Position numbers and translations under genes: made by a program
In this document: positions 1 to 64,000 of the stretch, in pieces
Numbering within the stretch: the first letter of the stretch is position 1
Layout of the letters: each line of letters starts with the position of its first letter
Notes under the pieces: generated by a model
Database searches by the model: none
The model's input: only the letters and a program-made list of their open reading frames with translations
What the model was told of the DNA's origin: nothing
NCBI GenBank assembly: GCA_976226885.1
Contig: OZ320313.1
Location: 52,700,001-52,764,000 of the forward strand
Length of the DNA: 64,000 nt
Reading direction: 5' to 3'
From: Iphione sp. A-MEVVRFRX5
Taxonomy: Eukaryota

Positions 1-3000
1 TATCGGCACTGTATATATACCTGTCTTCTGTGCGGCCCATTACCTGTCGGACGCGGCTGGCAGCCGGCCCCCGGCGCCGTTAATGATGCTCGCTTAATGA
101 GGCGAGCCCCTCGCGGTCTCAGTCCACTGCCGGTAGCTCCCTGGGGCCCAGCAGCATCCCGCTCCATGATCGACCCACCTCGGACCGCTCCGCCCGCTCC
201 CAACAAACCTAAAATCCGACCGACAGCCGTAACCCGCTCACCTCTTCAGTGGGCGCCGGTGAGACAGCGGTGCGCAGATTTGGCCCATGTCTACCGCCGT
301 TGGGGCCCGCTTTGCCTCCCTGTCTCACTCCTCCGGGCGTCACACGGGCAGCACAGCACCTCTCAAGTATTATACCCTGTGGCTAATGGAGGCCAAATGC
401 TGCCTGCCAACCGCTATTTCAAAGTTGAAACTGAGGTGTACAAATCAAGTGCTAGCTCCTCACGATAGCTAATCTTATCTCGATCCGCTGCTGGTATACA
501 TGGTACTGCCTAGGCTCAGTAAACATTGCTAGGTCGTTTGAGCCCGAACACTTCTATTCGCAAAAACGTCTTTCGGCCCAGTTGAAAAAAAATCCAATAC
601 CGCCCTTTATCATCTAGGATGTTTATGGTTGCATGTGCCGATATACATGTGCGTTCATGAAAATGTGCTATGTTTGTGAGAAAAAGAAGTCGTAGTAAAG
701 CATACAAACTGAAGGCGGTGGTGTTGCTCTTTTCCCTTTTGCATGAACTGGTCCCCTTGTAGCCATTGCGATTCTTGTTGGAGGTGCTCTCGGGGAGTCG
801 AATAAGAACATTTAAAATCCAATACATGTACATGTTTTTTTTCGTACTGGTTGACCTGTTTCCACACGGAAATTTCACGGTCATCATACGAAAACAGCTG
901 GTGGCATAACCGTAAAGACCTCCCTCGGCCGGCTGGGAGAAACTCACTACAATCTCTTCAACAGCTCGGCGTCTGCTAGCGACGAACTCGCTTCTTTACA
1001 TCCTCAGTCGACAATGGCACTCACATCAGGAGTTACTAAGTAGAAGCCCTTTCCTACCGTGAGAGCTAAATCTGCACTTATAAATAGCTTAAACTTTGAG
1101 TCCGTGGCACTTGCTATTCAAAATGAAGCTTACTTGTTATCGTGCACGTTTTTGTGGAAGGTTAACGTCTAAATACCTAAGTAGAATCGGTTCTCTGTTA
1201 AACTAAGCTTTATTAGGCAAAAGTATGTATATGGACGAAATAACGACCCAAGGCTTCCGCTCTCATTCCTCTCAGTACACGAACATATCGTGTATCGGTT
1301 CTCCTCAGTGAATAAATAGAGCGTTTGTATATCGCCTATGGCAAGAGAGGCTGTGAAACCATCCTGAAAACATCCTTATCGATTTCAAAACAACAAATCG
1401 CATTAAAAGCTATTATCCTACTCTAAATCGCCCGAGACGGCCAGTTGATAGATTAATGCAAAAATAAAGTAGATCTAATCTATGAAACTGCAGTCAACTA
1501 TGTCCTTCTTCTGTAAAATTTCTAAACAAACGGCTCCAAGTCGGTCAATAAAAGAGACACCGCTTGTCTATCTGGCCGGAGCGGTTATAAACACAGACCT
1601 GCATCAGGCAGCCTTATATCCCCAATCGCCCATCACCACTCGCCTTGAATGCCACCTCCATCCAGAAAGTTCCACCTTTTAGTCAGCACCTGGTTTAGCT
1701 AATCGGCCAGCGTTTGACATGTCAGGATTACCAGATAACCTGACGTGCTACTTGTTTTGGCTGACACTGTTCACGTGCTCAGCTCGTTTTAGTTGCCTCA
1801 AGCACTTCTGCTGATTTAAGTGCATGCAGCTAAAAGTCTAAAGGAGCTTTTCAATGAGACCAAAGTTAACTACAGCGATCCTTTGATATTCAACACCTCA
1901 ATGTCCACATCGTACATACTTATTTGGCCAGTTTTTACCCAAAACAGGTTGGAATTGATGCCCCCAAGTTTCGATGTGCTTTGATAAGCTTTGGTATGCC
2001 GTCAAACGTTTAAATAATTCCTAACGAGCGATGAAAAATCCTGTGTGACGGCAGAGACACTGCTTCCTGCAGTCTTGCTAGTACATGTCGGGTTCTACAA
2101 TGTTGAACCTCATCGTTAAGCTGTCCCTCCATACCTATGGTATGTCCAAAAATTGTCACGCTGTCGGCGTTAGCCGGCAGCCCGCCCAGTATCAGTACAA
2201 CTTATCTCAGACCTCACTTTTTACGTATGACCACAGGTTACTCTTGCTGACTACGACATATTATCTACCCGAGGGCAATGTTTCTGTTAGGTCCCACAGC
2301 CACCTTAGCTCACCAGCCACCTCCACCCGCCCATTTCCTTATCCCTGAGCTTCAGTGATCCCTTCACCCCTGCTCCCAACCTATATCAGCCGACCCCGAG
2401 CAGCTCGCAGACCGCTTACATTAGCTCCGGACTCCGCCAGTGGTGCACAGGTCATCTCTCGTATTTCATGCTAAGCATGCTGTTATTTATCATGTAAGCG
2501 AAGATGATTATCGCCAGTTGCCTGCAGACAGGGTCCAATTCGTCAGTCACTATTTCTACAGGCCGGTCTTTCTTCGTGGACCTATTTTTTCTCAAGCAAG
2601 GCATGTGTGCCGCTATATCTTCACGAACATTGCCCCCCCGCATCCCATCTCCCTACCTGATAGGAACGCCATGTGGAATTTTCCCACCAAACAAACCTTT
2701 CTCTGCAGATCTCTACCGCATCATCACATACATGTATTTCTATGGTCGACTTTCCTATCTATCAGCAGTCTGAGGATGCGACTTTAAGTCACATAGTAAA
2801 AAGTCTAGAGAACGGCCTTTGACTTTTCAGCCTTGTTGTACAAAGAAATTTATACGTCGTATTTTAAAACTGCATTCGTATGCATGACAAATAGGAATTT
2901 CGTGGATACCCCTTGACCTCCGTCATATCAGTGATGGTTAGAAAACTAAGGCACCTCGCCCGACACGACCTCATGACGTCAACAAGCATTGAATGACATC

Positions 3001-6000
3001 GGGGCTGCTATACCCGCCTTTTGCTTCTTTCCGGGATTTTACCTGTGCAGCATCAGTGCAGTGACCCATAGGTTACCATGGCGATCTGCGTTGACCTTGG
3101 TGACCCGACACCACAAGAGGTCCTTGGTGTATAGCCGGTACTTTGATATCCCCTGCCTACAAAGTTTCGGATGGTATTGGCAGGCCCGCGGACAGATGGG
3201 TGCGGGAAACCATCTCCGGGCTAAAAAGATGAGGGTGTGTGGGTGCGCAAGCAGAATATGGGAGGGACGTGAGGAACAGGGTCAAGACTCACGGTGATTC
3301 TATTGCCTCCAGAGCATCTGGACTGTCTTTGCTTGTTACTACGACTAAACGTTGAGATGTACGCCAAAGGCTTGTACCCGTTCCTGATTAGAGCTACATC
3401 CACCATATGGGCCCAGCATTTGCAGGCCAGTTGGTTTTATACTTCAACCGAGAAACGCTTTGGAGAGTTCGATAATGTCTACGATTTGTGTCTTTCAATG
3501 TTTCGGACAAATATCAATGATTGAGTAGAGGATGAAAAAGACTAGTCTTTCTCTTGTGGTCACCTATGTGTAATAGCTCAGCAGGTCGAAATTGACTATC
3601 AGTGTTACAGGCTCGCCATCTGCCCAGCCAATTGTTGGCATTAAGGTTAAGATGAAGATGACACCAAAAGAAATGGATTATCAGGATCTTGGTGAAGATA
3701 CTATGCCTACACGTGCCCTGATATGATAGATCCCCCCTCAGAGTCTACAAGTAAAAGCATCAAAATAAGACCACTACATGTCATGTATACACCATTCCAG
3801 TGTGTACACTGCAGGAATGAATGGGGGCCAAAGCCGATGGAGAACGCAGGCGCAATCCATGTATCACCGCCAGGAATGATGCTCTCTAGGCTTCGAGTGG
3901 ATGTGAGTGAAGAAAAAGGATACGGAGAAGTCGAATTATGACCCTTTACCTAAAGCAATCTATCCACGTAATGAACCGCCCGCCGGTGAAATAGCAACAA
4001 ACCGGTCGAACTATCTGAAATGTTTATAACTCGCTCGGAGGAAGTCTAAACCTTTTTGAAGAAGAAAAGAAACTGTAAAGAGAAACAGTAGGAACAGGCG
4101 GATTGTAGCCACGTAACCCCTGGTTGTACGTCCATCATCATGGTGACAGAGACGCTATCCAGACCTCCCAGGAAGATGGCGGCCGCTGAGATCAGAACGA
4201 GGCTTGACGGACAGGTCAGTTGCCACTGATGGCCGCTATGGGACCAGGTTGGCCCACAATCCCCTTACACCCCATATGGCCTCGTCCCCCTTCTAAAATC
4301 CCCTATTCAGGTTGAGGAATACCTAGCGGCAGAGCAGTAGGGAGAGACAAGGGAGAGTGGCTGGCTCAAGGGAGTAGAAACATTGACCAACATTCAGAAT
4401 GCCTACTTCAGCGCGCTTGGAAATAGCCTCGACGCCTGTCTTCACCGCGGAGGAGACGCAGGCTCTGAGGGAGAGGAGTGATGAATGCCGCTCCCGGCTG
4501 AATCGACGCCTGCTCCAGGGTGCTCTTCATTACTCCAGAAAGCCTCCTGACCGCTACGGAATTCTGGGAGGGGCCCATCCTACGACGCAAGAGCTTTTTT
4601 CCAACCTTAGTCTAAAGGTTTGCGACATTATCGTCGTTTTTGTCCTTTGATGTCGTAACAAATTAGGTTCGTGTGAGCCTTCCTGTCTGGCCTCCTGGCG
4701 GAGGTTCTATAAACAAGGAAGTTGTACAACAGTTACATTAATGCTAGTTGAGAATACTGTTACAGGTGGCCAGCCGAGTGTTCTAATAATAAATACCAAA
4801 CATAATACAGGACAATACCTATTCAATGGGTCAAAACTGGGAAGCGACATTTATAGGTCGCTCTTCACGCGTTCGTTGATCACCTACTGACTAGATTAAA
4901 CGGGAAGTATGTAATAAACAGATTCTTTATAAAAAGGAATGTACCTATTTGATCTTCATTGAAGATATTTTCAATCCTGTTTATCCATTTGATTTTTATC
5001 ATAAGTTGTAAACTGGCAGTTGATTTGCCATGTTCACATGGGGGCTACAATACTTCCCTACCATTATGTTTATCAAAAAGTCATCGTGTTCCTTGCTATA
5101 TAAAGTGTTCCATAGGGTTGGCTATCGCACCAATACGGAAATGTTCCCTACCATGGCTAAAGGGTTTATAGGGAGCAATTTGTAAAGGAGAGAATATTCA
5201 TACATGTAAAACACAAGACATCTTATTGAAACAAATGCCTTTCACCTCCTTAGCTCCTTTCTAAGGAGAACCATATAGAACATCTTTCTTTTCTTAGGGT
5301 GAGTGTGTAAACCTCATTTTGTCACTGTTTCAATTCATGTCCGAATCGCCGTCTCCGCCTAATGGAACAGAATGAATGGATAAGCAGTCATATTTACATG
5401 GGGCGAGGGGGCTGTAATCCATTTTAACCTGGGCTGAGGTGCTGGTGCTTCTTCACGGCGGCGAATGCCGTTGCCAATGAGTGGGACCAGGCAAAGACAA
5501 ATGGGATATAAGGGTTTTTATCGCATTGTAATGCGGCGGTAATTGTGCTGTCAGAGGGAACTAGGTTATCCCCACTTTAACAGCTGAACTGGTAAATGAG
5601 AGTGGACGGAAGTAAAGGCGGATTTGTGACTATTTTGATTTGTTCACCGACGTCCCCTCAAGTCAGGGAGAGGGAAAGCACCCTCCCGAAGCAGAATTCC
5701 TTCTTCTGTTAATGTGCGTGTTTTTGTGCGTATGCCGAGGGAAGCGCATGCATGTTCATCTGAGTACAGAGTCTGTCTGCAGCAGTTATTTTATACACTG
5801 AACTGACAAACAAATTACAACTAAAATGCACACTTGAGGCGATCTGCCATCGACAATCTCATATAGGCGTACCCATTGTAGGACATCAGATATGCCTTCC
5901 GATAATCCTTTCTGACATCGCATTTCCACAACTTGATTACATTCTACATTCTGCACGGGATACCCTTCGAACGCCGAGTTTCATTGAAACATCAAAGGAG

Positions 6001-6072
6001 AAATTACTTCGTAGTATCAAACTCATAATTACAGAAATTGAATACCTTCAGAGGATGTTTGCGTAGACATAC

Positions 6073-6117
6073 CAGAGAACGATGAGGTACTTACCTGAAA
6101 GAAAAATTTGCATTAGA
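6073..6117 (-). other. Recursive splice site RS-C with 22-nt RS-exon (6094..6073)
   Basis: Minus strand reads ttCTAATgcaaatttttctttcag|GTAAGTacctcatcgttctctg|GTATGT: CTAAT branch point, pyrimidine tract, CAG|GTAAGT at 6095/6094, downstream donor CTG|GTATGT at 6073/6072. Confidence 0.75.
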
Positions 6118-7960
6118 ATAGGTTGCAAGGGTATTCATCATCTGAAATACTATGTATCTTCATTAGATCCAGCCAAATATACCACTGGCTTAGAAAGATA
6201 GCTAGTGTACAAGAAATAAATGGAAAGTAAGAAATGGGTACTTTGAATAAAACGATGTATTAATCTCAATAGAAAATGCCCCTGAAAGAAAGAACCCCGC
6301 GAAACCATTATCGATTGTCATACACGTCAAATGGCTAATTGTGTTGAAGTCCATTACCCCTTCCTGCTTTGAACAAGACTCCTTGTTTTTCCCCTTTAGC
6401 TTGAATCGAAATGCAGGCATTACGATGCATTCCTTGCATTACCATCTATTTGCATAATTTGCAGGCATGTTTTCTGGCAAGATCAATAGCCATTTCTACT
6501 TGACTGAAACACTATCCGTCAACCAGGTTTTCGGCACCTACGGAAGGCAAATGATGCATACCGAAAAAACGGTGTTTTCTCTTGAATCTTTCATGCACCC
6601 GACGAAATGTGAAGGCTCCGAGCTTGTACTGGGTGGTTCACAGTAGATGGGGACAGAGAACAGGGATCTAGGACGAGCAGAAGTAGGATGTCGTGCGTAA
6701 TCATGCTTTTCAGTTGTTCAAAAATGATTAACCTGCTGGATAAGTGGAGGGAGCCGCTGCGACATGTCGGAGTGATTGCATGGTGTCCTGTGCTGATGAC
6801 AGCAATGTTTGTCGATAAGTCAATACTGAAACTGGTGGGGTACATGTCACGGGCTATAACATGTATTAACAGATGAAACAGTTTCCAATGTCATCCATCA
6901 TTATTTTTAATTAAAAACAACGGGTAATTTAGGAACAAATACAGATTGTTCTGCACTCTTTTTTCCTTGACAGTAATATAAGGCTTTGCCTTGTTTGATA
7001 ACCTGTTAACGTTTTATAGCCTATAGCTACATATCAATGGGCCATGAGTCACTTTTCCCTGCCGTTATGACTTTGGTTTTCAATCGGTGTAAATGGCCGG
7101 AAGGGACTCTCAATCGGTGCCAAGCTTTCATTATTACCAAACCACCATCGCTTCAAAGCCTCCAATTAAGGGGCTTTCGTGTGCCAGTGCCGCAGGGTCC
7201 ACCCAAATTGTTTCAGGGGCGCCCACAAACATCGCTGTTCCAGTCGCTCATATAGACTCCTTTGTCTTACAAACTTCTCCATTAAGAAAGAAATCTCACA
7301 CTTTCTTTCTCTGTGATCTTTGTACTTCTATGGGCTTCTCTGTCTGTTGCTCTGAGTGTCTCTGTCCCTGTATCTGTCTGCCACTCTCTGCCACTCTCTG
7401 CCACTCCCCCTCTACCTCGAAAAGCCCGTGAAAACACTTACAGAATCAATGAATTCGACTCATTGAAAGTTATTGACTGATTCGGGGAGTGGGCGAAACC
7501 AGAGAGGGAAACCCTCAATGAGCAGAGAATGCCGAATCACAATTAAAACGCCTTTCAGCCGAGGCTTGAGTTACATAATGCCTCAAAAAAACAACCCATC
7601 GAAGGCATGCTGCCACCCTCACAGGGGTGCAGCACGACGAAGTGGCGAATTCCTCACCCTAATACAGAATAACAATAGTATTGATTTGCAATAATTGTAT
7701 TTCATTTTTACCTTTCCTCACACGAAATGCCTAATTATCAGAGGACTTATAATCAGATTGAGGATGAAGGAATGAATGGGAAATCGAAAGTGGGGAGTAG
7801 TGCACAGCAACACTTGCCAGAACTGTGAAATGCTGTTTCTCCCACAAGAAAGAAATGGAATTCGAGGAAGCAATGAAAACCAAAAGCTCTATAGATGAAT
7901 GTAACCGCACACAGAACGCAGATTATAGAAACAATCAAGAGAATGGCGTATTTGTCTGAC

Positions 7961-8013
7961 TTAATTAGGTTCCGGAAGAAATTGATAATTATCGTTTTGC
8001 CAGGAAGTAATTA
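7961..8013. promoter_or_regulatory. Homeodomain + ETS site cluster (enhancer candidate)
   Basis: TTAATTAG, TCCGGAAG, palindromic GATAATTATC, CAGGAAGT and TAATTA within 53 bp. Confidence 0.4.
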
Positions 8014-8599
8014 AAGGATTTGAAATTGGATTGTCCTGGAGCGACTCATGGTTCGCAGGCTCAATGAAGAAGTGCCTGCCTTGATTTTTGTTTCCGCATC
8101 ATTCCGACTTGGAACTATCAGTCTCATAAATGGGAAAACATCTATATGTCCTGCGGGAGACATACGCCTCATAACGGATGCTTCTTGTCAGTCGAAGGTT
8201 ATCAGGAGACGATCAGGTTTGTCTCCGAGAGTAACTGAGGATTCTACGTGGGATATTAATGTCTACCAAATAAAGATATTCTCGTAATAAAAAAATCTGT
8301 GAACTGATAACTAGAGCCACAACAGAGGGAACACAAAGATAGAGATCAAGGACGGTTAGGAACAGTTAGACAGAAGCATACATCCTGTCAAATAAAACAT
8401 TTTAGAACACATATACTTTTCACACACAGGCAGAGAAGACACAAAAGAAAATGGTGCATGGATAAAAAGCAAAAAGAGAAACTGCATTTCAAGCTGTTGT
8501 TTGACACTGTCCTATTGGGACAGCTATGTCTTCCACACTCACTGGGCACCGTGGTCGTCAAATGACTTGGCACCAGAATAAGGTCCATCAAAAGGGCGT

Positions 8600-8710
8600 G
8601 ACCTGTCGGAGTTGGCCCCAGCCAATCAGCGGGCGCAACGATGCCGCCATGTTGGTTACAAACAAACACATTCGGATTGCCCCCACGTGCAATCGCTGAT
8701 TGGATTAGAT
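8600..8710 (-). promoter_or_regulatory. Promoter-like motif cluster (two inverted CCAAT boxes, YY1, E-box)
   Basis: CCAATCAGC 8622-8630 and GCTGATTGG 8695-8703, GCCGCCATGTT 8643-8653, CACGTG flanked by GATTGC/GCAATC. Confidence 0.35.
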
Positions 8711-11700
8711 CTAGAGGCTACCGCACAACAAGCCTCATTTGGCCTGGAGGAGCTAAGTGCCCTACGCTCAGCCAACTATTGCCACATGATAAGGAGATGC
8801 AGAGGTGCCGTGAAACTGCTGTGGTTTGAAATAAACGTACATGCAGTTTGCTATCTGTGTTTTTTCACCTTGGAACAAAACAGATCGATCCATGTCTTTT
8901 TTTTCTAGACAGCTGCAAGTTACGAATGACAGAGGTGCGGTTTTTTGTTACGTTCCGTATGCCAATGGGAAAGCAGAGAGATACAAGACGAATAGGCGAT
9001 GAAGTATGAAGGAGTAGAGGGCGGGCTTGTCTGAGATTCAGTAGAAAGTGGCGCCCCCTCGACCTCTTCCAGCCAGGCCAGATTGGCCCCTCTAATCCGA
9101 CAGCCCGGGCCGGCTTAATCATGGTATTATCCTGGCGGCGCCGGCCGCGCACGCTACAATTTGTCCACGTTAGCCCATAATTTGGGGCCATTGAGCCAAT
9201 TTCGTCCAACGCCTACCGCCCCTAGGACCTCGTCCCTCTCCGGGGCGCCGCTAGGCGGGGCTGGTGGCACCCTGTGAGGAGGGGATTGTCAATGCCGCCG
9301 TCTTGCCATGCCATCTTAAACATTCTCCATCATACGTAGCGTCTCAGGCAAGCTGGAACACACACACACTGTCTGAATGGTTCCTTAAAACACAGTCGGC
9401 GAGCGGCAAAGCGCTTGACACGCTGTCAATTTCGTCCCATTCACTCTCCGCCTGCCTACCGGTTTACCAACACAACCCCTGGTGGCAGCGCTACTTACGT
9501 GATGACAATGCTGCTGCTCCACCACCCAATGAAACATCCTGCCCTCTCCCCGTCGTATTCTGGTCATTCCTAATGCGGCGTAGTAACTCACAAACTTCTC
9601 CTAGGTCAGCAGAGTTTCTCTATGGGATCCAGCCGACTGCTGCTTCTTAATTCAATTGAAACCGGAAAAAGCACCCAACACCGTTGGCTATAGTGTGAAA
9701 AGGGCATGTTGACTGCCGCTTTTTGTAGTGTATGACGCTTCCTCCATCGGCGAACAGTGCGCTGAATTTGTCCACAGGGACGCTTAGAAAGGTTATTAGC
9801 CCTTTTTATAGCCCATTTCGAACATTGAGTCAAATACCAACACTTTTCCTTCCTCTCTATCTTGCGTCCCCTACTTAAATACATGTCCTCTTTTAGATAT
9901 TAATTCATTATAGTCAAATAGAGACATAGCTATGCTTTAGAAATCCCACACTTTGCTGATGTGAAACGTATTCCTGCAATTTTTTTTTTATCTAAAAAAT
10001 AAACACTTCGTTCCACCTTCTTGATTTACTTACGATTACATGTGAACTCAAGTCGTGACCATTCAGCCTATAATCTGTTAACACGCACATATACAGGGAT
10101 AAATCGGCACAAAGGAGTGCTGGTCTGAGACGAAAGGTGCCATCTGATTTTTAAAAGAAAGCTCCGGCGTGGCGATGGGTATCTTGTGCCCGAAACAAAA
10201 TGACAGTTTCCGCGGGGAAGATGACGGCATGCTCTCCTCGCAAAGACTCCCTATTGCGCCTTTTTCCTGGAGCGCCCCTGGCGGACTTGTCATGATATTG
10301 GTCTCGTTTGGCGAGAGTTTCGGGTTTTAGGGTGAACTCAGGATGACATCACGTGTCACATCGATGATGCGCTGACGTTGAAATATTAAAAAGCTCTCTG
10401 CAAACTAAATTTGATAGTTAATGCCTTTCCACTCTCGCCCAAATGTACAACGTTATTTTACAACGAACATGCACCACTGACAACATCTAGCAACCATAAT
10501 AAGGTCGTCATGTATTTTCTGGCATAGAGGGATTCACCGTGCTTTCACTGTGTGCCGTAAGGATGATATCGACCACTAGTCTTTGTCAAAATGCATTTTC
10601 CATTCGAGCAGAGAGAACCGTCGTAGTGCACTTTTTCAACACCAATACAAGTCGGCTGTACGTACGTGTGTTAGACTATCCACGCTGTCATCCACTCAGC
10701 AGAAAGCGGTCTGAATGGCCTCTTTGAGGGCGATGAAGAAAACGAAAAGAGAACCGAAAAGATGATGAATACAAAGAAAAGGTGTTTGGTTTGTGAATCG
10801 AATCCAGCATATGAATGTGGGACTTGGGAAGGATGAAAGAAGCGTGTGAGGTCGATTAGGGTAGGTGTACACACAATCGCGAAAGAAGATTGAAAGCAGA
10901 GGGGCGGCAAGGGGGGGGGGAGAAAGGATTCGATAGATAGGGATGGCTGCAGGGAATGAGTATCAGACAGGTAAACTAACACCTTTGTTGGTGCTCACTG
11001 TCCGTGGCGGCATCCGCCCAAGCACTATAATATGGCTTCTCCAAATCACTAGTTACAGGCAGAACGTGTGTCAGCCACTATTCAACACCCGTTACGCCAG
11101 TGGTGTGTGGACCCCAGACAGGACGTGATGACCAATTGACACTCAATGATGATATCCCATAGCCAAGACATCGATAGGGAGCGTTAGCGGGAGATTGCCG
11201 TTACGCCCCGGCGGTCTAATTTGAATTGAATATATGTGAGGACGGGTAGAATAAATATTTATCCACTGTTCCTTGCACTTACACCCTGGCAAAGTCTAAT
11301 TTAACAATAATTAAAACATCTCTGCGGAAATTTACGTATGGATGAATATTTATTTTAAACCGCTGATTGTATACGTAGGATGTGGTAACTCCAGATATGT
11401 GAGTAGAATGTGGATATATGCATCTATAAGCATTTCTACATTTTGCAAATTACATGCGATTTTTTTCGCACCTTCATGGACATGTAGTTCTTTGTTCAAA
11501 GTCATCGACATCGGTATCCAGTGATTTCTCTAACTGGGCCTCTGATGTGCGCTCTTCCGCTTGTCACTCCATCGGAATGGGATACGAAGCAGCTCAAGGA
11601 AGTCCTTTGATCCTCGAATAGGAAGACAGAGTCACATGACCTTCTGTCCGCCGGCCTGTCGGCGCTCGGTGGCCCGTCCCTTCGTGTCATTACAGAAGCA

Positions 11701-14000
11701 CAGGGCACGTCTTTGTAACGGTGTCAAGTTTCTACTTCTGTGTGCTTTCCAATGTGTACCCAAGGCCTGCAGATGGTGGGCATATCAATAAGAGGGGCAA
11801 GGGATCCACTTCACCAGATATGTGTACTTTTGAGAAGTAATCTCTGGACCTGGTGCTCATCTACATGGAGTTGTTAATAAGGAAATAACAGAAATCCTCC
11901 AATGTGACGCTAGGTTGCCAATACAAGGCCCGTCTCTGTTGCCGTGAAACACATTTGAACCCCGCTTTGCCTGCCTCGAATGTCTCGTACGAGCAGTAAT
12001 GTAACGGTCCAAAAATCACCAATGAAATATGAGCGTGATGTAGCATAGACACGCGGCTGATGGCCAGAAGGGGGTTTAGCCCGGGGGAGTGCTGCTGAAC
12101 AAATCATCAGGAGTTACCAAACATGCAGGTTAGATCATAATTACATCTTACTGCGTCGCTTAGCAAGGCCCAACGGCCGCGCCTACGCGTCCCTGGTGAT
12201 CACCACAACCAACTCCTACTCGGGGGAAGATTTCAGCAGATACTCGCGGTCTGTTAAGTGTGTTAACACTGCGACCGGTACTCTGCGAGGCTCCCGGGGG
12301 AGAAGCAGACCAATAATCATAATGTGAATGGAAATGAGGGAATTTGTAGCAATGGGTGGAAAGGACGCCCGTTGATAGAGAACGGGGAAAAACTTGGTAT
12401 GGTTGTTAGAGGAACGGGTGAAAAATAATAGCGGCAACACCTAAGGGTTAAACACTGATATAATCCTTACCACAGTGCCTTTTCCAGACAATTGTGGATA
12501 AACCTTTAGCACAGAGAGATGTCTGCACCTTTGTTGACCGAATACCTGGGCAACTAATATTTACATAAATATGTACATTCTATAGTTTTTTTTCTACCGT
12601 TTGCTGTAACGATGATAGCCCTTAATAAGAAGCAGATGTAAACAAATGTATCGATAGAAGTACGACTATATAATTTGTGTATACAGTTGAAACACGCACA
12701 GGGGACCAACCTTGGACTGGTCAGTTTTGATCTCTCCCACAGTTTGGTCATGACAGATACAATATTTATGCAGTGAAGTGAATGGTTTGGCTTCAGGAAG
12801 CTTGGTCTCTATCCTAGTTTAGTCTTTTCAGTGATCTGGTTTTTAAACGGGTCTGCATTGTAATGTGATACATGTATATGCATAATATAATATTATGAAA
12901 ACAACATTTGAGGTTTTTTTAAAATGCTATGGTAAATGAAGCATTACATTGACATGTATATGGAATTCACCAGTGCAAATTTTGTTTATATGTACATGTA
13001 TACTGAAAAATAATGATGATGTCATCCATTGATTGATTCAACAGACAACATACAAGTTTAGGTACAAAAATGCATATGCATTAAGCATATAGGTAACCCT
13101 TGTTCCATTCACTAGGGCGTCATTGTTGTTATTAGGACCTACAATACACCCAATGTGTTAATAATGCAGTACTCAGTGAAATTATATCTACACTGAAAAA
13201 ATGAACTTGTCCTAGCATTGTCTATATGACAACTTTTAGGGTTGTCATTGAGTTTTTGACAATCTAAATTGTGTATGACAATGGGATAATCAAATTGACA
13301 ACACTGTTTGTCATAAACATGTCACACACTTGTCAAATCATCCCTTAGGTCTCACTACACCAGTTATTTTAAGGGTAAAGTGACAGAATCTATACCCAGA
13401 TTATTTCAAGGAAATCAATGAATATACAACTGTGAAATTTAGAATATTATCAGTAGATTTACTAAATTCTATACAAAGGTATTTCTGAGATCAGTAAAAG
13501 AAAGAAAAACATGTCATTCAAATTCAAATGTAGCATACCTTAAATAACAGTTATGGAGTTAGAGACACTTGTCTGAGGTGAGTGAACATACTAACTCATT
13601 ACAGACCTTTAAAATGGTCCTAGAAGGAAGTGCTTTATACCAAAATGAAGCTTGGAACCTCCCCTACATCACTGTTGCATTGGATTTTGTCTTACATGGT
13701 GTTTAGGACCTTATATTTACGAAAACGTACGATCGCGATACATCGCGATCAGTAGTCTTAGTGCTTGTGGATAGCAGATATTGTGCTTTCAATGGCTTGG
13801 AGGGTCTCACTGATAATGGATATTTGTGGTTTTGACATGGCAATGCTCTGCTCTTGTTAGTGTGTTACCAAGTTGTGACTGGGCCAGCCTGTGTGTGGCT
13901 CCTCTTTATTCATGTTTTACCTCCTGTTTCTATGGTGACCCTCTTTCAGGTCTCACAATGCTTTGTGGATATGATTTGTTATGGCCCTGTATCAGAGACA

Positions 14001-14042
14001 CATATTCAACACGGTTTCGACTACTGTCTCTTCAGGCACATA
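14001..14042 (-). ncRNA. Minimal type I hammerhead ribozyme of the Penelope element (probably partly decayed)
   Basis: Minus strand: uaugugc CUGAAGA GAC agua GUC GAAAC cgu GUU gaauaug. Intact CUGAnGA and GAAA boxes, 3-bp stem II, 2-bp stem III with GUU triplet, 7-bp stem I with one mismatch and two G-U pairs. About 120 nt downstream of the GIY-YIG stop, same orientation. Confidence 0.72.
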
Positions 14043-14163
14043 GTGGGGCTGATTTTACCAAGATATTTTACTTTAGCTTAGGTTGCTTAATAAGTTATTT
14101 TTTTAAATTGATCATTCCAAATGGGTATGGTAATTTTTGTGATGAGGCTAGTGTCCCACTGTG

Positions 14164-14480
14164 TTAGTTTTGATATTCTCTGTCCATGAGATTAAGTCCC
14201 TGGGGGGACATGGTTCTTAGGCGGTGGATCCACCTTTTTTTCTAGTTTGTTTCTTAGGTCTTGGGATTCTTTCGTATCTGGGTGGCAGTGGATAAAGTCC
14301 ATGACTTGTATTTGTAGGTTCGTCATGAAGTGATGTTTTCTCCTATTGAAATGTTCTTTTATAAGATTCTTCTCTGGTGTCTTTCTTATGTCATAAAAGT
14401 GGTTTGCTAATCGGTCTCTAAGGTGTCTTTTCGCTTGCCCTACATAGCTCACTAGACATTTTTTTACAGCTGGATATGGA
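14164..14480 (-). pseudogene. Penelope-like element GIY-YIG endonuclease C-terminus, frameshifted
   Basis: CKKC-LVSYVGQAKRHLRDRLANHFYDIRK...HFNRRKH...LEK-WIHRLRTMSPQGLN is recovered if one A is removed from each A7 run (14459-14465 and 14235-14241). Matches the PLE GIY-YIG pattern CxxC-x3-YVG-x5-R...HF...H...E-x2-WI-x2-L-x-T-x2-P-x-GLN. Confidence 0.88.
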
Positions 14481-14802
14481 TATTTATACAGAGTACAGAG
14501 TGCCAATATGAGTGTTTATGCAAGTTTCTCAAGACCTGTTTGTACCAGACAATGCTGCTGTCACAGTCCTTCATCAACATTTTCTTGCTTGTGTTGCAGT
14601 CCTGAAATGTAAATTTTTTTGACTCATCAGATTGAACATGCCATTGCTGAAATGAGGTTGCAAGCCCTTTTTTTGTTGAATTTACACCTAATTTCATTTT
14701 TTTTATAGAATTTCTCAAGTTATAAATTTATAATTTTTTTCCAAAAATTACCTATCTGTACTTGACAACAGTCTGCACATCAGTTGATATCATAGTCTCC
14801 AC

Positions 14803-16150
14803 CTATGTTGACTGGCAGTGATTGGGGATAAGCACATCTGACTTCCCTTCCATGAAGGAAACCTGCCTAGCCTCTCCTGATTTTTCCATTATTTCCAATG
14901 GTTTTGTAGCTGTGCAAGGTGCCTTTGCTTGTGCTTTCGAGGGTTTTGACAGGATTTCATACATGTCACACTGTTGCTTTACACTTGCAACTGAGTAGTG
15001 GTTTAAGCTTACTATATTGCGGTGCAATACCTCCATGCAATAGCTTTGTACATGTGAGTTTTCGAACCGAGTGATTGTTTTTTTTCCATGAAGGTCTGCT
15101 ATTTTTGCCATTTCCAGCATCATTCTTGACAACTCGTTAACCCCCATAGGCAAATGGCTGTACCATATGGGGCTGTCTTTTTTCTTTTATGATGAATGGA
15201 GGGGAACAAGGGACTCTCTGGGCCCTTGGTATCCAAAGACCATCTTGCCAGATATTCCTGGAGCACAAATATTGGACATCTGTCAACATTCTAATCATTT
15301 CCCAACATCTTTGGGGTGAAGGGTCTACCATGACTAGTGTCCCCTTGTCAAGTTTTGGTTATACATTCATTGAACTCAACGTACTATCTGTTGTGGTGAT
15401 CCTTCTTCATCTGTAGATCTCCCACTCTCAATGATCTTGTTTCCTGTTATCTGCGGAAACCAAAGAATTTGGTAACCATGTACTAAACTGTTGATCTTAG
15501 TGCCCGGGGATTGTGGATGCCCATAGCTCCACTTTCCCATAATAATTCCTCTTCTTCATCTGATATCACTTCTGTCTGAAATATTTATTTTCTGTCATTG
15601 AATTACTCATTTTTTTTCAACATGAAATTGAATGGAAATGGATGAAATAGAAATGAATGTCTTGTTTAATTTTGTTTTTGTTATTAATTAATAATTTTTA
15701 GAAGAATTTCACTCATTTTATTTGGGCATTTCCTAATCCGTTGCTCTTCAATTCTTTCCTTTTAGCCTGAAGCACTTTACGTGAGGTGTCCAAAGTGTGT
15801 GAAGTTACCAAACTGTCAGAGTATAGGTTATCTTCCAGATATCATATTCCTCTCCATTTGTCTTCCGAAGGGACATTATATATTCCCCTATATACACATC
15901 TAAAGTTTTCAGGGGAATGTCTTCAATCTTTCTGTTTTCACCCTTCCTAGACACCCACGCTTGCATTTTCTCCAGGTCCTTTGTTGTTTTTCTCACTGTC
16001 TCCTTATTTCAGTTCTTGTCAATGTACTCATGCAATTTCGCTTGATGCACTGCTACATTTTCTACTTCATGATCATGTTCTGAATTAGCATCTTTTTTCC
16101 ATTGTTTTTCTTGCAATATTTCCTCAAGCTTGTCGTCAGCAACATCAAAT
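14803..16150 (-). mobile_element. Crypton (tyrosine recombinase / DUF3504-type) DNA transposon relic
   Basis: Collinear decayed motifs: TVRKTTKDL..W..KGENRKIEDIP..LD.YIGEYIMSLRKTNGEEY; SRKVLQAKRKELKSNGLGN; EEEELLWESGAMG..NPRAL..TV*Y..TKFFGFR; GDLQMKKD...*YVEFNE..TKT*QG; RCP; P-MGVNELSRMM..MAKIADLHGKKT-NHSVRK..CTKLLHGG; HRNIVSLNHY..AS.KQQ. The R, H-x-x-R, H and Y catalytic positions are readable despite stops and frameshifts. Confidence 0.88.
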
Positions 16151-17782
16151 TCCAATTCAAGTCCATTTTCTTCTTTTTTCTAGTCTTTTTCAATGATTTA
16201 CCTTTGGTACAATGTTACAGCAGAATCCAGATGACAGTTCTTTTTTAACATCCACATTTGTTTCTTTTCTATGGGAAATACGTCATTTGCAACTTCTGGT
16301 TAATGCTGCTCACTTGTTTCAATCATTATTTATCTATTTAATATCTATTTCAAACATGTTTGTGTTTTGTTTGTCAAATATTTCAGTTTCGCTTTTTTTC
16401 TCCTAATTTCTGTCAAGTGTTTTATGAATTTTAGTTTGTTGCTAAAAATTACTTTTACGACAAAAAGAACCGATAGTGGTTTTGTTTTTGTTCTTTATGT
16501 ATGAAAATACTGTTGGCTTTGGCCATAATAAAGACAACTTGTATCTGTGAAGAGGTTGTTTATTGCTGAATGGCTCGAACACAACTGATCCAAAATCGTA
16601 AAACAGGTGCACTTATATAGGAAATGACCCTCCCTCCGCTACATTTGCCCTCCTTCCGCAGTATTGCACTTATCCTCTGCCCTCCTCTATTTTCCTCTCT
16701 GCAAGTTTGTCCTTCGACTACAATACCTTCTTCACCATTTATTAATATTATGTCCATTTTAGATCTGTTCAAATTAAATCACTATCACATACATTAATAC
16801 ATATACCTTTACTATGTCTTCTTTAATGTATTCTTTCAATTCAAGTTTTATCCCCAAACAGCAGCATGTGATACACGCTCATGTATCACATGTGTATCAG
16901 CAGACAGTATATGCACCCTGTACTTGCATAGGCATTGAATAAAGAGTTGTGCATTGATCAGTTTGGGATACATTTTTGCCTGTATTTGTCCCCTGTCATT
17001 CACTTAGATGGTGGTGTCCAGGAAATTAATTCTACTTTGATTTTATAGGTGATCTTGTTCAGTTTTTCTAGATTACATTTTTCATTTCATGTATCTTCAT
17101 TGCCTTTCCAAACTGCAAATATATTGTAGTGGACTTGCTCCGCTGTGTTAAGTGTTCTGCAGAAGTTCAGTTCTGCATGTGTTTTACTCAGCCCACTTGC
17201 AATTTTATGTACAAAAAGCCTGGCGTGCGGAGTATAGTTCAGTTCTTGCTTTTCTGTGGAATAAACCACATCTCTATATTCAAATGCTTTATTATTGCCA
17301 AAATGCTAAGATCAGATCCTAACAATATCATTGGTACCATATTTTTGCCCAGCAGTCAACTTGAGTAATCAAATTTTGCTTTAGTTTGCTCAACTTTAGC
17401 ATAGAGGGCCTATCTAACTTTTTTGGTTTGTATAATTATCTATTTTTGTATGTTCCTTTATTTTGTGGTGGTTTTCCCTTTCCTAATGGTGGGAGTTCAA
17501 GTTTTGAATCATCAAATGATTACCCTTTTTCATGAGATAGAATCCTACTATGATAAGTTTTTCTATGTTTATTCTTTTATCATAGATTTCCTGTTGTTAT
17601 TTGTTCCTTTTTTAATATTAATACAACCATGATGCAGTCTATGTGAATGTTGTTGACATATGCAGATTGGGTACCTTGCCACCAGGGAAAAATCACTGTG
17701 TAACACAGTTTGAATAAAGGTGATAATGTGTCATTAGAAGCAACGCTCTTAAAACAGGGTAATATTGTATAACATTTGAACC

Positions 17783-18291
17783 AATGAAAGTGGCCCTACT
17801 GCGGAGTATGTCCTGGATGATATGTTTGTCTCTCAGGAACTTGTGTTTTCTTACAATTCTTCATATCATTGTTGAGCAGAACTCGACTTAAAATAGTGTA
17901 AAGCCATTGTGTTTTATGCCGAGTCACCATGGGAACAATGCAGATATTATCAGTGATCCTTTATGAGGCCCTGGATAATGGGCGCTTGTTATGTCATGAT
18001 ACCTCGTAACAACCCATTGTATCCTTGACATGTAATGAACGACTGTATATGGTTGATGTGCATAGGTTGTGTTGTCACTATTGGCAAGTAGAGTACAAAG
18101 GTACCATGTTCCGACACTCTCGTCGGACTTGCCTACCTGCTGCTGCTGAATTGCTGAATCACTGTACTAGTTTGCTGAAGAAGAATAAAAGGCTTATATC
18201 AAACCTGATGCTGTGGTCTTGGCTTGGTGCTACAAGTGACAGGCTTTTTGATTATGACAAGAATAAAGTAGTCAATGGGATCAGTTTCTGA
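17783..18291 (+). pseudogene. Decayed unknown ORF just inside the right end of the CACTA-like element
   Basis: Protein-like reading (GPTAEYVLDDMFVSQELVFSY... then QILSVILYEALDNGRLLCHD*...LFDYDKNKVVNGISF*) broken by a few stops and one frameshift, ending just before the subterminal repeats. Family not recognised. Confidence 0.35.
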
Positions 18292-18316
18292 CAACCTATT
18301 AGTCATAAACTTTTAA

Positions 18317-18509
18317 TGACAATGCTAAACTTGTACATTGTATGACCGTCAATTTAACAATACAAAACTTGTCACTAGAGACAACCTTATGACTAGTTTA
18401 GTTTATCATTATGACAATTCTACAGTAGTCATATCATCAAGTTTATGACAACCATCCTTGTCACAAACTTTGAGTGACAATGCTAAACTTGTACATTGTA
18501 TGACCGTCA
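18317..18509 (+). repeat. Subterminal direct repeat (35-bp perfect, about 70-bp imperfect, two copies)
   Basis: TGACAATGCTAAACTTGTACATTGTATGACCGTCA at 18317-18351 and 18475-18509. Confidence 0.9.
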
Positions 18510-18708
18510 GCAGGACAAGCCAAAACTTGTTACTAGAGACAAGTCCATGACAACTTTATTTTTTCAGTGTACATGTATATACAAGTAAATTTTATATGGT
18601 TACACTCACATAGTCTTTTGACTTCAAGAGTTACTGACAGGATGTGATGCAAGGTGAGGTGTAACCTCAGATGTAGTCTGCCTGTTAAACCTATGTGGTG
18701 ATCAGGAC

Positions 18709-19261
18709 TTAGCTGACTTTCCTTAGAAGTGTGTTTTCATGGATGCATTTTCACAGCCATATTTTTACAGCCGTGTTTGCCTCTTTCCATAGGGTCAGCA
18801 TATCACATGTGCCTTATTTTAACTGCCTTGAAAGCGGCAAATTCAGCTGGAACTTGACGAATTGCACATAAATTCAGATGAAAAGCAACAAATTTCATGC
18901 AAATTCGGAAAGAAATGGCAAAACCCAAGTAATTTTCACACAAAAAAAAACAGCAGAATGTACACAAATTCGACAGCAAAACCGGTGTACAGCAGTGAGG
19001 CAAAGCGAGGAAATGTGAGGAAATATTCTGTTTTTTGCTAACAAGTTGTTTCACTCTTGCTTTTCATATACGTCTGCGCAAAACATGTGCAGGGACGCCA
19101 TGAAAATTTGGAACATTCCAAGTCTGAAAGCATGACCCACAGCCCTGGAAACATTGCCATGTTTCCACAGGGTAAGGAAACTCTCTCGGTGTGAGTCTTA
19201 GTTCCCCCAAAATTACAAAAATACAGCCATGAAAATATGCCTCTAAGGAAATTCAGCCTAA
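18709..19261. mobile_element. MITE, copy 1 of the TAAGGCTGAATTTCCTTAG family
   Basis: Left ttagctgactttccttagaagtgtgttttcatgg is an imperfect inverted repeat of right ccatgaaaatatgcctctaaggaaattcagcctaa. Same termini as the element at 21728. Confidence 0.65.
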
Positions 19262-20644
19262 GAGCTCTTCTCCATATTTGCGGTACTGTGTTACATGTGC
19301 ATTGCGTTAATTTACCGACACACTCTTAGTTTTGTGAGGGTACCTATTGATACATTACATGTATGTGTTGCTTGTGTTTTCTGCTTTCTTTACATGAGTG
19401 TTGTCCCAAAATGAACATGGTTGGTAAATTTCACGCAAATGCATGGAATTGTATGCGTAGGGTATAGAACAAGGGCCTATAGGACCAGGCTAGGGATATG
19501 AAATCCACGTAGAAAGTAGACTTAATTTGCACAATATTAGCATAAAGAGCTCGCAGTTTAAACAGTCTGGCAAAGATTCAAGAGATTCCTGGGGAAAATG
19601 TCACACTTGGAACAATTTTACGATATTTGCAGACAACAAATGCACATTTTGCATAAATTCAGGTAATTTGCAGGAAAAAAACACTAGACATTTCCAAGAA
19701 ACCCCAGCATTTGGCATGATTTTAGGAGATTCTCCACATGAAGCGCATTTGGAAAATGACACCAAATGGTAGCAAAAGGTGGCAAACGATGCAACAAATT
19801 CAAATGCAACTGTAAAGGACACCCTCTTGTGTTCCCCTGCTCCACTCCAGTTAATGAATATGCAACACAAATGCATAGCAATGCATGAATGCAAGTATGG
19901 AAACTGGGCCCAGCATTATTTGTAGATATGTTAATACTTTTAAAATGGAGATTTCCCTACCGTGTCTATTTCCCTACCAAGTGAAATTCGCTGCCGTGAC
20001 GCAGAATAGGACAAAGCTAGCTCCAGGGGTATACCTCTCCAACAGACAAACTATATGTATTGCGACTGTTTACTATATTTGTCACATACAACTCGCATTT
20101 TATATCGTAAATGGTCAAATTATCAATCTTGAAGCCCTAACGTTGATGGATGTCATAATAAAGAATCATTAGCTTCAAAATCATTGAGGCATTTTCATTT
20201 ACAGAGTTAACGTGCAGTTCTTGAGTTAATAAGTCGTTGTCAAGTGAAATAAATATAGTTAAATTGACCATATTGCAGAGACCAAACTAATGTATCGATC
20301 GTTAAAAGCTCCTCCGGAAAGTGACATGGGAAAAATTCCGTAAAATTATGGCACGGTGACACTGGCGACTAATTTTCGTTTTAAAACTCGATCAACGCCT
20401 TGCATTTCGTGCCGGGTTGAGGGTGTGAATAGGATGTCGCATGCTTCATGTGTCTGCATGTAAAGACTTTTTTGACGGCCTGGGCTATGTGTGTGGGTGG
20501 CATGGACGGTGCAGAGGTTGAAAGAGACGTTGAAAGGAGGGCAATACGCTCCCTGATTGCGGCCTAATGAGGTTATGATGGCACGAGACTCTTGCGTCAC
20601 ATGAGTTGGCGCTAACGGTGGGCGCACTGCGAAACAGAACGTGA

Positions 20645-20658
20645 ACAGTAGATGGCGC
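20645..20658 (+). promoter_or_regulatory. CTCF motif
   Basis: ACAGTAGATGGCGC, 13/14 to CCASYAGRKGGCRS, in a CpG-rich patch. Confidence 0.4.
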
Positions 20659-21727
20659 GTCCATCAGTGCGCTGCTGGACACGTGACGCCTGAGGGACTT
20701 GTAAATTCTTAAAGTAGTGCTAGAGGATAGTGCGACGAGGGTCGCCTTTTGAGGACCGGATATCGCCCGTGGTTTACATCATCTTATTTCTATGAAATGA
20801 ACATAGACTTCTTCGGAATGTATAGAATGTTTTATCTCAACTTCCTGTCAGAACAGAATGATTAAACTTACTTTATTTGGAATGATTTCCTCAATATGCA
20901 TATACAGTGGGCAGGGTAAGTCCCTCTCCTTACTATACATATATTAGTACACAGTTTTGTAGAAAAAAACGTCACTTAAAACGTTCCCTGCACATGCAGC
21001 ATCAAGGCAAACCGGTGTATCCCATTCCGGCTCCTGATAGCACCTCAAAGGTGTATGTTGTGAGACTAATGAAAGCTGGCGTCTCCCTCACCACTGAAAC
21101 ACTGCTGTCCAAAGCATTCCTGAGATCCTAGACTCCTGCCGCGAAAGGTCGGTGATAATGCATGGGGAGAGTGCTCCGCATTAAGATGTAAAAATACTTC
21201 ACTTTAATAAGCTATGGGAGGCGACCTTTGGACATTTGTGCCGACAAATGCATGTATTAAAATTATCCCTACAACTATTTGCTACCCATATGATGACTAT
21301 AGTCTGGAAAGAGGTTATGTTTTACAAATTTCAGAGTGCCGCTGTAAGTAGATCGCCCCTTTCATGTATGGACACGTTGGCTGGTGTAACACTCGATAAA
21401 CGAGAATACACAATAATGGAAATCCACTTAGGAGACTACACCGAACTTTATAAATTCTTTGTCATTAGTTGGATCTTTGGTGAGCCAATCTGGCGTGATA
21501 CGAAGGAATCGTGGCAATTGTACTTTCGTGTGTTATTTAGATATACTACAACTTACGGGGCAATGTAAAGGTATGTACAGAAGACTGACTCAAAGGAATT
21601 CCATTAAGAACTGATCTTCATTAAGACGTGTGTAAAAAGAGGGAAAATTTCCTTTTTTCAGTATTATTAACTTTCCTATACAAGACCATCAGATAGGACT
21701 GGCTTGTTGAAAGATCCAAGGGTGGTC

Positions 21728-22135
21728 TAAGGCTGAATTTCCTTAGACGTCTGTTTTCACGGTGCATTTTTCCATGGCCAAGTTTTCTTGGCTGGCCCGC
21801 CATGTTTCACATTATTCAAGCGGAAATTACATAATTTTCACAATTTTTCAGCAAAAACATGATTTTCACTATTTTCCGCTATTTTGCGGCCCGGTTTGCC
21901 TGATATTATCTTGCTTTCACCTGAATTTGCCTCACTTTTGCCTGAAACATGGGTGTGGCTCCATGAAAAAGGGGAAATTTTCCAATCTGGAAACATAGCC
22001 ATTTTGCTAAGTTTCGATGGCTTTGTTTCCATGGTACAAGCAACTGTCCTGCTGGGAAGTATTATTTTAAAAAAGGCACACCGAAAACACAGCAGGACGG
22101 CCATGAAAACACGCACCTAAGGAAATTCGGCCTTA
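21728..22135. mobile_element. MITE, copy 2 of the TAAGGCTGAATTTCCTTAG family
   Basis: Left TAAGGCTGAATTTCCTTAG..TGTTTTCACGG versus right CCATGAAAACAC..CTAAGGAAATTCGGCCTTA: 18/19 TIR identity, TA at both ends, AT-rich non-coding interior. Confidence 0.8.
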
Positions 22136-22889
22136 TTTTGCGAGGGTCTAGTGCACACCAATATTGTTAATGTTTGTACGGCAGAAAGGCTAAATAAGGA
22201 AAAAAGGACAACAACTACACGAATACATGTAATGACTTTTTATCTAAACTAAACCAGTGGGGTATTTCAGGTGATAATTTTAAATGGCACATACAAGTCA
22301 AATGTAGAATGCCGAAGACAAGACTATCCTTGCTACTCAACTTCAGTACTGGGCATGGGCGTGCCTGTGGCTTATAAAAACTTTCTAGGATTAATAAAGG
22401 TGGTGGATTTGTATCATGGCGAGCAACTACATGTATTCCTCTTTACCGAAAAATATTGCACGAAGGATCATTTGTCAGACACTTAATTATTCAGTAATCG
22501 GCTCGGGATATGAAAGTGATATCTCAATGATGAGGTACAGCTTATTGAAAATATATCAAAATTCCAGGGGGCTTCCAGGGCCTAAAAAGATATCAAAGAG
22601 ATTGCCAGAAAACATGATAATTCAATACCTGCGCCTTTATTTGCAAAACGAAAACAAATATAAAAGGGAGGTACATTCCTATACAAAAAGAGCATTATCC
22701 AATTAATTGCGTCACGTCAAAATAATCGCGTGCTTCTTCCGGCCCTCGACCAAATGCAATTGCTCAGGATCCGCTCAGAAAACAGGCGTGTGAAAATACA
22801 GGGAACAGAAGAACGATTTCCTCATTTTCTAAATCCTTAAGATGCTTATTCGTTCGTGTCCCAAGACGCCCAGGCCTCGGAGGCATTGT

Positions 22890-22972
22890 GGGGAAAGCGC
22901 TTCTCTTTTGAAGGTCTTCGCAAGAAGTGGCGCACCGACCTGAATGGTATTGAAGGAGAAGCGCTTTTCCCC
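22890..22972 (+). ncRNA. Long hairpin / structured RNA candidate
   Basis: GGGGAAAGCGCTTCTCTTTTGA (22890-22911) pairs with TTGAAGGAGAAGCGCTTTTCCCC (22950-22972). The apex folds as AGGTC/GACCT enclosing TTC-GCAA-GAA and GTG-GCG-CAC. Confidence 0.35.
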
Positions 22973-25273
22973 CTTTTACCAATATCAAATCTACATATCC
23001 TTTGTGGTGCAACCTTTCTTGTGTGTCTTTCTGTCTCTCAGAGAATCCACCTTTCTGTCTATCGTGAAGGCATATGTGCATGTAGATGTATGTACATATA
23101 TATATATGTGTGTATATATATCTATTTTATGCCATGATTCTTTTCGATTTCTATAACTTTCCGGTGGCAACATTATTTCAGTATGTACATTTCTTCCAGG
23201 AGGGTGCAGTTATGTGTATTATTAATATCCCTTAGTGTCTTATTGAGGCACTGATGAGCTTCCCAACTTCCAACAAGCCAAGCATTTCCCCTGAAGAGTT
23301 ATTTCAAACTATTCTCATTTCCACAGACAAGCACCTCTCTTTCCCTTCTTTGCCACCCTCCCTCCCTTTCTCCCTCCCGCCCACCCGAGTCCCTTCCCGA
23401 CAACATTTCCACTGGTTAGGGACCGTCTAATGGCGCCTGCGGACTCGAACCATCTCCGACCCACTGGCGACCAGCGGTGGGTGCGTCCCTTCGATTTCTT
23501 GGTTGGATCTTCCTAATGGAGGACGCGAGTGTAAACATTCTTCAGGCTCCTTCTTTCGGCATCATTAGCGGCGACAAAACAGCGCACGCTAATCGATACA
23601 GGCGTCCGCCCATTGGCACGGCTGTCGATGCTAAAGCAACCTATTGTATTATCGCCCAGAGGGGAAAGTGGTTGAGATAGAACGGTTAGCTCGTCTGGGG
23701 TACCTTTGTGGATTTTTGCACAGTCGGAGGGTGAGTTCGGGTCCAGTGCGTGTTTCTAATGCACGTATGTGAGATGGGTGTCAGTGCAGAGGTGTGTGTA
23801 AATGTAGGTGTATCAGTACGGGCATGTTTTTGTTGGCCCTGACGAATGGGACAATAGTGTGGTTCTGTAATCGGCGGAGCCCTCAGGTCTATGGAGGCAG
23901 ACATTGCTACATTGTTAGTGTGGATTGACGCCATCCTCTGATAGACCTTCAAGGCTGGTCCCTCGAAACGGAAATAGTGGCCTTCGTGTGGCTATGGGGT
24001 TAACCCGTATTTCCGGTTATTTATCCATTCCTCCATTCTTCGTCTGACATTATATGTATACAGTGTACGTGTACATGTATTTGATTTCATACCATTCACA
24101 TTTTAACATGTTTGCACCAATATTTAAGTTTGTGCTACTTTCATCTCAAAAAATGGTTTGTTTCCTACATTCAGACTTGGCAGCGAAGTTTAAACATTAA
24201 TTTTGAGAAAGCACGGTATTCACGTTTAAAAACTAACAACCGTCTACTCCCCCGTTTGAACATCGATCCCAGATGATATTAACACTGGCAGCGCTGCGAC
24301 TTGTACTACATGTGGTACTATATGTTCTCTTGAAATTCTTTTGAAAAACAACGGAATTATTGGATGCTTCGTACAATGAAGTAGCATTTTCCCTCTTGGG
24401 GTGCATTCATTTTCTATGGATTCTTTGCTTTTTCTTCAACAGTCCCACACTTCCTGTCCCGCGTGATGTGGCGCCGTCTATCGACCATTGTCGCACTAAC
24501 GATAACGTCATTGTTAACGTTGTCAATTTCCGGTTTCACCGTACCTCCACCCAGTCCCCATCCCACTTCCTACCCCCTCTTTACCCCTCTAGCGGTTTTC
24601 CTATGCGCCAGCAGGACTGGAATGGGGTGGGGCGGGATGGTTTGCTTGCCACCACCGCCATGATTGACGGATTGATAATAATGATGGAATGCATGTAAAA
24701 GCCCTCCCGCTCGCAGCCACTCTCCACACCTCACAATCGGCGCTCTCGGAGCATGGCCACCACCACGGTGACAGGTTTCTTATCTGGCCTCTATCCCGAC
24801 CCCTGATGACGCTATCTCGTGAGCGGAATCACATTTTATACGGCGAGTGTGCCTAAACAGCATACAAAACCTCTGACAGGCCCACAAGGAACCGTACACG
24901 ATAAAGGGTGAGAGAGGCAGACTTAAAGAGACAGGCTGTGCAAGATATTGGTGCAAGAGAGAGTGAGATAGAGGGACACCGCGAGGAAAAAATGGTGGGC
25001 AGATAAAAGGAGAGCTACAGACGGACAAAAAAAAGAAGAGTATGAGTGTCGAAAGACTACAGTGAAAATAGAGTGGAGCAAATGCTGCCTGTTGGCAAAT
25101 TATTATTGACACATATTTGTCTGCATGTACTGCATAGCACTCACTTGATGGGGACGTGAACGGAGATAAAGACACCTCCCGGTGGTTGGGACGTTAATTT
25201 AGTGCCTGGTAGAATTCTACATTCCTAACAGTGAAAGCATATATGGAGTGAGTCAGAGAATAAGTGAGAGAGG

Positions 25274-25276
<3 letters not shown>

Positions 25277-25322
<46 letters not shown>
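25277..25322 (+). repeat. (AG)23 microsatellite
   Basis: Direct read. Confidence 0.97.
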
Positions 25323-25328
<6 letters not shown>

Positions 25329-25633
25329 TGAGGGAAGGAGGGAGGAGTGGACCGACGGACGAACGGAAGGAACGAGGGAGAGAAGAGGAAGAGGTTAGGT
25401 TAGGCGCGTGACGAAAGATGACAACAAGGGCTGGCTGATAGGGATGAATGTTAGGCCATGCGCCCGCCTGCCTCGCCACTCATATATAACAATAAGCTGG
25501 AAGACCAGGCAGGCAGCTACAATAAGCTGTCGGCATCACCAACGCCTGTCTATTCAATTAATCAGATGCAATGGCGGGCTTGCCTGAGAAGGACCTTTAA
25601 AAAGATGCTGGTGTAGGCACCGGTTGTTCAGCA

Positions 25634-25856
25634 ATGATGCCAGCTGGTCTCTTGGAGGCGGGAGCTGGGAGTTTGGCTGTGGTCAGCGTCCCTGTTACTA
25701 TCCATCACGACGATGGGACGTACCAGACCTTCACACCAGACGCGGTCTCTTTCGGGCCAGTGGATTCGGCAAGGCTGAGAGAGCTCTTTATTTCCTCCTC
25801 CAACACTACAGACTATTTGCCAATGCCACCGCCCAGTCTTAATGCTGAGACCCCTT
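25634..25856 (+). CDS. Possible first coding exon or small ORF of a nested plus-strand gene (MMPAGLLEAGAGSLAVVSVPVTIHHDDGTYQTF...)
   Basis: Strong GNN codon bias, TATA-like CATATATAAC at 25481, possible donor CTT|GTAAGG at 25856/25857. Unspliced the ORF is 87 aa. No homology recognised, and uORFs precede it. Confidence 0.3.
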
Positions 25857-28800
25857 GTAAGGCACGCGTGGTTGAGATCAGTATCCAATTGATCTAGTTT
25901 CTCCATATAAATACTGCTGTAGAAATAGCTATCCTATCTGCTTGAATCAACAAGTTTGCTAATATTACTCTAATACCAAGTTAGGTGTATATGTATTCAC
26001 TACATGTACCTAGGTTCGTCCAGCAAAGCCTGATGTGACCAGTGATAGGGGAAAGTGCTCTGGCATAAGGTTTCTCTGTAAATACAGGCAGCAGTGGCAG
26101 GATAAAAATATAATACGAGGAGAATGTCTTGCTTTGCGGTAAAATCAAAGGGTCATATTCACTTTCATGGATGAAAGCTGCGAGGTTTTTACCTACTTAG
26201 TCGCTCCAAGTAGAGGCACACAAAAGCATACAAAACTAATCTCAACACATGGTGAGCATAACAGGGGCACATACGATTCAGGAGGTTCTTTTCAAACTGA
26301 TACTTTAGCAATGCTTATCCATTTAAGTGCACAGTTTTATCTATTCCACGACAAGTTGTTCTCCCTTTGCATCCACTTGGACAATAAATTTCATAGTGAG
26401 TGTCGAGCCTTTGCACACATCAGGTAACATATCTGTAACCCTCAGGCGAGGGGCACACGGATAAGGGATAGAAGGGAAACCGGTCGTGCCGACTAAAAAG
26501 TGCAAAGGGATGTTCGGTCGTGGACCACAAAGACACTGGAGAGACAAGGGACACTCTGTTAGTCAGACAATGGCCGGACAAACGACTTCTTCCAGAAAAA
26601 TCAAAACGGTCTTCTTGTCCTAGTCTGTGTGTTTTCCTTTTCAAGTGGTCCTGCCCTCTCGTCACGTTCAGATGGTGAGCTTTTCTAGTTTACACTGAAA
26701 AGGATTATATAAGTTGCTTTTTGGGAGGTTTTTACTTGTTAGTATCCGTGAACAGCCACAGTGTCATGCCGCAGAGCTCTACGGTGTACACATATCACAC
26801 CTTTCAACTACCGGGTACATAGACTGCTTTGTTCCATAAATCTCATTCCATCTATAAGTATATTTCACAACTAAAACATTTCCAAACGAAAAACGCAAAA
26901 CGTACGAAATACACATGTGACGTAAATTCCAAACCAAATTCATGAGTTCTATCTATCCTCCTATTTTTTCCCCTGCTTGTTTTCCCCGTTTCCCCTGCTC
27001 TCTCTGCGGCTCAGGCCACGTCCAATATTTATTTGTTGTACATGTACCTCCACCGTTCTCTTCCCGCTTAGCGCTCTTCGACAGCTCCCACGCCTGTGTG
27101 ACTAACAAAGGGCCGGATCAGTGGGTATGATGACATCCTTGTATGTATGATAGCCAATGATATATAACGCTGTGTGAAGTACAGCCTACACCACGTGTTT
27201 ATTGTGGATAATTTTTGTAAGGTTACATTTTTTATGTATTCGTTTTTTCAGCTCACTCCCCTGGTAGTTTGCGTATATAATATATGATTACGAAAATCTA
27301 ACTTTAGGATCTCACATTACCTACTCCTCAGAACCGATTGTTCCGAAGAATATCTCAGGAACTATGCTCCAGATCAAACAGCTCTTAGGTGATGAAAACT
27401 GACGACAAGTGTAGTACAAATGTTTGAAAAAGCAAATAGGAACTGCGCTGTTGTTAAAGAACCTTTCGCTCGTCATAGGCTCCTTACGGTGTTGGGTTAA
27501 GCTCCGTCTTGTTTTTCGGCTTAATTATTCTGGCTGACCTGTTGATTAGGTGGGGTCTGTTGGTTCAACTGGTCAGCGAAGCTGACGGTCACGTTCGGTG
27601 GCCAGGAGCGAAAGGAAAGAACGTGTGGCAACTCGGTAACGTCTTGGTGACGGCACGTGTGAGCTTTCGTGGCCGCCATGTAGGGTTTCCACAGGTGACC
27701 GCCATGTCCTATAACTACATAGCCTTTCAGAATTCAACGCATGTTCTATTTCGTTCCCGTTGTATTTATGGTATGCCTGGGGCACGAAACCGATACATCC
27801 TACCAGCAATATGCCAATTATTTAATGGGTTGTCGCATATGATATATACAGATGTAAATATGGGTCACGTTTTACACTGTTCACATCAATTCTTCTTGTT
27901 TATAATTGTCGAGATGTCAAAAATGTGGGGGAGGGGGGACCTCATACAAAAAACATTTCCAAAAGGAATATACATGTACGTGTATCCGTTTTGCTGAGAC
28001 GAAATGGCAACACGTCGGTAAGGCCTATTGAAAATCTAATGATCATATCTACATATTTGCTATATGAAATCAATCATACATGTCAGATGACACCACAAGT
28101 CATACTGCACAATCCATATGATCGTGTAATGCACGACAAAGCTGCCATGCTGTCCCTGTTACTACCTTAATCATTTGGGAAAGAAGCTATGCAGCCATGG
28201 ATAGTACAATGTACATAGTTGGCCATGTGAGTGACAACTCTCTCTGAAGTTGTTTCTGCAATGTCTATGTTCTTCGATGCACCACGCTAAGAGCGACACG
28301 TAGCAGAGATTAAGGATGGATTTATCCGCACCGAGATACCTGCGTATGAAAACATTGTGTTTCCACAAAACCTACAGCATTCGTACACCTGTCGGTGTGA
28401 TGTCAGGTGCGAACGGTTCGGCTGTAGGGCAACGAACTATACAGGGAGGATGGAGAGGGGTTGCTCTACCAGGTACAGAGGCTGCAGTGAGGATTGTAAT
28501 GGGCGCGGCGAATAGGAGGGATGAAGGTTGAGATGGTCTGACTAATGGACCAATATGACAGTTGGCGTTTATCTGGAGACATATCCAGGCAGGTGTGCTA
28601 CTTACAGGGCCAACTATTTACCACTAGCCTTCTCGCTCCGCGGAAACCAACCAATACCTCCATCGACTATATCATCAGCGCCTTTACCATTATTTTGGCG
28701 GGCGCATAGACTCAGCATCTCGCCCATCAGATTCGTAGAAAATGTACTCTTTACCTAAATTAATCATTTGCCAGTTCTCCGTTCCAATTTTAATCCCCTG

Positions 28801-29674
28801 AAGACACGTTCCGTTTTATACGGTCAATTTTACAGGTGAGAGACTGAGTCTATTAGATTAAACCTGATAAACGGAGGACAGGGTCGGTGTTAGTGGTGTA
28901 AGATTCATGGCAGAAGCCTAAAATAGGAGTAGGGTATATCCTATAACAACTGTGATTATCAGGAGCTATAATAAAAACAGATTCTACTTAAAACTGATTT
29001 ATTCCCCTAATTTCATTGCAAGTAGAAAAGATCGTTTGACTTCTTCAAAGAGTTAACGGCTTCATTTCTGGAAAGTTGGACAAAACAAACAGCCTGGCAG
29101 GAAATCTACTCCCAATTCGGTGCCAGCCCATCAAAAAGCCTCCGGTTTTCTTTTAGTCCTTGAGGGCTGACCTCCAAGTCTGCAGGTTGAAGGGAGGTGC
29201 GCCCTGATTCCGATAATTAATTAATTTCTTGATGGCGACATGTGGAGACAGCCTTGAACCAAAACGAGCGGGTTTGGGGCGGCCGTTCAAAGCGACTAGG
29301 GTTGGACTGTGTAGGGAAAGTGGAGCGAGGACACTGTAGGTCATGGTGATAGTAGTGGATAGGATTGTTGGAAGCAGCGTACACGTGTAGGTTAACTATA
29401 GTTGTTGGTAGTTTGTGTCCAGTATTTGGCGTCGATTGTCCCGGTGGTAGGCGGTAATAGAATGGGTAGGTGAGGGTTGTGTGCGGTGTTGCAAGGATCG
29501 TGGTGTAAATTCTTAGAGTGGGACTGACGTCACAGTGGCAGATAATACTGGTACCCTGACCCATATAATGGGCAGGATAACTGGTGTGGAGTTGAAAGGA
29601 AGTGGATTTTTCTCTTTGAACCATTGTACTGTTTTGTACCATAATAGTTATTTGGCATTGATTTCAATACTAAC

Positions 29675-29950
29675 TCTGATATTCTGATGAAAGCATATGT
29701 AGAGCTACTTTTAGATGAAGTGCATATGTCAGAATTATCATCTGTTTAATTTTACCAGGCTCTAGAGTTCATATGAGAATATGCAGAAACTCCCTAATTA
29801 TCACACACTTTACCTCTGCAGTATTTTTCCTAAATTACAATTTTAAAAAAGGGATTTAAATCTATACACTAATTGTGTCATTTAGATGAATAACAAACCT
29901 ATGCTTTTAGCAAAATGGAGCTCTATGATACCTTTCAAATCCTCATCAGA
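29675..29950. mobile_element. Old MITE-like fragment with degenerate inverted repeats
   Basis: Left TCTGAT......TGAAAG..AT..TAGAGCT.C.TTT.G.T.AA..GCATA is mirrored in the reverse complement of 29900-29950; AT-rich interior. Confidence 0.4.
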
Positions 29951-29999
29951 TTAGGTTTGACAACTCTTTATTTACACCTTGCTTGCCAGAAGTACCCGG

Positions 30000-30720
30000 A
30001 TTCCCCACTCCAAGAATGGCTGGATGGTAGTGGATGTGTAATAGGCTTTGCAGATAGTGGTTGTTGTTGTGTGTGGGGGGGGGTGCATGACTGATTCTAT
30101 CAGAGGCAGTGTGTCTGTAGTTGATGGTATTACAGTGTGTAGATGTGCGGTAGGACTTGGCAGCTGCGGTAAGTGATGGTGGTTGCTATGGAGATGGTTT
30201 GTCATGAAAGTGTGTGGCAGCATTTGGCAGGTAGTGTCTGTGACTGTATCAAGTAGATGGGATTGGGGTGAGTGGGATCTGGTTGATTGTGATGGTGTCT
30301 GGCTATTGGTGAAAGTAGCTGTGGACGGTTGGATGGTACTGAAGAAGGTACGTGATAGTTGTGTCTGGTGCGTACCTGGTGGTAACTACATGTAGCTATG
30401 ATTGGTATTATGGTATTTAGACAGGTGATGGTTATGATTGTGCTACGGTCTGGCTGATTAAGTGGTTGTGCAGTGCACCAGCAGTGGACTGAAGTAGGTA
30501 GGTGATTGTGGGTGGTGGAACACAGCATGTGGTGTAAGTGAAGGTGCATGTTGGGTGGTATTTAGGTCAGTAGATCATTGCTCTTAGTGGTAGTACAGAG
30601 CAGCAGGTGGCTTCTGTGGCTCTGGGTGGTTGGTGATATAGGACTTTGGGTATTGGGGAACTACTGGTTGTCAATGGCTCTTGGTTGTGGCGTGGTGTAT
30701 GGGGTGGCGCCAGGCGTCGG
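30000..30720 (+). repeat. Decayed G/T-rich low-complexity (GGT/TGG) tract
   Basis: Strong strand asymmetry and recurrent GGT/GTG/TGG trimers. The overlapping H/P/T-rich ORFs are by-products. Confidence 0.6.
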
Positions 30721-33164
30721 CGAATTCTAGTACCGGGAGGCTAATATCAGCCGTTGTGGTATTACCAGTGGATCCTGGATGGGAGCAAGACTACTGGTGT
30801 AACATCAGGGGTGGGCGGGGGGGGGACTGACATCTCGTCGCTGCCAAGCCAATCCCTCGAGTCACGTTTAATCACCTCCATCCCGACACTTCTACGATTC
30901 CCAAAGCTCATCTTTGGACTACAACTGTCAGAAGGTGGCCCGCTGGGTAGGATGAGTGAAATAATTCGGCGAATTTCACACGCGGCGCCTTGACTGCATC
31001 AGAGAAAGCAGAGGTTTCCATATCCTAGACCATGGCCTTCTGCAAATAGCTGGAACTTAATACGGATGTTTATAACAAACGGATGCTTGCAATTTGATTA
31101 GAATCTCCGAAACTTGCCAACTCTCATCTAGTACAGTAGCATAAGGGTCGCACATGTAGAGCACACATCTTCGGAATCAAAAGAAAATGTTATAATGTAA
31201 TTACGAACATAAGGTGCTCACATAGTCATGAAAGCAATGTTCACAAACTGGTTTTGGAATAGCCAACATAGTTCATTTTTTGCAGATCATCCCCATGAGG
31301 ACGAGATACTTTAAGAATATTGACCATATGTGTGCATGATTTCAAGAAACTGCTCATCCTGCTGTAAAGACCGTATGCCAGTTAGCACTAATTCATGCAT
31401 CAAATGCAGTCTCTAACAGAAATGGGAAACGTTTCATGATGGGACGTAATGGGCGTCAAAATGAAAAGACACACTTCCGATATGCAGTGTCTTGTTCCAG
31501 ACTAGACAGATCATATTTGGATCTTGCACCTCTCGAAAATGACATCGCTCCAGAATGTGGTTCCCATGTGCGTGATTTCTTGCAGCGATTTGTTTTTTCA
31601 TAACCATAGTAACTATTAAGTCACCCGGATTCATGTGGCTTCCACCTGCTTCTCACCTGTGCGTTATGCTGCCACACCCACAGACAACCCCCCTTCCAGC
31701 GCCTCTCGCACAGGTTTGTTCATACCGACTACTTGCATATTGCTTTGATCTTGCCGATGAGTCTCCCAAGGTAAAAGAAACCCTCATATTTGTTTCCGAC
31801 TCTCTTCTCCCTCCTCGTTCTCTGTAGATTTCCTCCCCCTCTCACTCACTTTCCCATCCCTACTATTTTTATATTTCTAGACTTTCAGATAGTGTATGCT
31901 TCAAGATATCGGAACATAACTTCTGTGCTTTTTTTAAAAATAGCTACGCTCTTGTTTGTACGTGCACTGTCGCAACATAATCTTCTCTACAGGATTCTGT
32001 ATTTCAAAGTCTTGTTTTCGATTACTGTGGATCACTACCTTTGGACTCATACAATTGATGTACATGCACATAGACGTCTATAGATGTATGAAGATACTGC
32101 AGAATATCGCTGAATCTGAAGGGCTGAAATTCTTTTTTAGATAACGGTTGTAATTAAATGCGCAGAAATGAAGGGAACCGATGCTATTTAATGTGATAAC
32201 GGGAATATAAAAGAACTGTTCCTAATTATAGAATAATTCAATTATAGAATTCAATCGATTCACCTAATAATCTGTACCTGTATTTTAAATTTTGAAATGA
32301 TTTGCTTCTCAGATATATCAGTCTTTTACCAATGAACATGTACAGGTGAATATATTTATATTGAATGACCGATACTAAGCACATGCATTTTCCTGACATG
32401 TTTTCTTAACGTGTGGCTTTTATCTCCCAGTTAGTCACTTAAATATTCTTACCAGAATACTTGCTACCAGGTTGCTACAGGAGGGGAGAAATTCATCAGA
32501 TAGTAGGATTGTAGGTCCGTGTGTGTATTTCTACTTTCTGTTGATGCCTGGGTGAGCGAATGGTTGCCATTTGCGAGGCCGTCTCGAAACCCTCGCTTCT
32601 CATTACTTGAAGAGAAAGCGCACTGCTTTGAAGAAGGCAGGTAGGCCAGGTCACTGTGTCAGTGGCAAACGGGGACGACTAGGTAACATCCGCTAACCCA
32701 AATAGAGCCGCTCCCACCCTCTACAATTTTTAGGTTCTGTCTTCTTCCACCCAATATTCCTATCTCACAACAAATTTGTTATTTCCTGCGACCAATGTCT
32801 TCCTATGTGCATGAGGAAAAAAACACATGAGCGTCAAAGACATCGCGTGCACCAAATATCTATTTCTCCTCTACGAGTCCCCCCCTGGAAGCATTTTTCC
32901 TCATCTATATGAGACGGTATTTTTCACACGGGGCCGTAATCAAAAGCGTGTATCCTGACATAAGAAGAGCAAAGACGAGGACGAAATATTCTAAGATGGC
33001 TGTTTGCTTGTAAATGAGGGTTTTACTGGTGTAGGCTAAACAAAATCAACTGGCAGCGGCTTGTTAAAAGGTTTTGATAGACAACAAATTAGAATGCATT
33101 CGGGCAGATATAATAGAGGGAAGATATTCAAGCTACAATATTGACAGAGACTCGTATACATTAC

Positions 33165-33230
33165 CTCTTCTCTCGTATGACAACAAGCTGTTACTCACCT
33201 AGAAGAATAGAAGATGATACTAGGTTAGCA
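33165..33230 (-). other. Recursive splice site RS-B with 34-nt RS-exon (33198..33165)
   Basis: Minus strand reads TGCTAACctagtatcatcttctattcttctag|GTGAGTaacagcttgttgtcatacgagagaagag|GTAATG: consensus CTAAC branch point, pyrimidine tract, TAG|GTGAGT at 33199/33198, weaker downstream donor GAG|GTAATG at 33165/33164. Confidence 0.75.
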
Positions 33231-36200
33231 ATATCTGCAACGGTATTTGTTAAGAGTAAATATACACACATCATTAGATGATTATTGAACATACATGTAT
33301 TTCACTCCACTGGATTCAATGCTAACGCTTCTACTTAGCATTTATCTCCCTCGTGTGTTTCTGATGTCAGTAGTACATGACAAGTTAATTTAGGGTCGGG
33401 CGGAAATATGCTAATATTTGTTATTGTTTGATTGGCATGTAACTATCGTGATGAACGTTCATTATGTTCCAATATTTCCTTTTCCTCTCTAAGGATTATC
33501 CTTAAGACAGAATCAATAACTTTTTAATGTACCTAAAAGTGTCATTAATGGAATGTAAATTACAAAATAGTGTACAACATGTTTTCAGTTAGGATAAAGT
33601 TCCCTGTGACTGACCCAGAGCTAATTACCACTTAACACGTTCTATATGTACGTGTGTCTGTATACTGGTGCTACCTGTTATCAGTTTTAGGTGTAGTGAT
33701 TCCTTATATGGGAATCTTATTGCAACTCTACCATACTAGGAATAGACAAGTGAAAAGTCTATCTCTCATTCTCTCATTTCTCTGTCTCTCTTCCCTTCTT
33801 CCTTTCTTGTTTTCTTTCTGTGTGTATGTGCGTGTTTGTGCGTTTGATGTGTCACCTCTACCCAACAAATTCTCCCATTCTCCTAGTTTTCATGCTATGA
33901 CGCTCAGCGAAGTTTTGGCTTCTTCGCTACTGTGTACAGTTTGTATGTATACGTCGAACTCTTCCTGCGTCTACGCTTCTCAAAAAGACACTCATAAGAT
34001 TTGCGCAAATACATGTATACCGGCATGTTCCTTGCGACTTGGAGGTCTAACACGCGAGAAGTGACTTTCGTTTCGCTCATTCTGAAGCTAACGCTTCAGA
34101 ATTATGAGCAGTTCCACTTGTAACCTATTCTCAAAAAAATATTACATGTTTTTCCCTCTATCTCTTTCTCCGTTACATTAGATTAGCGTTGAGCGAGGCG
34201 TCGCGGATAATCCGTGCTGACATGTGGGGATTAGCAAACAAGCCTTTCTGGCGGACTGATCCACTTAGCGCGCGGCCGACGGCGTGACACAACGCGCCCC
34301 TGTCAGGTTTGGTTAGCAGCTCCTGCTACCGGCGCCCCATTAACCAGCGGCCGGGCGCCCCTCCGTGGTGTCATGGCGCCGCCGCTGACCCCCTCCGCCT
34401 TAAAATCCTCAACCCCCGCCCCCACCCGTACAATCCTCAGACCAGAGACGGTTGATCAGCCGGGCGTGGCGTAGCGTATCGCCTATATTGGCTTGGTCCG
34501 TTGGAAGTGCGCCTACTTTTGGTCTTTTACCGTTACATATCCTCAACGGCATAACCCCCCAACTTATCCGCTCCGTAATGGCTTCCGGCCGTAGGGAAAT
34601 GAGTGAAAGCGGTGTAGAAAAGCAAACCAAATACAGGTAAATTCTAAATAATCCGAAGTTTCCAGCACACCTTAAGGCTAATAGAAGAGATCCCAACAGT
34701 AATCCCTTGACATAGTTCCCAGGCTCTTTGGGATTGGGGAAACAGACTTCCGATGGGATCAATAGGGATTACTGCCATTGGGTTATGTGTATGTAATTTA
34801 TCTGTTGCTATTGTTCATGACCGCATCGCCAAGCATCTTGCTGAGTATGCGTTAACCAGGCCACATGGATTTGCACGTAGTATGTAGCGGATTTTTTAGT
34901 CATGTTGTAGAACCACGTGTATTAACCTTGTGAGGATACTTATTCATGTTGAGGTAGAATTTCCACCAGAATAGATCAAATACCCTACCCGAAAGACGAT
35001 TAAGAGTGCAAGAGGTCCGTAGGTTGGGGCGGTGGCTGTGGTTGGGGAAGGGGGCTGGTTATGAGTATGGATCCGTTTAGAAAGGGCCTCTAGATCTGGT
35101 TTGGAACGGCCTTAGTAGGATCGAGTGTGGTATCAGGGCAAAAGGAGGGGATGGCGACGTAGATGGGTGGGCGGATTGGGAGGGACGGAGTGTGGCTAAT
35201 GTCTGTTGAGGTTACCAGAGGGCGCGTTGATAATGTTAGTGATTAGACCCTGGCATAAGATCATCTTATCACAAGTATGATTCTCGGACACATAAAATAG
35301 ACTTGCTTCCTTTTCAGTACACTTTGATTTTTTGAGATAATGCCTATCTAGAAATATTAATGTCTATCATTAAAATACTAATAGGAAGAAGGCTAAAAAG
35401 AAACAACCTTCTCCGTACGTGAATGGTAGACGCATGGTTTCCCACCAGCTACACTACTTTAGTATTTGATCACAAGTAGCACGTTGTGAGATTTATCCAA
35501 ATAATAAATCATACAAAAGGGCTAGCGCAAGACTGTTTTATGGAGGTGGAGCCGAGAACCCTGATCAAGAAAATGTATTTGCCACGAGAGAAGATGTTAG
35601 CGCCAGAAGTGGGTCTGATTAAGAGAAATGGACGCTGCACCAAGGGAAGGCTGACCTTGACCTATATGAGGCCGTTTCGTCCCATATCATTTATACATCA
35701 CTTTTTCTCCTCCCTCTTACCAGGAGAGGGGCGGGGCTCACGAAGCTTATCAAACACTGTAGTAATACGCCTGTCGCTACTTAGATGGCGAGCCGCGCTC
35801 GCCGAGAACCAGTCAGTGGATTACACAGTTAGGCAGCGTTACAGAGTTCGGCATAATTGGCCCTGACAGCGGCGGACAATTTGATTGGTGGAGAGGTGGC
35901 CTTTCACCTGGGAGAATGCGGCTGGGTGACCGACACTGCACAACTTATTGAAACAGAAGACCCCAGGGAAAATAGTTATTTTATGGAGGCTGAAAAAACG
36001 CATTAAACACGCGTAAAAATACAATGGTGTGCCCAAAATGAAAACAATTTTGCAAGTGGCCCGCGTAAACTTGAAACTTTAAAAACGTCACACTGTTCTT
36101 TTCATTTCCCTGCAATACCACGCAGTGAATTCGTTGTTTTTAGAGAAAGTGTGCAAGGGGTGATACATCTATACTAAATGGAGAGGCTTGGTGGTCTTCA

Positions 36201-38387
36201 TGCGTTGCGAACTTTATTCAATTAATTATGCAGAGCACATCATCTTATGTGGCCATGTCTATTGACGTGTACAAGATGGCGCCACTGGTAGGAGGAGGAC
36301 CTGCCGCACGTGCTGGCAAAGAACCTACCCGTTACTCTCAGTAGAGACATATTTTTATTCTAGGCGTTTGTTCGCAATTTTAAAGTAAAAGGTTCGTCGT
36401 TCTTGTAAAGAAAAATGGTGATTAACAACTTGTCGCCTATATCAGGTCTAGAATTGGTGCTCCAGTAGGAAAGGGGATGAGATGTTATTTCAAAAGCCCA
36501 ATTGAGAACGTATTTTTACTGGAATTTTATAGACAGGCATAGACATTTGTACATGTCAATCACAAAAATTCCAGTGTTCACTGATCAAACAAAGAATGAG
36601 AAGTATCTGCAACTGTCCGCCAACCTACGGAAACATTAGGTGTCAGGCTGCGTCAGATCGCAACAATCTGCTTAATTGTCGTCTGCTTTGGTGAATTGTC
36701 GTCTGTTTTTTCGAGTGCTCTCGCAGTTCGCCCTGGAGGCCACTGTCGAGACCGAAGTGACGCATCTGACTTGAATGATGTGGCTCTGGTCCCACCTGGC
36801 CGTGTAATCCAGACTGTTTGAGGCCTCGCCTTTTTTCCTCTATTTTTCTAGTGTGAAGGACTGACGTGTTTGGCCACTGGTGCAATCAATGTGAAGCTCG
36901 ACAGACACTGAGCAGATACCCACAATTTCTACCCAAGCTTATCTAACAAACAGCCCCGAGGGCGGAACTTGGCAACTGGACGTTGAATAACACATTTCAG
37001 ATGTCGTGGATCCTTGTTTCCGTAAACACTTGGGTTTAATGGCCTTGCATACTCCGCTCGTGTAAAATTCTTTCCAAAAGTTTGGCAGGTTGTAGGTATT
37101 TTACAAACGCATGATACATTCTTTTTCAGAGGTTAGGAATATTCTACTAGAAAGTAAAGGAATGATATATAGTGGGTGATCGAATTAGAGTGGGAATATT
37201 TGCCGTTTGGAAGTAATCAGAAAGTTAAGAGTGATATGTCACCATGTGGAGAGTGATAGTATGAATGTGGGTATGGAAATGCTCTTTCAACTGTTCGGTC
37301 AGTGGCAACTGAGATACATTTCGCATATGTACGCGCGCAACGAAGCGCTTTTAAATCAATCCTCATATATAAACAGGATAAGATGCATGTTCAAGGACAT
37401 CATCTGTGCCTTACAAGTCGGGAGCCTTGCACCCGCAAAGAGAGCCATGTCTGTAATTAGGTGGCATAAATAGAAAACCGCAGTATCTATTTGTGCCGGC
37501 GGCCAAGAAATAGTGACGGCCATTGGTAAAGACTGGGAAAAGCTCTGCTGCTCAACTCGTGGCACACAGAGACGCAGACACACTGTCTCTTGCTGCGACG
37601 TTTCCACTATAGGTCGTGCCAAGAGAAAAAAGAAGACAGCATGTGCTTCAAGACAAGGTCTGGCACATATGCCGACGGCTTGGCTGAAAGTGGTCTGGAG
37701 TCTTTAGGGCAATTGGAAATCTTTTCACTATATTTTGTGTCGGCAAGAAGGATCGAAGATCCTTGTTGGTTTGTTTTACAGTACAGGTGTTCTCGTCTAA
37801 TAAATGAAAGCACATGTACATATAACGCACCGCCTTGACAGGAACATACTTATAAATCATAGATTTGATGGAAGATTCTTCGCCGATGTATTAGAAAAGA
37901 TAATTATCGTTAGTCGAGAGGCACGTCTTTGACCTTCACTTGTTATGTTGATGTAAGAAAGCGTCCATGATGCAGCGGCATAACTTAAAGTAACCGTAAG
38001 GTAAAGTTTGAAACGAACTAGGTATCAACGAAAGGTCTTTTAAAAGTTCATTCGCATACTTAATTGCTTTCAGACATGGTAGATACCATATTTCAAGTAG
38101 GAAGCAATATGGTCTTAGTCTCCCTTGTGCCTAAGAATAACTGGCCTTTTTAAGGCAGCTGAGAATAACTAGACATTTCAGGCAAGGCATTATGGCAATG
38201 ACCCAGTTCCCTCAAAGGAGCTCTACAGGAAGATGGAATGTGAGCATTAGCCGTTATGTTATTAGCCAGGGGGTCTTCATAAAGGTCTTCATAAAGAATA
38301 GATATGGACTACATAACTAGTTATGTTACGTTCTCCTTAACTGTCGCCTTTCGTCATTCCTTTTCGGTCTCTCTTACTCTCTTCGTC

Positions 38388-38437
38388 TCTCTGTCTTCCT
38401 ATCTCTCTGTCCATCTCTCTCTCTCTCTCTTTCCCTC
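38388..38437 (+). repeat. Imperfect (CT)n tract
   Basis: Direct read. Confidence 0.85.
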
Positions 38438-41400
38438 ACACAAGTCCATATAAAGTACCGGTACGTGCCTGCATGCCCATCTAGACGGCGTCCGTCCTTC
38501 ATTCCCTCTAGGACAGCCAATTTTGGACGTTTATGATCTAGACCAGACCACGGACGCACAACCAGTGTTGCCATGACCCCGTTGCCCAGTCGATGCTCAC
38601 CTACCTCAGTCTCCAAAGCAGTGGATACTTCAAAAAAGCAATCGAATCCAGAAAAAGTAGCCTTATAGGAAAAAAGCGGGCTAATTTGGGGATTACATAT
38701 AAATAATAAGCTGACCGTTAAAGGAATAACGACGTAGTACACGAAACAATCCTGCTCGGTTACTTTCTAGACATTTAGCTCGGCCAGAAATTAAGATTAG
38801 ATGACATGTCTATATCCTGCGGCTATGGGGAGGTCAGCCTGCGGCCCATGGTTCGCACTTAAACTGACCCTATCATGCGAGGTGTCGTTTTAGTTTAATA
38901 TTTGATAGAGAATTGGCACCTAGCCGGCACCCTCGAAGCTATTATAGCCTCCGTCTAGATCCAGCAGACATGATGACTAAGTAGCGTTTGTCGAGAGTAT
39001 TGTACTCGATTCACAGAATGTACTCCCGCGAATTAATTGCCTACGCACTGGCATAGGATGTTGCACATTTACTTCCGATGGACGAAGGAGAGAATGACGA
39101 TCGGATACACGGGAATCCATCTTTTTACTTGTAAATGTAAAAATATGAAAACCTTTCAAAACATTCCGATGTATTATCCTTAAATATTGACATTGAGCCA
39201 AAATAATTAATGAACTTCATCGAGACCTCATCATTCGTTATAAATAATAGCTTAAAGTACTGTAAATAATCCCAAGTTTTATTGTGTTTGACAAACAATG
39301 GACAGCAACGGACGTGGCCATAGGAGACCGAGCGTAAAATAAGCCATCGAACTGAGGATGCTACGTAGCTATATGACCTTCTTGACCTTCTAAAACCGAC
39401 TCTCTCAGACTGACCTCTTGAAACCGGAAGGATAAAGCACGCATGCCCGCGCGGTTGCCGTGGAAACACATTCCCCGTGCCTCTGGGAATGCTAAGAAGA
39501 TTATATACAAGCTAATTGATCTAAGCTGGCACCATCAACGTTGTATTATCAACACAATAGCAAGCAGTATGAAATCCTTTGGCTGTCTTTTAAGCTTATC
39601 TTACCTGCGTAGCATTCATTAAAAACTATGAAGTGGTTCAGTCGGTGTGCTTATGCTAATGGCCCGGTAGGAGGATATTATAGAACACTGAAGACTACTT
39701 GGTACTTTGATGTTTAGTCCATGCATATTGACTACCTTCTGTGTTGTGAATAAGCAATCATTGTTGCTAAGAATTACTGAGTGAGTGCGGGTGGGATAGG
39801 GGCTTTTTGAATATCAAGTGAAATGCAAATGCCCTTCAGTTTCTTCGTTGTGAATAACAATTTGCATACGTTTTCAATGAGGAAATTGAGCACAATGCCA
39901 AAACATAATCGACCATAGAAGAAAGATTCTCGATAAAGAAGGAGAACATTGTCGGCTCATTTTTGTTATCCACCTGTCCCCCAAGGCTATTAGAAAAAGC
40001 AAGTGAAAATCTGCATTCAGCTGGATGAATTGTTCGCTTTCTTTATTTCTTGAAGGAGAGAAGCAGGGGGAAAATGTCAGATCACCTTTGCATTTCAGAT
40101 GAGGCTTTATTTCAGGAAGATATCCGAACAAAGGGGATGGATTCGTGCAAAGCTGGAAAATATGAAAATTTTGTCGAATACTTCAGACTCATCGCGAGTA
40201 AATGTTGTTTCAGTCGTCCAACGTGCAACAAAACCCTTCCTGAGCAAACTCGACCGATTATCACAAAAGATTAGTCCGTTAATACCCCAGATATCGTCGC
40301 CACAAAGCGCGGACTGTTTCAAACATCCCTCTCACCAAACCCTTTAAAGCGTCTGCTCCAGGGACTATTTTCTCTGCGGCGAGGATTATTCCGCGCCCCG
40401 TTTCCGGTGCAGAAAGATCTACTTTTGAGGCAGCGATTCGGGTGCTTGTAATGATGAGCGATTGCGAAGACTGGGTCAATAATTACCACATCGACCGCCG
40501 GGAGCGTGCACATCGGTGCTCGTTGAATAGACACATTGCTCTCGCCACGTGCGCTCTCTCTTCTCGTCTACTGTGTCCTCTCAGGCTCTTGTCCCTCTCT
40601 CGTACCCACGAGCTCTCTCGTCTGCTTCACGCTCTCGCACTCGCGGTCTCCAGTTCACTATATTTCTCTAGTCCTTTCCCATCTATGCGATAACCGCCAC
40701 CCCTCTCTGTCTCCATTTTTGCCTCAAACGCTACTCCGCTCCAATGAATGACTTGGGTTGTTTTGAAAAAAAAGTAGCAGACGTTTCTGCCACTCAGCTT
40801 CGCCTGGGCCCGAAGTACTACTTTACCTCTCAGCTGTGAGTCATGTTCAGTTGGTATAGCCGGCGCAACACAATAGGAAGAGCTACTCCCCGTTCGTCGA
40901 CGTTTCTCAAACAAATGCACGCTGAGAGGAGGGGCTCAGCTCGTTGAAGGCCCTCGAGGTAGGTCAACTGAGTAGGGGCACACATTCTACCGAGGCCGAC
41001 ACACAAAGACCAACCGCAAGTACCTTTTTTCAAATTGGTAGATCTCGAGTTTACGAAAAACACGATGGAAATGAAACCAGTAACAGTTCATTGCCATTGC
41101 AAAGATCTGCTAATAGCTTGATGGTGACATAAAAGGATAAGGATAACTGATAACCAGGTATTTTGTTTTTAATGCCTCAAAACAATACACCATGATTTTA
41201 TATCATCGTTCTTTTGGTAGATTCTTGAGAGACATTAATTCATTGTTATTTACAAAATTTCTTTTCTTTGCAATTAATACCGCGTGCGTTCAGCTGTAAA
41301 CGAGCTCAGCCAGACGGTCCATGCTGTAGCATAATGATGCTGGGTGAAAATCTAATTTCATTATCCCTAATTACAAATCGCACAAGCTAGGTCGGCCGAA

Positions 41401-44345
41401 TGAAAAATTAACTCTAATTCACTGCTGTCTGGTGGACGATTACAAAAAGACACTAACCCGTTAATAATCTGGAGAGATATGACACAACCACCCACACAAG
41501 AGGTGATAAGAAGGACTATGAAGAAAAAAACAGATACCCCGACCAAAAGCGGACAGATAGAAAAAAATCAATAATGTTCGGTATTGACTGAGTCTGATAG
41601 ATAAGGGGGTTCATCTTGGCACGTAGAAGTGTTGATGGCATCGGGCCTAATTGAATTCTTATCTAGGAATAACAGACAAGGCGCAGTCGGTCGGTTTGTT
41701 GGCTGCGGGCTGACATATCATCCAAGCGGCGGGCGGGGCGGTGTGATGGAAAGGGCCATGCCGCCCCCGTGCACGTATGTAACGGCCGACCCCCTGCCCT
41801 CAGGGGACGTGTGCGTATAGCGAAGCGCCCTGACGCCTCGGCCCTCGACGACCTGCCACTGACATGCTTACATACAAACTGTCTCACACAGCTGATCATG
41901 TATGACTATATGTCGTCACAACGATGGGATGGCAACTATGTACACAATGCCGAATAATTATGTGAATATAAATATATATATATATATCAGATATATTTAC
42001 ATGCATTAGGTGAAAGTACAGACAAACAAAAAGCCCGGGAACCAATATTCTAGACCAATTTCTGTATAATATAGCCTCGGAGCCATTCAGTCTGGGAAAT
42101 GAATTGAGGATGCACCTTCCGCGTCTATAATTGGTTAGGTAATGCTTGTACAAGAAGGCACAAAGAATTGCTTCCAAATCTGAAGTGGAGCAATTGTCTG
42201 TCATGATTGAAATCCACCACAGCATTATATACACAGGCAGTCTGATACACTGGACATGTGTTGTAGTATGTTGTGTCCTATCGCCAGGCGCGAGGACCCT
42301 TCCCCATTTGCCCCAGGGTTAATTGGATAGACAGTAAGTACAACAGTCTGTGTATATTCTATCACTGGTTCCGTCCAGCTAATTCCAAGAGACACCGTTG
42401 AACCCCGAGCAAGCCAACTGACTCTTTCAACATAACGGTTTGTTATGCTTTTAAAAAGTAAAGCAGTAGGTTCATCACAGATTACCCAATTGCATGAGGA
42501 ACGTGTAATTGGTTGTGATGAATCATACCGCCCTCATATTTCAGCGGGGACCAATTTGTCGCTACTCTTAAAATGAATTTCCCTCCCACGGTTATTGGCT
42601 TTCCTTAAATTAATAACTGCTTGGTGGTTCTTAGATTTCATGTTTTCAACTTTTCTGCAATGAACGCCTCCAAATCATGCTGATCTCACAGTATATAATT
42701 CATGATACACAGGTGTCCATAGATGTGTATAACAATATACGACCGTACGGAAAGTCCTAAGATGATCAGTGTTTACTTCATCGGGTAATAACGCTTGCTG
42801 TTTTAGTCAATGGATACCGTAATGAGTGTAACTCTCTATATTTCCTTACTTTGGGAGTATTCTTTTTATTCTGTGTCTTATATGTCATTGATCAATGCCT
42901 TGTTACCAATCAGTAAACCTCCGTACATAAATATGTATCCTTGTAGCATATCATTGAAATAAGTGTACTTTTCACCATTATATATCCTTATTGTCGACTG
43001 TAATGTTACATGACATCGGTTGTATTCCCTAGTGTATTGTGCCAGCACTGCCAGGCAGAGGCGACCAACACTCTTACAAATTGAAAATTCTGCAGCAGAA
43101 ACTGTATCGGCATCCTTGGTATCCAGGGTAGGCCTGAAGGGGAATAATCTACCAGCTGGTAGCTAAACTGTGTAACGTAGTACGTGCCACTGGCAAGTGC
43201 TAAGGAAGCAGACAATGCCAAACGACATCTCGTGACTAGTGGGGTTCTTTATAGGGTCTCTGTTAACCGTTAACCTCGAGCCTTACGTTTAAGTTAACGT
43301 CGCTGAAAGCAGCGTCTGGCACCAAATACATGTACCATACAGCATTCCCTTTTCTATGCTTTTCTATGCGATAGAAACCAATCCTAGCATAAATATTAAA
43401 GTTGTGGGGGCAGGTGCGGGAAATGCTTTGTTCCTTATTTTGAAATCTAGTGGCAAAGGAGCGGATCAGAAGGAGAATAGTTATACACGGGGTCACGACT
43501 AAGTTGCATGCTCAAATCGAATCTGAGAGGAGCCCCAGCAGGCACCGCGTCTTCTTGTACAGCAGTCATCATACCTGTATGTGAGCAACTGTATTCCGCA
43601 GGGGTTTCCTATACTCTAGACTCTTAGGATACTGTTGTAGAGGTTTTGCAGTCAATATAGATGTAAACAATGTATCTGGTGAACTGGAATTATATATACA
43701 AATTACATATGCATACTCAATAATCAGATTTCCTCAGTGGCCTGAGTGGCTACTGTTTTTTTACCTGAACCTTGATATAAACTACATTCTCCCTCAAAGT
43801 ACGAGTGTGAGAAAACAACAGAAGTATATAGGGCCAATAAAGTCTTACATGTAGATCACAGATTATTATTTGTATTATAGCATGCAGATCACGATAACTT
43901 ATTGGTCTTTGGACTCTGCATAGTTTAGAGAAAACCGTGAATTAGACAAAAGGTTTGATAATACACATATACAGATGCACTCCCTTTATCTTTTCAGTCC
44001 TAGTTTAATCGTCATTATGGTCTCCCTAACCTGACCAGAAATAAAGAGCAACCGATAAGCATTCGTGAGCAGCTCTGAATGTGAGCCGAAACATGCAAAG
44101 TGAAATCCGAGTTGCTGGGCAGGATGGACGCTTGGGTTATGACGGAGAATTCCCTGACATGGTGACGCAAGCCTGTACATCAAGGTCACTGTGCCAGATG
44201 AATATGAGAGGTTTGTCACAGGTTCGACTCTGAGGCGGACAGAAAAAGTTATCGTGGTGACACACAAGTTCTGAATTTGTCCGTCACGATTAGACACCAT
44301 GCCCTCTTGCCACTTGAAGGTTCATCTTGGTGGTTCCCCACTTAC

Positions 44346-44465
44346 CAGGTTTGCCCCTTTTGTTCCTGGCAGTTGCTAGGGCTGTGTCAGCCGCCATCCC
44401 CAGGCTCAGGGCGATACAATGGAATTCAAACCAGTTTACAGGTTGTGGTTGGCAAATTGAAACAC
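44346..44465 (-). CDS. Candidate 120-nt exon, possibly carrying a start codon (MAADTALATARNKRGKP, phase-1 donor)
   Basis: Acceptor tttttgcttctccccttcag|G, donor CTG|GTAAGT, length a multiple of 3, one open frame, internal gggATGG in good Kozak context. Product not recognised. Confidence 0.5.
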
Positions 44466-44670
44466 CTGAAGGGGAGAAGCAAAAACTGTAGTTACTCGGC
44501 CAGACGCAATCTAACACGCGTCGACGTGAAGGAAGGGTGGTGATTCTGGTGCTGATGGTTAGAGAAAGTGGGGGATAGGCTTTAAATAACAACAATATTA
44601 ACTTGGCGTGAGTCATGTGTTTTGGGAGTGTGCGGACGGGCAGAGGTAAGCCACACCTTTTGTTCCTCAC

Positions 44671-44742
44671 CTGGACAGTCACACACCTGCAGCAGCCACA
44701 CCACCTGAGCAGGTAACAGTGGCGGGCATGAATTATGTCCAG
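44671..44742 (-). other. Candidate 72-nt exon (likely 5'UTR) upstream of the 120-nt exon
   Basis: Acceptor ttaatttttttctgtgcgcacccttcttcgtgacag|C, donor CAG|GTGAGG, then a 205-nt intron to the next candidate exon. Contains a short uORF (MPATVTCSGGVAAAGV*). Confidence 0.4.
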
Positions 44743-46090
44743 CTGTCACGAAGAAGGGTGCGCACAGAAAAAAATTAATGAACTCTATCCAGGGTTTGGG
44801 GCTTAGGGCGACCTGGAATTTTCACTACTTGGAGTTCCTCCAACCCTATCTACTTCTGTTTGTTTTTCTGGTTTTCAAAAAACAATTTGTAATTGCTGTT
44901 GTTTTGTGTGTGATTGGGCCTATTCTTTCTGTGCTTCTGGGAATCAATAATATACTCTCTTTCCTATTAAGATTTCCTTTTGATATTCCTTCTAGTGTGT
45001 CTTCCACTTGTACCTGCCAAACTATCTTTTTTATTCCTTGTAAAGGTCCATCTACTTATCGAGCAACGTTCAACGCACGTAGCATGGGACACTAACCAAG
45101 AAGTATATAGAATTGGGAGTTTTGCCATAAGCACAAACCATGTACAGATGGACATGTGAAACTGTAAATGATTACATACAGAGGCACAGAGAGTGGTACT
45201 TTTCTATGAAAGATTATCTTAATCATACATGTGCACGCTTATATGGCGATGACCTTAGAATAGTTTAACCCCAGCTATAGAATTATGCGTTACTGGTACG
45301 AACGTGTGGCAAAAACTTAACATGCAGTCCCATCTGACGACAGGAACATGTAGCGTAACCTCCATTAGCAATATCAGGAGTGCTTAAAATGGCGTTAAAA
45401 TCAAATCTGAGGAAGAAAACATTCGAAGATTATCCTACTCACTTTCCTCATACTGATACTATACGAACAGAGATAGGTACACAGCTATTTTGTAAGTTTT
45501 ACCGATAGTGATTATTTGAAGCCATAGTAAAATGACACTGCCATCCACTGGAATAAGACAATGATTAATAAGAGTTATCAATTCTGATGCAAGCGCAAGT
45601 TGTGACCTCGAGTGGGCTTTTTGCTGGAGATTTATTTGAAAATTCTCAACACACACCAGCAATCATTTGGTGATTGGCCCACACAAAAGAAAGGGCTGCA
45701 CCATAACCCACGTGGGTCGCGTGCTGTTTGAGCCACAGTGGCCCGGCCGCAGGCCGTGTGATCTGTCCTATGGCTTTCTGTTGTCTAAGCGTGAATTATA
45801 CATATATCGAGCTGCCACAGTGTGTCACATTTCACACATGCAAACAGCTGTGCCTGGGACACTACTATACGAGCCCCAACTTGCCAACACACAGCAACCT
45901 CGCGCGATCCATCAATTTCCGACGCTGGTAGATAGGCGCCCGAGGAAAATGGATTTCCAAACCTGGCCGTCTTTGTGAACGAACCTGTGACCGACAGTGT
46001 AAATGTGGCCAGCTTTGCTTGTGGCGTCTCCGTCCAGACCCGGCCTCCCGCCTGACCATTGGGTGTGCAGAAAGTCAAACAGTATCTCAC

Positions 46091-46450
46091 CGCCTTTCGT
46101 CCGCCGATGCAAGGCCAATGTGCTCTGGGCGCCCTGTGTTAACGCATCGGCATCGAGTACGTATTTCCCCTTTTAGCGGCGGTGGGCTTGTTCTCCATGA
46201 TATTTGCCTCCACGTCCTGCTGGCCACAGTCAGTGAGGCCGGACTCGCGCGTGACTGTAACGGACCCCGTAGCTGTCCCGGCCGTCTCAAGGCGACACCC
46301 CAATGATTAATTCCTAGTAGACAACACAGACGGCCTGGCGCGGGAGAGGAGGCAACAAACAATGGCCTTGTATACCTATGCATCTGCAACTTCTCCTTTG
46401 CTTGCACTTCTTTTGGATGAAGCAACTGTTTTCTCTCTCTGTCGCTCCCA
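46091..46450 (-). promoter_or_regulatory. Possible alternative promoter / first exon ending at donor GCG|GTGAGA
   Basis: CpG-rich segment with a good minus-strand donor at 46091/46090, 1.3 kb upstream of the two candidate exons. The 5' boundary is a guess. Confidence 0.25.
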
Positions 46451-47899
46451 TCTGCACTCGCCTACTGAAATCTCCATGACCATGCACCGTCCCTTTTAGT
46501 ATCGTCCCTTACTTGAATCTACAAGACCTGTACTTTTATATTTAAAACTTTCCAAAGCAAACAAATATGTTTTTTCTCTCCTAATTTTTATCTCGACTTT
46601 TGCTTGATAATTATATTACTGGTGCATTGAATTATATCCATGAGACTTGCGAACTACGCATTTTTCTTTCGGAACCACATTTCCACAATCTTTGTGTATT
46701 AGGTTTGTATCCTTGTTCGTTTCCCCAAAAGTGTTTATCAACGCTCGTTCTAATGATTTCACAATAACAATAAGAAATTCTTAAAGTTACTTTCTATGGC
46801 TGCTTCTCCTGTATGCAGGATGGAAAAGGAACCAAATTCTTGAACAGAGCTATTTATGATCCTTCATTAAGAGATGATAATACAAGTACCTATTACGAGT
46901 TTCCGATATGAATGAGCCATTGTTCTCGTGTTATCTTTGAATAATAATGTTTGTTAACTCTTGTCTGATATCAGCGGCCCTTTCCCTTTTCTTTGGTGGG
47001 GTATTAGTGAAAGCGAAGAAACACTGCCTTTCACAAGCATTTAGAGACACGTGCTCAGCGGCCTAAGCAATATTCGTCATTTCTGAGAATTCCTGCTGAA
47101 TTTTCGGACTGAAAAGCCATCGTCTGCTGTACGTGAACGGTACGTATTGTGCGGCATTGTTTAATGCCATATATCTTCATTCAGCCGGCTGGCACCGAGG
47201 GAAGATCGGAGCGGTGCGTGGTTTTAGAGAGGGTTGAAGTGACCGAGGGAGGCGAAACAATGGGATGAATCAGTGCATCAGTGATATCATCGCGTTAGAG
47301 GGGACGGGCGGGCGGCGGACGGAGGGCTGACAGCTGGCCACCGGGCTCCTCATTAAGTCCCAGGGCGAGGGCCATCTTAACCCCGTAGGCACTAATGGCA
47401 TTCAGGGCCAAATTCCTGCGTGATCCACCAGGGTATCGACAACGTCTGGTCACAGGACCATGGACCCTGAGGTCCCACCCGTCCTTTCCAATCGTGCAGT
47501 CTATCACATCAACTTTATCCTTTGTGGTACTGTTGTCCTTACCCGACGCAGCTTTCCATGGAAAACATGTACACGTAAATAGCAAACGTTGGGCCGGCAG
47601 TTGTGACACGTTCAACGTAGTTTTACAATCCGTATAATTTTGTTAGTTATCGAGTTTGAATTGCCACGTCGAGGTCAGGTACAAGATTACATCTTAGGAT
47701 GAGCATGATCGAACATTTTGAATGCTTCCTGTTGGAGCTGACAGACGAGGCGCAGCATGCAGCATACATTTCGATGCATGCATTTTGAGAGGCCCTATGT
47801 AACAGAAACACCGAGGCATCTGTGTAATTTTTGTATCCAAGGGAGCCTAGGGGTAATCGTGGTCCTAATCTGTCTTTGATTGTTGTCTGGCGCGAAACG

Positions 47900-48080
47900 G
47901 ACAATGACGGATTAGCCTAGGGAGATGATACGCAGATTATCTGCGAGATTATTGTGGATTATTGTCGCCCATCTGTCCCCCCTGCCCAGGGGGTCCGTCG
48001 TCCCACACACACGCCGCGGTCTCCGGAGGATCACTGACGTTTGGCGGGAGGCGGCGCTGTCGTCCGTGTCAATTATCGGA
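47900..48080. promoter_or_regulatory. GATTA (TAATC, Otx/Pitx-type) cluster in a CpG-rich island
   Basis: GGATTA, AGATTA (within palindrome CGCAGAT-T-ATCTGCG, 47931-47945), AGATTA and GGATTA within about 55 bp. Confidence 0.4.
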
Positions 48081-48541
48081 GAGCGCAGCATCCAGATCCA
48101 CGCTGCAGTATTGTGACCTTATAATTATATCTACACGGAAACAGGGACTGTAATATTGTAAGCGGCAGAGAAAACCATGGTTAGATTCTGGTTTTAATTC
48201 AATACAGACCACCATGTGTAGACAATTTTGTTTTATTTATTAGAAACATAGCAATGGCGGGCAAGAAATGTGCACGTTCATAAACAGAGCCAAGCGAGTA
48301 CTTTAAACAGTAAGCCGAAAGACCTGTCTTCATTCGTAACATTAAACATGTAACACAGGCTTAAATTTACAAATATCTTTTCGGTGGAATAAAACTTTGC
48401 GACGAAAGCCGGAGTGCCATTAAGGTTAAAGCCGTTTCCTCGACCCCAGCAGGAGCAACCCCTTCAGGAGATTCATGCCGCAGCATAAAGCCTGAGAAAA
48501 AGAAACATAGTGCTTGTCCCTATTTCCGGTCAAGCTTAACC

Positions 48542-48558
48542 TGCCACGAGGGGGCGCC
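48542..48558 (+). promoter_or_regulatory. CTCF motif
   Basis: TGCCACGAGGGGGCGCC matches CCASYAGRKGGCRS at all but one position. Confidence 0.5.
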
Positions 48559-51500
48559 AGGGTAGGACGGAGCGGCGCGGGTGGAGGACCGTCGACCAGA
48601 GAGTTCTTTTCATGACGGCGTCCCATGTTTGATGTCAATACGGCTATTCGATAACGTCAACGTGTGCTGTAAACTAAGGGATGGCTGACCGATTGGAGGC
48701 CCGATACTCTAATTCACATCCAACTCCTGATTCAGCTCAGCCCACTCAGGGCTTGTTGAGAGACGAGGTAAAGCCTCGCTCCTCCCCCCAAAAAACTCTG
48801 GCAAATGAATTAATTTCTCATCACTCTTGGCATTTTTAAATTTGAAATCCTATTTTGTAAATGTGTTCTGTTGCCATCGGTGAGTGATTGCACAGCGTCC
48901 ATGCTGGCTCCTTTTAGTTACAATCACAAACACTTGGTTGAGTCTCATTGAATTTTAGGGTTCCCAGACACATGTTGTCAATTAGTGTAATAAATGAGTG
49001 TGAATAAAATAAACGAGGAAAACTGCTAGAAAATTAATGCATATCAAAGTGGTAGGTTCCCAAGCAATATTTGGAAAATGTGTTATACGATGAATGCAAA
49101 CTCTGAACTTAGTATTCAAGAGCAAACTAAGAAGGGAAACTAGATTTGAAAGGAACAAGCAAACGTCTTTTTTCAGAAAAGCATGCATATGTACACGTGT
49201 ACATATAGATGTAGAACAAATATGAAAACTTGTATTTATAAGAGTAAATATACAGACGAGTACCATTGTTGGCACGTACATTTAATGTGTTCCTAAAACT
49301 TTAAGACCAAAATATAACATGATATTTTTTGTATAAGATCAATTCTTTATCATTCATATCATCGATTATGTGCAATACTGGCTGGAGACCTATGTACATG
49401 TAAATGTATGTTTCACCCTTCAGTAATAAAATGAATACAAATACAAAAGTAATACCTCAGCACACCTCGAATGACTTGCTTCCTGTGAACGTAAAATTGA
49501 GTTCTGGTATTAAATTGTGGCAGAGTATAAATGTATTTGGTATGAACCCGTGTCTTACATTAATTCAACAGACATTAGCTTTGAAATATCATCTCTGTTG
49601 GGGTGCGGCTCTATGCGACCTTAGGATGGGAATACCACTTTAGCTTTATGTACTCCGTCGTATAAGGAGTGGAGTGTTGTGCGGTAGCAAAGTAACTAAT
49701 GATGAACACCGACACTTTTATGACTGTCATGAAAAATGGCGGATCAGTCGTGACATCATTAATTCTGACAATGGCGGTGCTCAACCTGATCATCTGAGCC
49801 AGTTTGTAAAGAAGACCTCCAACCCTTCCCCATCAAACTCGCAGCAGCAGAAGAAAAGTGTGTCACGAAGAGGAGTAGAACGTGGGCTGTAGACGCAGGG
49901 CTAGGGATTAGGGCGAGTTGTGATGAAGTCAAACAACACCTGCCCACTCGGTTATAAACAAGAGCAGTGAATGCATTACGCCAATGACATCGCTTGCTAG
50001 ACTTATGCAGTCAACCTGCAACGTGGCCCCTCAGTAAGAGACTTAATCTCCTCCAGTAGGGAAAGTGTTGAGCATTAGGCTCCTCTCGTCTCTAGAATGG
50101 CTGGTTCTTGAGCCATTTCACGACGTCCACCTGCATACAGATGAATACGAAGCCCACTGGGCCATATTTCGTATCATATGCCTGTAAGGAATACTTTCCT
50201 GTGTACAGTATAGTGTGATGCCTGAGGGGAAAACACACCATGAGTATGGAAATTAACGGAAAACCCAAAGATTACGATGTTTAAAAAGTCAGTGGCAACC
50301 GTCCATTAAAAAAGCGCGTGTGTGTTACATGATATGCGAGTTTTATTGTTGAAATAAGAGCACTGTGAGTATCGAGAGAGTAGATACTTGAAACTGAGGA
50401 GCGGTATTTCTTTTCTCTCTAGGCATGCTTGTTCTTTCCGATGGCCAACCTCTATTTGGGTTTCTGTTTATCGACCCCCCCCCGAAGGTCTTGCGTCTAC
50501 CTACGAATTATCCGTTCAACGATCCCGTTTGCATCAAGACTGGGCATCCATGTCCACCATAGGAATTGCCCGAACCACATTCTGCAGCATTGGACCTACA
50601 ATACGGCGCGAGCTCTTCAGACGGTCGCGGGGATTTGCGAGGTCACGTTATGAGAAAGGCGCTGCCTGGCGCCAGGAGATACGCCATGTCGGCGAGGCGA
50701 TTGAGGCCGAAGAAGCGCCTATTATGAGCCCCTGTGCTAGAGGCTGTGTCTGATCTATGATCCTTTCCGTTTAAAGGTACTGGACAGCGCAAAATTGGGG
50801 TGTAGAGGGTCCTGCAGACTCGCGTCATATGAGCCATTCAAAGGGGGAATGTAATAGAGTTTATACCTGCGTGTGGGTGTGTGTACGAGTGTGTGACAGT
50901 AATACAATTATATGTATATATAAAAGATTAGTGTCAGCGAGGTGTTTCAAAATAGAAGCGACGACACATGAAAGACGAATACAGTAACGCAGTAGGAACA
51001 TCTCCCAGGGGCCTGCAAACTGTCCCTGATAAGATGCCCTGTTACACCTAAACCGATTCCCCGGTCACCTAAATGGCGACCCACTATTGTGATCGGTCAA
51101 CCTTGGTGGCTGTAGTGGCTCGTGGCCGATTCATTTGGTGGCTCTCCTGAAGAGCATTAGAGAGAGTCGTCTTGTCAGGTCAGTATATGCCTGTGGCACC
51201 TCGAGGGGTCAGTAAGGCTTTTCACTGCCTTAGAGGTCCATATAGCCCAAGGCGGGGCCCTACTGGTATACATGTAGTGGCTTATGACCTTCCTGCATTG
51301 ACTACCAAACGAGGCCCATGTCATCATCCTCGGGGATCTTGGACAATTACTGCTCGGCCTGAGGCCCGGGGCACCAGATAGCTGTTTACAGTCGTGGTGG
51401 GCTACTTTGAGGGGACATGATGCGTCGGTGGAATATGTAGAAAAGAGAGTGTCCCAGCGCGCCTGGAATCCTGGGAAGTGGCCCAATTGTCCCCGATGGT

Positions 51501-54500
51501 CTTTGAAAGCTATTAAAGACAGGACACAGATGTGGAGGGTGAAAGACAATGGAAATCGCCATCGCTGGATCAATCCCACCGGGTCCCGGATAGGGGATGA
51601 GGTCCTTTGACTGCCACCCCAAACACTCCCATCGACGGCGGGCTTTACAGGCCGTGGCCACGCGGGTGGAATAAAACTCGCCACCACGAGCAGTTCATTC
51701 ATTCCGTCCATTCTCCCAACTCATTCATTGTGGCCCGGCACGACTGCTGTGTTGAAATGATCGGCGATTTCGATTTGCGAGCGGCCGTCGTCTGTGCGGG
51801 TGATTCATGCAGGAATTCACAAGACCCCGCCGTCACCTTTTGTCATGAAAATCGTCATCCGGCGGGCGACCAGAGCATAGTGAGTGCTGATGGTCGTGGC
51901 GGCGGTAACGGTGGAGGTGTGGGCGACGGTAGTGAGACGCCCCCTCCCGGTTCCTGCTGAGGCCGCTAGGTGAAGGAAGATCGATCATTCCGGTGTGCTG
52001 TTGGAGGAATAGGGGTGGTGGGGAGAGGTGGGGGGAAGCAGGAGCTGTTAAGGGCAGTCACTGCGTGTGAGGCCATGGAAACATGATGGGGACTAGGTGT
52101 GCGTATATGGTGCGGAGGCGAGGGGGATTGGAACCGGGGATGCTGCGACTGGAGCTGGGGCATTGGCAGCGATTAGGACCCGAACCGCGAGAAGTGGATG
52201 AAAAAGATGACAGGCAACGAACGACGGCCATGATCAATGGGCACGGTCGGTCAGTCGGCCACACATAAAGATGGACGGAATACAGACGAGCGGTGTAGGT
52301 GAGGGGCAACCATCAGTTCAGTAGGAAGAGACAAATGAGATAGGATCATTCAGATGAGACAGGATGAGGCATAGGGATATGCAAATTAGCTAGGACAGGT
52401 GAGATGAGACTAAGATAAGATGGAAGTATATAAGAGGGAGATATAGTAGATGAGAGGGATGTGGTATAGAGCTGCCCGCAAGGCACAGGACGATGAAGGG
52501 ACACGGTGAAGGTTATGAAACAGAAGCGTGGCTAGATTCCAGCTGACAGACGGAAAAAAAACGAATCATCAAGACGAAATCGGACTAGCCGGTTAAAACA
52601 AGGAGGGAGACACGATAGACGGTGAGGAAAAAACGAAAAACAAGGGGTGGAGACCTGACAAAAGCCGAAAGGATACGGGATATGGGATTTGGGAGTGGAT
52701 CGACAAAGATGGCGTGAACTAGAGATGAAACTGAGGAGACACCTTGCGAATATGTATGCTGTGTATCAGGTTATCTTATGTTAGAACTCGATGGTCCTGC
52801 TGGTGCACCGAGGCATCGTGTTCCAAATGTATGACAATGCCAAACAACATATGTAAGTGCATGCAAGAAACATGGACTGGGTTTTAGGCCATGGCATGAG
52901 AAAAGGGATACTATTTTGTACGGAATAGTTCTAGATGCTAGTATACTAGCTGTATAGAGAGGCACAGAACGAGAGGACTTAAACGAATCTTCTTAACAAG
53001 TTGGACAGAAAGGAGAAATACGTGTGTATACAAAATAACTGTCAATTATATTTTCGTTTTAGTTACTATACACAATTAATACAAGTATACGTAGAAAGGC
53101 TTAATACTAAACGACTTGCTTGTAAAATGACCTGCTTGTAAAATGAATTGCTGAAGGACACCAGAACATAATTATTGCGTTCAGAACGGCAGCTAGCACA
53201 TACATATATTAAAAAGAATACAGTAGGCCGATTCGGACAAAAACGATGGAATATATTTATAAGGGCTTGGCTCAACAACTGCCTATTGTATGCGTCTGCA
53301 TGTAAGAGGGTTAATGAGAACGTTGGTCACTTTCTTTTGCCTAACGCGGGTATATATGAGTACGCTGAAGGATGGACACATTGGACGTGGGTGAGAGAGG
53401 GCCATATGCAGCAAATCGCACACACAGTCAGCGGTCTCGGTGTGTCTTAACCACGTTGGTGGTGCGTGTTGGCCATTGTTCGCCGCACCATCCATCATCT
53501 GGTCCAGACTCTGCCGCCTGCAGCAATAGCACCTTCGGCTATGAACTGCCAACTGCTGGCATCACCGGTACTGTCAGAAGGACCTCGATGATATTATACT
53601 TTCCCCATTACTGCCACAACCTCCAGCATAATAAGCACTACAGGGAGCACTAATTCTACACCGTCAGCGTCAGTATAGCTGCATGTACTACAGCTAGGCT
53701 ACCACAACAACTACCACCAAGAGTGTCGAACACCGTCAACACTCAATACAAGATCACCATCCGATAGAGTGCCGTATGCTTGCTCAATGCCAAGGAGTGT
53801 CTGCCATTAGAAGTAACGAGAGTATCATCTTATCGCATTAATAGGGGTCTGATTATTCTTGAGCGGTTTATCTTCTCCATTGGAGTGTTTTGTCTTTACA
53901 TGTCATTCTATCTTGATGCTGTGAGAGAAATCTTTATCTACAGGCGTGGTGAAGAGCACAGCCGCTCATGTAGTCCACGCACCCCCATCCCCCGTACACC
54001 AAGTCCCAGCTTGCTGCAATCCCCCCCCCCAACAATCACTACCAGCGGTATCCCCAGTCAACCCTACCCCGCCCAACAAGGACACATAGCTTACTTCTTG
54101 TAACATGTCGAAGTACTGAACTGTGGGGGGGGGAGGGGGTTGAGGGGTGGTGTTGGACAAGGGTTCTTTGTAGGGAACTACATGAACAACACATAGACTG
54201 TCCTCACCAGCAGCAACAATAACCCCTGTCGTGCATCTCTTTCTAAGTCACCCTCCCATCTTGACTGGAGGACGTGGAGATGGGTGTACGGGTTGTTGGG
54301 GGAAATCGGGAGCGGCAGGTTACAGACGCCCACGGCCGCTCGCAATATTCCGCCTCGCCGACTCCGCCCGGCTGCTGTGAAATGCAATACATGTATCTGA
54401 ATTTCATTATTCAAATCAGATTGAGAGGTATGATCGTGTGGCAACAATTTGCGGTTGGCGGGCCGGAAGTAATCGGTGTGGCGTCTCGCGCGGTGCCTAT

Positions 54501-57500
54501 GTCATCGTCGCTCACCAGGGCGGAGAGGGGTAGCGTTTGACGTGACATAATTTGTTTTCGGTGTGAGCAGTTAGTGCATGCCAAAGGCCTGTATAGATAG
54601 TAAGCATCTTCCGCCGCCCGCCCGTTCCTTGTCCTCGCTCGTCCATCAAGCTCTTGTACTGTAAAGTGTTGTGGCCATCTTCTCTTGACCTATTAGAAAG
54701 CATCGTTCGGGCACGAATGTTATCAATAGAAGTTCTCCCAATCGAAACATCCTACAGCAGCACATCAATATCTTATCTGTCAACGCGCATATCCTACATA
54801 TATGATGAAACCTTGAACTAACACTGATTTGGCTGGGCGTTGGTTACGGGCAGGGATGGATGTAAATGTGAATCGATTATATCATTGATGAATGCTTCAC
54901 GAATTCACGGGTCATGAATAACTAATAAATATAGTCATCCCGTTACGTACAGCTCAAGTATAGCAGATGTAATATGGGTAGACAGTGTACTTTAAACACC
55001 CACATGCCATTCTTTCATGACACATCAAAGACGAAGGAACATGTTTTTGTACCTACGATATAGACCATCTAAACAGACTTCTCGATATGTATCAAGAAAT
55101 AGCCGAAAGTATGTGGTTAATGCCAGTTTTGAAAGCAGCAAAATGAGGGGGCATCGATTAGAATCATAACATGTTCCATTATTAATTTTACGATCCATTA
55201 TGAACTTAAGAACGTGTGCGTATCCTTGCAGGAGTGTTAGCAAAGTATGGTGAACGACACCCCCTCGAATATCTACTTTCTAGCAGTTGAATTATCTAAA
55301 TAATGAAAGCAACCATCTGCGCATCAAAAATAGCAGCTGATGCTTTTTTTCTGTTTCAGTGAACACAATAGAGTCCTTCGGTCCACGAAGAAGGATGTTA
55401 TAACGGCGGAAATAGTATGCCGGCTTTAACAAAGTGAATTTTGACCTCTATCTATCTCTATCTGTCACTGGATAAAAGTAACACTTAACTCTCTGCACCC
55501 CCATAAAAGTTAAAGTTTATGGCTCAGTAAACCCACAGTACGTTAGTAAACAAATTTTGTTCGTTTCGGGTAAGCTGTAATTCGCCCGAATATGCCCGAG
55601 GGCGAAATGTGCATCGAGATATGTCGGCTAGCTTAAAGAATGTGAAGCTGTTGTCCTTGCTCCCTCATACACAATGTCTGGCGTAATATTTTACCAGCTC
55701 ATTGCCGATTGAACCGGGCCTTGTTTGCATGCTTGTTTGAAAGCATATAGCATTCAAACAGTAGGATAATTTGCTCGTCGTCCCCACAAGAAAGACCACC
55801 GACTCATAGTAACTACCTTGTCCGATACGGATCGCCCCCCTAGCCCGCACTACATTGTAGGTTAGTTTGCTCTCTGCTCTTTGATGACCATATGGCCGCT
55901 ATTATGGTGCAGGTCCCATATATCACCGTATAGTGGTTGGTACTCGCCCATGCCTGAGTACACAGGGACCAGAAAATGGGTAGTGGTGAACTGTTTTACC
56001 AGTTATCCCGTGTGGTTAACATGAAAAATGGACCTTTACAAGGAAAAGCAAAGGGACGAGGACGAGGAGGAATGTAAAGATACTGAGTTCTCATCAATAA
56101 TAAACCTTGTTCTCTGTGAGTGAGCTCCCATTCACGCTAAGTGGTCACAGATGCTGGTTGCGTTCAACACATTTGAAGGCGACTTTCTGTTTGGTCGCTG
56201 AGAAAAACAATGGAATGATATAGTGGTTCCAGTGATCGGACTTGGTACTACCGCTCCAAATCTTCCCGCAGTCAGAGAGGCCGATTCTTTTCCCGTCACC
56301 ACACACCACAGAGTCTTTTCACTGCACACGTTGACATAACCAGAGAAGTGAGATGGATGTCTGCACGACAGTTGACAGACACGAGTCAGATACGTCTAAA
56401 GGTCGGACGCACAGGTCAGGAAGGTCACTGAATATATATGACCCCGAACCGACCCGACCGCATCGGCGGGTCCGCCGCTCCGGGCGACGGCGCATAGTTA
56501 GCAGTCCTTGGCAACCATTAGAGCAACTCGCGGGCGATAATGGGGGCGCGGCCCTGGCGGCGAACGTAGAAACTCCTGCCCACCTGTCCCTCCACCCACC
56601 CACTCGCACTCCCTAATAAGAAAACTCATCCATACGACGAATGGCTTTTGTTTCTAACCGGTCATCTGTGACGGCGACCGCTTTAGATATAGCCTTGGCT
56701 GTGTAACTGAAGGGGCTTTCACGGTAAGGGACATGTGAAGGCAGTCAGTTGGATAAGAACAATGGCAATGTATCAGGCATTGACAGTATCTCTGTCCATC
56801 TCCCGGAGGTGAAGTTACGACTTAAAAAGAGCAGTGGTAAAGGGGACCGTGGTTTGCCTGGGGCCTTCTGCATGTAGATGTCCCTCAGGCCCATGAGACG
56901 TATTGCACCATGGCGTGATTGGTGCATTTTATTACAGCCTCAACCCGATGAGACCACCGAGCTGCCTGCATGTAACCGCGGGTAATGCATGTACATCGGA
57001 TGTGTCAAACTATAAATTTCACAGCATCATGTAGACATCTGCTTGCTTCCAGTGTCCAACAATTTATGGCAGTCAATGTGAAGCGTATTATTTACCTTTT
57101 GTATCCACGTACCAGCCAGGACTTTTTATCTGTTAAGTCTCAGAAATGAGGTCATGCTCCTGTTTTATGTCAAATCTTATCTCAACGTAGGCATGGACTT
57201 GATTATAAGACTGAAATTCAGCCAAAATTGCTTCTTGCTTCTCTAAAGAAACGACATTGTTTCGCGAATTGACCATGTTTATGCGTCGACCAAGAGGTGG
57301 GATAGTAGTATTGAATAACAAAATGGCTGTGCGGGTACAATGTACATGTATATGTATATGTATGTATGACACGGGTACTGGGAACTGTGATACTTAGACA
57401 TGGTGTGTTGGCATACTGAGGCTTATTGATATGACTGTATCGGATTTTATGTGCGGGTGATCTTTCACGATAAACGTGTACGTTCGTGTGGCATGTAAAT

Positions 57501-57576
57501 GACTCTGGGTATACTACATCAGGTACAACACAGAGGCAGACTGATACAGACGGTGTGGGAATGAATGGAAGAAGAG

Positions 57577-57580
<4 letters not shown>

Positions 57581-57630
<50 letters not shown>

Positions 57631-57670
57631 GACAGAGAGAGACAGAGAGAGACAGAAACAGAGAGACAGA
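57581..57670 (+). repeat. (GA)n microsatellite grading into (GACAGAGAGA)n
   Basis: Direct read. Confidence 0.97.
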
Positions 57671-58742
57671 GCAAGGTACAGGCACTGACAGACACGAACA
57701 GACACGAATAGGCTGAGGGCTGTGGAATCACGTGCGGCGAACCACATGCATTGGCTCTCCATCCGTCCTGGCTGCCCTAACTCAGGATAAAGTTTAATTA
57801 GCCTTGTCACTGACAGCCTTCCGGCGGAGGATGCCACAGTGCCGGAGGCCATACATATCATCATCAGAAATGAATAGACAATTAGGCTGCCGCCCGGGTG
57901 GCCTCCTGCAGCGAGAGACGGTGAGGTCTGTCCAAGCTGTAGGGAACGAATAAAAAACACATCAGCATGCCACCGTCAGGGGTCAACAATTAACGCTCGT
58001 GGAGACATCACAAAGACAATGTGTCCAGAATGAAACGAGTGGCTGTCTCCATATGGGTAGTACAGAAAACAAACAAATGTCTGACAATGTCGGTGCTTGC
58101 ATGTCGAATACTCAGTGCAGTGTATAATATTGTGTATGTATAGAACATTTCGTGCCGAGAGGGTTAAAGCACAAAGCGAAGCAAAAATAGATTAACGGTT
58201 TTACCTGAAGGGGGAGTTTGTATTTGCGGTATGAATATACTTATATCTATATGCAGGCATATGCACTTAATGGTATTTCACCAATCCTTTGTTAGTGATA
58301 TCCAGTAAAGCCTTTTCTGCTTGATAGCCTCGAGGGCTATGGCAATACTGTTGAAGTTCAAACGTGGAATTTGGGTGTTACATGTATATATCGCGGTGTC
58401 TAATTTGTCACATTTTAAGAGGAATTAAAGAGACTGTCCCTATTGGCATACCCTAATTTTCCGTTAATGTATGTGACTTTGGGTAATTAGTGTCTCTTTA
58501 CATGTGGTAAAGATCAGCACACTGCCAATTTTTAAACATATTAATTTACCCTATGCATAAAGAAGGGAATACCTAATAAGACGGAGGCATGCCGTACAAT
58601 TTCTATAAAATCCCTTATCCCAAAAGAAATAGTTCAGTTGGAAAATCTTTGTTCAAGATGCATCAATGGCTGTTTTGCTCAAATTTTGAAAACACGGTTT
58701 TGTTAGCCATATAACTAGACTGCGCTATTGATGCGAACTTAC

Positions 58743-58812
58743 CCACACCTCTTTTGCAGCAACGGTGTCCAAAATACTTACCTAAAAGGAAACGGAAAAG
58801 ATAGGTTTTAGT
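58743..58812 (-). other. Recursive splice site RS-A with 39-nt RS-exon (58781..58743)
   Basis: Minus strand reads TACTAAAacctatcttttccgtttccttttag|GTAAGTattttggacaccgttgctgcaaaagaggtgtgg|GTAAGT: branch-like TACTAA, near-pure pyrimidine tract, TAG|GTAAGT at 58782/58781, second perfect donor TGG|GTAAGT at 58743/58742. Confidence 0.75.
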
Positions 58813-61800
58813 AATAATCAACAAATTATTGACCTCAGTGCAGTAATACATCGGAATACACTATAATACATATATATATGTCTAAATTAATTGCGAAACG
58901 TAAGAAATAGTTTGCCGAGTGTATTTATTTAATTTTCAAGAGGTTTTGAAAGAATGTCCAATGGAGAATACATGCATATTATATCTTAACATTGGAGTAT
59001 GTCGTGAGGATTAGACAGTCTGATGTTGTATCGACGGTCTCGATGATTTCACCAGAGTTTGCTTTGGTATGCTTCACTCAGTGTACGTATGGAATGTAAC
59101 ATTTGTGTGAATGAGTCTTTTACCACGGGGTCGTGTGCTTATGACTGATCAAGGGCCGGTTGCACCAGACTGGTGTGTCTGCCAGTCTGGTCGGTGGTAT
59201 AACCTCACTGGGTGCCATATAACAAGAGAAAAGACCCTCCACTGGCACGCCAACCTCAGTTCCACCCGCCACAACTAAATTGGCCCTTGTCTTGACGAGC
59301 TCAGGTCATGATCGTGCGCTTTATTGTGATCTAAGGGAGAAGGCAAGGAGGAATGATGTGTAGAATGAGCAGGGGGGTAGAGGGGTGTGTGAACTGGAAG
59401 GCAACAGTGGATAATTTGCAAGGAGAAACTATGGCCCAGGAACAAAGCCTAGCTGAGACCTGCCAAGTGCCCTCTGGTGTCGATGGTCGGAGGTAGCCAA
59501 TCATGTGACCTTGACATGCTAGGATGACCTACGTCGTCGTAGCGATGACCTGTCGCTTTATGACGAGCATGTCACGCACCGGGTTTCATGACGCGTGACA
59601 GCGACGATTTACTGCTCTTTTCGCGCATTAATTTGGTCGTTCGTGTGAAGACTCTGGACGTTTGGGCATTTTCCGTCTATTTAAAACAGGTGATGAATGT
59701 TATTAGATTTATGTTGTTGGTAGTTAGAGGGGCACTGTGCCACATTGCTCTAACAAGGAGTAGTTGTGTTCGTCATCCGATTTAACAATAACATATCGGA
59801 CGCTTATAATGTAACATTGCGCAGCAATCGGGGAATGGAATTAGCATCGAACTTAGGCTGGGCTACATTGCACATATAACTGCAGTTCATGCACGGGTCT
59901 AAGCCGTCGCCTTAATACAGGTGTTCAAAACTGAATGCACTGAAGGGTGTGACTTATCTGCCGACTACCATACTTGGTGACTGATGTGGGTCCAAGTCAA
60001 TTTACCATGCTTTCATGTGGGCATGCTATCTCTCTAAATGGTCAGTAGCCTGCGCGTCGGCCATCACGTCTGAGGTGATAGATGAAATGGGATTAATGTG
60101 TGCTCACGAGGCTCCCTCCCCTCTGCTGGTCATCAGGGCCCGGCTAGTGGGACCGTCGTCGTCAACTAGGTCACTCCATTACCTGGATGGCAAAGACAGG
60201 AGAACAAAGGCGAATCAGTTGCCAAGACCAGTGGGCCAATAATGGCCCGTGGATGCGAGGCTTGGCTCTTCGAGGAATGGACTTGTTTACTTAGTCATCT
60301 CTGCCAAGACGAAGGCTCTTAGTTGAAAGGAACCGAGTGATTCTCCATGCTGCTGAGTGAGTCCGTGGCTTGTCTACTCTATATCGACACCATCCCATGC
60401 TGCATTGTCCTGAATGACTATTAGTGGCGACTGTGTATGGAAAAGGGATGTCCAGATGTGCGAAGACATAGTGTGCTGACAGTAGAATATGACGGAAGTT
60501 TCTTCTTTTAAGTGCTGATGAAGAGGGAGATGCTGAAATGTAGCTGTCTTGCTGTATCAGTTCCTCAGACCCCCACCCCCCAACTATCCATCTAGGCAGC
60601 GACTCCTTGATCATCTGTCAGTATCCCTCCACGGCGACAGATGGCGCCTTGTCTATTACGTCTCACGGTGGATGGATCCTGATCTGATTGTGCCCTGACA
60701 ACTGACCCCTTGCTTCCTACTCGCCCCTCCGCCCAATCCCCCTCCCCCTGCGCGCACGTGCTCACGCACACATGCGCGCATACCTACACACGCAGCACAC
60801 AAGCAGTATGCATCAAAAGGTCATCCTGCTTTAACCATCAGCCCACCTCGGGCAATCCTCTACAGACAGAGACTTGCTCAACCCTGCTTTCTGCCATGCA
60901 AGGCACCCCGATAACTTCTCATTCTACAGCCTGTATACTATTTCTGGAAGTCTCTCAGACACACATTAGGCTCCACCTCGGGACGTAAGTAACGGTAGCC
61001 GTTTATCGTGCACCCACTACACACCCCGGTCAAGGCCTCTCGGTGTAGGGCCATCGGGAGACCGGTCCTCTCGTGCGGCCGGTCATCTCGTCGCCGCCGG
61101 CCCGCTGACACGCCGACCATTCATTGACCCGACCCCTGGATCAGTGCACACCGCCGACCGCGCCTGATGACCGCCAGCCATCAGACGTCATTAAATGATC
61201 AACCCATCACCGCGCCACGCCGCCCTGGCTAGCCTCCCCCTCCTCCGACCCTACTCCTCCCTCATTCCCTTTATACATCCACCCCCTCAACCCAGGCACA
61301 CAGCCCATAGCTTAGCTTCTGCTGGATGTGCTCACAGCCAGACTAGGTGGTGACTTGCGTGCTGGTCAGGCATCTCGGATATCCGCTGTGGCCAGATTCT
61401 ATCACACCATCCTCGCCACACAGGGTATGTTGCAATTAAGGTATGGAAATGGTCCCCAAGAAATGAACGTCTAGGAAGGCGCCGAGAAAATTGCAACGGA
61501 CATGAGATCTAGTCTAAATGGTACACCCTATGTGTATTTGAAGACTGATGCCCCATTTCTTGGGGCAGGCTATGTAATTTAGGACAATTTTGCTAGGGAT
61601 GGTAGAAGCGACAAAAGTGTTAAATTACGTCCCCATCGAGGGATTACGAGTCAAGATTCCATAGACACATTCATACAATGATGCTATGTTGAGAGTATAT
61701 ATGCCACAAGTCCTACAGATGTATGATTTGATATCCATGTCTATGCCTACAACATTATCGGATGGAAACGTACAGACTTCGTTTCATCCTATTTCGTCAA

Positions 61801-63264
61801 ACTTCTCGGTAAACTACATTGTGCTCTACGGGTAAAGTAGCCAGAACACCGTTCAGAATTGAAATGCTCCTCTACCGGGATCAGGTGGATACTTGAGACC
61901 TCCTAGTCCAAATGTTATTAGCAGCAGAAAGATCTCTAGGCCTCGCTAGTCTGGAAGCTGAGGAAGATATAGATGGATGCCGACTTTGAATACTCCATGT
62001 AATATCTCTGGGCCGACATGTAAAAATAGCTTCCCAGATGCAAGGTATAAAAGCACTTTTACTAAGGTATATGTATGGCAGTGTAACTTTCGCCTTTCAC
62101 ACGGAGGAAATCAGGAAAAGGTAAAACAGCTCTGCCAAAATGCACCGTTGCCTAACGCCTTTTTCCTCTACTACTAGCGCCAAATGCATGAGGACATTAA
62201 CCCACTCGCTCACTCTATTGATTTAAAATACCCTAATTTGATGAGCCAGCAGTGACGTTTTCACTCGGTAGCAGGGTTCGCCACCCAGCGACCGTCTAAG
62301 AACTTGGCTCTAGTCGAGACGGTCTCAGACCATTATCCTGATTGGCTATTCTGAAGCGGGAACAAAGCGCAATGGAGACCCGTGCTGAGGTCGTGGAAGC
62401 CAAACAGTAAACTATAAGAAAATACTCTCAGTCCCTGTAAGCGCCACAACCATACGAGGTCAAATAATTTAAAACTTCAGATCAACAGTTTAAGTTTGAT
62501 ATATGCGGGATATGTATAACCATTAAAATCAATATTGATAGATGTACACGTGTATTTGCCGCGTTTGATACGCATAAAGTATAATATACATGCATATCAA
62601 TATCAGTTATGTAACGACATCATATCCATCTATTTATAAATTTATGGGAACACATATATTGAATCGACATATATTTATACGTGCTAGGGCCTATAAAATA
62701 AGGAGCTCCTGAGGTCGCCTGGGCGATAATCTTCATGTCTTTCAAAAACGCTTTGATAGGTAATCCTCTAACAGTTTCTTAGTCAAGTGTACTCATTTCA
62801 ACCTGGTATATGTAGCCCTATTCGATCGTATCCGTCTATGTTTTTCAAGGTGGGTGCAATTACATTATTCACTTCATTTCAGTGGTCTAATTTCTTCAGA
62901 CAGAAACGTTCCCACTGTTATAGATTAGTACATGGTGGTTACAGCAGCAAATATCTAATGCCAGCAAATTAACCCTCTTTCAGAAGACGGCAACGCGAGC
63001 AAAAAGCTGAGGCATTTCAGGTAACGATGCCGGCGTAAACGACCAAGGTACAAGAGTAAGATATGTTTCACAGAAATAGTATTTCTATAGATCTATACGC
63101 GTATTGTATATATGCAGGTACAAGGGGTGTCTTATGTGGTAAGTTATTTAGAGTAACAAACACTTTATAATTCTGGGTGTGCCAGACGACATGGATATCT
63201 ATTCAATGAAAGCTTTGATATATCTCTCTGGTGGGTTATGGTGTGCACCTATCTTGTGATATAC

Positions 63265-63267
<3 letters not shown>

Positions 63268-63296
<29 letters not shown>
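63268..63296 (+). repeat. (TA)n microsatellite
   Basis: Direct read. Confidence 0.95.
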
Positions 63297-63299
<3 letters not shown>

Positions 63300-64000
63300 C
63301 AACACGTGCACATAGCGCAGTTTACGTTGCCTCGTGTTAAATTCCGCCGCGCCGAGTGACTGGCAAGTTTCTGATTTCCCATTATTCCCCCCTTGAGCCC
63401 CTCTCTAGAGACGGTTATACGAGGTCAGGCGGCGGGTGCAGACAGTGAGATAAATCAGAGTCGTCCGCCACCAAGACATCACGCACGCCGCCCGATGGTT
63501 ATGAAGAGGTCTGTACACGCCTCCTTGGCGAGAAAGATCAAGCCCCTGCCGTCTGCAGCCCTCTAACTCCACTCATTCCCTTTAGCGCCAGCCGCCGGTC
63601 CGATCCCACCCACAATCCGCTCCCCTTCAGCGCACTGAGCCGACCCCCAGCGCCAGGTATGAAGGAGAAGACGCTCATAGGCAGTGAACGCGCTACCTGA
63701 CTGCATCTATAGGCGCTATCGCCGCCCACTCGATCAGCAGTAGTCATTTGTCTTACACTTGTCAGACGCGGCCCACTGAAGTACTAAAGTTGACTACAGC
63801 AGCTAAGTTATGGTAAGATATTAAAAACGCTGCAACTGTGGAGGATGTTAACATTCAAATAGTCTCATGTGCAGGTAGAAGGTTATTCATGTAAAATATT
63901 TGCGGTATTATCTGCCAAGAGTTAAAAGGTCATGGCTATTTGAACAAAATGTAGAATTGATATTACGTTTGGATTTCTTCAGCGAGCCCCTGCTACCAAA

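What the first reader, a model, noticed from the sequence alone, without database searches (positions are those of the whole stretch)
6073..58812. A ladder of three evenly spaced recursive splice sites, each with an RS-exon, in a giant minus-strand intron
Seen: three minus-strand sites have branch point + pyrimidine tract + YAG immediately followed by GTRAGT (58782/81, 33199/98, 6095/94), spaced 25,583 and 27,104 nt apart. Each has a second donor 39, 34 and 22 nt downstream. These were the only minus-strand AG|GTRAGT matches I found by eye, and all three have the full architecture. The only plus-strand AG|GTRAGT I found (13575-13583) is GAG-preceded and inside a transposon. Established: this is the ratchet point / RS-exon design described for very long introns in Drosophila and vertebrate neural genes. 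Inference: a very long intron is removed stepwise in roughly 26-kb pieces in what looks like an invertebrate deuterostome, where I know of no characterised cases.
Basis: partly seen in the sequence, partly recalled or inferred. Interest (0 to 1): 0.92.

Follow-up and report, generated by a model that had tools for sequence, protein, structure and literature searches.

The report
Three candidate recursive splice sites
Three widely spaced sites on the minus strand each have the full sequence layout of a fly-type recursive splice site, far more often than chance allows, but no RNA data, host gene or species could be obtained, so stepwise removal of one giant intron remains a well-supported prediction.

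Summary
AG|GTRAGT occurs three times on the minus strand (AG|GT at 58782/81, 33199/98, 6095/94) and once on the plus strand. The bare octamer is at chance (4 found, 3.8 expected). The full layout is not. All three minus sites have YAG plus at least 14/20 pyrimidines upstream (background 4.3% per AG). Simulations expect 0.07 such sites per strand, and P(3 or more) is about 0.001. Each site also has a weaker second donor 39, 34 or 22 nt downstream (about 6% chance per site). The plus strand and reversed controls show nothing comparable. The sites are not repeat copies or a segmental duplication. Minimum spacing of 25.6 kb has P=0.008.

I read these as fly-type ratchet points with cryptic RS-exons on a minus-strand transcript (confidence about 0.68). 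Not shown: transcription, the host gene, the species, or that one intron spans all three. An exon-like candidate at 44346-44465 could split it.

Shepard et al. 2009 reported ratchet-site enrichment in sea urchin large introns. The scan's first readers left 26 unchecked notes mentioning recursive splicing elsewhere in this genome. I class this as a new member of a known kind.

The parts
58782..58813 (-). RS-A acceptor half. It has a branch-point-like TACTAAA (58813-58807, A at 58808), 18/20 pyrimidines, and TAG ending at 58782.
   Evidence: acceptor PWM 13.0, second best on the strand
58743..58781 (-). RS-A ratchet donor GTAAGT(A) at 58781-58776 and a 39-nt cryptic RS-exon. The exon is open in 2 of 3 frames and its length is a multiple of 3.
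   Evidence: donor PWM 10.7
58737..58742 (-). RS-A exon donor tgg|GTAAGT. An alternative gag|GTGTGG has its G1 at 58748.
   Evidence: 8.7 and 7.7
33199..33228 (-). RS-B acceptor half. It has CTAAC at 33228-33224 (A at 33225), 15/20 pyrimidines, and TAG ending at 33199.
   Evidence: acceptor 9.6
33165..33198 (-). RS-B ratchet donor GTGAGT(A) at 33198-33193 and a 34-nt cryptic RS-exon. The exon is frame-shifting, with stops in 2 of 3 frames.
   Evidence: donor 10.6
33159..33164 (-). RS-B exon donor gag|GTAATG
   Evidence: 6.8
6095..6116 (-). RS-C acceptor half. It has CTAAT at 6116-6112 (A at 6113), 14/20 pyrimidines, and CAG ending at 6095.
   Evidence: acceptor 5.4, the weakest of the three
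6073..6094 (-). RS-C ratchet donor cag|GTAAGT(A) at 6094-6089, the best donor on the strand, and a 22-nt cryptic RS-exon (frame-shifting).
   Evidence: donor 12.7
6067..6072 (-). RS-C exon donor ctg|GTATGT. A weak alternative aag|GTATTC has its G1 at 6045, which would give a 49-nt exon.
   Evidence: 7.9 and 4.3
44346..44465 (-). Unverified exon-like candidate of 120 nt with one open frame. It pairs the strongest acceptor on the strand with ctg|GTAAGT. If real, it would divide the supposed single intron.
   Evidence: total 24.8, next best 19.0, plus-strand best 18.6. An exhaustive protein search found no homologue of the exon part.
13576..13583 (+). The only plus-strand AGGTRAGT. It has no pyrimidine tract, is GAG-preceded, and lies in the AT-rich, CpG-poor block with transposon relics. 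It serves as a control, not part of the system.

Best explanation
The three sites are functional ratchet points, that is intronic recursive splice sites, on a long minus-strand pre-mRNA. Inferred mechanism: each site is first recognised as the 3' splice site of a short cryptic RS-exon of 39, 34 or 22 nt. That exon is defined by the pyrimidine tract and YAG upstream and by a moderate donor downstream. Joining the upstream exon to the AG recreates a strong 5' splice site (exon end followed by GTRAGTA). This donor out-competes the weaker RS-exon donor, so the cryptic exon is removed with the next segment and leaves no trace in the mRNA. Non-coding RNA of 53 kb or more would then be removed in pieces of about 26 kb. 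Shown here: the sequence layout, its restriction to one strand and its statistical excess. Inferred: transcription, the order of the steps and the outcome.
For: Motif and coordinates are confirmed. All 3 minus-strand AGGTRAGT sites carry YAG plus at least 14/20 pyrimidines, against 0 of 1 on the plus strand. The background rate of that context is 4.3% per AG, which gives about 8e-5 for three of three. With a combined acceptor-plus-donor PWM the sites score 21.9, 18.4 and 14.4, and the plus-strand best is 12.5. In 2000 dinucleotide-shuffled strands, 0.018 sites at or above 18.4 are expected and 2 are observed (P=0.0005). For sites at or above 14.4, 0.45 are expected and 5 observed (0 of 2000). 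Reversed-sequence controls peak at 15.1 and 14.8. Markov-4 simulations give 0.07 strict sites per strand, with P(3 or more)=0.001. Separate donor and acceptor counts are symmetric between the strands, so only the juxtaposition is strand-specific. Shepard et al. report the same pattern for real ratchet sites. Each site has a second donor at +22 to +39 scoring 6.8 to 8.7. The chance of that within +15..+60 is about 0.06 per site, and the second donor is always weaker than the ratchet donor at 10.6 to 12.7. That matches the Drosophila cryptic RS-exon model. All three donors continue with A at +7 (GTRAGTA), which extends U1 complementarity. The sites are not copies of a repeat and the window has no 26-kb duplication. 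The minimum gap of 25.6 kb has P=0.008 for random placement. The window has no recognisable host coding sequence, as expected for a giant intron.
Against: There is no RNA evidence of any kind. No host gene, flanking exon or species was identified, so minus-strand transcription is inferred only from the sites themselves. Poly(A)-signal counts and base skews do not mark the minus strand as transcribed. Site C has a modest acceptor (5.4) and its 22-nt RS-exon is short for exon definition. Site A's branch-point motif is imperfect (CTAAA). Segments of about 26 kb are roughly three times the Drosophila mean of 9.1 kb. The PWMs were typed from general knowledge rather than trained on this species, and the thresholds were set after seeing the sites. 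Conservation could not be tested.
Confidence: 0.68

Rival explanations
1. The sites are the 5' edges of expressed cassette, micro or poison exons of 39, 34 and 22 nt that begin with GTRAGT. These exons would be included in some mRNAs, as with Ubx m1/m2 or vertebrate annotated RS-exons. The main role would then be regulated isoform choice or NMD switching, not removal of a long intron in steps.
For: The same layout serves expressed RS-exons in flies and mammals. Exon A is 39 nt, preserves the frame and is open in two frames. Exons B and C would shift the frame, as poison exons do.
Against: In all three the ratchet donor is clearly stronger than the exon donor, which in Drosophila predicts skipping. 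No coding homology was found. Exons of 22 to 34 nt with stops are unlikely to code. The wide, even spacing in non-coding DNA fits intron subdivision better.
Confidence: 0.14
2. The finding is a chance coincidence amplified by selection. A reader scanning for AG|GTRAGT picked three hits, and the pyrimidine tracts and second donors are then over-read.
For: The octamer count is exactly at chance (4 found, 3.82 expected). The thresholds (14/20 pyrimidines, the +15..+60 donor window) were chosen after the fact. One of 1000 Markov simulations reached 3 strict sites. Site C is only marginally above the controls (14.4 against reversed-strand maxima of 15.1 and 14.8).
Against: Independent features multiply: pyrimidine tract plus YAG gives about 8e-5, second donors about 2e-4, and spacing 0.008. 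All three sites are on one strand, and neither the plus strand nor the shuffles produce anything comparable.
Confidence: 0.08
3. The sites act on a long minus-strand transcript but not by recursion. Examples are strong U1-binding sites that protect the transcript from premature cleavage and polyadenylation, or decoy or terminal exons of separate non-coding transcripts.
For: The donors have extended U1 complementarity (AGGTRAGTA). The window may be intergenic or lncRNA territory, since no host gene was found.
Against: U1 binding alone does not need a pyrimidine tract, a YAG and a branch point placed exactly against the donor, nor a second donor downstream. General donor density shows no strand bias.
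Confidence: 0.07

Closest known systems
Drosophila intronic ratchet points with cryptic RS-exons (Hatton 1998; Burnette 2005; Duff 2015; Joseph 2018; Pai 2018, PMC6110457; PMC8605326)
   Same: A juxtaposed pyrimidine tract and YAG|GTRAGT. A short cryptic exon is closed by a weaker donor, and the ratchet donor wins. There are several sites per long non-coding stretch, the exons are mostly out of frame, and the motif is enriched on one strand only.
   Different: Segments here are about 26 kb, against a fly mean of 9.1 kb. RS-exons are 22 to 39 nt, against about 50 nt. There is no junction, saw-tooth or conservation evidence. The organism is unidentified and does not look like Drosophila (44% GC, chromosome over 38 Mb).
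Vertebrate recursive splicing through RS-exons in very long neuronal-gene introns (Sibley 2015; Blazquez 2018, PMC6224609)
   Same: The RS-exon is defined first, and the reconstituted 5' splice site then competes with the RS-exon donor. The sites lie in very long introns.
   Different: Only nine fully suppressed intronic sites were noted definitively in mammals. Vertebrate long introns show no sense-strand enrichment of the motif (ratio 0.9 to 1.5). Here the density is 3 sites in 64 kb on one strand.
Predicted ratchet-site enrichment in large introns of sea urchin and non-dipteran insects (Shepard, McCreary and Fedorov 2009, PMC2773006)
   Same: It is a purely computational inference from AG|GT-centred combined splice-site scores, using sense against antisense as the control, in a non-insect invertebrate.
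   Different: That study gives a genome-wide rate of 0.54 per 100 kb in sea urchin, with no individual loci, RS-exons or spacing. This window has about 4.7 per 100 kb, with second donors and regular spacing.

Membership tests
Ratchet point / intronic recursive splice site | A 3' splice site (branch point, pyrimidine tract, YAG) directly abutting a consensus 5' splice site (GTRAGT) | tested here: met
   All three sites have it. The site A branch motif is imperfect and the site C acceptor is modest.
Ratchet point / intronic recursive splice site | The combined motif is enriched on the transcribed strand relative to the complementary strand and to chance, while single donors and acceptors are not | tested here: met
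   3 sites against 0, with 0.07 expected per strand. Donor and acceptor counts are symmetric.
Ratchet point / intronic recursive splice site | A cryptic RS-exon, meaning a downstream donor within tens of nt that is weaker than the ratchet donor | tested here: met
   donors at +39, +34 and +22 score 8.7, 6.8 and 7.9, against ratchet donors at 10.7, 10.6 and 12.7. The background chance is about 0.06 per site.
Ratchet point / intronic recursive splice site | The site lies inside a long intron of a gene transcribed on the same strand | not testable with these tools
   No annotation or RNA data were available. No host exon was recognised and the look-ups were blank.
Ratchet point / intronic recursive splice site | Splicing intermediates: exon-to-site junction reads, saw-tooth nascent coverage, segment lariats | not testable with these tools
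   No transcriptome resource is available in the tool set.
Ratchet point / intronic recursive splice site | High conservation of the acceptor|donor core with a poorly conserved RS-exon body | not testable with these tools
   No related eukaryotic genome could be reached. An exact 26-mer scan of metagenome contigs was blank, which says little.
Repeat or transposon-borne motif (considered as an artefact) | The sites share flanking homology or lie in copies of one element or a segmental duplication | tested here: not met
   There is no overall homology (B-C z=0.7). Self-BLAST shows only microsatellites and one 158-bp tandem.

The most novel reading that the evidence does not exclude
Fly-type zero-nucleotide recursive splicing with cryptic RS-exons is a systematic way of removing giant introns in a non-insect, non-vertebrate animal, here in steps of about 26 kb. 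That would mean the mechanism is either ancestral to bilaterians and largely lost in vertebrates, or evolved repeatedly wherever introns became very long. The 26 unchecked first-reader notes on recursive sites elsewhere in this genome (Dachsous, Fat, DDR and alpha2delta introns) would then belong to one genome-wide system.
Probability: 0.45. Interest if true: 0.65.

Novelty: new member of a known kind. Interest (0 to 1): 0.5.

Why it matters
Intronic ratchet points have been shown experimentally only in Drosophila (hundreds) and vertebrates (very few). Whether the fly-type system exists in other animal lineages bears on whether it is ancestral or a dipteran speciality. The only earlier hint I found is a 2009 motif count that includes sea urchin. 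This locus offers three precise sites with explicit predictions: junctions to three named AGs, three RS-exons that should appear if the ratchet donors are weakened, and saw-tooth resets every 26 kb or so. Existing total RNA-seq of the species could settle these quickly. The step size, about three times that in flies, would also bear on what limits the length of a single splicing step.

Tried and rejected
- **Bare motif enrichment.** Rejected as evidence, because AGGTRAGT is at chance.
- **Segmental duplication or a shared repeat as the source of the ladder.** Rejected. B and C share AATACCNTTGCA and ATCTAATGA upstream at the same spacing, and these are the only minus-strand copies in the window. 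There is no wider homology, so I leave it as a curiosity.
- **Host strand from intronic RNA genes.** Rfam and tRNA scans were empty.
- **Strand of transcription from poly(A) signals, base skews or cryptic-site depletion.** Uninformative.
- **Host gene from ORFs.** There are 182 stop-to-stop ORFs of 75 aa or more and none looks coding. Pfam on the ten longest or most exon-like gave only weak GIY-YIG and DUF3504 transposon relics.
- **Species or locus by exact protein look-up.** One look-up of encoding contigs and ten ORFs in the listing of cluster members were all absent.
- **Species from the transposon relic.** The search for homologous proteins was blank. The atlas gave generic Crypton-type recombinase clusters with no useful taxa.
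- **Exon candidate 44346-44465.** An exhaustive phmmer search of its 151-aa ORF hit only Kelch-repeat proteins. The hits fell on residues 56-93, which are the translated pyrimidine tract upstream of the acceptor, and their scores were inflated by repeats. I judged them spurious.
- **Conservation by an exact 26-mer in metagenome contigs.** Blank.
Full report
**What is there**

Reading the minus strand at the three places gives these sequences:
- Site A: ...ttactaaaacctatcttttccgtttccttttag|GTAAGTAT..., with AG|GT at 58782/58781.
- Site B: ...tgctaacctagtatcatcttctattcttctag|GTGAGTAA..., at 33199/33198.
- Site C: ...ttctaatgcaaatttttctttcag|GTAAGTAC..., at 6095/6094.

A scan of both strands finds AGGTRAGT exactly four times. 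Three are these minus-strand sites. The fourth is on the plus strand at 13576-13583. The plus-strand hit is GAG-preceded with only 9 of 20 pyrimidines upstream. It sits in an AT-rich, CpG-poor block (12-20 kb) that holds weak GIY-YIG and DUF3504 relics on the minus strand.

**Is it more than chance?**

The octamer alone is not enriched. Dinucleotide shuffles expect 3.82 copies and 4 are found. The signal lies in what surrounds it.
- I defined a simple context of Y at -3 plus at least 14 pyrimidines in the 20 nt before it. All three minus sites have it and the plus site does not.
- Among all 3,835 AG dinucleotides on the minus strand, 4.3% have that context. Three out of three is therefore about 8e-5.
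- I also scored every AGGT with generic acceptor and donor weight matrices. These were typed from general knowledge and used only for ranking. The three sites score 21.9, 18.4 and 14.4, and the best plus-strand site scores 12.5.
- In 2000 block-wise dinucleotide-shuffled strands, the mean maximum is 13.9. Sites at or above 18.4 are expected 0.018 times and observed twice (P=0.0005). Sites at or above 14.4 are expected 0.45 times and observed five times (never reached).
- Reversed, non-complemented strands peak at 15.1 and 14.8. Fourth-order Markov simulations give 0.07 strict sites per strand, with P(3 or more)=0.001.
- Donor and acceptor counts taken separately are symmetric between the strands: 24 against 23 donors at 9 bits or more, and 27 against 23 acceptors at 10 bits or more. 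Only the juxtaposition is strand-specific. Shepard et al. describe the same pattern for ratchet sites in long introns of flies, other insects and sea urchin.

**The second donors**

Each site is followed by a further donor:

| Site | Offset | Second donor | Its score | Ratchet donor score |
|---|---|---|---|---|
| A | +39 | tgg\|GTAAGT | 8.7 | 10.7 |
| B | +34 | gag\|GTAATG | 6.8 | 10.6 |
| C | +22 | ctg\|GTATGT | 7.9 | 12.7 |

The chance that a random minus-strand position has a donor of about 7 bits or more within +15..+60 is about 0.055 to 0.06. That gives roughly 2e-4 for all three, and this feature is independent of the first test. In each case the ratchet donor is the stronger one. In Drosophila that arrangement makes the cryptic RS-exon always skipped (PMC8605326). 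All three ratchet donors also continue with A at +7, which extends pairing to U1. RS-exon A is 39 nt and open in two frames. B (34 nt) and C (22 nt) shift the frame and have stops in two frames and one frame respectively (read). Fly cryptic RS-exons are described as about 50 nt, poorly conserved and usually out of frame.

**Artefacts excluded**

The three flanks do not align with one another. Gapped global alignments are no better than shuffles for B-C (z=0.7). A sensitive self-BLAST of the window shows only GA microsatellites and one 158-bp tandem, with no 26-kb duplication. The ladder is therefore not a by-product of repeats. B and C do share two short upstream motifs, ATCTAATGA and AATACCNTTGCA, at nearly equal spacing. 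On the minus strand these are found nowhere else in the window. I cannot explain this and treat it as a side observation.

**Spacing**

For three random points in 64 kb, both gaps reach 25,583 nt with P=0.008, and a gap ratio of 0.94 or more has P=0.029. This suggests regular subdivision, but it rests on two gaps and was tested after the fact. The segments are about three times the Drosophila mean of 9.1 kb (PMC6110457).

**What could not be shown**

The window has no recognisable host coding sequence. No ORF exceeds 181 codons, and ten of the longest or most exon-like ORFs give nothing in Pfam beyond the transposon relics. Rfam and tRNA scans are empty, so no intronic RNA gene marks the host strand. 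Poly(A)-signal counts and base skews do not single out a strand. Every attempt to reach the genome record, the species or a sister sequence failed. Transcription of the minus strand is therefore inferred only from the sites themselves.

One further point bears on the 'single giant intron'. The strongest acceptor on the minus strand has its AG ending at 44466. It is followed 120 nt later by ctg|GTAAGT, with one frame open. This is the best exon-like pair on either strand (24.8, against 19.0 for the next and 18.6 for the plus-strand best). An exhaustive protein search found no homologue of that exon. The only hits were Kelch-repeat proteins matching the translated pyrimidine tract upstream, which I regard as spurious. 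If the exon is real, A would lie in one intron and B and C in the next.

**Comparison with what is known**

The layout is that of Drosophila intronic ratchet points with cryptic RS-exons, and more loosely that of vertebrate RS-exons. The sequence-level defining features were tested and met. The features that need RNA or comparative data could not be tested.

In the library I could search, recursive splicing outside insects and vertebrates appears only in Shepard et al. 2009. They counted ratchet motifs in large introns and found 0.54 per 100 kb on the sense strand against 0.066 on the antisense strand in sea urchin (ratio 8.2). The scan's own first readers have left 26 notes mentioning recursive splicing elsewhere in this genome, including Dachsous, Fat, DDR and alpha2delta introns. 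These are unchecked and I could not examine them. They are a lead that the pattern is genome-wide, not evidence.

**Verdict**

These are probably genuine recursive splice sites with cryptic RS-exons on a minus-strand transcript (about 0.68). The host gene, the species, the number of introns and the actual splicing intermediates remain unknown. It is a new member of a known kind and moderately interesting. The claim is easy to test once RNA-seq of the species is consulted.

Noticed in passing
window:12000-20000: This block has lower GC (0.37-0.385, against 0.42-0.47 in the rest of the window) and a CpG observed/expected ratio of 0.38-0.39, against 0.58-0.85 in the rest of the window. It contains weak GIY-YIG (14195-14515, minus) and DUF3504 / Crypton-type recombinase (14806-15186, minus) relics and a 158-bp tandem duplication at 18283-18566. 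It looks like old, possibly methylated, transposon debris inserted in otherwise CpG-rich unique DNA.
   Followed up: partly
window:13700-14400: Another first-reader note places a hammerhead ribozyme at 14001-14042. Rfam found nothing there, either at gathering thresholds over the whole window or at E up to 1 on this 701-nt stretch. A minimal Penelope-type hammerhead could still escape these models.
   Followed up: partly
window:44293-44745 (minus): A 151-codon open frame contains the strongest minus-strand acceptor (AG ending 44466) and a 120-nt exon-like segment closed by ctg|GTAAGT (G1 at 44345). Just upstream are two more good donors (G1 at 44670 and 44686) and a 17-nt tandem at 44668-44712. 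No protein homologue of the exon part was found.
   Followed up: partly
window:33247-33279 and 6135-6168 (minus): Sites B and C share ATCTAATGA and, 32-33 nt further on, AATACCNTTGCA upstream of their branch points. These are the only minus-strand copies of either motif in the window. There is no wider homology between the two flanks.
   Followed up: partly
window:60183 (minus): A further strong acceptor abuts a weak donor (ccatccag|GTAATG; acceptor 10.5, donor 4.1), 1.4 kb upstream of site A. It has no nearby second donor, the nearest being +177 at 6.5 bits. It is probably not a ratchet point.
   Followed up: yes
window:25243-25344, 38364-38439, 57578-57671: GA/TC microsatellites are the only sequences shared between distant parts of the window. 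Otherwise the 64 kb is strikingly free of internal repeats.
   Followed up: yes
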